Assembly (NCBI RefSeq): GCF_004010195.1
Contig: NC_057755.1
Span: forward strand, 9,950,891-10,013,624
Reading direction: 5' to 3'
DNA length: 62,734 bases
Origin: Chiloscyllium plagiosum
Lineage: Eukaryota
In this document: positions 1 to 62,734 of the stretch, piece after piece
Layout of the letters: every line of letters starts with the position of its first letter
Position numbering within the stretch: the first letter of the stretch is position 1
Program-made: the position numbers and the translations under genes
The notes under the pieces: generated by a model
Told to the model about the DNA's origin: nothing
Database searches by the model: none
What the model saw: the letters and a program-made list of their open reading frames with translations, nothing else

Positions 1-2817
1 GACCCCAGTCCTGAGACGGAGGAGATCCTTTGAATTTTCAGTTTACTATCTGTCAGCTCGGGTTCAAAACCCCAATCAAGGATGTCATAATCAATGTGAC
101 CCAACTTCTCCTCATTCCACTTACTGCAACCCCACCAAGCCCCTCCTCCCCATGTCCTATTCTCTACCTTGTAGATTTTCCTGGGACGTTTTGCCTAGAT
201 TTGCTTCCTCCGACTATGCTTCAAATATGGATAGTGTTGCCCATCCCTTGCAACCAAAAAGTCTTGGGAGAGTTGGCTCTTCTGCTTCAGGTGGTATCGA
301 AGTTCAATCCGTCATGGACCCTGGGATGTCTTTGACGTGAGATGCACGGGTAGAACACATGGTTTATGGCAGCACTTCTGGCTTATCTTCGGGGCCAGGT
401 ACATTTTGTTCCTGACCCGTGAATGGGATAGCAGATTTCGGGTGATGTATTAGTTTGTTGAGAAATGCATCACTGAAGTAAACTTTCCATGTTACCGATC
501 ACTTTGTGCTGACATTGCCTCATTTCTGTGGTTAAGAAACCAAATATTGTATACTGATGTAAACGGTCTATCTGGCAGAAGAATGTGGGCGGCATTAACA
601 TTCCCGTTGCTGTTTCACCCTGTCTGAAACGTCTGGGAAATTCAATTTTAACCTGGAGCGAAGACTTCTCCCCATCAGAAACTCTGCTAGAGTTCTCGAT
701 GTGCTGAAGAGTTGTCCTGTAATCAAACAAGAACGTGGGCAATCTGGTATCGACTGAAGCTGTCGGCTACTCCTTTAAGAGTAACTTCAACATTCGAACT
801 TCACTCTCTGCAAGAGATTGAACGATATTTGGTATAGAGCTGTTCCCCAAACATGCCGAATCGAATTCGACTTCAGGAAATACTCGAAATCACTGCTGAT
901 AAACGATTCTTCATTGTCCATGACCAATGATTCCCAGAGTGCATTTCTCGTGAAAAATCCTTGCAGCTTTTCACTTGTCATTCCCAAGTTTGCTAAGTGA
1001 ACTATATGCACATCTAAACCATTTTGAATGGACATCCACAATCAAAAACTGAGTTCACAAAAGTGAACCGGGCTGTCAAGCTTTATTTTATGTGTGATTG
1101 GTGCTGGCAATTTTACAAAATGCACTGGTTTGAACATCCCTTTGCTTTCCAGCCTTCTGGATTCTACCTTTACTGTTGCCCATAAAACAAATGGAACCGA
1201 GCGAGCCTTGGAGAACCATGGCATTGTACCCTGGTCAACATACAAGGTGGCCTTGATCGTCCCTCGTTCTTTTTGAAAATTTTCTGGATATTTAGTTGGG
1301 ACTTCACTCGGACAGTGTGTTTCTAATCGAAAAAAAAATGACCCAGTCAAAGTGAATCTTTCTCAAACGGTTCCACCCAATAGGTTTGGGTTAAAGCATT
1401 TTACTGCAATTAGTGGTAACTACATCAACTGTATCTCGATGACACCAGAATTTTGGCCTTCAATCCGCAATATTTTCATGCGATATGTTCTCAATCTCTC
1501 TCGTGCAAACTTAAGGTCTGGAGTCCAGAGAGAATCTTGTTAAAAATTGTTTCTGCTACCACTGGCACAGATATGCTGGAATTGGTCCCCTTGACAACTG
1601 GGCGACAACTTATACAGACATTTCGTCGCATTGTTTCTGATTTGGATGTCGCTACGGAATTTAGTCATTCTGAAACACACATAGGTTGACCTACCAGGGT
1701 GTGCACTCTCCTGAATACCAGCCTATGAGTTATCTCAGTCAAGTTAGGCATTGCAGAATTCGTTTGAGTTCTCGGGTCTGGATAGTGGTATCAACTTGAA
1801 TAGCTTGCTGGCCCACATCCAGGAGAACATTTTAATAATTTGTCCCAGGCTCGGCTGTGTTGTGGGCTTTTGCTGTGGCGTCACCGAGAATCCCTGTCCT
1901 CAGACTATTCTGGGCAAGAAGCTCTGTGATTACCTACACTCAAGTGGTGTTCCCCATGCTTATTTGGACAGTTGAGAGTGCCCACTTCCATGAGACGCAC
2001 TTTTGCTCCCATGCCCCACTTGCCACATTTTCTAATAACAAATTCAATTGTGGTGTCTGTTTGAATTTCTGTTGGGCTTCAGCTAGTAGGTGTGTTTACA
2101 TGATTGTATCATTAATCCTATAGACCAAACACCTTCTGAACATCTCATTCAGGATTAACCCAAACTCGCATGCTTGGCCAGTGGTCTTAAATCGTCAAAG
2201 ATCCCAACATGGACTCTCCCATTCAGGCGTATAGAACCAATAGTGTAAGAAACTTAGAGTAGACTTGGGATCGTAACATGCCTTCACTAAATTCATCACA
2301 TCATGAAAGATTTCAACACTGGTGTCTCTGGGAAAGTTAGGCTTTATTAAATAAAAATGCTATGGGTGCAAAAGCAATTTGAAAAATGTTTCATTTCATC
2401 TGCCCCAATATCGCTGGCTCAAAAGAAATAAGAAATTATTTGAACACACTGGGCGCAGTCTTCGGTGGTATGATCGAACGATTCAAGCTTCCCACATAGA
2501 GGCATGATGCCAGAAATGCTTAACTGACATTTAATAGGACGGTTGTGAGTGAATTGTCTCCTTCAGCGTACCATTTCTTGCCATTGCCAGTAAGACGTCT
2601 GCACAGAGGCTGGAATACCATCACCACGTCACTTTTGTATTAGATGTCCACAGTGCACTGGCTCTGAACCAACAGATCACAGGAATCCCTGGAATGAGCA
2701 CACTCTCAAAATCTCCGGCTTATATCCATCAGACAGGGCTCCCCGAATGGCACAGTTGGACAAACCCAAACAAGGATCAATGTCAATGAAATCCACTTGA
2801 CCCTGGTACAAATCACA
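1..2817 (-). mobile_element. Degenerate, internally deleted Gypsy/Ty3 LTR retrotransposon (copy 1)
   Basis: LTR-like sequence at 1-~127 and ~2591-2817, with a PBS-like TGGCAATGG next to the latter. Gag remnants, RT N-terminus (KARSVPFVL...RLESKGMFKPV) joined directly to integrase core (DNEESFISSDFEYFLKSNSIRH). Confidence 0.85.
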
Positions 2818-3814
2818 AGAATGTAGCATGTACCGCTTTTAAATATGAATCAAATACTGTTCGGGAACATGGAGATTATATGAGACACAATCAACAGGTA
2901 GAGGCCAGTGGAAACTTCGAGACAGGGCCAGGTTTGGCAGGGAACAACATGAAGGGACTATTTCTTAAGAGTTTAGCTTTTGAAGTCCACAAAGTCCCAG
3001 CCATCCCAATCATGTCTCACAGTCCCACATTCCCAAAGTTTCAGGTCGTTCCACAGGGTTAACAGCGACTGCTTTGTTCTGTGGGGCTAACGGATCAGAA
3101 CTAGAATTGAGAAACAATGACATGCCACATGCCGTCTCACACACAAGACAAAAGTACACAGACTTTTTCAAAATTATTTTCAAAAATGTACAGTTTCCAC
3201 AAAGTATTCTTAACGCCATTACATGAACAATTTGTGTCGGTCATTTCAGAGAGAACCATAAAAGTATGACCAACCTCATTTGAGCATTTGAACTTCTAGG
3301 CGGCTCAATCAACATGCAAGGAGGTGGAACCTTTCCTAAGTACAACAAAGACAATTCATTCCGATCCAATCGAAACTGCAAAGAATGCTTATCAGCTTAA
3401 TGTTGTGGAATTAATCTTTCTCTGACAAATTCTTGGCCATTTCATCTGCACAATTACACTTGAGTTTGTTCTGTGAAGGCGAACTGTTTATAAGTGAACA
3501 TCCATACCAAACGTGACTAGTCTAATCAGGTGATAATTTTCGTGAGCGTTTCAATAATTTGATTTACGTCTAACTATTAATGTAAAAGGAATTGAAAGAA
3601 GCTGTGTAAATTGATCCTTCACAGAATGCCGTTATAAGTGTACCTTGGTGTTTCTGATCACTCTGTTCTGAGATCCTGTCACACAACTCGTCAGTCGCTG
3701 TGACAAGAAACTGGGTCTCCTAGTTTAAAGTTAGGGGCACTACAAATCTGCCATAAGATACCTAGAAATGTGATTTACTTCTGATCTGAAGCACTGAGGG
3801 AAAGAATGCAACAT

Positions 3815-4734
3815 TCACTTCTGCCATTTTATTCGTTCAGTACAATTTACAATGAGACTAAAAGGAGACTTGAGCAAATCAAGCAACTGCTGCCTGAACA
3901 TTCTCTGGATTGCTGTGTAAATGACCGTGTTGGTGCAGGAGCTCAATAACTGAAGCATGACTCCAGCTTTCTGAAATGCTGAAACGGGGTTAAATAATGA
4001 TTTGTGCATATATGCTTTGATCAATCTATAAAAAATGAAATAGCCCACTGTGGTCATCCAGAGCAGCATGAAATTGCAGGATATTATAAAAATTAAAACT
4101 ATTGACTTTCTGCGGTTCTGGAGTTCGGGATCTTTGTCGTTCTTACTGTAGGTCTGATCCCAGAGTCTCCTCCTAGACTGGCTAGTAACGAAGATACATC
4201 TAGCAGTAAGAACATTCAACAATAAAATCAAGAAAAATGGAAACACTGGAGTAATCAGTTGCTCAAGCCAAGAAAACGCTTTCCACGCGCTTTCAAAATA
4301 AAACATTGATGATATATGGCACCCGCTTCGTGTATTATGAATTACATAATGCGATCTGTACACAAAGGGCCATGGGATGTTCTTTGAGCAGAATACTGCA
4401 GTCAAGGTCATGATGACAACACCAGCTGTCTTCCCCGTGCAATACTTTGTTTTCAGACTCTGGCAACAAATAGCTACAAAGCGATCAAAGGTAAAAGCGA
4501 CGGTGAACCAGACAGAGCAATCTACACTCGTGGGAGACAGATAGAGAACAAATTTGCACACTGGAGTGTAGAGCAGAAAGGAGTCCAACCAGAAAAGTGC
4601 AGCCACACGATACAATACTATGTTGCAGAAAATCACCATGAGATCTGATGCAGCCATGGCCAACAGATAGAGATTGACACATTTCGAGAGATTGCATCTT
4701 CCCCGAGACAGGATCCCAATTGTCAGGATGTTGA
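3815..4734 (-). CDS. Coding exon 2 of the GPR139/GPR142-like GPCR (TM1 end to TM7 and C-tail); spliced protein 330 aa
   Basis: Acceptor ttttctttcctcgcag|TC at 4736-4735. The open frame (V)NILTIGILSRGRCNLSKCVNLYLLAMAASDL continues into ORF 3815..4663, with FTFDRFVAICC (TM3 DRY equivalent), Cys in TM3 and ECL2, PFFLILLLN (TM5) and LQLLSSCTNTVIY (TM7). Stop TGA at 3817-3815. Confidence 0.93.
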
Positions 4735-5394
4735 CTGCGAGGAAAGAAAAGCTGTTACAAAAGCAAAATATCGAATCCAGTTTTTAATTCACAGAGTTGT
4801 CGAGTCATAAGGTATTAAAATAGTCTTGACGGTTAAACCATGCTGTACATTGTCACAACTGTACTAGTCCCCCCGCCTGCTCCTGGCCAATATTTGTGTA
4901 ATCCCTCCCTATTCATAAATGGGGCCACAATCACCGCTTCCTCACAAAGTTCTTTCTAGGAGCAAACAAACCCTCTATGCAAAAATGGTCCCTCATGCAA
5001 TTTAAAAAGATCTCCCCCTCACGTTAAAAATTGTCCTCGAGTCTTGAAACCCTCGTCATTGGTGGGGGCGGGGGGGAGCTACCATTAATGCTGCTACCTA
5101 TCCCAGCCATGAGTTTATTGTCTTCTATAATGTTGCCTTTCAACTTGCTGCACTTCAGTGAAACCATGTCAGCCAATCTACACTTTTCTGCTAGCTTAAA
5201 CCTTTCACATTCAGAAGCATCCTGGTGAATCTCTGCTGAACCCTGTCCAGCTTGATAATATTCTTCCTTTCACTGGGAGACTAGAATTGGAAAAGTATTC
5301 CTGATCAGGCCTCACCAATGTCCTGTACAACCTCAACACAATTCCCAACTGCTATTACATGCCATGCAGGAGTCAGCGGAAAGGCCATTATTTA

Positions 5395-5682
5395 TTATAG
5401 AATCACTGCAGTATAGAATCAGGTCATTCAGTCAATCGTACCTATAACAAACTTCCGAAGTATCCCAACCTCACCCTTATCTGTGGAGCCCTGAATTTCT
5501 CATAGCTAATCCAGCGACTTGAACATCGTTGGACTGTGGGAGGAAAACTACACGAACCAGAGGAAACACATGACACAGGAAAATGTGGGATCTCCACACA
5601 GACAGTCACTCCAGAGTGAAATCAAACCCAGGTCCTGGGCACCTTGAGACAACAGTGCGAACCACTCAGCTACTATGCCTCC
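5395..5682 (-). mobile_element. Old V-SINE in the GPCR intron (paralogous copy at ~21235-21486)
   Basis: Degenerate match to the SINE. Both copies share the same right flank (ccttgtc..ttcctaattgc). Confidence 0.75.
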
Positions 5683-8600
5683 CTTGTCTTTTCCTAATTG
5701 CCTTGAGGGTAGTTAAGAGTCAACCAAATCTCTGTGGATCTGAAGATACATATCTGAGACAAAATCACAGTAACAACAGGAACTGAAGTAAGCTGTGTGA
5801 TCGCATCCAATGGTGATGAAGGCTCATCGAACAATCCTCACATCCATTTCCTGATCCTTCCTCGTGCCTTTTGATTCCCTGGCTCATAAAGAACAAATCT
5901 CTCTCTCAGCATTAAATGTACAAAGGCATTTCAAAAATTCAGAACCATCTCAGAGACGGAATTCGATCTCTCTCAGTCTGATATTGATACCACATTAATT
6001 TGGCTCGATGACCTTCACACTCGAGCGTCTGCAGGAGACTCCAATGAGGGGAAACGTCCTTGCAGAGTTTAACCTGCCAAGCCCTTTAAGAATCCTGTAC
6101 GTTTCAATGAGATCACCTCTCACTTTTCTCAACTCTACTTTATAGAGTCCCAGCCTATTTACCATTGCTAATAAGACCATCCCTCCCACACGAGTGAACC
6201 TTTTATGAAAATATTCAAATGAAATAATATCCTCGATTATGGGAACAAAACTGCTCACGGTGCTATCGATGTGCTATTACCATAGTCTTGTACAGCTGCA
6301 GTAAGATTTCTCTATATTTGTGTAAGCTAAACGAAGTCAAGACAGGAAATGTCCTTCCCTGTAACACATTTGCGAACCAGATGGAGATTTTCCAGCAACT
6401 GACTATGGATCCATGCTCCCGTTCAATTAACTTCCCATTGAATTTAAATTTCACCAGCTGCATTAGTGGGATTTGAAACCCTGTTCCCAAAATGTTTATC
6501 TGAGATTCTGGATTACTCGTCCAGTCACATTAGCCCCTCATTCCAGTTTGCTGAGTGCTCAGGTCACAGAGATGTGGACGGCTAATTAAAGAGACTATGA
6601 GAAATAGCCGAATTTTTATCTGTGTGTCTGGCAATTGAAATAAATTTTAAAAGCCCACACTCAAGTCCTGACTGAGATATATGTCACTGTGTATTCACTT
6701 TCACCAGGTCGTAAACTAACTTCAGAATCCCTGAAAGAATAAAGTGAAAAGCCATCTTCTTAATGGCACAGTTAATTTTCGTATTAACAGAAACATTAAA
6801 TGTTGGCAGTGACTCAATTTCCTCATGCACAGAAATTTCGAAATAATCTGACACGTTACCTAATACTAAGCTGCATATCATTTCTGACATTTAACTGCAA
6901 CTCATTTCCTTACATCACAAAGAACACTAAGTTAATTTACTTAGTATTTTCAATCAAATGGTCCAGGAATGTTATGACACAGACTTTGGACCTGGCGGGA
7001 CTCAAAGCCAGGTCTCCTAGAGTCAGACATGTGAAGTTAACGCTGCACAACAACATCCCCAAGGGAGATGAAGGATTTCTGATTAAAATGACTGCGGAAA
7101 GGTAGTTCGCACATTGACATTATTTGCTGCTACTCTGTTTCATACCATACCATGACTACGAGGCAAGCTCTGGGGACCTGTTACACAATGAGGTCAAGAA
7201 TTGTTTTGTTGCTACTGCTTAGGTTTTGATACTTTTGTGAGGCTTATTTCCCTGAATAAATCTATTTTGTGAGGTATCTGGCAGGTTGACCGCTTCTCTC
7301 TTCGCGTTATACCCTTTAGGTTCAGGGTCAAGACAATAATTCGGCATCCCTTCCTCTTCCCGTGATTCATTGACCACATTGTCATTATCTAGTTTCAAAT
7401 TGCTCCTGAATACCCTTTTCTTCATTATTTAGTCGCGACTTTCTTGGTGTTCCTCACCCGCTTTTCGGGATGTCTTTGAAATTTTTCTGCTAACTTTGCC
7501 ATCCCTCGGTGTGTTTTAGCAAGGAGACATTCAGATTGTTGAACGAATTAAATTATTTATGAACACCAACACCGATTTGCTTTCTTTTTCCGCCATCAGA
7601 ATCTCAGCTAGATTATTTTAACACAGATTGTTCTCTGTTGCTTCTCACTAATACCAGGAAGGAGAAGTAAAAGCGATGATTAATGATCGACAGTGATCGT
7701 ATTGCATAGAGGATCAGGTTAAAAGAACTGATTGGCACCCGTTTCGCGTGCTCTCCTGTTCTTAAATGTGGTTAGGGAATATAGGGACGCTAAGGATTAA
7801 AATTTAATTACAACAAAAGAGAGGAGAAAACTCAAGTGGTAAGATGAGCACAAGGAAATAACACCGACAATAAAATGCACCACAGGTCCGTCACAGCGAT
7901 ACAGTAAAGGTCGCTCGGTATCTCAAGTCTGCACCAATTATAAACAACCATCTATCAGTTCTGTAAGCATTTCCAAAACAATTGGCTCATAGGATTCGCA
8001 TCGCAATGCATTTCAAAATGTATTTTCAGAGAGATCAAGGTTTCTGCCTCGACCACTTTCACAGGCTGTTACATCTAAATTTGTGTGCATAAGGTTTTCC
8101 TCGTATCTCATGTAAATTTTCTGACACGTATCTAAATCTATGTCGTCGTTCTTTGATTCTCCAAACAAGGGGAAATGTCGCTTACTGCCTAATCAGTCTA
8201 TGCCATTCATAATTTATACATTTCAATCACGCTCACTCTTAATCACCTCCGCTTAAAGGAAAATAACCCCAGTGTGTCAAATCTCCCTTCATAAATGGAA
8301 GTCTCCAGTCCAGGCAATATCATGGAAAAGCTGAAACGGAAACACATGGGAAATTGTACACGAGACAGACTCGGGCAGAATGAAAAGGAGCAGGATATTA
8401 CTCTGGATAAAGGCATTTCGACTGCTGATAACAACAAAGACGAGTGAAACAGTATAAACCCGAACACGTAGAATCAAAGCAGGGTACACGACAGAAAGTA
8501 TATATGTTTCAGTGAAGATAGATATGAAGGAAAAGTACAGCGTTTTATTTTTCCAGAAATGAATTAAAATACGGATAGAAATTACAATGGTGGCAAGGGA

Positions 8601-8933
8601 CACATAAAGTAGTGAGAAGGGAACTTTGGTATTGAAAGGTATTGGAGAGGGAAGGAGAGGCAGAGAAAGAGAGAGCAAGTGACAAAGATGGAAAATAACC
8701 CAAGTGTGAACTAAGTAAGGGACGAAAATCAAACGATTCCTTAAACAAATGTTGGAGAGATTAGAAGGTGAAGAAAAGTGCATTAGAGATAACGAAGTCT
8801 GAAAATAATCAAGAACATGTGCAAATAAAAAAAACAATAAATAAATTCGCTACACTTACTAGTCCAGAAAGCTAAAGAGTAACACTTCTGTAAAGTTGTG
8901 TTTGATAAGCAACAGAGTATGAAAATGTCTCAC

Positions 8934-9006
8934 CAGTGATACCAACTGCTGCCAGAACAGGATAGAATATAACCTCGATCGAAGATGGTTCAGACCTAAA
9001 CATCAT
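8934..9006 (-). CDS. Coding exon 1 of a GPR139/GPR142-like class A GPCR (MMFRSEPSSIEVIFYPVLAAVGIT)
   Basis: Manual minus-strand translation from ATG at 9006 (second ATG at 9003). It gives a short N-terminus plus the first half of TM1 and ends at a canonical donor ACTG|GTGAGA (GT at 8933-8932). The exon is 73 nt (phase 1), which matches the phase of exon 2. Confidence 0.85.
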
Positions 9007-9076
9007 CTTGCTGAAAGTGAATTACTCTCCAGTTTAAGGCATTCAATACAACTGTTAGAAAGACATGGCTGTCCAT

Positions 9077-9084
9077 TATTTATG
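9077..9084 (-). promoter_or_regulatory. Candidate TATA-like box (CATAAATA) of the GPCR gene
   Basis: Lies about 70 nt upstream of the ATG on the coding strand. Motif and position only. Confidence 0.4.
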
Positions 9085-9367
9085 CTGTGATGAGTCCCTA
9101 GTGATTGTATGAGGTTACATTGACATTGGCCCTAGTTACATGTTCCTGAGCAACAAGGAATTAAACCCTCGATACCTTCATTTTCCAACTCACTGCGTAA
9201 CGTAGCAAAATGCTCAGCTAGAAAAAGACGATGTTGCTAATGTGGAGGAAAGTAGAAGATGGTAATTCACCTCGTCACCTTATACCAAGAGGCACTCACA
9301 CTCATTGGGATTGTGGCCAAAGGTTTGGTTTGTCGTTAAACTAAAGGGTGTGATTCGATCTATTTTT

Positions 9368-9632
9368 GTCACATCATCGAATCACTACAGTGTGGAAGCA
9401 GGCCATTCAGCCCATCGACCCTCCAAGCCACCCCGAACGACTAAACTCCTGTAATCCTACATTGCCCATGTCTAATTCATCTAACCTACACATCATTGGA
9501 CTGTGGGAGGATATCCACACAGACACGGGGAGAAATTGTAATCTGCCGAGACAGTCGCTCAAGGATGGAATAAAACACATGTCACTGTCACTGTGAAGTA
9601 TTAATGGGAACCATTGTGTCACCGTACCACTC
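9368..9632 (-). mobile_element. Old V-SINE upstream of exon 1 (paralogous partial copy at ~26693-26852)
   Basis: Degenerate match to the SINE. Confidence 0.75.
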
Positions 9633-9664
9633 CCATGCCCCCATAACGGTCTTGGATGCTATAC

Positions 9665-10640
9665 AGCATTATACAACGGAACCAACACACTCAGAATCTA
9701 TTAAGAAGAGAGCCGAGACCCTTACTTTTTCTTATTTTATACTCAAGTGACAGGCAGTGTGCTGCAATTTCAAATTGATTGGTCAGACTGATCAGATTTG
9801 AAGCAAAATACCAAACGCTTTGCTCATACACGTTATTTGAAATACAACAAACGAAAGACTAGATTAAGTTAAACCTTTTGGAAAACTTAACTGAACAATG
9901 GATCATTAGCTACTAAATCGTAACAGTTCCAAAATGGTAACATCCCATCGGCAAAGGCAAATTCAGTAAAATATATTGTCTACCGGCAATTCTCCAGTCC
10001 AGGAAAGAGGCATGAAAAGAAAAGTTGCAGGGACAGAGAGAATAGACAATATAGAGCATAGAATGTCACAGTGCAGTAAAAGTTTCACAGATGTTGCGCC
10101 GATCTGTGAAATTAGTCTGATGCCCATCTAAACTACACTATTCTATTATTTTCCATATGTATGTCCAATGCCCACTCAAATGCCGTTAACATCAGCAAGT
10201 CTACTATTGTTGCAGGTAGACCATTCCACGCCCCTCCTACTCTCTGAGTAAAGAAACTAAAACTGATATCTGTCCTAAATCTACCATTTCTTAATTCAAA
10301 GCTATGTTCCCTCGTGTGAGTCTTCACCATCCGAGGAAAAAGGCTCTTACTGTCCACCCTACCTAAAGTTTTAGTTTAGCTTCCGAAGACCAGCATCCAT
10401 TCTCCTGCAGCGACTGTGACAGAGAGAGACTAAAGTTAAAAATTCCTAGATTTGGGGGAAAGTAACCCACTCATTCAGGCAACTTCTATTGTTCCAACCT
10501 TTACAAAAAAGAACCCAAGGCCTCATATGCTGTTTAACTAATTGAATTCAAGTAGAATGCTCTTCGTGCTGATCTTAAAACCTTGCTTCAAGAACAGGGC
10601 ACATTAGCCCCTCCCATTTAAGCCTAAGTATTGTCAAGTA
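9665..10640. mobile_element. Decayed solo LTR upstream of the GPCR gene, with a nested CR1 3' fragment (~10050-10365, minus)
   Basis: Similar to LTR-type sequence at 38103+ and homologous to 26900-27550, which lacks the CR1 piece. Confidence 0.55.
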
Positions 10641-11559
10641 TCCCTCCTTAAAAATGGAATCGTTAACATACAAAGATGGCTTCATTTTTAAAAATCTTCA
10701 GTTTTACACTGTAGTTAGTACACGACAATGCATATACAGTATATGACTCAAACAATCACTGCCATAGTCTATTTCAGGCCTTTCTTCCTGCCTTTGTCTT
10801 GTTTCATCAAAGTGTGACAAAACAAGTCATCAAATATATTCTCTTGTCTGCCAGGTGTAAGAATTTCAAATTTAATGGCTGCAATAAGCTCAATGTCAAC
10901 AGTGTTCCATTTTTATTTACAATATTGTTCCAAAAGCTTTCAGCGTTATGTTTTTGTGTGGAATTATCTCAGGTATATTACTGGCAATGCAAGCACTGAA
11001 ATGGTGTGACGCCAAAGGTCAAGGGTTCCTTTTCAAGCATGGAATATTTCTGTCCAGGTTATTGAATGGTCTAGAAAAAAAATCTGCCCAGTTAATATTT
11101 AGATCTTCTCATTGTCATATTGCAAGAGTACAGGTTGTATAGGTTGGAAAGTTGAACTTGCTGAGGCATCATAGCATATCAAACCTATTGGGAGTGGGGA
11201 TGAAGAAGAAATAAACTGGCAGTGCGAGACATTCTATCGAATGATTTACATAGTGTCCTGTGCAGCAGTGTGCATTCAGAAGGCAATTATGTGTCGTGCT
11301 CTGTGCCAAGGGACAGGATGTTGTCCCTTGCAGAAAAACATGCATTGACCGGAGATTGTGCCCAATGATTACTATCCAAGTTCATCCCAGCAACTCATTA
11401 ATAAGTAGGGACGAGGTTCTTCTGAGGCATGTATGAGAAGCTCAGTGCTAAATTAGAAAGTGGAACTTATGATGGGTGTCATATCGCATTTACTGGGTGA
11501 GTTAATAGCAAGTTGGGAAAAGTTGGATAAGAGCGAGTTGTGAGAAGATTAGTAGTTCA

Positions 11560-11950
11560 GGTTAAGGTTCTGGATGTAAGTTTACTCGCTGAGCTGGAAG
11601 GTTCGTTTTGAGACATTTTATGACCAATCTAGGTAACATCATCAGTCAGCCTGGTTGGTCTTCTATCCTGCTTTCTATTTTCGTGTTTAGGTTTCCTTGG
11701 GTGGGTGATGTCATTTCCTGCGGTGATGTTGTAATTTCCTGTGTTGGTGATTTCATTTCCAATTCTTTTTCTCAGTTCTTCTGTGAAAAAGAACATGAAT
11801 TGATGTGACCAAAACAGTAAACTACATCACCAACCCAAGGAAAAGTAACCACATTTATAGAAAGCTGGACAGAACAGCAGTGGTTCACCGGAGGCTCACC
11901 TAGTATGATGATGAAACATCTGAAAACCAGCAAGCAAACTTACATCTAGG
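11560..11950. mobile_element. Decayed inverted pair of Penelope pLTRs
   Basis: 11565-11770 is similar to 48975-49170, and 11810-11948 is its imperfect reverse complement. Confidence 0.7.
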
Positions 11951-13059
11951 TGGACAAGAGTACGTAAATGATTGAGTGATTCCACGTTTGGTGTAAAATA
12001 AGTGAGTTCTGCTTCAGGCAACTTTGGCATCCGTTCTGGGAAAATGGGATCTGATCCATTCGGTTAATGCACAACTAAACCATACTGGGACTGTTGTTTT
12101 AACAAGCCAGCTAAAGAGTGAAATAGAACAAGATTTAAACAAATTGGACAACATCAGCATGAGGGATCAAAATTGGATCAATTCCACCAGTAAATGAATA
12201 GAATTCAGGCAGTTGTGCGAAATACTAAAATGTGAAATCAAGTTCTGGGATGACGGATTTTGCAATAACAATACAGTATGCAGTGGGAGGGGTGAGTGCA
12301 AAGTAAAAGCTTCGTGTTTGAACGTGCATTCAAGTAATGTCTTGAGGACGTGCATTCATGTTATAAACATGATCTTAAAATGTTAAGGAGCTTTGAGTTA
12401 AAGTAAGTGGCTCCTGAGTATTGATGGTTGAATATAAGTCAGTAATATGATATTCAACATATGACTCCTCATCGAAGTTAGTTTTAATGCAACGCCCAGG
12501 TATGTCTTTGCTTCAGGAGATAAGAATGTATAGCGGTTTGGGTGGAGGTGAGTAACAGTAAACGGCAGAAATCACGAACTGCGCTTATGGACTGGGCAGG
12601 GACTGGAAATTTGAAGAAGTATATACAAAAAAACATTAAAAACTGTGATAAAGCAATAATCATGAGAGTTTAAACTGAAAAAAAAACTCCTGTTGGCAAT
12701 GGTAGCCTCTGTGCGAAATGATGTGGAGATCGTATCTGGGAGCAGCATAGCTCACGTCTGACCACAGAGGAGCCTATAGTAGACAATTTATAGTACAATA
12801 TGATTGGATCAGTTAATGACCTACAAGCAAAAACCCTCTAAGTCGAAGTGATCATTATGGATTTGATTTCACATCAAGTTTGAAATGGGGGAAAAGTGGG
12901 TCTAAGACCAACATTTTAAACATGAAAAAAGAACAAGTATGAGGTATGAAAACTAAGCGATCAGAACTGAACAGGGACATCAGTCCAGGAGATAGGTTAG
13001 TGGAGAATCAGAGAGGAAACGGAGAGGATTATTCAAAAAAAGAATGTACCTCATTCCCT

Positions 13060-13650
13060 TCTATTCATTTCTGTAATTTAGGTGTTGTTGCCTGAGCCAG
13101 CAATTAGTGTTTGTGCCTAATTGCCCTTGAGAAGGTGATGACTAGCTACTTCATGAAACACTGCAGTCAAACTGGTGTAGGTGGGCCACGATGCTTTTAT
13201 GGACAGTGTTCCTGGAATTTGATGCAGTATCTCTGAAGGAGCCATATATTTTTAAGTCGGAATTGTGGGTGGCGTGAAGGAGAAATTACAAGATGGTGGC
13301 GATCCCACACGTTGTCTCCCAATTTCATTCATGATAGAAATGATTACAGTTTTGCAGAAAAAACTTCGAAGTCTCTTTTGCTGAATTTCTGCAATGAATC
13401 TTGTAGATCTGGGTCAGTGTTCGAGGGAATGGATCTTTGTAGATGTTCTGCCAATAACGCAAGCAGGTTTGTCTTGAATGGAGTCAAACAACTGGAATGC
13501 TGCATCCTATTCCTGACGTTTGCCTTCCACATAATGGAAAGGGCTTGGCGATTCAGGAGGTGAGTTACTCGCTGCAAGACTATTAGCGTCTGATACCCTT
13601 TTGCAGCCACCGCAATAATGTTGCGAGTACACTTGGATTTTTGTTCAATA
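13060..13650 (-). mobile_element. LINE ORF2 C-terminal remnant (L2/CR1 group), duplicated at ~40575-41215
   Basis: LQRVTHLLNRQALSIMWKANVRNRMQHSS resembles a LINE RT C-terminus. A collinear copy is present in unit 2. Confidence 0.6.
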
Positions 13651-14992
13651 GTAGTTGCACTGATTATGTGATACTTTCAAAGTAAATGAATGCGGAAGTT
13701 AATCTGGAAGCAAATCGAAGAAGGACACCATCTTATCTCATGTAGGATGCTGCGAATTAGCAAAAAGCATGACAAAAGAATGCTATTTGCTGGATGACTT
13801 TGGTCGTTGCATGCGTATGAGAATGCATCTGAACATGACTGTGTTTCTGTGTGCAGGTGTTTACGTATCTGTGTGTCTATGTATATTCGTGGTTATATTT
13901 TAGTGTGAATACGTGTGCGTGTCAGTTTGTTTGAATGCTTGTGTTTGAACGTCAGAGTGTGCGTGAGAACGTGTGTGCACACATGAGTCCACACGTTTAT
14001 GTGTGTCTGTGTTTTTGAGTAACTGTGTTTTTGAGTGTTTGTGTGTGAGCATACGAATGCTTGTGAATGTATGAGAGTGTGCGTGTTTGGGTTAGAAGGT
14101 TGGAGCTGCTTCCGAAAAACATAATCTCAAAAGGAATGAAATGACCATATGCTGGGTAGATTCTAGTGACTACCTGTCATTTTAAGTGCTGTCGTTTATC
14201 TGTATTGTTGTGAAATTTCAAGCACAAAGAGATTGTGGCCTACTTGGTCCTCACTCACTTACCAATGGATGTCATATTATAACATTGTCTTGAAGATCGC
14301 ATGTTTCTGTAGGATCTGATGAAGCCGATGGTCCTTTTGTGGGTAAGATTCCCGTGAGGCTTTTCTTGTACCTCATTGAAAAGGTCACAGACTGTGATGG
14401 AAATAAGCCTTTCTCAATCTCTGCCTTAGACCCTCCCACAGGAAGATTTATTCATCCTGCCCCAACTACTTACATGCTTCAATCAAGTCGCTTCTTACTC
14501 TTCTAAACTCCGCGAGCTCAGTCTGACCATCCTTTCGTCATACAATCTTTGTGCCAGGGATTATTCGTCTAAACATTTTCTGAGCTGTTTCATTACAGTT
14601 ACATCTTTCTTTAAATATTGAGACTAATGCTATGCTTACGACTCCAGATTTTTTTTCAAACATGCATTGAATACGTGATGCTTTACACACTGTCTGTGTA
14701 TTTAACCCACATCGAAGGAAATGGTGACAGTTTATTAGTTTTGCTGATTACTTGCTATGCCTGCATTCCCATTATCTCTGATTCATGCACAACGACACCT
14801 GCGAACCAGAGCTAGGAAATCTATCACCATTTAAATATTGCGGTTCTTTTTGGCAACTTGAATTTGGGATGTGGAAAAAAAACTGCTCTGCAGAAATGAG
14901 GATGCATCGAATACTGCTGTGTAATATGAAGGACACATCAACCAATGTTTGTAATGTGGAGGAAACATAAACCATTGCTCTCTAATATGGAC

Positions 14993-17731
14993 TATTTATG
15001 GAATGGCCGCAAAAACGCCGGTGACCCGTCACCAAGTCAACTTTTACTTAAGAGTACACAGCTCACAAACGCTGACAAGGCAGCTAAATTCCAGTCAAGA
15101 GAGGGAGGCAATCCTCTGAATTTCCTGTTCACATCTGTCAGCCAGGGCTGGCAACCCCAATCAAGACTGTCATAGTCAGTATTATCCACTTGGTACTCAC
15201 ACACAACCCCTCCCCCTCATGCCATGTTTTCTCTCTTGTAGCTTTTTTCTAGGACGTAATTGTCCATGCCTGCGTCCGCCGACTGTGTTCCAGTATAGGC
15301 AGTTTTGCCCATCTCCTACAGCCAAAACATCTTTGGAGAGTTGGCTCAACTTCCTCAGGCAGTATTGACGTTGCATCCATCGTGGACCCATGCTTTCTTT
15401 GACATGAGATGCACAGGGATAACCCACGGTTTCTGTCAGCCCTTCTGGCTTATCTAAGGGGCCAGGTATATTTGGTCCTGTGCTGTATATGAGATAGCAG
15501 CTTTCGCCTGATTCATAAGTTTGCGCAGGACCACCTCACCAAAGTGATATTTTCATGTTACAGACCATATCACGCCTCATTCCCATACAGGTCCATTTCC
15601 GTTGTTTAGAAACCAGCTTTCGTCCCCTGATGTAAACTTTTCTCTCTGAAGTTCGAATATGGTCGGCATTGGCATTCCTGGTGCCGTTTCACCCTCTCTG
15701 TAAAGTCCTGGAATTTCAGTTTTAATCTGGAGCAAAGCCATTTTCCCATCAGCAACTCTGCTGGAGCTATCCCTCTACTGAAGAGTAGCCCTGAAATGAA
15801 ACAGGACCATGGACATCTTGGTATCGAGTGAAGTTATTGGCTATTCCTTTAAGAGTAACTTCCACATTTAAGTTTCTCTTTCTGGCAGACTATTGGACAA
15901 TGAATGGTTTGGAGCTGTCCCCCAACCATCTGAATGGAATTCGAATTTAGGAAATAATCGAAATCACTGCCGATAAACGATTCCTAATTTTCTATAACCA
16001 ATAATACCCGGAGTGCATTTATCGCAAACGTTGCTTCCAGAATTTCAATTTGCATTCCTGACATTGCTGAGTGAACTGTATGCACATCCAAACCACTTTG
16101 AATGGACATCCACAATCAACAACTGAGCTCCACAAAATGCTCACGAAAGTGAACCGGGCTGTCAGGCTTCACTTTCGGCATTACCATTGCTGAAAATTTC
16201 GCAAACTGCATTGGTTTGAAGATCTCTTTGCTTTCCAGCCTTCTGGTTTCTACCTGTATTGTTGCCAGACAAATGGAACCGAGCAGGCCTTGGAGAAACA
16301 TGGAATTGCTCCCTCGTCAATGTACAATGTCGCCATGGCTCCTTTGATCTTCTCTCGTCCTTCCTGAAATTCTTCTGCATATTTAATAAAGACTTCACTC
16401 GGGCGTCCATTTTCTAATCGAAAAAACATTGAGACAATCAAAGTGAATCTTTCACAAATAGTTCTTCTCTCACAAGTTTGGGTTAGAGCCTTTTACTGCA
16501 GTCACTGGCAACTGCATCGACATTTTCTCAGAGGACAACAGAATCAAAGTTCTACCCTCAATCTGTCATATTTCCCTGGAGTATGTTCTCAATATCTCTC
16601 CTGTGCAAACGTAAGAGTTGAAGTCCAGAGAGAATCTTGTTAAAGATTGCTTCTGCCACCACTGACACAGCTGTGCTGGTATTGGCCCCCTTGAGAACTG
16701 GACGACCATTTAACCAGACATTTAGTCTAATTGCTTCTGATTTGAATTAGGTCATTCTCAGGCACATATCAATGGACTTTCCAGGGTGCGCACTCTCCTT
16801 GATACCAGCCTATGAGTTCCCTTAAAAACGTTAGGCCTTGTAGGACTCATTTGCTTCCTCGAGTCTGCATACCAGCAGCAACTTGAATGGCTTGTTGGCC
16901 CAGATCCAGTGGAAAAAAAAATAATCACTTGGCCAAGGCTTGATTGTGTTGTGGGGTTTTGTTGTTGTCTGGCCGAGAGTCGCTCTCCTCAGGATACGGT
17001 GGCATGAACCTCTGTGATTGACAACACTCACGTGATATTCTTCAATATTTTTCAGAGAGTTGAGAGTGTCCACTTCCATTATGATACCCGGTAGCTCCCA
17101 TGCTCCACTTGCCACATTTTCTAATGACAAATTCAGATATGGTACCTGTTTGAATTTCTGTCGGTCTTCAGTAAGTCGGTGCATTTGCATGGTTATATCA
17201 TTAATCCTCAATGCCAAACAACCTCTGAGCATATCATGCAGGATTAACCCAGAGTAACATGGTGTAAAAACAATGACTGCAGATGTTGGAAACCAGATTC
17301 TGGATTAGTGGTACTGGAAGAGCACAGCACTTCAGGCAGCATCCGAGGAGCAGTAAAATCGACGCTTCGGGCAAAAGCCCTACATCCGGAATCACATGCT
17401 TCGGCCAGTGGACATAACCTCGTCGAAAATCTCAACATGGATCTCCCCTTTTCAGGCGAATAGAAAGAATGGGGTCTGAGATTAAAGTAGACTTGGGATC
17501 GTAATATGTTTCCTCACTAAATTCGTCCCATCTTGAAAGGTTTCAGCGTCTGTTGTCTCTGGGAATGTTCGGCATCTAGTATCGAAAAATGGTATGGACC
17601 TGAAAACACTCAGAAAAATGTGTTGATTCAGTTCATCTGCTCCAGTGCTGTTTGCTGAGAAGAAATATCGATTGTTTTCCACACGTGGGACCGGACTTCG
17701 ATGGTAAAATCGAATGAATCAAGCTTCCCAC
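14993..17731 (-). mobile_element. Gypsy/Ty3 element copy 2, truncated at its 5' end
   Basis: Collinear with 1-2495, including the same RT-to-integrase deletion junction (16105-16165 vs 1030-1080). 3' LTR at ~14993-15205. Confidence 0.85.
17258..17382 (-). mobile_element. Penelope pLTR fragment inserted in the gag of Gypsy copy 2
   Basis: Close reverse-complement match to 26575-26692. Absent at the paralogous site ~2160. Confidence 0.85.
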
Positions 17732-18250
17732 TCTTATGGACTAGGCCAGACCACTCAAAACATTCTTGAGCAGGCAAGCCAGACCGTAACTTTGCAACTT
17801 ACTTCCGTAAGTGTACGGTGAAACTTACCCGGAGTAAGCTTGCTTGGTTGACTGACAGATTTAAAATAGACGGAAAAGAAATCACAAAATTACACAATGA
17901 AACGCTAAGAACAGAATAAAGAACCCCTTCTGAACTCAGACTATCCAAAATTGGATTTAATTATGCTGTTCCGAATATACACAACAGTCTAAGTACGCAA
18001 ACCCTATTAAAACAGAGTAAGATAAAGAACAGATGCTTAAAGGTTTAAAGTAAAATGAGAGACAGAGAGAGAGCCTGTTTTAAAAGAGCTCGCTGTTGAA
18101 CTCCCAGCTATGTCTGGTCTGAACTGAAGTGCGAGATAATTGCCCACTCCCCTTTCATTATACGGGTTACTTCTAAATCATGACCACTTTGGCCTGAAGT
18201 CACGTCTGTTTACATATAAACAAAAAAAAAAGCCTCTCAAAACTCATTAA
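17732..18250 (-). mobile_element. LTR fragment of a Gmr1-like family, inverted relative to the LTR at 20546-21140
   Basis: The reverse complement of 20640-21140 aligns along its length, e.g. aggccagaccactcaaaacattctt vs aagaatgttttgatttgtctggcct and gaccactttggcctgaagtc vs gacttcaggccaaagtggtc. Confidence 0.8.
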
Positions 18251-18455
18251 TAGCATGGCCAATTCACCTAACCTGCGCATTCTTGCGACTGTGGGAGGAA
18301 ACCGGAGCAAACCCACGCAGACACAGGGAGAATGTTCAAACTCCACACAGACAGTCGCCTGAGGCGGGAAATGAACCTGGCTCCCTGGCGCTGTGAGGCA
18401 GCAGTGCTAACCACTGTGCCACAGCAGTGCTAACCACTGTGCCAACATGCCGCCC
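18250..18455 (-). mobile_element. V-SINE (HE1-like), partial
   Basis: Similar to 57085-57276, with an internal 23-bp tandem duplication. Confidence 0.88.
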
Positions 18456-21140
18456 ATGAAGATCGTGTGGTCACAAGATCACAAAGGTGCAAGTTGAAGT
18501 ATGAAAGATAAAAATCCACAGAAAAGGAAGCGGACTTAGCTTTATCTTAGAATTTTGTTTTGATCGGATAAGTCGCACAGAGCAGGAGGAAACACATAAA
18601 AGTGCAAATATCTTTAGCTCTGCTATGCTTCCTTAGTTACAGCAGAAAGATGGGAACTTAAAACAGTTATATCAAAAGGCATATACACAGAAGGACAGTG
18701 AATACCTTCCTGGGTATTACTATTGAATAAGTGATGCCTTAATGAGGAAATGGAGACCTTTACACGTTCAAGCAAATGAGAAATGAGTGGAGATTCATCA
18801 AACTGTTTTGTCAGTAGGGTATACAAAGGGGATGTTACGAGTCACGCATGAGCTACTACTTGGAGTTAATTTTGGAATGAAGAAAACACAGACTAAATTC
18901 CAAAGAGATTTTTACTGACCTAGACTACACAAGGATGTAGTTGAATTTTGCCAGAAATTTCACACATGTCAGCTAATCGGAAAACCACAGGCAGTAATGA
19001 AACCTGCACCTTTAATACCTATTCCTGCATTTGATGAACCTTTTACAAGGGTCTTGTAAAGTAGCGTAGGTCCCATACCGCAAACAAAAATGGGATTAAG
19101 TATTTATTAATAATAATGAATGTGTCGACTACATTTCCAGGGGCAATTCTATTATGCATCGTCACAGCTAAAGATGCTGTAGCAGAATTACTTAATTATT
19201 TTTACCAGATACGGACTGCCAGCAGCGATCCAGTCAGAGCACGGATCAAACTTCACATCCAAACTATTCAAGGATGCTTTGAATGACTTGGGAACAAGGC
19301 AATTCAAATCTACTGCGTACCATCCGGAATTGCAGTAAACGTTAGAGGGATGGCAGCACACACTCATGAACATGTTGATGGCTTGGGGTCAGGAGTATTC
19401 AGATGATTGTGGTAAGAGCGTTCTGTTTGTACTTTATGCCTTCAGAAATGCACCAAACGAATTGACCAAATTCAATCCATTTGAAATTCTATTTGGGAAA
19501 GTAATAAGAGGACTGTTAAAATTGATTCAGGAGAATTAGTAAGTCAGAATTCAGACACCACCTGTTTGGACTATGTGCCAGATTTTATGGAACGATTATA
19601 CAGAGCTAGAGAAATGGCCAAACACCATTTATCAGACTTATTTGATCGACTTCAGAAGGCAAGCTTGGTGGTAAATATTCTAAAAGTAAATTTGCCAAAG
19701 CCCAAGTCACCTGTTATTGGACATGGGGAAATGGCCTCACAGATTGCAAAAATGAAAATAATTGAGAATGTTCCACATCGACGACGAACAAGTAGTACTA
19801 CAGTTTCCGAGATTGAGTGGATTTTACCGGAATTATGTGCTGAACTTTAGCAGTGTGGCTGCTCCACTCTCCGAATTGTCAAAAAAGGGCAAGATTTTTA
19901 AGTGGGCAACGGACTGTTAAAAAGCATTTGACAGACCAAAAAAAAAAAGCGGTGTCACCTATTGCCCCAGAATCAGCCACACTGGATTACATGAAGCCTT
20001 TTTTTAGAGGGCTATCGATGTCAGTGATGTGGGTGTCAATGTGGTGGTCCTGCAGGAAGATGTCAAGTGATTAGAAAGACGCATCAGGTATTCTTCCAGG
20101 AAGTTAAACTTTCATCAACAGAAATATTCAATAGTGGGGAAAGAGACTTTAAGGTTGGTGTTAGCCTTCCAACATTTCAGTGTTTCTATCATCAGCAATG
20201 CACCTGAGACAATTGTATATACTGATCATAACCCATTGACATTTCTGGAAAATTTAAGGTCAAAACTGCCAGACTGGTCAGATGGAATTTGTTGTTGCAG
20301 CCATGCAATTTGACAATTGTGCATGTGGCAGGTCGTGAAAACATGATTGCTGATGCGTTATTGAGGCTCGAATGAGATACGGGTGTGTTGCGTGACGAGT
20401 GTCCCGCGGCCTGAATTTGCATGTTTGAATGTTTATAGTTAGTATAGTGCACATGCATGATTAGATTACTAACCAACTTTTTGAAAGATTTTAAAAATGA
20501 GGCCATCTTTTGGTAGTGATGGTTCATGTTTGAAAGGAGGAGGGTGTCTCAAGGATAGTATGCTCTTTGTTTACAGAATGGTAATAAACAGGTCTCGCTG
20601 CAGATTACACTGTTTAAGCAGAGCTTAAAGTGGATTGCGAGACCTTTTTGTTTATATGTTAAGAGGCGAGACTTCAGGCCAAAGTGGTCATGTTTTAGAA
20701 GTGACCTGTATAATGAAAGGGGTGTGGTCAGCTCTCTACCTGAGCAGTTTAGTCCAGTCCAGAACGAGTTGTGAGTTCAACCGTGAGCTGTGTAGATGTT
20801 GTCTGTCTCCTTCTGCTCTTCTAACTTAAACCTGTAAGCATCTGTTCCATTTTTAAACTGTGCTTCAAGAGGGTTTGTGTTTTGAGACGTTTGTGTATAT
20901 TTGGAACAATATCATTAGTCTAGTTTGGATTAACTGACTTCAGTAGCGGTTCTTTATTCTGTTGTTGTGTTTCATTGTACAATCTTGCCAATAAACTTCT
21001 GTCTCTTTTGAATCCAGTTAGTCAAACTAGCTACCTCACTACGGTTAATTTTCACTGCACATGTACTGAAACATAATGCATAGGAATGGGCTAGGCTGTC
21101 TGCTTAAGAATGTTTTGATTTGTCTGGCCTATTCCACGAC
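18456..21140 (+). mobile_element. Gmr1-like Gypsy LTR retrotransposon remnant (integrase, then RT fragment, then RNase H, PPT, 3' LTR)
   Basis: Integrase zinc-binding region and core (HKDVVEFCQKFHTCQLIGKP; IQSEHGSNFTS) at 18830-19600 lie upstream of RT/RNase H (YSSRKLN...YTDHNPL...NMIADAL) at 19610-20370. Polypurine tract aaaggaggaggg precedes TGT at 20546; the LTR ends in ...gaca at 21140. Confidence 0.85.
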
Positions 21141-22122
21141 ACATGAGTTCGCAACTCCTAATACATGGAATGCAGAAGTTAATGGAACAGCCAGCATTTG
21201 TTGTCAAATACCTGCCATGTAGAATCAGACCATCCAGTGTATACCAAATTTCCAAGTAGTACTCATCTCAGACTCTTCTCTGTGTAGCACTGAAATTCCC
21301 ATGGCAGATCCACCTCACCTGAATACCGTCGGACTGTGGAAGGAAGCCAGAATAACCAGAAGAGACACATGCTGACACAGGGACGTGTGGAAACACCACA
21401 CAGACAGGCATTCAAGGGTGGAATCGAACCCAGGTTTCGGGAACCTTGAGGCTGCAGTGTTAACCACTGAGCCACTATGCCTCCCTTGTCCATTCCTAAT
21501 TGCTCAGAGGGCAGTTAAGTGTCAACAACATCACTGTGCATCTGAAGCTACATACAGGAGGCAAAATGACTATATCAAGGAGGAACAGAAGCAAACTGTT
21601 TGATCCCATTCAATGGTGATCAAGGCTGAACGGATACTCCTCACATCCACTTTCCTGATCCTTCCTCACACCTCTTGATTCCCTGACTGATTAACAATCT
21701 ATCCCTCTCAGCACTATACGTGGAAATTAGTCTATTCCAACAGATCTCAGCGTGAATGCATTTCAAACGTTCTCTCACTCTTAAACTGATATCATTTTAT
21801 TTTGGCTCGATGGCCTCACATTCTAAAGGCTCCAAGACTTTCCAATGAGGAGAAACTTCCTGTCAGCTTTTAACCTATTAACGGTTTAAGAGTACTGTAT
21901 ATTTCAAATAGATCACCTCTAACTCTTCTAAACTGCAGTTAATCGTGTCCCATTCCGTTTACCTATTGCTCAAATGAGAATTCCTCCCATATCAGTGAAC
22001 TTTCTCTGAAATGACTCTAATGAAATAATATATTTAATTATGGGTACAAAACTGCTCTCAGTGCTGCAGATGTGCTTTTACCATGACTTTGTACCGCTCA
22101 GTAAGATTTTCCTACTCCATAC

Positions 22123-22840
22123 TGTTCTGACACGGGGTAAAATATCCTGCCTAATTTAAAACCAGCAACACAAAATGTTACACATCATATTTCCGTGCGT
22201 TAATCTTCAAAATTCGAGTGGCCAAGAACTATTTAAAATAAAAATTAATAACTTTATTTCTTTACGTATATAAAAATTAACATACAACTATGTACAAGTT
22301 CTTATTCTAACCTATCTTTTACATTCCCTTCTACAATACTAGCCCGATAAAACTCTCAATGAAGATTTACAAAACAACACTTCTTATCTCAAAACCAGGC
22401 AGCTTTCAATTTTTTTTTCTATTTGGATTTTCTTGTGTCTTCTTTTCTTCTTCTTAGGGAATCTGCTTCACAGGTTACTGATCGAAAAAGGTACATTTAA
22501 GAGAGTATTTTTTTTCAGACAGTCTTTTACCTGCTGGGATTGGCTTTTCTCCTCCCAACCGTTCAATTTTCCCTTGGTCTTTCAACCCAGAGCATCGGAT
22601 TGTGTCACTGGCTTTTAAGATTGTCAATATATTCACTCAAACATAATTGAAAATTGATGATTTTCGCGGAACAATTTAAACTGAATAGCTTAATTCGGAT
22701 TTTGTTTGACGTTTCCAGGCAACCAGCTACTCCCGTAGCTGGCGCACATGTCAAGTTGTATCTTATTGAGAACACTTGGTGCTATCATTGCTCGCTTTTA
22801 ACTCTTTTAAAAGGTCTACTTCACCCACGTCTTTTTAACA
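22123..22840. mobile_element. Solo LTR with 4-bp target-site duplication
   Basis: TG...CA ends (tgttctg...tttaaca) and flanks atac/aaac. Absent from the paralogous site at ~6312. Confidence 0.75.
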
Positions 22841-22877
22841 AAACTTGTGTCGGCTGAACGAAGTAAAGACAGCAAAT

Positions 22878-23380
22878 GCATTGAAAGGGTTCAAAAAAGA
22901 TTTACAAAAATGTTTCCAGGGTTGGAGAATTTGAGTTATCGGGAGAGGTTGACTGGTTGGGGCTTATTTTCTCTAGAGATTGGACGCTGGGGTGTGACCT
23001 TGTAGAGGTTTACGAAATCGTGACAGGCATGGATAAGATAAATAGACAAAGTCTTTTCTCTGAGGTTCGGGTGTCCAGAACTAGAGGGCATAGGTTTATG
23101 GTGAGAGAGGAAAGATTATAAAATTGACCTAAGGGGATAACTTTTTCGCACAGATGGTGGCACGTGTATGGATTGAGATGACAGAGGAATTGATGAAGGC
23201 TAGTACAATTGCACAATTTAAAAGGCATCTGGATGGGCATTTGAATAGGAAGATTGTGGACGAATGTGGGCCAGGTGCTGGCAAGTGAGACAAGATTATG
23301 TTGGGATATCTGGTCGGCATGGACAAGTTGGACCCAATGGTCTGTTTACGTCCCGTGCATCACTATGATTCTATAACTCT
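22878..23380 (+). mobile_element. CR1 3'-end fragment
   Basis: LERVQKRFTKMFPGLE-type ORF2 end plus tail atgattctataactctat. Absent from the paralogous site ~6350. Confidence 0.85.
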
Positions 23381-24577
23381 ATTAGCAAACCAGATGCTTT
23401 TTTTTTACAGCCACTGACAATGGGTCCATGGTCTCTGCGAAACTAGCTTCTCATTCACTGCCTGCCATTGTGAGATTTGAAACCCTGGCCCAAACCCGCC
23501 TGAGAGTCTGGATTATTCATCCAGTCACCTCATCACCACACCATTGCCTCCAATTTGACTGATCTTTTTCGAGTATTTCAACCTATCCCCTTATTCCGCT
23601 TCGCTGAGGGTGCGGATTACAGAGATCTGGAGTGCTGCAGTCAAAATGAATGTGAGGAAAAGCTTAACATTTTTCTCTGATTCTTGCAATTGAAATGAAC
23701 ATGAAAAGCTCACACTCAAACCCAAACTGAGAAATATATTGGTTTGTATTCACTTGCACCACTTCAAACATTAAGCTCAGAATCTCTGAAAACTAAAGAA
23801 AAATATATCCTTTTCAACTGAACAGTGGATTTTCACGTTAACACAAACATTTAAAGCTACCAGTGGCTTTATTTCCATTGCATTGACTTCCGAAATAAGC
23901 TGATAATGTACCTTATGCGAAGCTGCAGACAATGTCTAACATTTACCTGTGCCTCATTTGCTAAAATCAAGTGAACATTGTATTATTTTACTTGGTAGAT
24001 TCAAGAAGGTAATGAAACACGCTCTCGACCTTGTGGGACCCAAAGCCAGATCTTCTAGCCTCAGAGATGAGGAGGCTACCGCTCTGCCACTACAGCCCCA
24101 AGCAAGGTGAAGGATTTCTGATTAAATGAACTTTGAAAGTTAGTTCACACATCGTCATTATTCACTGTTAATTGTTTAATGCTACAGCACAACTACCAGG
24201 CAAGAACTGATGACCTGTCATACAATGATGTCAGGAATTGGCATATTGTTGATGCTTTGATTTTGATAGTTTTGTGAGTTCTTTTAACTGATTAATCTTC
24301 TTTTTCGTGAGTTTTCTGGAACGCTGACCGCTTCTCTCTTCTCGTTACATTCTTTAGGATCAGGCACAAAACAATAATACGGAATCCCTCTCTCTTCGTC
24401 TGACTCATTGATCACATCTTCATTGTCCAGTTCCAAATTACTCCTGAATACCCTGTTCTTGTTTTATTTTTGTAACTTTCTTGGTGTGGATGTTGACACA
24501 CATCACGAGATTCTTTCTTCGCCCCTTTTTTGGTGCATTTTCAAAGGTTTTCTGCAAACATTGTGTTGTCCCTCAGT

Positions 24578-26692
24578 TCCTCAGTATTTGCCCACCTCCA
24601 ACACACTGCATCCACCCAGACACCGTGCGCTGGCCTATTACCCGCCCTCGATCTTTTCATTTCCAACTGCCAACGGGACATTAACTGCCTCAACCTGTCT
24701 ACCCCCTCCCCCACTCCAACCTCTTACTCTCACAACGCGCAGCCCTCCAATCCCGACCTCATCATCAAGCCAGCAGATAAAGGGGGCGCAGTGGTAGTCT
24801 AGTGCACTGACCTCGACACTGCTGAAGCCAAACGCCAACTCGAGGACACCTCTTCCTCCCGCCCCCTCGACCACGACCCCACCCCCATCACCAAATCGTC
24901 ATCTCCCAGACCATACAGAACCTCATCAATTCAGGGGATCTCCCACCCACAGCTTCCAACCTCATAGTCCGGGAACCCTGCACTGCCCAGTTTTACCTCC
25001 TTTCCAAGATCCACAAGCCTGACCACCCTTGCCGACCCATTGTCTCAGCATGCTCCTGTCCCACTGAACTCATTTCTACCTACCTCGGCACCGTCCTATC
25101 CCCCCTCGTCCAGGAATTCCCCACATACGTTAGAGACATCACCCATGCCTTCCACCTCCTCAAAGACTTCCGTTTCCCTGGCCCCCAACGCCTCATCTTC
25201 ACCATGGATATTCAATCCCTCTACACCTCTATCCGCCATGACCACGGCCTCCAAGTCCCCCGTTTCTTCCTCTCCCGATGTCCCCAACAGTACCCTTCTA
25301 CCGACACTCTCATTCGTTTTGCCAAACGGGTCCTCACCCTTAACAATTTCTCCTTCGAATCCTCCCGCTTCCTCCAGACCAAAGGGGTAGCCATGGGCAC
25401 CCGTATTGGCCCCAGTCATGGCTGGCTCTTTGTTGGCTACGTAGAACAGTCGATCTTCCATCATTACACCGACACCACTCCCCACCTCTTCCTCCGCTAC
25501 ATTGATGACTGCATTTGCGCCACCTCGCGCTCTTGCATATGTTGGTGAATTCATCAACTTCACCAGCACATTCCACCCTGACCTTAAATTTACCTGGACC
25601 ATCTCTGACACCTCCCTCCCCTTCCTAGACCTCTCCATTTCCATTAATGACGACCGACTTTATTCCGACATTTTTTACAAACCCACCAACTCCCACAGCT
25701 ACCTGGATTACACCNNNNNNNNNNNNNNNNNNNNNNNNNNNNNNNNNNNNNNNNNNNNNNNNNNNNNNNNNNNNNNNNNNNNNNNNNNNNNNNNNNNNNN
25801 NNNNNNNNNNNNNNNNNNNNNNNNNNNNNNNNNNNNNNNNNNNNNNNNNNNNNNNNNNNNNNNNNNNNNNNNNNNNNNNNNNNNNNNNNNNNNNNNNNNN
25901 NNNNNNNNNNNNNNNNNNNNNNNNNNNNNNNNNNNNNNNNNNNNNNNNNNNNNNNNNNNNNNNNNNNNNNNNNNNNNNNNNNNNNNNNNNNNNNNNNNNN
26001 NNNNNNNNNNNNNNNNNNNNNNNNNNNNNNNNNNNNNNNNNNNNNNNNNNNNNNNNNNNNNNNNNNNNNNNNNNNNNNNNNNNNNNNNNNNNNNNNNNNN
26101 NNNNNNNNNNNNNNNNNNNNNNNNNNNNNNNNNNNNNNNNNNNNNNNNNNNNNNNNNNNNNNNNNNNNNNNNNNNNNNNNNNNNNNNNNNNNNNNNNNNN
26201 NNNNNNNNNNNNNNNNNNNNNNNNNNNNNNNNNNNNNNNNNNNNNNNNNNNNNNNNNNNNNNNNNNNNNNNNNNNNNNNNNNNNNNNNNNNNNNNNNNNN
26301 NNNNNNNNNNNNNNNNNNNNNNNNNNNNNNNNNNNNNNNNNNNNNNNNNNNNNNNNNNNNNNNNNNNNNNNNNNNNNNNNNNNNNNNNNNNNNNNNNNNN
26401 NNNNNNNNNNNNNNNNNNNNNNNNNNNNNNNNNNNNNNNNNNNNNNNNNNNNNNNNNNNNNNTCTTCATCCCTTCCCCCACTCACATATTGTACTCTATG
26501 CTACTTTCTCCACACCCCCACCCTCCTCTCACTTATCTCTCCACGCTTCAGGCTCTCTGCCTGTATTCCTGATGAAGGGCTTTTGCCCAAAACGTCGATT
26601 TTACTGCCCCTCGGACGCTGCCTGAACCGCTGTGCTCTTCCAGCACCACTAATCCAGAATCTGGTTTCCAGCATCTGCAGTCATTGTTTTTA
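24578..26692 (+). mobile_element. Penelope-like retroelement (RT plus terminal pLTR), spanning the gap 25715-26462
   Basis: IIKPADKGGAVVV, MDIQSLYTSI, QTKGVAMGT, FLRYIDD and FLDL motifs. The 3' pLTR contains ctgatgaagggcttttgcccaaaacgtc. Confidence 0.9.
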
Positions 26693-27924
26693 CCCATTTC
26701 CCATTACCAATCCATCTAACTTGCATATCATTTGGAATTCCACGGACACACAGGGAGAAACTCTGTTCTGCACGTACAGTCACCTGACGATGCAATCAAA
26801 CCCGGGTCCCCAGTGGCGTACGGAAGCAGTGCTGCCACTATGCCACCGTACTACTCAAGTGCCCACAGTAACATTAAAAAAGCTTGCATAATATACAGTA
26901 TTATGGTCACGCCCAGAATCCCTGAAAATATTTTAAGAATATAGCCTAGACACTGAAAGTCTTTTTTATCTTACATTCAAGTGCCAGACAAAGCATTCTA
27001 GATGCAAATTGATTGCTCAAACTGTCAGATTTGAAGAAAATAAAAAGAACAGACTTCATTCATACACTGCTGTGAAAATCCATCAAATCAAGAAACGGAA
27101 TATGTTAACTCATTTGGGAAAACTTAACAGAATAATAGATTATTAGCGACTAACCGTATCTGTTCCAACATTGTAACATCCCATAAGCATATCATTCACA
27201 CAGGCAAATTCAGTAAAATAGATCATCTCACGACAATTCTCCAATAAAGAGAAGATACAGCAAGAAAAGCTCAGAGATGGAGTAGAAGGGAAAGCTGCAC
27301 TGCAGCTTCCAAAGTACAGCTAGAACACTCCTGCAGCACCCTTGACAGAGAGGAACTGAAAGTAAGAAGTCTCCTTCTGTGACAGTGTGACACTATCCGT
27401 CCAGGTTGTTTCAATATTTCCAATTTCAAAACAAAGGAAGGCCTCACAAGCTGTTACCCCATTGGGTTAACGTAGAAAGCTCTTCATGTCAATCTTAATG
27501 CCTTCAAAAAAGGACAAATTGCATCCCTTGAAGAACACGCATTGTCATACGTCTCCGCTTTAAAAACTGAACCTTCAGTATAAAAAAAGGCTTGATTTTT
27601 AAAAGCCTTTAGTCTTACATGACAATGCATATACAGTACATCGACTCAAACAGTCAATATCTCAGTCCATTTCCTGACCTTTTCTGCCTTTATCAAAGTC
27701 TAGACAAGCAAATATGTTCTCTTGTCCTGCCAGGTGTATGTTTTGCAAATTGAATGGCTGAAATTATAGACTCCATCACTGCAGTGCTGCATTTTTAGCT
27801 TTAATATTTAAAAAAAAATCTTTGAGAGGTTATGTTTGGTGTGTACAGTTATCTCAGACACATTACTTGCAATATAAACATTGAAATGTCGCAACGCCAA
27901 CACAATGCTCAAGGTTTTAATGCA

Positions 27925-30600
27925 AAACAGGAGGGGGCGTAGCATTGCTAATCAGAGAGTGCATCACAGCTATAGAAACGAAGGTTGCTGAGGAAGGTTT
28001 GTGTACTGAGTCAGTGTGGGTGGCAGTTAGGAACAGCAAGGGAACAGCCACAGCATTGGGGGTTCTCTACAAACAACCTAATAGCAGTACAGAGATTGAA
28101 GATCTCATAGGCGGGCAGATTGTGGAAATATGCAAAAGAAACAGGGTTGTTATTAAGAGTGACTTCAACTTTCCTAATATCGACTGGAACGTCCTAAGTG
28201 TAGATGGTTTGGATGGAGCCAATTATGTCAGGTGTGTTCAGGAGGGTTTCCTTACTCAGTATGTCGACAGACCGACGAGGGGTGAGGCCATTTTGGATTT
28301 GGTGCTCGCCAACAAGCCAGGACAGGTATCAGATCTCGCGGTGGGAGACCACTTTGGTAAAAATAATCACAACTGCCGCACATTTAGCATAGCCTTGGAA
28401 AGTGAAAGGAACAATTACCGAGGGAAGATATTTAACTGGGGAATAGGAAATTATGACGGTATCAGACAGGAGTTGGGAAGTACATACTGGGAGCAATTGT
28501 TCCACAGAAAGGGCACAGCAGACATGTGGAGACTATTTAAGGAGCAGTTGTTGCGAGTGATGCAATTTGTTCCTCTGAGACAGGTAAGAAGGAGTAAGAT
28601 TACGGAACCTTGGATGACGAGAACAGAGGACTTTTCTTCAAAAGGAAGAAGGCAGGTTCTGTAAGGTGGAAGAAGCAAGGATCTAGCACAGCTTAAGAAA
28701 ATTACAGGCTTGCTAGAAAGGAGCTCAGAAATGGACTGAGGAGCGCCAGGATGGGGCACGATAAAGTTTTGGCAAGAAGGATTAGGGAGAAACCAAAGGC
28801 GTTTTACTCATACGTGAAGAATAAGAGAATGATCAAGGAGAAGGTAGGGCCGATCAAGGAGAAGGTAGCGGAGGGAACTTGTGCGTGGAGTCTGAGCAGA
28901 CAGGGGAAGCCGTAAATGAGTTTTTTGCTTCGGTTTTCACAATGGAAAAGGAACTTTATATAAATGAAAACTTCGAGGAACTGGAATACAGTCTTGACCA
29001 CATCTAGATTGATAAAGTTGATGTGCTAGATATTTTTGAAAACATTAAGGTTGATAAGTTCCTAGGGCCAGACCACATTTATTCTAGGCTTTTTCGGGAA
29101 GCGGGAAAGGAGGTTGTGAAGCCGCTAGCGAGTATATTTGCCTTTAAACTCTCCATGGGTGTTGTACTGGAGGATTGGAAAGAGGCGAATGTTGTTCCTC
29201 TTTTCAAGAAGGAGATCTCTGGCAATTACAGATCAGTCAGTCTTACGTCTGTGGTCAGCAATGTTTTGGAAAGAATTCTGAGGGATAGGATTTATGACTA
29301 TTTGGCAAAGCATAGTGTGATTAAAGGCAGTCAGCATGGCTTTGTCAGGGGCAGGTCATGCCTCACAAATTTTATTGAGATCTTTGAGGAGATGTCAAGA
29401 CAGGTCGACGACGGTCGAGCAGTGGATGTGGTGTATGTGGACTTCAGCAAGGCATTTGATAGGTTTCCCTATGGTAGGCTCATTAATAAAGTCAGGAAGT
29501 ATGGGATACGGGGAGACTTGGCTATCTGGATTCAGAATTGGCTGGCTGACAGAAGACAGAGTGCGTTTGTAGATGGAAAGTATTCTGCCTGGAGGACAGT
29601 GTTGAGTGGGGTACTGCATGGATCTGTACTTGGGCCTCTGCTCTTTGTAGTTTTCATAAATGACTTGGATGAGGAAATTGAAATGTGGGTTAGTAAATTT
29701 TCAGATGACACAAAGGTTGTAGATGTCGTCGATAGCATAGAGGGCTATTGCAGGCTGCAGCGCGACATAGATATGATTTAGAGCTGGGCTGAGAAATGGC
29801 AGATGGAGTTCAACCTGAATAAACGCAAAGTGTTGCATTTTGGAAGGTGAAACTCGAATGCTGAATATAGGATTAAAGACAGGATTCTTGGCAGTGTGGA
29901 GGAATAGAGGGATCTGAGTGTGCAAGTACATAGATGCCACAAAGTTGCCAACCAAGTGGATAGGTTTGTTAAGAAAGCATATGGTGTTTTGGCATTCATC
30001 AACAAAGGGATAGAGTTTAAGAACCGAGAGGTTTTACTTCAGCTCTACTTGGTGAGACCACACTTGGAATATTGTGTCCAGTTCTGGTCGTCCAACTATA
30101 CAAAAGATACAGTGGCTTTGGAGCGGGTGCAAAGAAGGTTTACCAGGATGCTGCCTAGACTGGAGGGCTTGCCCCATGATCAAAGGTTGAATGGGTCGGA
30201 CTTTTCACGCTGGAGAGAAGGAGGAAGAGAGGAGACCTGATCGAGCTGTACAAAATAATGAGAGAAATAGATAGAGTCAATAGCTAGAGACTTTTCCCCA
30301 GGGCATGATTGACTGGTACGAGAAGTCATAGTTTGAAGATATTAGGAGGAAGGTATAAAGGAGACGTCAGAGGTAGGTTTTCGACATAGTGAGTTGTGAA
30401 TGCATGGAATGCATTGCCAGTGGTGGTGGTGGATGCAGATTCATTGGGGACATTTAAGCGACTGTTGGATATGCACACGGATAGCAGTGAGTTGAGGGGT
30501 GCGTAGGTTGTTACTATATTTTACATTAGGATTAAATCTCAGCACAACATCGTGGGCCAAAGGGCCTGTTCTGTGCTTTACTTTTCTATGTTCTATGTTC
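27925..30600 (+). mobile_element. CR1 LINE, 5'-truncated ORF2 (APE endonuclease plus RT) with stops and frameshifts
   Basis: SDFNFPNIDW, RPTRGEAILDLVL, QHGFVRGRSCLTN, DFSKAFD, GSVLGPLLF, KFSDDTK, LVRPHLEYCVQFWS motifs and a (ttctatg)n tail. Confidence 0.95.
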
Positions 30601-31069
30601 GATGCATTTTTTTGCAAGCATGCAATAACTTCTGTTCTGTTTGTTGATTATTCAGGACAAAATACTCAGTTGATCTTTCAATCTTCTCATTGTCTTCGTG
30701 CAAGAATATCACACCTACAGCCACGTCACTTGCATCATAGCCACCTTGAATAGTTTTGTGTAATTAGGGTTGGTTTATACTTGGGCAGTGGTTAATTCAT
30801 TTGAAGGCTGTCAAATGCCTCTGACTTTCTTCTATCCATCTTCTGCACTCCTTCAAAAAAGTCAGTCAGTCGAAACACCAAATTGTTAAAAAAAATACAA
30901 GATTGAAGCAAAACCACCTCAAACCCAGGAATCGTTGGTCATCCCTCTTCGTCAAGGTTATGCAAAACTTCCGAATAAACTTTGATTTAAATACTGAGGA
31001 GGTATCTCTCCTTGTACAATTCCATGGCCCAGAAATGTGACTTAGGCTTTTTTGAATTCATTGTTTTGT

Positions 31070-31360
31070 TATATTAGATTCCCTACAGTGAGGAAACAGG
31101 TCCTTCGGCCCAACTAGACCACACCGGCCCTCTGAAAAGTAACCCACCCAGACCCATTTCCCTTTGAATAATTCACCTAACACTATGGGCAATACAGCAA
31201 GGCCAATTCATCTAACCTGCACATCTTTGGACAGTGAGAGGAAACCGGGAGCACCCGGAGGAAACCCACGCAGACACGGGGGGAGAATGCGCAAACAGTC
31301 ACCCGAGGCTGGGATCGAACCTGTGACCCTAGTGCTAACCATTGAGCCACCGTACCGCCC
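31070..31360 (-). mobile_element. V-SINE (HE1-like)
   Basis: Similar to 56972-57276. Confidence 0.85.
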
Positions 31361-33019
31361 AATAGCAATGCTTATCACCAAGCACACCTCGCAACCTTCA
31401 TAATTCTGTTCGATGCTGCAAATATTCCTTCCTCGTGTGACTAAAAAAATCACCAGATCATCAATGAATGCAATATATTTGAATCATCCTGAACTGGCTT
31501 CATTGGTTAGTCTTTGAAATGAGGTTGGTGCATTTTTCATACCAAATAGCATCACTTTCAATTAGTACAATCTATTCATTGTCAGAAAAGCCGACATTTC
31601 CTTCTCCTCTTCAAATAAATATATCGGCCAGTATTCTCTGAACAAATTCAATTTGGAAATATCAATTGCTTGCTCCACCTTCTCAATACAGTCTTCTGAA
31701 CGTGGAATAGGATATGACCAGAATTTGCAACAGCACCGATTTTGTGATAGTCTACACATAATGGTTACGTCCAATCTGGTGTTGGTGCAGTTACTGTGGA
31801 GGAGCTGCAACTCAATTCGACTCCATTGCCTTGGAACATGCGTTCAATTTCTCTTTGAACCTGTGCAAACTTCAAATGGTTAAGGAATTTGCTTCCTTAG
31901 AACAGCATTTTCTCCATCTCTATCATACACGATTGCACTAGTATGTCCCAGCTTTTTCCACTTAGTTCCCTATCTGGAGTTCCCTAACTATTTCAGGTCG
32001 TTTTGATTTTCTTCTGAGGGTAAATCAAAAATGTATCGCATTTGTTGAGGACTTCGTCATTGCTGATTTTAATTTGATGATTTCCAAATTCAGAATCCTC
32101 TGAACTTGATTCTTCATTCTGAGTTCTGACGAGTACCATGTTATCCTTTTGCTTTCCTTGCCGATCAAATTCACTTGTGAATATATACACACTCTAAGAC
32201 ATTCCTTTCAAATTGGAATTATAATTAAATAACTGACCTCACTCATTTTCCTTTCAATTTCATAACGTCACTTGGATTCGTTTTCAAAGTTCTCTGAACA
32301 TTGCTAATAAAACTAAAACTTTATCTGCACTAACAAATCGTGATTTTTTTTTTATTTGTTGTAACCTTCCAATTTCATAATATTGCTGTGCTACTTTCAA
32401 ATGTTGTCTAGCTAACTCACTCACTCGATATTGTAGATGCATCCATTTTTTGCAACAAATCCTAATTCCCACTTATAGGTTTAGGTACAGATCGTACACA
32501 ACCATTTCGGACCTTTGTAAATCCTTCCTGAAATAGCTATGAAGAGTGTTGGTTTTATGAGAGCCTGAAGTTTTCTAATTACCTTCCAGGTAACATAAGT
32601 CCAGATTCTTCAACCACATCTTTATGCGCTCCTGATGAACGAAATTGTGTTTTCATTTTGGCTTGAGGTTTCCTTACTCCCAACTGATAACGGTAATTTA
32701 AGTACCACCTACAACATTGCATTTCTATAAGCTGCTCATATTACAACTTGATGAACTTATGCTCATTTTTTTGCTGCCTGAATATGTGATGGCCTACATT
32801 TCCTCACCAAGATGACATTTTTATTACAGTGACATCCTGGGGCAGTGTCAGATTCTCTTCTGTGAAAGTTGTTTGATAAAGCTGTTTTGGTTATTCATCT
32901 TTCCATTGCAATTCAGCTAGTTTCTCCGCACTAATAATATGCTCGCACCACTCTTATATCTTGCTCAACCATTTGATCTTTACTGATAGCATTTACAAGG
33001 CAAGTTTGGGTGTATATTA

Positions 33020-33650
33020 TTAATAGACCAGGTCAGACCACTCAAAACATTTCAAGCACGTAGCACAACTATGCTGTGCTACGTGCTTTGAGCAGCTTAA
33101 AAGTGGATATTCCAAGAGATAGTCAGCTGGCAAAACAGCCTAGTTTCAAACAAAACAAAAAATATTTTCAAGCTTGCTGAATGAAACACAAAGTACAGAA
33201 AACAGAATACCAAATAACATATCTTACTCAAAAACCCAACAGACTATTCCAACTTAATGATGCTGTCCGAAATGCTTGCGTCAATCATCATGCACACCTT
33301 TCGACACAGAAGGAAAAATCAAACAAATTCTTCCATGATAGAATGCAGAAGGGTAGCCTGGAACTGCTTCTGGGCCTAGCAGCTTTTCCACATTACTCTT
33401 ACAAAAAAACAGAGGAAAGCTAAGCTGGGAGAACTGACCACTCTCTTTATATTGTACGAGTGTGCATTTTTAAAACAAAACTTGAAAGCCTCTGACTGAG
33501 GCAGTATCTGTTAGCTATTATCAAATTGGCCCAAAAACCTTTGTCCCAAAAAGCAGACTTTTCAGAGTCTGTGTTGTTTACGCCCTCTCTGTCCAAAAAA
33601 ATCAAAGGACTGCATGGCGTTTTTAAAGAAACAGCCTCGTGTTTCAGAGG
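33020..33650. mobile_element. Solo LTR related to the 17732 LTR
   Basis: Begins tagaccaggtcagaccactcaaaacattt, similar to 17735-17765. Confidence 0.6.
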
Positions 33651-35284
33651 GATATGCAAACAATTCTGTCAAATAGGCCTAAATTTTTCTCGGATATTTG
33701 GTCGGCATGGAACAGTCTGTTTCCATGCTGTGTATGCCTATGACTCTTTGACTGTAAATAGAGTCTCTAATAATTGAGCAGCTATTTCTTTTCCATTATT
33801 ATTTGATTTCTCATTATGTTTGCAACTGTAGCATTTTCATCTTGATGACTCATAATTAAAAGAAATTCCAGGATATACCCACTGTAACATTACACTTTCC
33901 TGTTTATCCACTGGCTTTTCAATCACAGCATGCATTTCTACCACCTGTGATCTAGGTGCATCAGTGCCACGAATAACTGCTGTCTTTGAAACTGGGAATT
34001 ACTTAATTATTTCAACCATCACTTCACCACGTTTCACCAGACTCTCAACTCTCACTTTAAATCAAAGATCACTGCTTTTCTCACAAGTTATTTCATATTT
34101 TACCACTGCTTTTCTGCTTCTTCAGTATTGCAACCACATCTATCTTCATCAAAGGTTGATATTCTCCTTTGTCTTTTTGAATGTTCATTTCTATATCTGC
34201 TCTGGCATACAAGCATAAATGTTACCCTCAAACGTATGCTTATTAAAGATACCTGGCACTTTGTTCTCAACAAACTTTTGATCAGGTTTTATGTTCTTTT
34301 GCAGATTATTAACTTCTACTGTTCTGCAACAATTCAACAAATCTCACTGGCTTATCCTATTTTCATACATCGATCTTCCCAATGCGTTTTCTTCGCCGTC
34401 AACAGTACGAATTCACACTGCCTACTTCATTTCGGAGAAAGAAAAATGATATTTTTAACTTCTCTTCCCCTCATCATGGTCTTCCTCTTTACCTTGTGGT
34501 TTAATATATTCATTGAGATCACTTTTCCCTAACCATCTAAGAATTTCTGTTTTCTTTACCTCTATTCCCAACAGATTGAAATTGATGTTAGAAGACAAAC
34601 TTAGATATACAACTCAAATTATAATCATTTGACATTTACACAGAGAATACTGCAGACTTAACTCTCTGCTCTTGAACATGGGAAAAATGACCTGTTCTGT
34701 GCTGTACTATTTAAGTTCTCAGTACTTCAGGAAATGAATTTTAAGAAACCTCCAAAATACTCATGTTTTCCAAATGTATTTGAGAGCATTATATGTTTAA
34801 TTGATGTTCAACTATGCCCTTTCTACAGGTCAAAACTGTGTCGTTTGATCCTTTCAAACTCTCTGCACTTTTTGGCCAGAATTGCTCCTTCGATTACGAA
34901 AACGTTGTCTATAGGTTTATGATACCAGATCATTTTTTTTTTCACTTCAAGAATACTATCCAGCTACTTCCTTTGATAGTGATGCAAATATCTGACTAGC
35001 TGTAAATTTTGCTTGGATCGTCAAAGCCATTTGTTTACCAAATAGTTCATTCGTTTACCCGATTCCTCAAATGAAGCGAAAAATGATTTCTACGTCTTTC
35101 TCGTTAAACTTAGGCAACGCTTGTATATATTTAAACATAGACTTTGGCTATGATGGGATTGCTCACTGTCATTGTCCTCATCAGTACTCTGACATTTTAA
35201 TTCTATGTCTAGCATTTCAAGCATCTTTGAGTTTGCAATTCCAATCCAGTTCTACAATTGAAGACCATTTCGTGTACACCGACT

Positions 35285-37530
35285 GGTGTGTGTGTGTGTG
35301 TGTGTGTGTGTTCAGAGATGTGGCAGCTGATGTTGATTCCATCAACTTAGAGGACTACACACAATCGTTGCTTTGTTACATCAGCCAATGTACTGACAAC
35401 GTCACTGTGTCCAAGGACATCTCTTCTTGCCTCAACCAGAAGCCGTTGGTGACCACAAATTCGTGTGCCCTGCTGAGGACCCGTGATTCCAGCATTAAGA
35501 GCAGATGACAAGGCGGCTCTAACAACAGACAGGGCAAACCTAACCTCTGCCATCAAAGGCAAGACATGCACATGCACAGAAAATACACGGCCATTTTCAG
35601 GACAATGGCAATTCATAGAGCATGAGGAAGGGCAAAAACGGAACAGTGTTGCCTGCTTGTTCTGGTGATTCCCCTCTTCCGGATGAGTTGAACAACTTCA
35701 ATGCATGGTTTGAGGCACAAAATGATATGTCAGTAAGGAATTCCAACACTCATCCCAATGACCAGGTTCTGTTTCTTTCCACAGCCAACGTGAGAAAAGC
35801 CCTATGGAGAGTCAACCTATGTAAAACTGTTGGACTAGAGTACTCAGAGGGTTCTCTAATGTACAGGCGGATGTTCACATGAACATCTTCATCATTTCCC
35901 TGAGCTGCACCATTATTCCAATATGTGTCAAGAACACGACCATCATCTCCGTGCTGAAGAAATCTTCAGCATACTCTCTTAATGACTACTACCCCATTGC
36001 GCTAACACCCACCATCGTAAGTGATTTGAACGACTCGTGATGAGGCATATTCAGACCCTGATGCTCCCCTTACTAGATTAGTGCAAGAAATTTTAGATAT
36101 GTGTGAACACAGCCCGGTCAACCACACAAACCGGCCTTCTATTCATTGACTCCCTCTATGCTTCATACTGCCTCTGGCGAGAAGCAAACATAATCATAGA
36201 CCCCCTTCCACACGATTATAATTTCTTCCATCCTCTCCCCTTACTTTGCAGTTTGTATATAGTCCCTAACGCTCAACAAATGATGCAATTTCCACCACAC
36301 CCCCGGGCTGTCACTCACCTGCAGAATGATACGTATATCAGATTACTGTTCATAGACTTCAGTTCTGTTTTTATTACTACCATTCCACAGCAGCTGATTA
36401 GAAAGCTGAGTCTACTTGGCCTAAATTACTCCTTTGTAACTGGATCCTGGACTTCCTGACTGACAGACTTCAATCAGTTCAGATTAGGAACAGCATCTCC
36501 AACACGATCACACAGAGCAAGGCGGGTACCCAGTGTTATGTGCTCACTCCACTACTGTTGACCCTGCTGACACACGATAGAGAAGTGGTGCACAGGTCGA
36601 AGCAATTCATCGAGTTTGCTGATGACACCACTAGTGGGTCTCATCAGCAGGAACGAGGTGTCAGTATAGAGAGAAGAAGAGCAGCGGCTAGTAGACTGAT
36701 GATGAGCCAACAACCTGTCTCTGAACGTGGACAAAACGAAAGAGATGGTTGTTGACTTCAGGAGGCCCTGAAACAACCACGGTTCACTGGACATTGACGG
36801 CTCCCCCGTGGAGATTGTGAACAACGCCAAACGTTTTGGCGTCCATCTTGTGGCGTCCATCTTGTGGCGTCCATCCTGGTTCCTGACCACCAGCTCCATA
36901 GCCAAGAATGTCCAGTAGCATCTTTGCCTTTTGTGTACACTGAAGAATGTTCATTTTCCACCCCCTCATCCTAACCCAATCCATACAGTGTTCACTGAGA
37001 GTACCCTGAGCTGCTGTATCACTGCTTGGTTCGGGAATTGCACCGTCCCGCATTTTAAGACCCTAACACGGATTGTGAAGACTGCTGAGAAGAGGACATC
37101 GGGGTCTCTCCCCAACCATTACAGACATTAACAATACGCATTACATCTGAATGGCTAAGGGCATTGTCGAAGACCTCACACACCACTCACTGAAACTCAC
37201 AGAAAATGCCAGAGCATTCGGTCTTTCACGGCCAGACTGCAACAGTTTATTCCCCCAAGTCATTAGGGTCCTTAACACTGTATGATCGGACTCTTTTCGA
37301 CATGAAATTCTTTGCAGGACTTCTAATTGCTGCTAGAGAAATGTCTATTAATTATCATTCTTTAATTACACTGTAATTTACATGTTTTACACTTCTTATG
37401 CACTTTATGCCGCCATTTTTTTAGTTTGTGTTGTTTATGCTGTCCGTGTAGCACCTTAGTCCTGGAGCAACGCAGTTATTTTTTACTGCATCACTTGTAT
37501 ATGGTAGAAATGACAAATAAAAGCTACTCT
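35285..37530 (+). mobile_element. Rex1/Babar-type LINE, decayed
   Basis: [56 protein letters not shown] and ESTLSCCITAWFGNC motifs, with a 3' aataaa tail. Confidence 0.85.
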
Positions 37531-38319
37531 CTACATTACTCGGCCAATGACATTCAAAATCATACTCTTTCTTCCTTTCTGCTCTCTCTTTCACTCGTTT
37601 TTCTGTACGGGTATCCTTTTCCTTGCCCTCTCCCTCTGCTTTTAATCGCAATTCAACTGTTCCATTTCTTTTTCTTTTTCTTATTATTCTGGCAGGGTTC
37701 TTATTTCTTTTTCTGTTTCCCTTCTTTCTACCTCTATTTCATGCTGCCTCATTTGCAATTGGATTCAAGCCATTTCCAAAGATTCAGATGAATTCCTGGC
37801 TATTGTAAATACGACACCATTGCTACAATTATCTCCTCTTTCTTCACACACACACCTGCATCTTGTTTGCCAATTCAAAAAGCTTTGCTCTTGCTCGCTT
37901 TCTGTAAGACACCAAAGTTGTGTCTTCCTTTCCCAGGAAATGCTTAATGAATGAAAGAACTATTTAAAAACATGGGACACCTTATTTAAACCAATTGAAT
38001 TTAACACCAGAAACAAAAAAAAAACACTCAGTGCTCACTTCCTTTGAGTTGACAATTCGAAACCAAACCAAGAATGCAACTCCCTGACATATGATCCCAA
38101 TTTGTTATGGTCCCGATGAAACATCCTCAAAATTTATTAAGAAGATAACCTCAATCGCAACTCTTTTTTAAATTTAAAGGCAAGTGCCAGGTGTTGCATT
38201 TATTACAGTTATTTATTTTATTGAAATCAAGTTGTCAACTTCTCACACATCCCTTAAAGCCTCTTTGAAATAAAAAAATAACCAAATGCATCTCTTACAG
38301 CCATAGTGCAGTCACAACA

Positions 38320-39295
38320 GGCAAATCATACATCACAGTAATAGAAAAAGAATGCAGAACATAGTGCTACAGCTGCTGAAAATTTGCAGAGAAAGCTCAT
38401 TGCTAATATCTGAGAGGGTAGTTATTGAGTCTGAAAGCAGCAGGGATGAAACTGTAATTGACATATTGTGAAGCTTTTTTATCTTCTCAATAATGGAACA
38501 GGGTGGAAAAATATATAATCGTGTGGAAGGGGTCTATGATTATGTTGGCTTCTCGCCCGAGGCAGTATGAAGCATAGAGGGAGTCAATGAATAGAAGGCT
38601 GGTTTGTGTGATTGACCGGGCTGTGTTCACACTTATCTAAAATTTCTTGCACTAATCTGTAATATAACGGAATAAGATGTTTTCTACGATACATCCTTAA
38701 TAATTGATAATAGCCATTGTAATCACACTGATTTTCCTAAACCTTATGACAAATTCGAGGCATTGGTGCTGTTTATTGAACGCAGTGTTATCATGGATGG
38801 AGCAGGACAGATTATTGGTGATATCTTCACCCCGGAGGAGAAAGTGAGGTCTGCAGATGCTGGAGATCAAAGTTGAAACTTTATTGCTGGAACAGCACAG
38901 CAGGTCAGGCAGCATCCAGGGAACAGGAGATTCGACGTTTCGGGCACAGGCCCTTCTTCAGGAAGAAGGGCCTGTGCCCGAAACGTCGAATCTCCTGTTC
39001 CCTGGATGCTGCCTGACCTGCTGTGCTGTTCCAGCAATAAAGTTTCAACAACGATATCTTCACCCCGGAAATTCAAGCTCCCAACTATCTCTACTTCTGC
39101 ATTCATGCAGACAGGATATGTCCTCCACTCTGGTTGCTCAAGTGGATGACCAGCTTCTTTGTTTTTTTTCTGATATTGAGGAAGTAATTGTTGTTTTTAC
39201 GCCATGTTGCTAAGCTCTCTCTGTCTCTCCATTAAACTCAGCTTCATCTGTGTTTAAGATCCAATCTACCACAGTGATGTCAGCAACACATTGTA
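38320..39295 (-). mobile_element. Old LINE RT 3' remnant (Rex1/L2-like) hosting the palindrome
   Basis: Degenerate minus-strand RT C-terminal coding pattern. Family assignment uncertain. Confidence 0.45.
38837..39052. repeat. Penelope pLTR-derived palindromic insertion with 88-bp inverted arms and a 17-bp target-site duplication
   Basis: Arms 38872-38959 and 38962-39049 with a 2-nt spacer. TSD gatatcttcaccccgga at 38820-38836 and 39053-39069. Confidence 0.92.
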
Positions 39296-41519
39296 AATGG
39301 CTTTAGAGCAGAATGAGTGTAAAGTTGGACAGGTGAGAGGCTCAGTGGGTGAGAACTTACGCATTTGGAATTGTCCAACATGTTTGAGTTTCATTCGACT
39401 TATTTGTATGGGAGGGCGGCATGCGTTGCAGATGTTGACCTTGTGGCATCACAGAACAGAAACCCTAGAGGGATTGAGGATGAAGAAAAAAATATTGGCA
39501 GTGAAGAATAGTCTGTCTAATGTCCTGATCGTGTTCAATGCAGCAAACAGTGTGTTTTCAGTCAGCAGCTGTGTGTTTGTGGTCTGTGTCCAGGGACTTG
39601 ATGCAGTCTCTGATTTCTAGAAGACAATGCAATGACAAAGGCGAGTACCCGATGGACGCTATCCAAGTCCATCCCAGCAAACTTAGGTATACCGAAGGAA
39701 GAGGTCCTGCTGAAGCAGATATGAGAAGCTCAATGCTAAGTTAGAAAACAGTACTTATGAAGGGAGGCATATCGGAATTGTTAGTTGAATTCAACAACAT
39801 TTCGCAGAAGATGGATAAGAGAAGTGATTTCTTGGATCACATCTGGTTTTAGGAGAAGTGTGTTGTGGTTCAAGAATCAGTGGCACACGTTCGCAGAAAA
39901 TAGAATCTGAGCCATTGGGATAATGTACACCTCCACAATAATGGGGCTGTTGCTTTCACAAGTCAGCTAAGGAGTGAAACAGAGAGAGTTTTTTTATTTG
40001 AAACTTCAGCACGAGAGATACATTCCACTCTTGTTTCCAGAGATAAGGATTTGGAATCGGTCTGGGTGCAGATAAGGTACAGTAAGTGAAATAAATAGCG
40101 AATGAGAGTGATGAACTATACAGTGAGTACAATATATGCAAATCTATAGGAGAATAAACGTTGGAAACTGTGATGTAGTAATAACTATGAGTTTTTATTC
40201 TACACTTAATATAAGAAAAGAAATCCGCTTGGTTGCCTCCATGCGAAATGATTTGGAGTTAGTATCTGTGAGCAACGTATTTCATGTATTTTACAGAGCA
40301 GTCTATAGAAGATATTTATTGTATAATACGACAGGATCAGTCAATGAACTGAGAGTAAAGGGGCCTCTCAGTAGAACTAGTCAGAATAGATGGAATTTTA
40401 CAGCAGGTTTGAAAGAGTGATGAATCGAAGAGCAATATTTTTAATACAAAAAAGAACAAATACGTGGGTACGAAAACTAAACTAGCAGAAATAAACACGG
40501 ATCTGAGACCAGGCGATAGATTCGCAGAGAATCACTGGTGGGTACTGATTCAAAAGGTCGATACATCATTGTCTTTTATTCATTTTTGCAATGTAGGTGC
40601 TGCTGGCTGAGCCAGAATTTACTGACTGCTCCTAATTGCCCTTGAGACGGTGGTGGTCAGCTACTTATCTGAAACTGGACAGTCTTATCCGGTGTAGACA
40701 GACGATGGTGCTTTTAGTAAGGCTGTTCTGGGAAATTGTCTCAGTGAGACTGACGGAGCAGTAGATTTCCTAGTCAGAATGGTAAGTGATGTGAAGGAGA
40801 AGTTAGAAGATGGTGGTGATCTCACATGTTCACTTCCAATTTCAAGATAGAAATAATTATAATTTTGCAGGAATGCTTTCTATGTATCTTTTGGTGAATT
40901 TCTACAACACATCTGAGGGATGAACCACACTGCTTCTACCACGTGTCAGTCGTGGAGCGAGTGGATCTTTGCGGATGTGGTGCCAATCAAGTGGACTGTT
41001 TTGCCCTGGTAGCGTAAAGCTTTTTTGGTGTTGTTGGAGCTGCACCCATTCAGGCAAATGAGGAGTATTCCATTACACTCCTGAATTTTTCTTTGCAGAT
41101 AGTGGGCAGGCATTGAGGAGTCAGGACGTGAGTTAGTCGGTGCAGGATTAGTAGCCTCTGATGCATACTTGTATCTGACGTAGTTCTTTGGTAGTTCAGT
41201 TGAGTTTATGGCTAATAGTTATTATACAGAGTATGTGATAATCTTGGAGCGAAATCAATGCAGATGTCGATATGAATGCAAACGGAAGAAGAGCACAAAC
41301 ATTTCTCACGTCTGATGGCCCAGAACAGCAAACAGCATGACCAAAAACGTGTTCTATGCTGCAGGAATTGACTTTCCCTTTTTCAATGTTCATGCGTGCA
41401 TATGAGTGCGCGTTTGGATGTCTATGTGTCTACATGGATGTTAGTGTGTCTATGTGTATATGACAATGTGCTTTTGAGTGTCTGTGCGTATGAGCATGAG
41501 TGTGCATTCATATATGTGA

Positions 41520-41526
<7 letters not shown>

Positions 41527-41570
<44 letters not shown>
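41527..41570. repeat. (TG)n microsatellite
   Basis: Direct reading. Confidence 0.97.
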
Positions 41571-41571
<1 letters not shown>

Positions 41572-42109
41572 ACAGAGACATAGACAGGGAGAGTGTGTGT
41601 TTTGGGGTTAAGCGTTAGATGTTGGTTGTTGAATATTGCTTCCCAGGAACATAATACCAAATGGAATCTAAAATGATCAAGTGCTGGTTGTAATTCAAGG
41701 CACTACCTGTCATTATATGTACTGTCGTCAGCCATATTTGCGAAAAATTGAAAATAAAATGGAGTTATGGTCTGCTCAATCCTCGCTCACTTAACAATTG
41801 ATGTAATATTATAACATTGTCCCAAACGTCGCATATTTCTGTGGGATCTGGTGAATCTGACTGAGGTTTTGTGGACAATGTGCCTATGAGATTTTCCGTA
41901 TATCTTACTGAAAAGGTAACAGGCTGTGACAGAAATATATCTCTTACAATCTCTGAAAAAAGGGACCCAATGTTATAGACCTTCTCAAAAGAGAAAACTT
42001 TCTTCACGTATTCACCATACCCAAACTACTTACAATTTCTCAATTAAGTTCACTCTTAATCCTCTAAACAGTGCGAGCACAACCTGTCCACACTTTCCTT
42101 ATACAATCA

Positions 42110-42412
42110 CCATTCCTATAGGAAATGGGCCGATAGCACAAACAAATCTACGCCGACCACGCGAAGAATAACTGACCCAGACCCATTTTTCTACTCGACA
42201 TATGCGCCTGACTAAGACACCTAACCTTCACATCCCTGAACTCTATGGGCAATCTCACATGACCAGTTCATCTAACTTGCACATCGTTGGATTCCGGGAG
42301 GAAGCCGAAGCACCCAGAAGAAATCCACGCGACAAGGGAGAATGTGCAAACTCCACACAGTCAACCCAGATCTCTGGCGCTGTGAGGCAGCAAAACAAAC
42401 CCCATGCCACCA
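42110..42412 (-). mobile_element. V-SINE (HE1-like), degenerate
   Basis: Degenerate match including ggagaatgtgcaaactccacacag and ggcgctgtgaggcagc. Confidence 0.75.
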
Positions 42413-42723
42413 TTGATTTCCATCTTCCCTTGAAGATGGAGATCAATGCTCTCCTTACTATTCTAGATGTCTAAATTAAGCATTGAATACGTGATGCATT
42501 ACGCCACTGCTTGTGTATTTAAACCCATTGAAACAAATGGTAGCAATTTATTAGTTTTACTCATTACATGCTGTTCATGTATTCTCACCAATTCTGATAC
42601 ATGATCGAGGACACCAAGATCACTTTGCTTCACACAGACCTGAAATCTCTGTAGACTTAAACGATATGCTTCCTTTTGACAATCTTTCAGTCGAAATAAA
42701 CAATTTAACATTTTCTCACATGA

Positions 42724-43662
42724 CAGAAGACCCTCGATTATCCGAATACCAATTGCCCAAATATCGGATTATCCGAAGGGGATCTCAAGGTCCTGATAGA
42801 AACATTATGTCATAGAGGTTTCAATCCTGATATCGTTTTTTGTTTACAGGTACAATGATTAAAAACGAACTCGGCTCACTGAAATGATGCCGAGCACAGT
42901 CCTGGACAGTCCAGGCAATGTTTATAAATGATTAACCTCTCGCCCTCCCCCTCTCTCCCCAACACTATCACTGGGGTTCTACAAGGGGTGAATGCTAAAC
43001 TCGCCTTCTCCAGATAATCTCTCCAACGTTGTTCTGTACAGGGCAAAGATAGAACCTGTCAAAAAAGTTGTGTGTGTGCAAGCTATTTGGAGACTTGCAC
43101 CACAAAGACAGCAACAGTCTTACTGTTGGTGTGCAGTCCAGCTCCCCTGGGGGGCAGGGGCGCATACGGGGATCGGACGGTGGGTGGGGATGGATGGGAA
43201 TGCGGGGTTGGTGTTGCAGGTTTGGGGCGGGCGAGGGGCAGACAGGGTGCTATTGGACGGGGTCGGGAGCGGGCGGAGGGCGAGATGGGAGTGGATAGTG
43301 TTTTGACAGGTGGGGACCGACAGTCTTGGGAGCGGGTGGGGGTGGACGGTCATGGGTGAGAATGTGTTGGGACCGGATGGTTTTGGGGTGCGCGGGTGGG
43401 CGGATAGTGTTGGGATTGGGAAGGGTGGGAGCAGATGGTGCTCAGGTGGGCGGGGAGTGGAATGGGAGCAGATGAGGGTGGTGTTGGACGTAGTTGGGGT
43501 TGTGCGAGGAGTGGGGTCATGCACGCAGTGTGGTTTTGCCTAGTCTCTTGAACAGACTTCACAGAAAACCCCGAGCCCCAGAGGAAATCAATTAACTGAC
43601 TAATCAATTATCCGAATGAAATAGTGCTAGCCCATCTCGTCTGGATAATCGAGGTTCCTCTG
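42724..43662. mobile_element. Non-autonomous Tigger/pogo-like DNA transposon with G-rich interior
   Basis: Terminal inverted repeats cagaagaccctcgattatcc and ggataatcgaggttcctctg, subterminal ttatccgaa repeats. The expected TA TSD is degenerate (ga/ca). Confidence 0.7.
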
Positions 43663-44494
43663 CATACCTCATCTGTCAATTCTTTGCTCTCACACTTACC
43701 GAATCTGCATTTACTTTCAGCCTCTTCATGTTCTTCCCACACCTTACCTGCCTATCTCTTCCAGATCATCTCGTTTATTATACAAGTATTTTGGTCCCAA
43801 TGATTCATATCAATTGTAAACAGCTGAGAAGCAGAAAATGATTATTTGCGTCTGTTCTCTGCTTCCAATCAGCTGGCTAACTTTCTATCCAAACTCAATT
43901 TGTTACCTCCTCCAATTAAGGCTCGCTTTTCCTCAGTAATAGCCTTTAATATGCACCGTACGATATGGTTTCTGGAAAGCTCAGGGCAAAGTGTACACTA
44001 CTGCTGCTCTAAGTACAGAATATAATATCCTTAAACTTTAAAAAGACGTGAATATAAGGAGTCTGGAGGTATGTGGGCCAGCAGCAGGCAGGTGAGATTA
44101 GTTTAATTTGGGGTTATGCTCAGGATAGAATGTTTGGGCCGAACCGTCTCTTTCATGCTGTTTGTGCCTTTGACCTTCCACAGAACCATGTTATACCAAT
44201 AGTTTGAAATAATTTCGTTTAATTTATACAAAAAGTTAGGAAGTCTGTTTCGCAACAAATTAAGTGACCACATAAACATATTGATGTATTTTAATTCGGG
44301 ATAATTTCAAAAGGTAAAAATAGTCAAGCATAATCCGACAAATTACTTTTCAGAAAAGCTGGATGTATCATTTTTAAATTCCGGTTTGTTTTCAGTTATA
44401 GAAATATCATGGAAATATCTTTCTTCGTTTAGCTGGGCAGCAAGTCCTTTGTATATGCATATGTCGTTTACAGTTCCGAACAGTGAGGGTTCAT

Positions 44495-44496
<2 letters not shown>

Positions 44497-44555
<59 letters not shown>

Positions 44556-44562
44556 NNNNNNN

Positions 44563-44598
<36 letters not shown>
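44497..44598. repeat. (TG)n microsatellite containing a 7-N gap
   Basis: Direct reading. Confidence 0.97.
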
Positions 44599-44600
<2 letters not shown>

Positions 44601-45109
44601 CGTAAATGTCTAACATTTTTCACAGTCACCAACAGAGAGGGATAAGGATGTGATTGCCAGTGTCCATGACTGATATTTACAGAGTCCAGTAGAGGTCGCT
44701 TGCTGTTGGTGGTGGTGTGTGTGCAGTCATTGACTCTACCTTGAAGTAAACATTTTAAATACAGCTTGCTTTAAGCAGCTAATTCTTAGCAATGACAGAT
44801 GAACTGTTGACGAAGATATGAACCAGCCTTTTAATAGCCCTTGATGCTAGAAATGTATGTCTAATAATCTTATGTTCAATCCTATCAAGCATTTCTGTTC
44901 GTTTTTGTGATAAACTTCCGTTCATTTCTCCAAATGTTTTATGATAAATTGTAAGTACACTCATTCAGTTGTATTACAGACTTATCAACATTTGAATAAA
45001 TCTCATTGATTTTGCTGGCCACACTGCTGCATTTTATGTAATATTAACCTTTGCAAATCTCTTGTATTCAATTGAACAAAATTCTTGTGTTGTGGCTGCC
45101 CTGGTTTTG

Positions 45110-48100
45110 AAACATTGGCTTTGTATCTCTGTGTATTTCAGAGGGGCTTAGAGAGGAGCTACAGAAAGGTCGTCACACCTAAGTTACAAGATAAAGGTAG
45201 CTGGGTGACCGTCAGGAAAGGAATGAGAATAGGCAGACAAGACAGTGACCCCCCACCCCCCCTCACCCCCCCACCCCCCCGTGGACTTTCCCCTCAATAA
45301 TAAGCATACCATTTTGGTTACTGTTTGGAGGGGATGACCTAGCAGGGTTAAGCCACTGCGGCCAGGTCTCTGGCACGGATTCTGGCTCCGTGGCTCACAA
45401 AGGAAGGGAAGAGAACAGGACAGCAATAGTGAGAGAAATTTAGTCATGAGCAGAAGAGACAGGACGTTCTGTGTTCGCTTGCAAGAATTCCAAGCGATAT
45501 GTTGATTCTGGATGCCAGGGTTTGGGATGATTTGGATCGAGTCTACAAGATTCTTAAGATGGAGGAAGAGCAACCAGACGTTGTGGTTCGCATCGGTATC
45601 AATGAAAAGGAGTGTGGACCAGAAAAATAATTATAGAGAGTTAGGTTGGAAGCTAAAAGATAGGATGAGCAGAGGTATAATCCCAAGATTGCTACTGGTG
45701 CCACAGGCTCGTAATGCTAGGAACAGAGAGAAAATTCCGATGACCAATGGCTACTGGGCTGCTGAAGGAGGAGGGTTACAGATTTGTGGATCATTGGGGA
45801 AGGTGGGAACAATACAAGAAGGATTGGCTCCACCTGAACACTAGGGGCACTAATGTCATGAGTGGGAGTTTTGCGAGAGTTTTCCGGGAGAGTTTAAGCT
45901 CGGTTAGCACTGGGGTGGGAACCGGGACTGTGGATCAGATGACAGAAGAGGTCTTGAACAGCCAGGTACAGCTTGCAGAATGTCAATGTGGAGGATTAGG
46001 CACTGGATAGTGCAAACGTGCAGTCAGTGTGATGAGTTGAAGTGTGTCTATTTTAATGCAAGATGTAACAAGAAAGTGATTAATGAACTCAGGGCATGGA
46101 TCAGTGCTTGGAATTATAACTTTTTGGCCATTACAGAGACTTGGATATCACAGGAACATGAATAATCGTTGGATGTTCCAGGGTTTAGATGTTTCAAAAA
46201 GAATAGTGGGGGAGTTAAAAGAAGTGGAGGAGTGGCATTGCTAATCACAGCTATCATAGCTGTAGAAAGGGAGGTCGTCGAGGAGGATTTCTCTGCAGAG
46301 TCAGTGTGGTTGGAAGTCGAAAGCGTCACTTTGATGGAGTTTACTACAGACCCCTCAATAGCAACAGAGACTCGGACTAGCAGATTGGGTGGCAGAAATG
46401 GAAAGATGTAACGTGTCAGGGTTGGTGTCATGGGCGACTTCAACTTCCTTAATATTGATTGGACTGTCTTTGCTTCAAATATTTTGGATGGAACTTTGTT
46501 CCTGAATCATATGTAGATAGACTACATGGAGTGGAGGCCATATTGAATTTGGTGCTTGTCAACGAAGCATGTCAGGGGTCAGCATGCTTGGTGGGAGACC
46601 ATTTTGCTGATAGTGATCACAACTCCCTGACCTTTACTGTATTCATTCAGAGGGATAGGAACAGACAGTATGGAAGTTTATTCACTTGGGTACTCACGAA
46701 TTGTAATGCTAATAGGCAGGAACTGGGTCGCCTAAATTGGATACAGATGCTCTCGGGAAAATGCATGAAGGAAATGAGGTTGTTCAGAATGCAATTGCTG
46801 ATAATGCTGGACAGGTTTGTCCAACTGAGGCAAGGAGATTGAAAGGGCCTCGGGTGAGAAGGGATGTGGAACATCTAGTCAAGAGAAAGAGGAAGCTTAG
46901 TTAAGGTTAAGGAGGAAAGGATCAGATAGGGCTTTAAGGACTTACAGCGTAGGCAAGAGGAACTGAACAATGAACTTACGAGAGCTAGTTGGGGGCATGG
47001 AAAAAGTTTCATGTGTAGGGTTAAGGAAAACCCGAAGGCAATCTACACTTACGTGAGAAAGAAGAGCATGCCCAGTACGACAGTACGCCTGATCAGGGTT
47101 AGTGGAGCGATGTTATGCCTGGAGACAGAGGAGGTAGTGGATGTCTTTAACGAATAATTCGCTTCAGGGATATTGACGTTTCTGTGGACAGCGTGAAACA
47201 AATTGATGTGCTTGAACATGTAAATGTTAGGAAGGAGAATGTGCTGAAAACGTTGCCAAACATAAGTATAAATATATTACCTGGGCCAGATGGGATATAT
47301 CCTAGTGTGATACAGGAAAAGAAGGAAGAGATTACTACACTTTTGGCGATGACCTTTGCATCTTCACTATCTGCTGGAGTAGTCCCAGATGACTGTCGGT
47401 TGGCGAAATTTTTCCCCTTGTTCAAGAAAGGGAATTGGGAAAGTCCTGAGAATTACAGACCGGTCATTCTTACAGACGACTGCAGGTTGGTCTTTTTTCC
47501 CCTTGTTCAAGAAAGGGAATTGGGAAAACTCTGAGAATTGCAGAACAGTCAGTCTTACATATGTATTGGAGGGTATTGTGAGAAACAGGATTTATGATTA
47601 CTTAGAAAATCGTACTTTGATTAGATATAGTCAGCATGGTTTGGTCAGGAGCTGGTCATGTCTCACATCCCTTATTGAATTCTATGTGGATATCTCAAAA
47701 CACATTTACGAAGGTAGAGCAGTGGATGTGGTGAACATGGAATTAAACAAGGAGTTAGATCAGGTTCCCCATGTTAGGTTCATTTAGAATGCAAGTAGGC
47801 ATGGGATAAAGGGAAAGCTGTCTGTCTGGATTCGGAATTGGCTGGCCCATAGAAGACAGAGCGTGAATGTAGATGGAAAGCATTCAGCTTGAAGCTTGGT
47901 GATCAGTGGTGTTCCACAAGATTGGTTCTTGGATCTCTGTTCTTCGTGATTTTTATCAGTAACTTGAATGAGGAAATGGAAGGGTGGGTTAGTAAATCAA
48001 CTGATGGCACAGAAGTTGCTAAAGTTGTTCATAGCGTTGTAGTTTGCAAGGGTAAACTGACAGGATGCAGAGCTGGGATGATGAGTGGTAGATTGATTTC

Positions 48101-48838
48101 AAACCGGAAAAATGTGAAGTGATTTCTTGGTAGTGTGGGGGGAAGAGAGGGATCTTAGGATCTATGTCCCTCGACGTTGCCACCCAAGTTGATATATTTG
48201 TTAAGTGGGGTATGGCGTATTAGTTTTTTTTAAGCAGCGGGTTGTGTTTAAGAGCCATGAAGTTATGCTACAACCCCATAATGAGCTGGTTAGTCCGCAC
48301 TTTGAATATTGTATTCAGTTCTGGTCGCCTCATTATAGGAAAGATGTGGAAGCTTTAGAGACAGTACAGGGGAGATTTACACTCACGCTTCCTGGACTGG
48401 AGGGCATGACTTATGAAGAAAGTTTTAAGGATCTCATACTTTTCTTATTGGAGTGAAGAAGGATGAGAGGCGACTTGCTAGAGGTGTAAAATATGTTAAG
48501 AAGCATACTTGGTGTGGATGACCACAGACGTCTTCCCATGGCAGAAATGTTTATCACGAGGTGGCATAATTTTAAGGTAATTGGAGGAAGGTTTAGGGGA
48601 GATATCAGACGTCGTTTTCTGACACAGAGTTGTGAGTGCGTGCAGTTCACTGAAAGCAGTAGTAGTAGGTTCAGATACATTCGGGACGTAAAAGCGATAT
48701 TAGATAGGACGTGGAAGATATGACAATGAAAGTTCTATTGTCTAATTTAATCGTGAAATGGGACAAAAGGTCAGAGCAACATCAAAGGCCTAATGACCAG
48801 TAACGTGCTTTATGTTCTATGTCATATGTTCCATGTTC
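45110..48838 (+). mobile_element. Near full-length decayed CR1 LINE (ORF1 esterase-like remnant plus ORF2)
   Basis: ORF1-like VVRIGINE and LHLNTRGTNV; ORF2 LKCVYFNAR, AITETW, GGVALLI, HFEYCIQFWSPHYRKD; tatgttc-type tail. Confidence 0.9.
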
Positions 48839-48954
48839 ATTGGGGCTGGGGGATGGACAGCAACAGACTGGGACGATATTGGGCTAAACCACTTGATCTG
48901 CTGCTTTCCCCAAAAAACCTCTTTCATCCCACAAACATGATAAGAGAGTTTGCA

Positions 48955-50544
48955 GAAGACGTGTAGCTCGGCTTGAGGTTCAGGATGCATGTTTGATTAT
49001 TGAGCTGGAAGGTTCGTTTTCAGACGTTTCGTCACCAGACTAGGCAACATCTTCAGTGAGCCTCCAAATACTCGCAGTATAACCCACTTTGTATTTATGT
49101 ATTTGAGATTCCTTGGGTTGATGATGACGTCATTTCATTTGGTGATGTCAATTCTTGTTCTTTTTCTCAGGTGATGGAGACATGATCCAAGTTAATGTGT
49201 TTGTTTATAGAGTCCTGGTTGCAATTCGCGTGCGAATTTCTGCTTGGCTTGCCCGGGAATGGCGTCCAGGCGAAGTGATGTCTTTCCTCATCTGCATGTA
49301 AGGATACTAGTGAGAGTGGGTCATGCATTGTTTTGGCCAGTTAATGTTTAAGTATCTTGACGGCTAGTTCTCTGCCTGTTTGTCGAATGTAGTGTTTGTT
49401 ACAGTTCTTGTAAGGTATTTTGTAAATGTTTTGCTTGTTCATATCGGATTTTTCAAGTTCATTAGATGCTGCCTTAGTGTGTTGATGCGTTTGTGGGATA
49501 CCACGATGCCAAGGGGTCCGAGTAGACTGCCAGTCATTTCCGAGATGTCTTTGATGTAGGGGAGAGTGGCTAGTGTTTCTGGACGTTTTGTGTCTGCATG
49601 TTTGGGTTTGTTGTTGAGAAATCCACGGACTGTGTTCATTGTGTACCTGTTCTCTTCGAATACACTGTATAGGTGATTATCCTCTGCTCTTCGTCGTTTC
49701 ACTGTGATGCACTCTGTGGTGGCTCGTTGGAATAATGTTATGATGCTCCTCGTATGTGGATGTTGGGATGATTGCTTCTGTAGTTCAACATTTGGTCCGT
49801 TTGTGTTATTTTCCTGTAGATACTGGTTTGAAGTTCCCCATTGGCTGTTCGCTCTACTGCGACATCTACGAATGGCAATTTGTTGTTGTTTTCCTTCTTT
49901 TTAGTGAATTTTATGCCAGTAAGCGTATTATTGATGGTTTTTTGAAGATTTTCTCGAATTTGTTTCTTTTAGTAATGACACCGATGTCATCCTCATAGCG
50001 GACTCAAAGTTTCGGTGGAATGGTTTGCAGAGCTGTTTGTTCGAGTCTCTGCATTACTGTCTCTGCTAAGAACCCTGATATCAGAGATCCTATGGACGAT
50101 CCATTGGTTTGTCTGCAGGTTTTATTGTTAAGGATAAAGTGGGTGGTAAGTCATAAGTCGACTAAATTGGTGATATTGTCCTTGCCGATGAAGTTAGTGG
50201 TGTTTGGTGTACCTGACTTTGGTTCTTCTAATAATGTAGTCAGTGTTTCCTTGGCCAGGTTGATATTGATGGATTTGAACAGGGCTGTTACGTCAAAGGA
50301 GAACATTAATTCATCCTCTTCTATCTTTGTGTCTTTGATCGTCTTCTGGAATTATTGGGTGGAGTGGATGGAGTGGCGTGAGATTCCACGAAATGTTTTA
50401 GTCTTTGGTGTAGCTCCTTGGCCAATCTGTAAGTTAGTGTTCCAGGTAGCGAGACTGAGGGGTCTCCTGTGAATTTTCGATAAAGTGTAGAAGCGTGGTA
50501 TGTTGGATTCGTCTAGTTTTATTTTTTGGAACTTACCAACAAAT
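48955..50544 (-). mobile_element. Penelope-like retroelement (RT plus GIY-YIG endonuclease plus pLTR), decayed
   Basis: PRFYTLSKIH, SFDVTAL, LATLPYIKDISEMT and YKIP.KNCNKHYI.QTGR (GIY-YIG-type) motifs. pLTR at ~48960-49170. Confidence 0.88.
49018..49060 (-). ncRNA. Minimal type I hammerhead ribozyme motif in a Penelope pLTR
   Basis: Minus strand reads UCA-CUGAAGA-U-GUUGCC-UAGUCU-GGUGAC-GAAA-C-GUC-UGA. Both core boxes are intact, with a 6-bp stem II, a GUC triplet and a 3-bp stem I. Confidence 0.7.
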
Positions 50545-53500
50545 NNNNNNNNNNNNNNNNNNNNNNNNNNNNNNNNNNNNNNNNNNNNNNNNNNNNNNNN
50601 NNNNNNNNNNNNNNNNNNCAAAGAATCTTCTTACAGTGCCTCTGATTTTTCTCTCTTTTTTTATTATGTTCCCTTCTACTTTCTTTTTCTCACTTCTCCA
50701 GCCCCTCCCCCACTCTGATAATGCAAGAACCCCACCAACTTTGTGCCACCTAAATTGTGCACTGGTACACTCCCCCACTGTTTTTTATGCAATTTGAACA
50801 TTACACCCCTCCATCCCAAAAATTTACATTACCCCAGATTTTGCATCTCCCCAACTATTTATCATTCCTTTAAACATCATTCTAATCTATTTTTAAGATT
50901 GATTTAAATATTCATTCTCAGCTAATGTGCTTTGAGGTTCTTTCCACAGATATTCCATTGCATCTTCTAAATAAATAAATAATATTTTTCAGGACTATTG
51001 TTGTCAGACTGGTCCCACAATGTATTAACTTTATTGTGGAAATGGAAATGAAAGACAAATTTAAACTGCTGATGTATTTTATCTTATAACTAGTGATGGG
51101 ATGAAATCTACACCATTAACGCCTGCCTGTCCAATTAATAACGTTGTTCCAAACTTGTCTGTTTTATTGTCTCCCCAGTAACTTATCCGGGCGACTGGAA
51201 TGTTGCGTTTTGATATGTTCACTCAGTATGCTTTCATGATATTCTTCTGGACTGATTCATTCATTTTCAATCATTTCATCCGTGCAAATGGAAGTGGCAA
51301 TTAAGTCTGTGTGATTCTCATACAATTAACGATCTCTTGCAAACTCATTTCCTGTCGGGGTGTGAATTTGCGTTTCTTCACTTGCTTTCATAAATCACCT
51401 TTGTGCTGAAGAGGTATCCCTGCATTATTAAGCAATAATCCATTATATGCATGCGGCATTCAATTCAATCAGCCAGTTGATCCTAAAGACTTTGACTTTG
51501 ACAAAAGAAAGTTAATGTTTTTCGTCTGCACTCATCAGAACAATTCACCGAACAATGGGAAAATAACGTCTACTTTCTGAAAGGACAGTGCTAATTGCTG
51601 TCAAGAAGTCAATGATACATAGAAGCATTTTCCGTGACAACGATTATTCTCATAATTGTCTCCTTGTCGACTAATCAGCGATCTCCCCAATACCATTGAA
51701 TTGTTTCTTTTACTGCATATTGATATTTCTTGCCATTTATTCTAATGTGCACGAAATGAAAATCTTGGAGAAAATATTTTACTTTTCCATAACGCACAAT
51801 TACGAGAAATAATTATGAAGAAATAAGTATTAAACAATAAAACCCAATAAAGGGAATTTAACCTTCTCATTCGCAGTCTAAAAATTAACTCAACTCTGTA
51901 ATATGGAGAACCCCATAACCACAGCTCGATAACATCGAGGAGGCATAAGCTACAGTTCTATAATATTGGGGATGTGCCAACCATTGCTTAATAATAACAA
52001 GGGTCTGTGAAATAAATGCATAGAGACCGTTATCCTCTCAATAAGTCACGCCTTATTTACATGTGCATAGGAAATGGGTTCTGACCAGTCAGCTCCCATC
52101 CTGTCCTGAGGATGAGGTGACTCGTTGAAACTCCTGTTTACATCTGTCAGCCAGGGCTCCCTGTTTTGTCAAGGGTAACAACCCAGGTTACAACTGTCTT
52201 ATAATGAATGTGATCCACATGGTCCTCATTTCAGTCATTATATTCCTCACACTCGAGGTTTAGTGATGTAGTCCTTTTCCCCCCCTGTAGTTTCTCCTGG
52301 GATGTTGTAGAGGAGTTTTGTTTCAGGCATTTGTGTTCACATTGTTGGTTCATCCTCCCTCCTCCAAACCCCATCCAAGACCAGGAAGATAAGATTTAAC
52401 CTGGTGGAAAATCTTCTCCCCATTAGACACTATGCTAGAGTTATCCTTGTAGTGAGGGATAGTCCTCGAATCGAAGAGAAACCAGACAAGTTAGTGACGA
52501 TTGAAGCTGTCTGCTGTTTTTTTAAACCTGCCTTCAATGCTTGAATTGCTCTTTCTGCAAGACCATTGGACGACAGATGGTATGGGCCTGTCAGAACATG
52601 TCAAATGCAATTCGACTTCAGGAAATTCTTAAAACACCGCATGATAAATGATGCCTCATTATCTTTCACCAATATTTTGAGACTCTGTGTTTTGTGAATG
52701 ATGCTCGCATCTTTTCAAACGGCATCCCTCAGTTTGGCAAATTAACTATATTCACATCCATCCACTTTCAATGGGAGTCCACAATAACCAGGAAAATGAA
52801 ACTCATGAAAGGACCAACATAGTCGATTGTAACTGGGTCCAGGGTGTACCTCGCCATTCCCACAAATGTGAGGGCACTACTTGTGGTAATTTGTGCCCTT
52901 GTTGGTACTCTGGGCACTGCCCCATTAACGCAGTAATGTTGGCAATCACTCCTAACCACCAGACATAACCTTTTGCCGACATCTTCATTTTGGAAACCCT
53001 TTGGATGACCCTTGTGAATTTCAACCTGTATCTAGTACCGAAAATTAATCGGAGCAAACACTCTTGCTCCCCATAATAAAATGCCGACCTCTACAGTGAC
53101 CTGATTTCACCGCATCCAGAAATGTTTCAATCATGGTTATGATGGCACTTCCGCTTCCCCCATCATCACCAACCGAATAAATCTTGTGAAGACACCGTAT
53201 TTTTGTGGTCAGAGTCGTATGTTTTCAGCAGCGACTAGAATGGTGATTAATAAGTTTTAAACCAGAAGTCTTCCAGGAGAGTGTCCAGAGGTGGTGTTTC
53301 TGCCAGTGAGAGGCGGCTCAAGGAATCCATACTCATCACCTCTCCTCCCAAGTTGTGATCTAACTTGCAATTTTACGCACTGAGAATAAGGTCCACCACT
53401 GAATTTGACCAGATGCTATGGAAAGATGGCTTCTTTTTTTTAAGTTGCATTACCAGGGGTTTGTAACCTACTTTTATTGCAAATTCATGTTCATGACGGT

Positions 53501-54679
53501 ATTGCTGGTAAAGATGATCGCCAAACGTTCCTCCTCTACCTTTTTGTTTGGCATCAGCCAAAGACCTGTAAGCATGAGCTACAAGGTGCTCATCTCTATT
53601 CGGTCACTGGTGAGCCAACAACACACTGACACCTTATGGGGAGACATTGCATGTCAGCGCCAACTCTCGCTTGGGATTTCAATGGGCTAATACCTAAAAT
53701 GAAGGAATATTTTTTTTCGTTTTTTTTTCAATTCTGTAACGGCTGCTTCTTGGCTACGTGACCATTTCCAAGGCTCACCCTCTTCCATTGGTAGGTTCAA
53801 AGGTGCCAATAGGGAGGTCAGGTTACCTATTAAGTTCGTATAATAAATCAACAACCCTATGAAGACATAAGCTCTGGTAGAGACGCGAGAGTCAGGCACA
53901 TTTGATCACACTCACATAACCTTCTAATAGATCACTTGCGGCAGGTGGAACACCCATGTTTCCTTCCTAAGGCACATGTACACCTTGCAGAAACGTTTGA
54001 TCACAATATCCAACTTATCTAAATGCTCCTTACTTGTCTACCTGGTTGGTCATATGTTATTCAGGTAAATGTCAACCTGGGGTAACCCTTGGAAAATGCT
54101 CTCCATTGTCTGCTGGAAATGGACAAAGAATGATATTACTCAAATGGCAGTTTTGCATATTGATACAAACCCTTACGAATATTAATTGTCGCATTCGTCT
54201 GACACCCCTCATCTAGTCGCGATTGCAGATATGCATGGCTCATTTCCAGCTTCACGAAGACCACCCCTTAATCTGTGATAGCTCACCAGTGTAGTTTCTT
54301 CGTCTGGTCAGGGTTTGGTGCAAACTTAAGAGTTGGATTTCAAAGGGAATCTTGTTAAAGACTATCTCACCAATCAGTGATACACTTTTAGAAATCAACA
54401 TGAGAGGTGTGTAATCTTTTAAGCAGACATTTAATTTCATTGTTCCTGATTTGGATGTTACTTAACAATCTAGTCATTTCTAAGCACATGTAGGCGGACT
54501 TTCCAGGGTGTGTTGTCTCGTGGATTCTGGCCTAGGAGTTCTCCTATTCAAGTCAGGAGTCATAGGATTCCCTGCTGTCTCGAGTCCGGATGCCAGCAGC
54601 AACTGGCCCGAATCTAGAAAAAAAAACATTTTAATCATTTGTTTTGGGTTTTGCAATGGGTTGACCGAGGCTCACTCTC

Positions 54680-57600
54680 ATCAGCATATACCAAAACCTT
54701 CTTAACGCTTTCTATTCCCATAAGCATCCAGATGTCTTTGCAATGTTGTAATTGTACCAGCCACCACATCCCTCCTATCCCAACGCCACTTTTCCTGGCA
54801 GCTGATTCCATACACGCACCAATTTGTGTGTAAAAAACATTAATACTAACGATCCCTTTTCAATATTCCCCATCTCACGTTAAACTTATTTCCTTGAGCC
54901 ATGGACACCCTCACACAAAGGGGGAAAAACTTGTATATTTAACGTATCCATTCCCATCATGGCTTTATAAATCTCTGTTACGTCATCCCCTCAGACCCCA
55001 TACACTCCGAGGAAGACAGCTTCAGTCTATTCAGTCTGTCGTCATTGCTGAAAACCTCCAACAGTGGCAACATCCTTCTAAATCTTTTCTGAACCCTTTC
55101 AAGCTTAACAAGAAGGTTCTTCTAGCAGAGAGACCATGATTGAATGTAATATTCCAGAAGTGGCCTAAATATTGTGCTGCAACATGGCTCCACAACTCCT
55201 ATATTAAATGCAATGACTAATAACCTTCTTCAATATCCTATCTATCTGCGACTCCACTTTGAAGGAACTATGAACGTGCACTCCAAGGTCTCTTTGTTCA
55301 GAAACACACCCCAGAACCCGAGCATTAAGTGCACAAGCCCTGCCCTGATTTGCCTTCCTAAAACGAAGCACCTCTCCTTTATTTTAATACAACTTCATCT
55401 GCCATACCTTGGCCCACTAGACCATCTAATAAAGGTCCCTTTGTAATCTGAGCTAACTTTCTTTGCTGTCCATGAGACCTGCAATTTTGGTGTCATCTGC
55501 AAACATACTAACGACGTCTCCTATTTTCACATCAAATCATTTATATATGTGATGAAAAGCAGTAGATCCAGTACCAATACCTGTGGCACACCACTGGTCA
55601 CAGACTTGCAATCTGAAAAGCAACCCTCCACCACTCCCTTATGTCTTCTACCTTCCAGCCAATTCTATGTCAATATTACTAGTTCTTCCTGTATTTCATA
55701 TGATCTAACCTTGCCAAACAGTCTACCATGAGGAACCTTGTCGAATGCCTTACTGAAGTTCAGAGAATTCACTTGCACCTCTCTGCTTTCATAATCATCT
55801 TCGTTACTTCTTCAAAAAACTCAGTCAAATTAGTATGACATGACATTCCACGCACAAAAGCATGTTGACTATCCCTAATCTGTCCATGCTTTTCCAAACA
55901 CATGTAAGTCCTGTCAATCAGTATTCAGTCCAACAATTTGCCCACCAGCAATGTCAGGATCACTGGTCTTTAGATCCCTGGCTTTTCCTCACCATCTCTC
56001 TTAAATAGTGGCATCCACCTGTCTTCCTGCACCTTACTTATGGTTATCATGATACAAATTACTCAGCAAGGGAATCGGCAATCACTTCACTAGCTCCCCT
56101 CAGAGTTCTAGAATATGCCTGATCTGTTGCCAGGAATTTATCCATGTTTACTGTTTTAAGACGTCCCGCACCTCATCCTCTGTAATACGGACTTGTTTTA
56201 AAAAAAAGATGCCGCTATATATTTCCCCATATTCTTATCTTCCATATTCTTTTCCATGTAAAGACTGGTATAATACACTCATTTAATAGCTCCTCCATCT
56301 TCTGCTATTCCATGTCGTGGCAGCCCTGTTTATCTTGAAAAGGCCGTATACTCTCCATAGTTACTCTTTTATCCTTAATGTATTTGTAGAATCTCGTATC
56401 CCTACTTACAAAAGCTATCTTATATCACCTTTTGCACTCCAGCTTTTCCTCTTAATTATAGTTCTACTGAATTGTTACTTTTCTCGGGATTCAATCGATC
56501 TCTGCTGTCCATATCTGACATATGCTTCCTTCTTTTTGTTTACAAAAGTATCAATTCCATTAATTATCCAGCATTTCCTCGACCTAGAGCCTTCACTTTC
56601 ATCCTAACATGAATGCACTGTCTCTGTAAACTATTTATCTTATTTTTAAAGTTTCCCTTTCCTTTAGCTGCGAACATCTGCCATCACTCAATGTTTGAAC
56701 GTTCTTGCCTAATATCGTCAAAACTGGCCTTCTTCCAAATTAAAAATTTACATTTCGATCATTTGTAATTTTTTTCCATCACCATTTAAAAACTAGTAAA
56801 ATTATGTTCGCTGGCCTTGGCCCTTATTCCTCAAGTGTAAGTCATGTTTTGCACCTTTTCTAGTAGGCAAATCCACATACTGATTCAGAAAACTTTCATG
56901 TACGCACTGAGCAAAAGCCTCTTCATCTAAACCCCTAACACTACAGCACCGCGAGTCTACATTTGGAAAGATTAGATTAGATTACATTACAGCGTGGAAA
57001 CAGGCCCTTCGGCCCAACAAATCCACACCGACCCGGCACGCACCCATGTCCCTACATTTACCCCTTACCTATCACTACAGGCAATTTAGCATGGCCAATT
57101 CACCTGACCTGCACATCTTTGGACTGTGGGAGGAAACCGGAGCACCCGGAGGAAACCCACGCAGACACGGGGAGAACGTGCAAACTCCACACAGTCAGTC
57201 GCCTGAGGCGGGAATTGAACCCGGATCTCAGGCGCTGTGAGGCAGCAGTGCTAACCACTGTGCCACCGTGCCACCCAGATAAAATCCCCTAGCAAAACCA
57301 CCCGACGATTCTTACAAATAACTGATATTGCATTACAAATTTTGGTTCTCAATTTCCCACTGACTGTTGGAGGTTCTATGGTCCAATCCCAATAATTTGA
57401 TTATTCATTTATTATTGCTCAGTTCTACCTAAGTAATTTCCTGAACATATTCCCAGGAATATCCTCCCTTAATACATCAATAACAATATCGAAAAGACCA
57501 CTCCCTGCTCGACTCTTTGCCCCTTTTCTATCCTTCATATAGCATCTATATCCAAGAACATAAAGCTGCCAGTCGTTTCCATTAATAGTCCACGACTCTG

Positions 57601-58900
57601 TAATTGCTATGATATCCCAGTTCCATGTTCTCAACTACGCCGTTCATCTGCCTTACGTGTCAGACCTACTGCATTGAAATAAATGCAATGTAATTTATCA
57701 GTCTGACCTCGTTCTCTGCTTTGTTCCTCCCAGCTTTTTACGATATGACTTGCTAATTTTCCCAACTATATCAATTTCAGACTGCTCGCCTTCCACACGA
57801 TCTCCCTGGTCTCCACCCCACCAGACCACCGCCCAACTTACTAGTTTAAATCCGCTCGACCAGCTACAACAAATCTCCCCGCCATTATATTAATGCCCTT
57901 TCATTTCAGATGCAATCTTTCCTTCTTAGACAGTTCACTTCTGCCACAGATGAGAATCTAATGGTCCAAAACTGTGAACCCTTCTCCCATGTACCAGATC
58001 CTCAGCCACTGATTCATCTGAGCTATCCTACTATCCTACTGTCACTAGCACATAGCATCCAGAGTAATTCAGAAGTTATCCCCCACAAAGTACAATTTTT
58101 TAAATTTTCTGCCTAGCTTCCTAAATTCTCTTCTCAGAATATCATTGTTTCCCCCCTTGCTATGTAGTTGTGTCCAATGCATAAAACAAACTCCTACTGT
58201 TCCAGCTCCCCTTCGAGAAAATTCTGTACCACCCTCTGAAATATTCTTGACCCTGTCACCTGAGAGGCACCGCACCATTTTGACGTCACATTGTCGACCG
58301 CAGTAACATCTGTATGCGCTTTTGACTCGAGGATCCCCTATCACAGTCGATCGCTTGGAACCTCATGTAGTCCTCGGTGTATTAGAGACAATCTCATTAT
58401 CAGCAAACCTGGTTGACAGTGCTACATCCTCTCATGAGTCCGTCAGATTCCAAAACCGCATACTTGTTTGCGATGGAAATAGTTACAGGAGTCTTCTGTA
58501 CTACTTGCTTTCTTCTCCTAACCTTCCTGGCGGTAACCCAAATATCCAACTGTGCATTTGGTTCATCTCCCTTCATGCCTCTGCCATCAATCGCACCCCC
58601 AACTCCTTTAAATTCCTAATTCCTTCTAACTGCCGCTCCAACCGATTCCTGTAAGCTGATAGGATTCTCAAACAAACACAATTCCTGTAAAGGTAATCGT
58701 CAGTGACAGAAGAACTCTGTAATCTCCCAACTGCAAGAGTGATAGCACACCAATGCACTGAATAATAACCTCAGAACCTCCATACCCAGAAAATAGCACA
58801 GTCAGTCTGCTCTGGAAACTCTGCTCCAGGCTGGCTTCGAACTAGTGCTTGTTATATTTGTAAAGTTTAATCAAGGGACAGATCTCATGCAAAAAAAACG
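54680..58900 (-). mobile_element. Near full-length decayed CR1 LINE nested in Gypsy copy 3
   Basis: Minus-strand ORF1 remnants (RNCVCLRIL...RLERQLE; IGDPRV) and ORF2 remnants (WDIIAITESW; FADDTK at ~55505-55488). Confidence 0.88.
56972..57276 (-). mobile_element. tRNA-derived V-SINE (HE1-like), well preserved, nested in a CR1
   Basis: A box TGGCACAGTGG, B box GGTTCAATTCC, V-domain GTGTGGAGTTTGCACGTTCTCCCCGTGTCTGCGTGGGTTTCCTCCGGG and a (TCTAA)n tail. Confidence 0.92.
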
Positions 58901-59929
58901 CCCCTTTAAAAGTAGCCAGTTACTGTTGCTCTGTTGTGATCTCTTCCACCCAATTTTCTACAATGTCAGCTATGAATCTCGCTGTTTATTTATTTGTCTT
59001 AAAACGATCTCCCATGTCCAGAAGTACCTGAAACCAGGTAGGAAACGCAGTTGCTGTGCGCTGTACTGCTGGGTCAGACATCTGTTTGAATAACTTCCCA
59101 TCTGGTCACTACCTTTGTCTCCCTCCCTCCTTTTTAAAATACCATTGTTTTGATCATCTTTGACCGTGGGAGGAAAGCAGAGCACCCATGAGAAACACTT
59201 TGTTATCTCTATCTGAACACCAGTTGGGCTTTAGCTCACAGGTGCCTTTGCATGGTTATTTCTTCGTCTCAAAAACGCTGCTACATTCAGGATTAACTCA
59301 AAATCACGTGTTTCTGCAACTCTTCTTAACCTCGTCAAAAATCGAAATACAGATTCTCCTGGTTCTCAAACAGCTGAATAAAACTGATAGCATCTCAGAA
59401 TTCGAGGAGGCTTGGAGTGGTAAGAATTAACTAAAACATTTAACTATTAAAAGGTGTGTCTAGGAATGTCAGGTCTTTAACAACTGAAAACGTTACGATC
59501 GACAAACAGTCGGAACGAATATTGGTTGCGCTTCATCTGCCCCAATGTTATTTACTCAGAAAGAAATAACACATTCGTTCCACAGTCTTCAACGGCAGGA
59601 TTGAGCGAGTCAAGCTTCCGAAAGAAAGGCATGATGCCAGAAACCTAATTCAAAGAGGACTGTTGAGAGCAAACTGTCTTCCAGATGGTACTTTTCTCAC
59701 TTGTCACCACTGATTAACTGCACAGAGGTCGGTTTCCTATCACCAAGTCATCCTTTATTTGCATGTGCGCAGTACCTGGGATCCGACCAACCACATCACG
59801 GCCAATCCCCAGGAAGAGAAATTTATCTGAATCTCCATTTCTTTCAATCAGCCAGAGCTCCCTAATTTGTCCAGATTAAAAACCACAGTCAAGGATCACA
59901 CAGTCAATCTATTGCACCGGGCCCTCGCT

Positions 59930-60115
59930 GAACCACTACTCTGTAATATTGAGCACTCCTCAATCACTGCTGTATAATATGCAAGGCGAATAAAACAACT
60001 CTTAGTAATATGAAGTACCCAACAACTACTAATCTGTAATATGGAGGATGCATCAAAAACTGGTCTGCAATATGAGGTCACATCAATCACTGGTCTGCAA
60101 TATGGAGGTGACATT
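59930..60115. repeat. Degenerate ~30-bp minisatellite (actggtctgcaatatggaggtcacatcaatc), also at ~14900-14992 and ~51885-52000
   Basis: A tctg(t/c)aatat(g)gagg-like core recurs at about 30-31 bp spacing at all three sites. Confidence 0.75.
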
Positions 60116-60943
60116 AAAAGGTTAGCATATACAGACAGAGATTAATGCAAGCTTAGACATAGAATCAGGTGTGACACGTCAAATCTTGGACAGCGTAGTA
60201 CTCCAGAGATTATTCGGAAAATTCCACATGGTCAAGTTTTCCTTTTGACATCTTAATCTCCCTCACTCCCATCGTTTCAACCACTTCCCCAAGGGTCGCA
60301 GGACGACTGTTTCGTTTTGTGGGACTAAAGGATCAGAATTTAGATTGAGATACAAACACTAGCCACATTCTCTCTGACATATACAGAGACAGAAATACAC
60401 AGATATTTTGAATGTGTCCAAAAAAATCTAGTTTCCACAAATTATTCTTAATGAACAATTCATTCTTCTAAATAACATGACCTTCCTCATTTGAGCACTT
60501 GCACGGTTTGGTGACTCAGTCGAAATGCAAGAGTGCATAACGTTTCTTAAATACGGCAAGAAATGCGTTCAATTTCCATAGAAACTACAGAGAACGTTTA
60601 CCAGCCCAACGTTGTGCAATCGGTCTATCTGTGACAAATTCATAGCCATTTCTTCCTCACAATTACACTTATGCTTGTAAAGTGAAGAAAATATATTTGT
60701 GGAGCAGTATATTTTCAAAATGCGACTAACTATTATTTTGATGAGGTTAATAAAAATAATTTAGGTCTCACTTATAATGTAAAAGAAATTGGAAGGATCT
60801 ATATAAGTTCATAATTCGCATACCACCTTTCCAAAGTTTAGTTTGAAGAGAAGTTCTGATAATTCTGTTCAGAGATATTACTGCACACCTGTGGTGTCAC
60901 TGTGGTCTCCTGGTTTAACACTTTTAACATCCTACAAGCTCCC

Positions 60944-61083
60944 TCAAATTGTGACACTGTACCGCTGCTTTACTTGTTCAGTACGATTACTGATGAGACT
61001 CAGGGGAAACTTGAACAAATGTTGCCTGAACATTGTCTGCGTTCCTGTATAAATTACCGTGTTGGTGCAGGGGCTCAGTAACT
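60944..61083 (-). CDS. 3' end of a second GPR139-like paralog (partial, runs into the assembly gap; gene or pseudogene undetermined)
   Basis: Manual translation QLLSPCTNTVIYTGTQTMFRQHLFKFPLSLISNRTEQVKQRYSVTI* aligns with gene 1 QLLSSCTNTVIYTAIQRMFRQQLLDLLKSPFSLIVNCTERIKWQK* with a 3-aa gap. The 3' flank 60200-60930 is homologous to 2960-3730. Confidence 0.85.
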
Positions 61084-61573
61084 NNNNNNNNNNNNNNNNN
61101 NNNNNNNNNNNNNNNNNNNNNNNNNNNNNNNNNNNNNNNNNNNNNNNNNNNNNNNNNNNNNNNNNNNNNNNNNNNNNNNNNNNNNNNNNNNNNNNNNNNN
61201 NNNNNNNNNNNNNNNNNNNNNNNNNNNNNNNNNNNNNNNNNNNNNNNNNNNNNNNNNNNNNNNNNNNNNNNNNNNNNNNNNNNNNNNNNNNNNNNNNNNN
61301 NNNNNNNNNNNNNNNNNNNNNNNNNNNNNNNNNNNNNNNNNNNNNNNNNNNNNNNNNNNNNNNNNNNNNNNNNNNNNNNNNNNNNNNNNNNNNNNNNNNN
61401 NNNNNNNNNNNNNNNNNNNNNNNNNNNNNNNNNNNNNNNNNNNNNNNNNNNNNNNNNNNNNNNNNNNNNNNNNNNNNNNNNNNNNNNNNNNNNNNNNNNN
61501 NNNNNNNNNNNNNNNNNNNNNNNNNNNNNNNNNNNNNNNNNNNNNNNNNNNNNNNNNNNNNNNNNNNNNNNNN

Positions 61574-62734
61574 AGTGTGTGTGAGATATAGCGAATCCCA
61601 GAGTGTGTATGAGAGATAGGGAATCCCCGAGTGTGTGAGAGAGATAGGGTATCCCAGGGAGTCCAGGAGTGTGTGTGAGAGAAAGGGAATCCCCGTGTGT
61701 GTGTGAGAGAATCCCAGAGTGTTTGAGAGTGAGGGAATCCCAGAGTGTCCCAGAGTGTTTGTGAGAGAGGGAATCCCAGAATGTGTGAGGGAGAGGGAAT
61801 CCCAGAATATCTGAGAGAGATGGAATCTCAGAGATTCGCAGTGCGTGTGAGAGAATCCCAGAGTTTGTGTGAGAGTGGGAAGCCCAGAGTGCGTGTGTGA
61901 GAGGGAATCCCAGAGAGTGTGTGTGGGAAACCCTTAGGATGTGTGAGACAGGGAATCCTAGACTGTGTGAGAGAGAAGGAATCCCAGTGTGTGAGTGAGG
62001 GAATTCCAGACTGTGTGTGAGAGAGAGGGAATCCCAGAGTCTATGTGAGAGAGAGATTCCCAGAGTGGGAATCCCAGAGTGTCCCCGAGAGTGTGTGGGT
62101 GAGAGATAGTGAATCCCAGAGTGTGTGTGAGAGATAGGGAATCCCAGAGTGTGTGTGAGAAATAGGGTATCCCAGAGAGTCCCGGCGTATGTGATAAAAT
62201 CCCAGAGAGTCCCCGAGTGTGTGTGAGATACAGAATCCCAGACTGTCCCCGAGTGTGTGTGAGAGATTGGGAATCCCAGAGAGTCCCCGAGTGTGTGTGA
62301 GAGATTGGGAATCCCAGAGTCTCCCCGAGTGTGTGTGAGAGATAGGGATCCCAGAGCGTCCCCGAGTGTGTGTGAGAGATAGGGAATCCCAGAGAGTCGC
62401 CGAGAGTGTGTGATAGAATCCCAGAGAGTCGCCGAGTGTGTGTGAGAGATAGGGAATTCCAGAGAGTTCCCGAGTATGTGTAAGAGATTGGGAATCCCAG
62501 ACAGTCCCCGAGTGTGTGTGAGAGATAGGGAATCGCCGAGTGTGTGTGAGAGAGATAGGGAATCCACGAGTGTGTGTGAGAGATAGGGAATCCCAGAGTA
62601 TCCCTGAGATTGTGTGAGAGATAGGGAATCCCAGAGAGTCCCCGAGTGTGTCTGCAAAGAGAGGGAATCCACGAGTTTGTGTGAGAGGAAGGGAATCCCA
62701 GAGTGTGTGTGAGAGAGATAGGGAATCCCCGAGT
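61574..62734. repeat. Satellite/minisatellite with ~28-38-bp units (gagagatagggaatcccagagagtccccgagtgtgtgt)
   Basis: Directly visible tandem units running to the window end. Confidence 0.95.

Follow-up and report, generated by a model that had tools for sequence, protein, structure and literature searches.

A segmental duplication, strictly defined, is longer than 1 kb and has an identity of at least 90%. Retrotransposon insertion-associated deletions and Alu-Alu-type recombination deletions are known from primates. In cartilaginous fishes, the elasmobranch V2R and SUCNR1 clusters, as far as the main text of their description goes (10.1101/2025.06.08.657570), are examples of receptor clusters that evolve by birth and death, with tandem GPCR copies in variable number within intergenic DNA swollen by transposable elements (TEs). 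The locus analysed here, in a window of 62,734 nucleotides from Chiloscyllium plagiosum (NC_057755.1, positions 9,950,891 to 10,013,624), has these traits too, but it concerns another receptor family, and both the duplicated block as a whole and its decay can be followed at single-base resolution. With strict segmental duplications it shares multi-kilobase collinear copies with embedded repeats in common, whereas its identity of 70–74%, rather than at least 90%, makes it far older than that class. As in the primate deletions, a young SINE or LINE lies at the joint of a kilobase-scale deletion with no visible target-site duplication, although the elements here are those of a shark and the proposed mechanism comes from a single assembly, which shows the locus after the deletion.

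The window contains a tandem duplication of a genomic block for an orphan cell-surface receptor, which is real and old. The first-pass annotation had recognized three tandem units, and three units in the same orientation are found, beginning before position 1, at about 14,875 and at about 51,885:

1..14860: unit 1, with its left end outside the window and with the only intact receptor of the window
14875..42700: duplicated part of unit 2, 74% identical to unit 1, with both receptor exons absent
42701..51884: 9.2 kb between units 2 and 3, with a MITE, a CR1-type LINE, a Penelope-type LINE and about 2.8 kb assigned to no element
42724..43662: the MITE, with 20-bp terminal inverted repeats, adjoining the end of the unit 1/unit 2 homology
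51885..61083: unit 3, about 70% identical to units 1 and 2, ending in an assembly gap

Units 1 and 2 share 11 blocks in the same order and on the same strand (8,467 aligned columns, 74.2% identity), with 8,914 of the 14,875 unit-1 bases matched by a unit-2 counterpart; the chance of 11 blocks falling in this order and strand is about 1e-11. The stretch between units 2 and 3 has no unit-1 counterpart except for a family match of the Penelope-type ends. Three pairs of blocks had been named as collinear, and all of them align far above the best of 50 shuffles: 6560-7510 with 23600-24577 (score 736 versus -197), 2960-3730 with 60200-60930 (387 versus -149), and 14100-14860 with 41630-42715 (306 versus -246). 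Their description as non-TE blocks is true in part: single-copy DNA is included, but many blocks common to the units are old TE relics that were duplicated in place. In the bins 3000-3663 and 6984-7647, contig depth is 11–29 in all three DNA runs, compared with 10^4–10^6 in repeat regions, on a map that reached to 22.9 kb and with a cut at 85% likeness, under which very old TE relics would pass as single-copy too. Collinear single-copy sequence remains between the units; its disappearance after masking is what the annotation had said would undo the duplication. Unit 2 has indeed expanded to roughly double or more: unit 1 measures about 15 kb, the duplicated part of unit 2 measures 27.8 kb, and from its start to unit 3 the distance is 37 kb.

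Among the pieces listed, two of the three DNA runs have a contig across the junction between units 1 and 2 (about 14,870), at 13488-16297 in organism B and at 14000-16349 in organism C. Since contigs of two related species cross this junction, it is not an assembly artefact, and since it is present in both, the duplication is older than both species splits.

The coding sequence of the receptor is distributed as follows:

8934..9006, minus strand: receptor exon 1, with 24 codons and one further base and a GT donor at 8933, located by tblastn with homolog N-termini (best E 3e-5) and by its splice sites
3815..4734, minus strand: receptor exon 2 (AG acceptor at 4735; Pfam 7tm_1, E 3.7e-16)
60944..61083, minus strand: 3' end of the unit-3 receptor (final 140 bp of the coding sequence; reading frame kept, 9 nt deleted, stop present)

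The receptor of unit 1 is intact, with two exons, a spliced ORF of 330 aa and an intron at 4735-8933; this position of exon 1 bears out the earlier labelling of 6560-7510 as intron. Two further stretches considered as exons, 7300-7450 and 14250-14350, were dismissed, as their stops differ between units. The 7tm_1 domain and the nearest relatives agree in marking the predicted product as a class A GPCR of the elasmobranch "probable GPR139" family. Of the eight exon-2 differences, five are synonymous (p = 0.027, tested against 25%, among the 40 variants listed of 1,949); exon-2 divergence (4.8% in organism B, 6.3% in organism C) is only modestly below the non-coding divergence from the window (5.9% and 9.2%). 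The intact ORF and the synonymous excess suggest that the unit-1 receptor stayed functional. In 2% of a single-cell RNA run, depth was zero over 3000-4327, and 14 partial reads lay at a family-conserved motif at 4475, all with the paralog base; this is not taken as bearing on expression.

The coding end in unit 3 is 82% identical to that of unit 1 over 115 columns (70% in the flank); a gap of 490 N (61084-61573) lies directly upstream, and the rest of the gene is hidden or lost there. That the duplication amplified the receptor, as had been proposed, is right for its birth, but there is now one intact gene, one unit without both exons, and 140 bp before a gap. The Gypsy element had also been placed next to a receptor 3' flank in each unit; unit 2, however, has neither receptor nor 3' flank, and in unit 3 the coding sequence is visible at 60944-61083 only.

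Unit 2 differs from unit 1 by the following replacements and insertions:

17733..21141: 3.4 kb of replacement DNA in place of unit-1 2498-5340 (right LTR, 3' flank and exon 2)
24578..26697, plus strand: Penelope-type LINE (RVT_1, E 6.5e-8) with a 748-N gap inside, replacing unit-1 7511-9459 (exon 1 and promoter)
27921..30604, plus strand: CR1-type LINE present in unit 2 only (RVT_1, E 8.8e-19; Exo_endo_phos_2)
30709..39424: mixed insertions specific to unit 2, 8.7 kb in all

Unit 2 has no right LTR and no 3' flank, and neither receptor exon is found there by tblastn; local alignments of both exons to it score below shuffles. The 3.4-kb replacement begins with an inverted piece of an LTR; at the joint stands a young SINE, truncated at its 5' end (18251-18456), followed by a 5'-truncated Gypsy with its 3' LTR. 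The depth map places a repeat end at 17734. This Gypsy insert, at 18.6-21.1 kb, has Integrase_H2C2 (residues 377-425) upstream of RT_RNaseH (772-854) in one frame and is presumably of the Gmr1 type. The SINE at 18251 is 91% like a copy at 56972, SINEs older than the duplication being 70-75% alike, and a further copy matches the LINE end at 26565-26697 at 92%. The two CR1 copies at 27.9 and 46.2 kb (68% alike) raised the possibility of a nested duplication, which was rejected because their flanks do not match. Pfam scans of X-read-through frames of decayed elements gave matches in 2 of 24, 2 of 27 and 2 of 15 frames, one of the last being a chance zinc-finger; TE labels in 4.8-15 kb and 39-45.3 kb are based on known motifs, on self-matches and, as far as 22.9 kb, on depth.

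Another explanation of these losses, which we consider unlikely, is that the triplication is real but that the unit-2 exon loss is an artefact of collapsed or mis-joined repeats, in which case there would be two or three live receptors. One N gap lies in the exon-1 replacement and another inside exon 2 of unit 3, the exon-2 joint is a SINE of very high copy number (depth about 10^6), and none of the 24 pieces listed of about 346,000 is a contig across the unit-2 joints at 17733, 18250-18600 or 21141. Given the 748-N gap and no bridging contig among those listed, it is the assembly itself that attests the exon losses; losses hitting exactly both exons, together with a unit-3 break inside an exon, would also be expected from trouble in assembling multi-copy exons. 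However, 17733-21141 is gap-free, and on either side of it the units are collinear again from the base expected; the 748-N gap has consecutive parts of a single LINE type on its two sides. Moreover, the organism-A run has only two contigs at 4577 and 4685; their total depth of 27 is what one diploid locus would give, although the 85% cut could have excluded a unit-2 exon. The reading we prefer is that unit 2 lost its exons.

The origin of the units themselves could be sought in the repeats with which they begin:

1..2822, minus strand: Gypsy A, decayed unit-1 copy (left LTR 1-130, truncated where the window begins; right LTR 2588-2822)
~2823-2895: remnant of the right half of the 30-bp minisatellite, unit 1
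14875..14992, plus strand: left half of the decayed 30-bp minisatellite, unit 2, its left edge being the unit 1/unit 2 junction
14992..17732, minus strand: Gypsy A, unit-2 copy (left LTR 14992-15207; right LTR deleted; 134-bp LINE end inserted at 17259-17392)
51885..52008, plus strand: left half of the 30-bp minisatellite, unit 3
52008..59942, minus strand: Gypsy A, unit-3 copy (LTRs 52008-52245 and 59712-59942, 64% alike; CR1-type LINE inside, ~54700-58800)
59943..60120, plus strand: right half of the 30-bp minisatellite, unit 3 (TRF period 30)

Gypsy A sits inside the minisatellite. Its unit-3 copy has direct LTRs around pol, with RNase H before integrase (RT_RNaseH_2, E 7e-6, below the curated cutoff; integrase match, E 0.002). 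The copies in units 1 and 2, which gave no integrase or RT match in the Pfam scan, were assigned to Gypsy A by alignment to unit 3; both are missing a 1.5-kb RT/RNase H stretch of the unit-3 copy, and their left LTRs have an 18-bp deletion in common. Both junctions of the element are common to the units, which makes it a single insertion. Opposite-end LTR pairs have a K2P divergence of 0.46-0.56 (about 0.5), compared with 0.36-0.45 (about 0.39) for unit 3 versus units 1 or 2 over non-coding and TE blocks, and 0.27-0.37 (about 0.31) for unit 1 versus unit 2. Since LTR–LTR divergence exceeds that of both duplications, Gypsy A is a passenger. The LTR identities (61-66%) are near the aligner's noise floor (57-64% on shuffles), so distance dates the insertion only loosely, and placing it first relies on the common junctions.

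The first-pass annotation had suggested that the Gypsy may have seeded unequal crossing-over, and had proposed the comparison of LTR–LTR divergence (here 0.46-0.56) with inter-unit divergence (0.27-0.45 in non-coding blocks); the former being the larger, the comparison argues against Gypsy as the seed, and we regard an origin of the units by unequal crossing-over between Gypsy copies as very improbable. It is true that the same Gypsy, in the same orientation, begins each unit and that unit 1/unit 2 divergence steps from 22.8% on the left to 27.4% on the right (permutation p 0.002-0.012), possibly a trace of later inter-unit exchange. However, this step maps to 5.9-9.5 kb (intron or promoter), outside the Gypsy, and one insertion with flanks in common means that no second copy existed before the first duplication. 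Furthermore, the unit-2 Gypsy resembles unit 1 from its left LTR onward and throughout; this resemblance and the common 18-bp deletion exclude a unit 1/unit 3 crossover chimera, and no chimeric Gypsy lies at the junction. Least credible of all is that the matches are independent transposon copies, or that the block is one large mobile element carrying the receptor: much of the shared DNA is repeat-derived on the depth map, but single-copy blocks and TE junctions common in an order expected by chance at about 1e-11 refute the former, and, against the latter, neither terminal repeats nor a transposase bound a unit, the LTRs enclosing the Gypsy and not the receptor.

The minisatellite, also proposed as a seed of the amplification, fares better in one respect: the unit 1/unit 2 junction lies within about 20 bp of the left edge of the array. 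Near 42.7 kb, a search for the minisatellite found none (score 24 versus a shuffle maximum of 28). A crossover between homologous repeats at both breakpoints would fit only if the 9.2 kb before unit 3 consisted wholly of later insertions.

The three-unit block is a case of ordinary gene-family birth and death. We are confident, though short of certain, that the history of the locus is birth-and-death evolution of a tandem receptor cluster, by an insertion, two duplications and the exon losses of unit 2. The ancestral block, of about 15 kb, would have held a two-exon GPR139-like receptor and, about 1 kb past its stop, the 30-bp minisatellite. Gypsy A entered the minisatellite first, as its common junctions and oldest divergence indicate. 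A first tandem duplication would have given unit 3 and the ancestor of units 1 and 2, and a second, later one units 1 and 2, an order shown by divergence and by the indels common to units 1 and 2. The breakpoint of the second is observed at the minisatellite; an unequal crossover in the array may have produced it, or slippage or end-joining there. Two separate deletions, at the joints of which younger retroelements now stand, would then have removed exon 2 and exon 1 from unit 2; that structure is observed in the assembly, and insertion-associated deletion or repeat–repeat recombination may account for it. Insertions would have doubled the size of unit 2.

The family to which the receptor belongs appears to be large. 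A protein search gave 1,855 relatives at E<=0.001, and all 120 of those listed are from sharks or rays, 116 of them named "probable G-protein coupled receptor 139"; the highest identity to the window receptor among these 120 is 61%. The N-terminal motif and junction position of homologs agree with exon 1. In a tree made by a quick method from the window protein and the best 60 of the 120 listed relatives, with no bony-vertebrate rows, the protein lies on a long branch (0.62) inside a clade of 36 rows (SH-aLRT 100) with species-specific expansions. The relatives are clustered: 8 of the best 18 matches are on one 29.8-Mb Heptranchias contig, and 15 of the 120 listed are on one Heterodontus contig. 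Human GPR139 gave a distant, weak PDB match only (E 8e-9, residues 1-131), so "GPR139" is a label here and not a statement of one-to-one orthology. None of the titles and abstract openings found by the literature searches describes a shark or ray expansion of GPR139-like genes. Extra GPR139/142-related subtypes in coelacanth and fishes are reported in PMC6504862, and the parts of it and of PMC12294341 considered here hold nothing on sharks and GPR139. GPR91 is the sole "GPR" match in the main text of 10.1101/2025.06.08.657570, the supplements of which (tandem-cluster inventory, Fig. S3, Table S4) may list the family. The large shark and ray expansion seems to be undescribed so far.

As a duplication, the locus is ordinary; it is well ordered in that the succession of one insertion, two duplications and two exon losses can be worked out, with two related species to date them. 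A wider reading, which we offer tentatively and think rather doubtful, is that the window samples a very large, apparently undescribed receptor repertoire, in which GPR139-like tandem clusters would re-expand in each lineage as chemosensory and immune families do, with the 30-bp minisatellite as a recurring breakpoint driving copy-number turnover and with gene death via retroelement-associated exon deletion. The wider use of the locus is as a pointer to the GPR139-like receptor family; if that repertoire were sensory or immune, it would matter for shark biology.

The tandem triplication of the receptor block is real, old and ordinary in kind. Self-BLAST of the window (41% GC, four N runs) gave a same-strand chain of matches linking 1-14.86 kb to 15.1-42.7 kb, along which the offset rises from 15.1 kb to 27.8 kb, plus a further same-strand set reaching 52-61 kb. 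Units 1 and 2 share 11 blocks with order and strand kept (74.2% identity over 8,467 columns). The three inter-unit blocks named in the first-pass annotation aligned with scores of 306-736, against shuffle maxima all below 0. The main features are:

1-14,860: unit 1, with an intact receptor gene
3815-4734, minus strand: receptor exon 2
8934-9006, minus strand: receptor exon 1
14,875-42,700: unit 2, with a dead copy
17733-21141: unit-2 stretch in place of unit-1 2498-5340 (right LTR, 3' flank, exon 2)
42724-43662: element of 939 bp, GC-rich in its core and flanked by 20-bp terminal inverted repeats, ~30 bp from where unit1/unit2 homology ends; by terminal repeats only, we take it for a MITE
51,885-61,083: unit 3, with receptor coding sequence visible for only 140 bp, in frame
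61574-62734: satellite of ~28-bp units, past the last gap

Contigs from the DNA runs of three organisms (A, B and C) were aligned over window 3000-22900. Two segments shared between units, the 3' flank at 3000-3663 and the distal intron at 6984-7647, had single-copy depth (11-29), against up to 10^4-10^6 in SINE and LTR bins; collinear unique sequence thus outlasts masking, as the first-pass annotation had supposed. The unit1/unit2 junction (~14,870) is spanned by one organism B contig and one organism C contig, so it is real and predates both splits; this, with the collinear same-strand blocks and the single-copy sequence within them, bears out the proposed triplication. Non-coding difference from the window is 0.7% in organism A, 5.9% in B and 9.2% in C, and the younger duplication lies at ~3 times the K2P distance to organism C.

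The Gypsy, a decayed LTR retrotransposon, sits within a 30-bp minisatellite, whose array borders its left side in units 2 and 3, and its right side in units 1 and 3; it is thus a single insertion copied along with the units. In non-coding and TE blocks, K2P is 0.36-0.45 for unit 3 against units 1/2; for unit 1 against unit 2 it is 0.27-0.37. An 18-bp left-LTR deletion is common to units 1 and 2, and unit 3 retains an RT/RNase H stretch that both lack. The probable order is Gypsy insertion, unit-3 split, unit1/2 split and exon losses.

The suggestion that the Gypsy seeded the duplication is not supported: a lone copy could not mispair with itself at the first duplication, and the unit-2 copy is no unit1/unit3 chimera, so the element was a passenger. 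Nor did comparing opposite LTRs (K2P 0.46-0.56, near the noise floor) with the units (0.27-0.45) favour seeding. The minisatellite, the other proposed seed, fared better at one end: the end of unit 1, which aligns to ~42,700, adjoins the array's left edge within ~20 bp, but no minisatellite was seen at 42.7 kb. Of two readings, one is an unequal crossover within the minisatellite, the whole 9.2 kb before unit 3 being inserted afterwards; of this, at least 6.3 kb can be recognised as TE. On the other, a non-homologous break fell at the edge of the array, and ~2.8 kb of ancestral sequence escaped copying. Within 5.9-9.5 kb (unit-1 coordinates 5882-9464), unit1/unit2 divergence steps from 22.8% to 27.4% (p 0.002-0.012), which may reflect a later exchange with another unit (a chimeric unit or old gene conversion) or plain rate variation.

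The first-pass annotation placed a receptor 3' flank in every unit; unit 2 has no receptor. Protein matches (tblastn, window) are confined to unit 1 and 61081-60968, and both exons, when aligned locally against 14.9-61 kb, scored under shuffles. The stretch replacing exon 2 contains a piece of LTR in inverted orientation, a SINE that is both young and truncated, and a truncated Gypsy whose integrase precedes RNase H, presumably Gmr1 (domain matches and domain order only). Two same-family LTRs there (75% alike) face outward around the SINE and the Gypsy fragment. Unit-1 7511-9459 (exon 1 and promoter) is replaced by a LINE with a 748-N gap, which we take, from domain matches only, to be Penelope. 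Further LINEs are assigned, likewise from domain matches only, to CR1; 47386-47559 is a local 85-bp tandem duplication within a CR1-type RT. Elements at both loss joints are young, being 91-92% like other copies against 70-75% for pre-duplication SINEs, so the exon losses would have come well after duplication. There is a small chance that the losses are assembly errors, since none of the contig pieces listed spans the joints around the exon-2 replacement, and that of exon 1 lies beyond the mapped 3000-22900.

Unit 3 shows stronger conservation in its coding sequence than in the flank (82% and 70% identity, z=3.0). The coding sequence is followed by a 490-N gap and then the satellite, which could represent an array of subtelomeric type or else a mis-scaffolded piece cutting unit 3 short.

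In unit 1, ORF 3815-4783 encodes a GPCR with a 7tm_1 domain. Homolog N-termini place exon 1 at 9006-8934, and a GT donor (8933) and AG acceptor (4735) give an open 330-aa protein. In a partial listing, five of eight exon-2 differences are synonymous, a weak sign of purifying selection. In run X1, contig depth over the receptor is 11-16, about half the 21-27 further right (window 3000-9400), which suggests that the gene has two divergent alleles. At window 4475, close to where TM3 ends, a motif is matched by 31-33 contigs in each DNA run, and also by 14 RNA reads carrying a different base; the receptor therefore has numerous relatives in these genomes, some of which may be transcribed.

A protein search found 1,855 relatives at E<=0.001. 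All of the 120 matches listed come from sharks and rays, 116 carry the name probable or putative GPR139, and the highest identity among them is 61%. A quick tree built from the window protein with the best 60 of these 120 places that protein in a 36-row clade, within which Heptranchias, Pristiophorus, Scyliorhinus with Mustelus, and skates each show an expansion of their own. One Heptranchias contig carries 8 of the best 18 matches and one Heterodontus contig 15 of the 120 listed, so same-chromosome clusters are the norm in this GPR139-like family. No description of its expansion in cartilaginous fishes was found in the literature searched, which mostly excluded subscription titles. Additional GPR139/142-related subtypes are reported in coelacanth and fishes, sharks going unmentioned in the part of that paper at hand (PMC6504862). 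The elasmobranch V2R and SUCNR1 clusters, as described in a recent account (10.1101/2025.06.08.657570), are tandem and variable in size, like the receptor units here. The receptor family itself is a lead worth pursuing.

Follow-up and report, generated by a model that had tools for sequence, protein, structure and literature searches.

The olfactory repertoires of sharks have been described as small and dominated by V2R receptors (PMC6368271, PMC11979771), and cartilaginous fishes as having comparatively few G-protein-coupled receptors (GPCRs; PMC8455134), as far as the available parts of these papers go. For the catshark, the accessible text lists 2 OR and 6 OR-like genes, 3 ORA, 3 TAAR, 2 TARL and 32 V2R genes, and reports that even the canonical OR genes are most highly expressed outside the nose, in spleen, testis, stomach or ampullae (PMC11979771), so the type of receptor family does not fix the tissue. 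Outside these families, the invertebrate relatives of GPR139 and GPR142 are FMRFamide/MIP-type receptors (PMC8514136, available part), and some of the expansions among the srw/FMRFamide-like receptors are candidate chemoreceptors (PMC11682238, available part).

Here, we describe a receptor gene from a 62,734-nt stretch of Chiloscyllium plagiosum DNA, hereafter the window, and the family to which it belongs. A literature search, mostly confined to papers that can be read without subscription, yielded no description of this family expansion. The family goes unmentioned in the main texts of PMC11979771, PMC8455134 and bioRxiv 10.1101/2022.10.17.512540, PMC12294341 contains GPR139 only within a reference title, and the supplements of PMC12768270 and PMC13188829 and the first 12 of the 24 files of PMC8455134 gave no match.

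Gene structure and encoded protein

At positions 3815..9006, the window carries a real two-exon class A GPCR gene with an intact frame, composed of the following parts.

8934..9006, minus strand: coding exon 1, 73 nt, with the start codon, a short N-terminus, the first half of TM1 and a phase-1 GT donor.
4735..8933, minus strand: GT-AG intron of 4.2 kb, containing interspersed-repeat fragments.
3815..4734, minus strand: coding exon 2, with the AG acceptor and the remainder of TM1 up to the C-terminus and stop.

Splicing 9006-8934 to 4734-3815 gives an open frame of 330 amino acids followed by a stop. This model, first proposed in the first-pass annotation, is borne out by the GT/AG junctions, the phase-1 boundary, the stop, and a Pfam 7tm_1 match in the exon-2 frame (E 3.7e-16; 59.8 bits versus a curated cut-off of 30.5). 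7tm_1 was the sole family to pass; no odorant- or taste-receptor Pfam family that would indicate OR, TAAR, V1R, V2R or TAS2R membership appeared at E<=0.01, and the Pfam search gave no srw match. The protein has the class A hallmarks (seven-helix fold, N1.50, D2.50, R3.50, P5.50 and Y7.53), and its AlphaFold model is a helical bundle with a mean pLDDT of 86.9. Foldseek returned a TM-score of ~0.7 between this model and many class A receptors, and does not discriminate which of them is nearest, GPR139 being at rank 9. The first hydrophobic stretch begins at about residue 9, with N1.50 at residue 26, in agreement with the ~10 residues before TM1 counted earlier. The N-terminus indeed lacks a sequon, since only residues 39 (ICL1) and 321 (C-tail) qualify, and the DRF motif (residues 108-110), the missing TM6 proline (T at 6.50) and NTVIY in TM7 were all read correctly.

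In two other runs of C. plagiosum, apparently DNA, four of the five coding differences were synonymous, which is a small hint of purifying selection. Reads of runs X1 and X2 continue across the intron without a splice joint, as DNA reads would. From ~2% and ~6% of two single-cell runs of unspecified tissue, X5 and X6, came 4 and 0 reads, respectively, with 0 on the exons.

Duplicated units in the window

The remainder of the window contains the following features.

15091..42615, no strand assigned: dead duplicate unit, in which the 3' flank, intron and 5' flank of the gene are copied at 64-74% identity.
17737..21136, no strand assigned: broken retroelement remnant with integrase zinc finger and RNase H matches, between inverted arms of ~490 bp.
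59284..60904, no strand assigned: copy of the 3' flank, 63% identical to the flank of the gene, downstream of the third unit.
60944..61083, minus strand: paralog tail, the last ~45 codons (TM7 end, helix 8, stop).
61084..61573, no strand assigned: assembly gap of 490 N, which adjoins the tail and hides the rest of the paralog.

A dead unit between the gene and its paralog had been suspected, and the flank and intron copies are there. Neither coding exon was detected with the family HMM or nhmmer in 15091-42615 outside a gap of 748 N (25715-26462). This gap sits in the interval expected to hold exon 1, which may therefore lie inside it, and the retroelement remnant occupies the expected site of exon 2. 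The claim of a paralog 57 kb away holds for a same-strand tail of ~45 codons (61083-60944; 63% identity across 41 aa, E 2.8e-9), in which helix 8 has lost three residues. This tail adjoins the 490-N gap, and the paralog as a whole may be intact or broken. The remainder of exon 2 would need ~780 nt. The gap is followed by simple repeat from its edge at 61573 to the end of the window. The duplicated 3' flank (1-2300 and 15001-17300) gave no Pfam match in the 9 frames searched, and no further gene was recognised within the window. The window contains local tandem duplication with loss, i.e., birth and death.

A large chondrichthyan receptor family

In a protein search that yielded 2,441 candidates, 1,448 clusters (90% identity) reached E<=1e-10; species, names and copy numbers are based on the best 120 of these 1,448 clusters. 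Within the best 120, 119 were elasmobranch by name, from 15 species, including 36 rows from Heptranchias and 33 from Heterodontus, 12 of the latter on a single 131-Mb contig. The automatic label GPR139 ('probable GPR139') was attached to 113 of the best 120, and none of them bore an OR, TAAR, V1R, V2R or TAS2R name. After collapse at 90% core identity, at least 31 Heptranchias and at least 28 Heterodontus paralog groups were left.

In the main tree (37 rows, without true GPR139 and GPR142), the chondrichthyan sequences formed a clade with a support of 99/98, and the subclade containing the gene was supported at 100/100. A gene of amphibians and sturgeon was the sister of this clade (95/90), a gene of the chimaera Callorhinchus was nested inside it (96/92), and the invertebrate rows fell outside the vertebrate radiation (100/99). 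A quick tree of 86 rows recovered the chondrichthyan clade as well (SH-aLRT 92). By this phylogenetic placement, the gene belongs to one shark, ray and chimaera clade, of which a shark genome carries dozens of members, and the radiation of the family is older than the chimaera split. With its supported clade and at least 28-31 paralogs per genome, the family is expanded, lineage-specific and uncharacterised, as had been suspected, and paralogs are anything but few, the 31 or more Heptranchias groups being less than 90% identical.

Relation to GPR139 and sister genes

When the family profile was compared with solved structures, GPR139 was the best match (E 2.5e-23), followed by the neurotensin receptor (2.9e-16) and chemokine receptors (~2e-14). 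Judged by sequence, GPR139 is the nearest characterised receptor, and the family lies within the GPR139/142-like superfamily. The protein is only 21% identical to human GPR139, whereas the zebrafish ortholog is 70% identical to the human protein (PMC7318219, available part), and it scores 38.7 bits to GPR139 versus 108 bits to the salamander gene. On these values and its membership of a multi-copy chondrichthyan clade, the gene is not a 1:1 ortholog of GPR139. From the published GPR139 pocket (E3.32, F3.33, H5x43, W6.48, R6.51, N7x38) only W6.48 is kept, so amino-acid sensing, which the first-pass annotation had suggested by analogy, cannot be transferred from GPR139. At most two of these six residues are kept in 162 of 174 relatives.

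The family is like human GPR139 (PDB 7vug, 9m42) in its short N-terminus, the absence of P7.50 and the presence of W6.48, and, going by the available description of the GPR139 gene (PMC7318219), in having two exons. It differs by the absence of P6.50, the replacement of five of the six Trp/Phe pocket residues, a C3.25 that is missing from GPR139 in the alignment, a long TM5-TM6 linker that is basic and contains an invariant Asp, and dozens of copies versus one. The amphibian/sturgeon gene (e.g., XP_069092602.1 from Pleurodeles) shares with the family an acidic-basic motif ahead of TM6 and 30-33% identity. It is apparently single-copy, with one cluster per species among 21 bony-vertebrate rows, and its pocket is GPR139-like (F3.33, W6.48, N7.39 and a basic 6.51) and invariant in 22 of 22 rows. 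A second GPR139-like paralog (coelacanth XP_005988539.1; 60-66% identity between its shark and coelacanth forms) has the superfamily and the automatic label in common with the family, but forms a separate clade (100/100), is apparently single-copy and has a conserved pocket. Going by description only, in the accessible part of Rinne et al. 2019 (PMC6504862), it is possibly one of their GPR210A/B groups.

Variation of the pocket and the intracellular face

The variation analysis retained 174 of 183 family rows and used 13 sites in generic helix numbering, independent of the model coordinates, which we take to represent the pocket. Mean pair identity in the family was 0.39 for the pocket and 0.72 for the inner face, compared to 0.99 and 0.79 in the amphibian sister (22 rows), and 0.77 and 0.69 in the second paralog clade (64 rows). 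The 13-site pocket strings were distinct in 144 cases among the 174 relatives. A matched control at 50-65% core identity agreed, with 0.39 for the pocket and 0.77 for the inner face in Heptranchias paralogs (517 pairs) versus 0.74 and 0.64 in ortholog pairs (1,296 pairs). The variation looks like that of a receptor repertoire, a resemblance that had been suggested at first pass on other grounds. Outer helix positions outside the pocket were nearly as variable (0.46 versus 0.39), and protein identity does not separate positive selection from relaxed constraint. The pattern fits many ligands with one signalling route, and such a hypervariable predicted pocket combined with a conserved inner face makes it likely that the family as a whole responds to a wide variety of chemicals.

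F3.51 is found in 156 of the 174 relatives, T6.50 in 123 and T7.50 in 165, and P7.50 is also missing from human GPR139 in the sequence alignment. DRF, the absent P6.50 and NTVIY are therefore family traits and not oddities of the copy at 3815..9006, and were rejected as signs of a pseudogene. Together with the short N-terminus, they had been presented as evidence for a chemoreceptor; they are present, but since they are common to the family, and partly to GPR139, they are weaker evidence than was implied.

The predicted net charge of the pocket is negative in 145 of the 174 relatives, a property that is not specific, because the same applies to 63 of the 64 rows of the single-copy second clade.

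Discussion

The best reading, to which we assign a probability of about 0.5, is that the family constitutes a combinatorial chemical-detection (chemosensory) repertoire, a function predicted from sequence comparison. A single GPR139/142-related ancestor likely gave rise to this large rhodopsin-class family of cartilaginous fishes, and the ancestral pocket would have been GPR139-like and re-tuned after duplication. Each member is predicted to bind different outside molecules, while the conserved inner face may serve one shared transducer or G protein. GPR139 couples to Gq or Gi/o, and the transducer of the family could be analogous. The ligands would be small molecules or peptides carried by the water or present in a lumen, and may be cationic, for which D3.37, present in 139 of 174 relatives, is a weak indication. 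Predicted sites are cells of sensory or barrier epithelia, the nose, taste buds, solitary chemosensory cells of skin and gill, or the gut being most likely.

The family is like the OR, TAAR, V1R/ORA, V2R, TAS1R and TAS2R families in forming clusters, in gene birth and death, and in pairing a variable ligand side with a conserved signalling side, and unlike these vertebrate chemoreceptors in its lack of sequence membership, its coding intron in TM1 and its apparent descent from a GPR139/FMRFamide-receptor-like branch. With the srw/FMRFamide-receptor-like expansions of nematodes, gastropods and planarians it has the same broad branch and repeated expansion in common (PMC8514136, PMC11682238, available parts), but the vertebrate radiation is independent, with the invertebrate rows falling outside (100/99). 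It is conceivable, although we consider this rather doubtful, that sharks, rays and chimaeras possess here a further olfactory or chemosensory family, stemming from the GPR139/FMRFamide branch, at least as large as the V2R repertoire. This family would be active in sparse sensory cells and would have diversified before chimaeras split off, with a single fixed-ligand copy retained in bony vertebrates.

The main alternative to a chemosensory repertoire is an immune or irritant repertoire on leukocytes, mast-like cells or nociceptors, responding to microbial or damage-derived peptides as mammalian FPRs and MRGPRs do; we judge this unlikely. Under this reading, too, one would expect tandem expansion and a variable outside with a conserved inside, and cartilaginous fishes reportedly lack MAS1 and its relatives (PMC8455134, available part), which leaves that role open. 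The family shows no sequence tie to chemoattractant receptors, however, and its profile matches GPR139 (2.5e-23) far better than chemokine receptors (~2e-14).

Less probable still is that repeat-driven segmental duplication and relaxation of the outer half have left a set of redundant receptors that are weakly expressed and not tuned to a repertoire of ligands. The units are repeat-rich, one of the three in the window is dead and one doubtful, and variation spans the entire outer half. Yet signalling motifs are near-invariant in dozens of full-length paralogs per genome, the radiation is older than the chimaera split, and four of the five coding differences are synonymous.

We give slightly less credence again to the idea that the receptors detect endogenous peptides or reproductive cues in neuroendocrine cells, gonad or sperm and co-diversified with a ligand family. 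The superfamily does include neuropeptide receptors (PMC8514136), and GPR139 answers ACTH/MSH peptides in vitro (PMC7318219), according to the available parts of both papers. The canonical TM3 cysteine is retained in 154 of 174 relatives, but the pocket of a receptor with a fixed ligand is conserved, as it is in both single-copy relatives. Moreover, we know of no matching ligand expansion.

That the gene is the shark GPR139 or GPR142 ortholog is hardly credible, despite the GPR139 label on 113 of the best 120 matches and GPR139 being the best solved relative by sequence, given the identity, bit score and pocket differences described above.

If the chemosensory reading is correct, the family would help to explain how sharks smell or taste with few classical receptors, and if it is a large further chemosensory family, the small-repertoire view of cartilaginous fishes would be overturned. 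If immune, it would add a new set of recognition receptors to the oldest lineage of jawed vertebrates that has adaptive immunity. Either way, a large family has been concealed by one misleading automatic GPR139 label, and the partial count, which stands at 28-31 or more divergent members in a genome, is already level with the 32 V2Rs of the catshark (PMC11979771, available part).

Atlas neighbours of the family include srw clusters, which we mention as a lead only. The copy at 3815..9006 has the longest branch in its subclade (0.47 versus 0.22-0.42) and deviates at several near-invariant residues in the family alignment and HMM, so that this particular copy may be under relaxed selection.

A two-exon receptor gene within a large chondrichthyan family

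Sequence evidence places the gene under study, real and with an intact frame, in a large radiation of chondrichthyan receptors whose variation resembles that of a repertoire. Its two exons are as follows.

9006-8934, minus strand: exon 1, 73 nt, with GT donor
4734-3815, minus strand: exon 2, 920 nt, with AG acceptor

We infer the splice from the GT-AG signals and homology with relatives, and the joined exons give an open frame of 330 residues plus a stop, confirming the intact gene model of the first-pass annotation, as well as its description of DRF, NTVIY, and the absence of a TM6 proline and an N-terminal sequon. The exon-2 frame matches Pfam 7tm_1 (E 3.7e-16), and the predicted structure is a confident helical bundle (pLDDT 86.9, pTM 0.83). 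The open reading frame and core motifs are retained, and four of the five coding differences in two other runs from the same organism, apparently DNA, are synonymous. Both speak for a functional copy. Against it, the gene's branch in the tree is the longest within its subclade, and several near-invariant family positions are changed.

With the exon-2 protein as query, a search gave 2,441 candidates, of which 1,448 clusters passed E<=1e-10; not all of these are necessarily family members. Among the best 120 of these clusters, 119 were named elasmobranch (15 species), 113 were labelled probable or putative GPR139, and identity to the query was 45-58%. In an exhaustive search, E<=1e-30 was reached by 101 clusters built at 50% identity, and the 19 family representatives looked up comprised 16 elasmobranch entries, one from Callorhinchus and two without taxon. 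At 90% core identity, single-linkage grouping placed at least 36 Heptranchias rows in at least 31 groups, and at least 33 Heterodontus rows in at least 28; the latter are spread over at least 13 contigs, one of which carries 12. In many database models the N-terminus is long and dissimilar or the start lies within TM2; the likely cause is that the short exon 1 was overlooked. Other labels in the family include vasopressin V2, CAPA, TRH, tachykinin and GPR15 receptor-like.

Family members are already in RefSeq under an automatic name. We found no description of the expansion in the openly accessible literature searched, which included shark genome and chemoreceptor papers; the radiation is apparently undescribed, although earlier notice may exist. 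In the papers concerned, shark chemoreceptor repertoires are instead described as small (PMC6368271, PMC11979771), and a paucity of GPCRs is described for cartilaginous fishes (PMC8455134).

Relatives and origin

The best full-length match outside the family was a salamander protein (30% identity, 108 bits). A search for its relatives gave 25 matches: one cluster for each of 20 amphibian species and one for a sturgeon, then four elasmobranch family members; amniotes and teleosts were absent from these 25. This amphibian/sturgeon gene (e.g. XP_069092602.1 of Pleurodeles) appears to be single-copy. It is unnamed and, with an invariant pocket that is basic at 6.51 and 6.55, a good deorphanisation target.

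Coelacanth (XP_005988539.1), sharks, ray-finned fishes, amphibians and reptiles have a second GPR139-like gene; among the best 120 of 145 matches, none bore the name of a bird or mammal. This gene could correspond to a GPR210 group of Rinne et al. (PMC6504862). In two rows it is wrongly annotated as TMEM183A isoforms, a possible sign of an adjacent gene.

In a 37-row tree without true GPR139 or GPR142, rooted on five distant invertebrate-type rows, the chondrichthyan family formed a single clade (99/98), with the chimaera gene nested within (96/92) and the amphibian/sturgeon gene as sister (95/90). An 86-row quick tree concurred at lower support (92 and 92 SH-aLRT). Among receptors of solved structure, human GPR139 came closest to the family profile (E 2.5e-23 versus 2.9e-16 for the next). 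However, the gene is only 21% identical to human GPR139, compared to 70% for the zebrafish ortholog (PMC7318219), so that, by sequence, the database label denotes superfamily rather than orthology, and that the gene is the shark GPR139/GPR142 ortholog is extremely improbable.

A variable pocket and a conserved signalling face

Six GPR139 residues are reported to bind Trp/Phe (PMC7318219). Only W6.48 is kept in the gene under study, whereas the amphibian sister keeps three, plus a basic residue at 6.51 in 22/22 rows.

From an alignment of 183 family rows, the 174 covering the core were retained. Mean pair identity was 0.72 for the intracellular face, 0.38 for the extracellular half and 0.39 for 27 generic pocket positions, with the outer positions outside the pocket varying nearly as much (0.46), which limits a reading in terms of re-tuning. 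The 174 rows contain 144 distinct 13-site pocket strings. In the two single-copy relatives the pattern is reversed (pocket 0.99 and 0.77, inner face 0.79 and 0.69). At matched overall divergence (50-65% core identity), paralogs within one shark, Heptranchias, gave 0.39 for the pocket and 0.77 for the inner face, versus 0.74 and 0.64 for ortholog pairs.

In chemoreceptor repertoires, copies are re-tuned to varied ligands and the signalling interface is kept; likewise, the pocket of this family diverges and its intracellular side is conserved. We infer that an ancestral receptor with a fixed GPR139-like ligand would have duplicated early in cartilaginous fishes, the copies being re-tuned to many ligands with one G-protein interface retained. 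The function that we propose, with a probability of about 0.5, is the sensing of chemicals by sensory or barrier epithelia. In invertebrates, related receptors of the FMRFamide/srw-like type have undergone expansions that are candidate chemoreceptor sets (PMC8514136, PMC11682238). Immune receptors would give the same variation pattern as chemical sensors, and a role in immune or irritant sensing is unlikely but worth weighing. Relaxed expansion, which the variability of the outer non-pocket positions favours, we consider rather improbable, and endogenous or reproductive ligands slightly more so.

Local array and repeats

Self-comparison of the window revealed three related units on one strand, unit 1 being the gene itself. 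Other features are listed below.

about 15.1-42.6 kb: unit 2, matching unit 1 at 64-74% identity over both flanks and the intron
17737-21136: broken retroelement in the expected exon-2 place of unit 2, with integrase and RNase H matches, lying between ~490-bp inverted arms that are about 73% complementary
24497-25700, 27921-30240, 46217-48835: broken non-LTR retroelement frames
24826-25545, 27921-28661, 29008-29778: reverse-transcriptase and endonuclease Pfam matches
61574-62734: degenerate simple tandem repeat, unit roughly 28-40 nt

In unit 2 the flanks and intron recur, and neither exon was found by the family HMM or nhmmer, a 748-N gap falling within the exon-1 interval. Of unit 3, the window contains the 3' flank and, from the paralog itself, no more than the final ~45 codons, in which three residues are deleted; a 490-N gap and a simple repeat adjoin them. 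The tandem array and its dead unit, both claimed from the first reading, are therefore real, but a second intact gene is only a possibility. Downstream of the gene lies an old, decayed element that is repeated in all three units (5-2804, 14875-17750, 51886-54604, 59284-60117), without a Pfam match in the 9 frames tried. Since one copy also adjoins the unit-1/unit-2 junction, the tandem duplications may have been guided by repeats.

In the retroelement at 17737-21136, the integrase zinc-finger match precedes the RNase H match in one plus-strand frame, which we take to be the order of Gmr1-like LTR elements. Self-comparison also detected a related non-LTR copy at 46-49 kb, and the terminal tandem repeat yields long spurious open frames.
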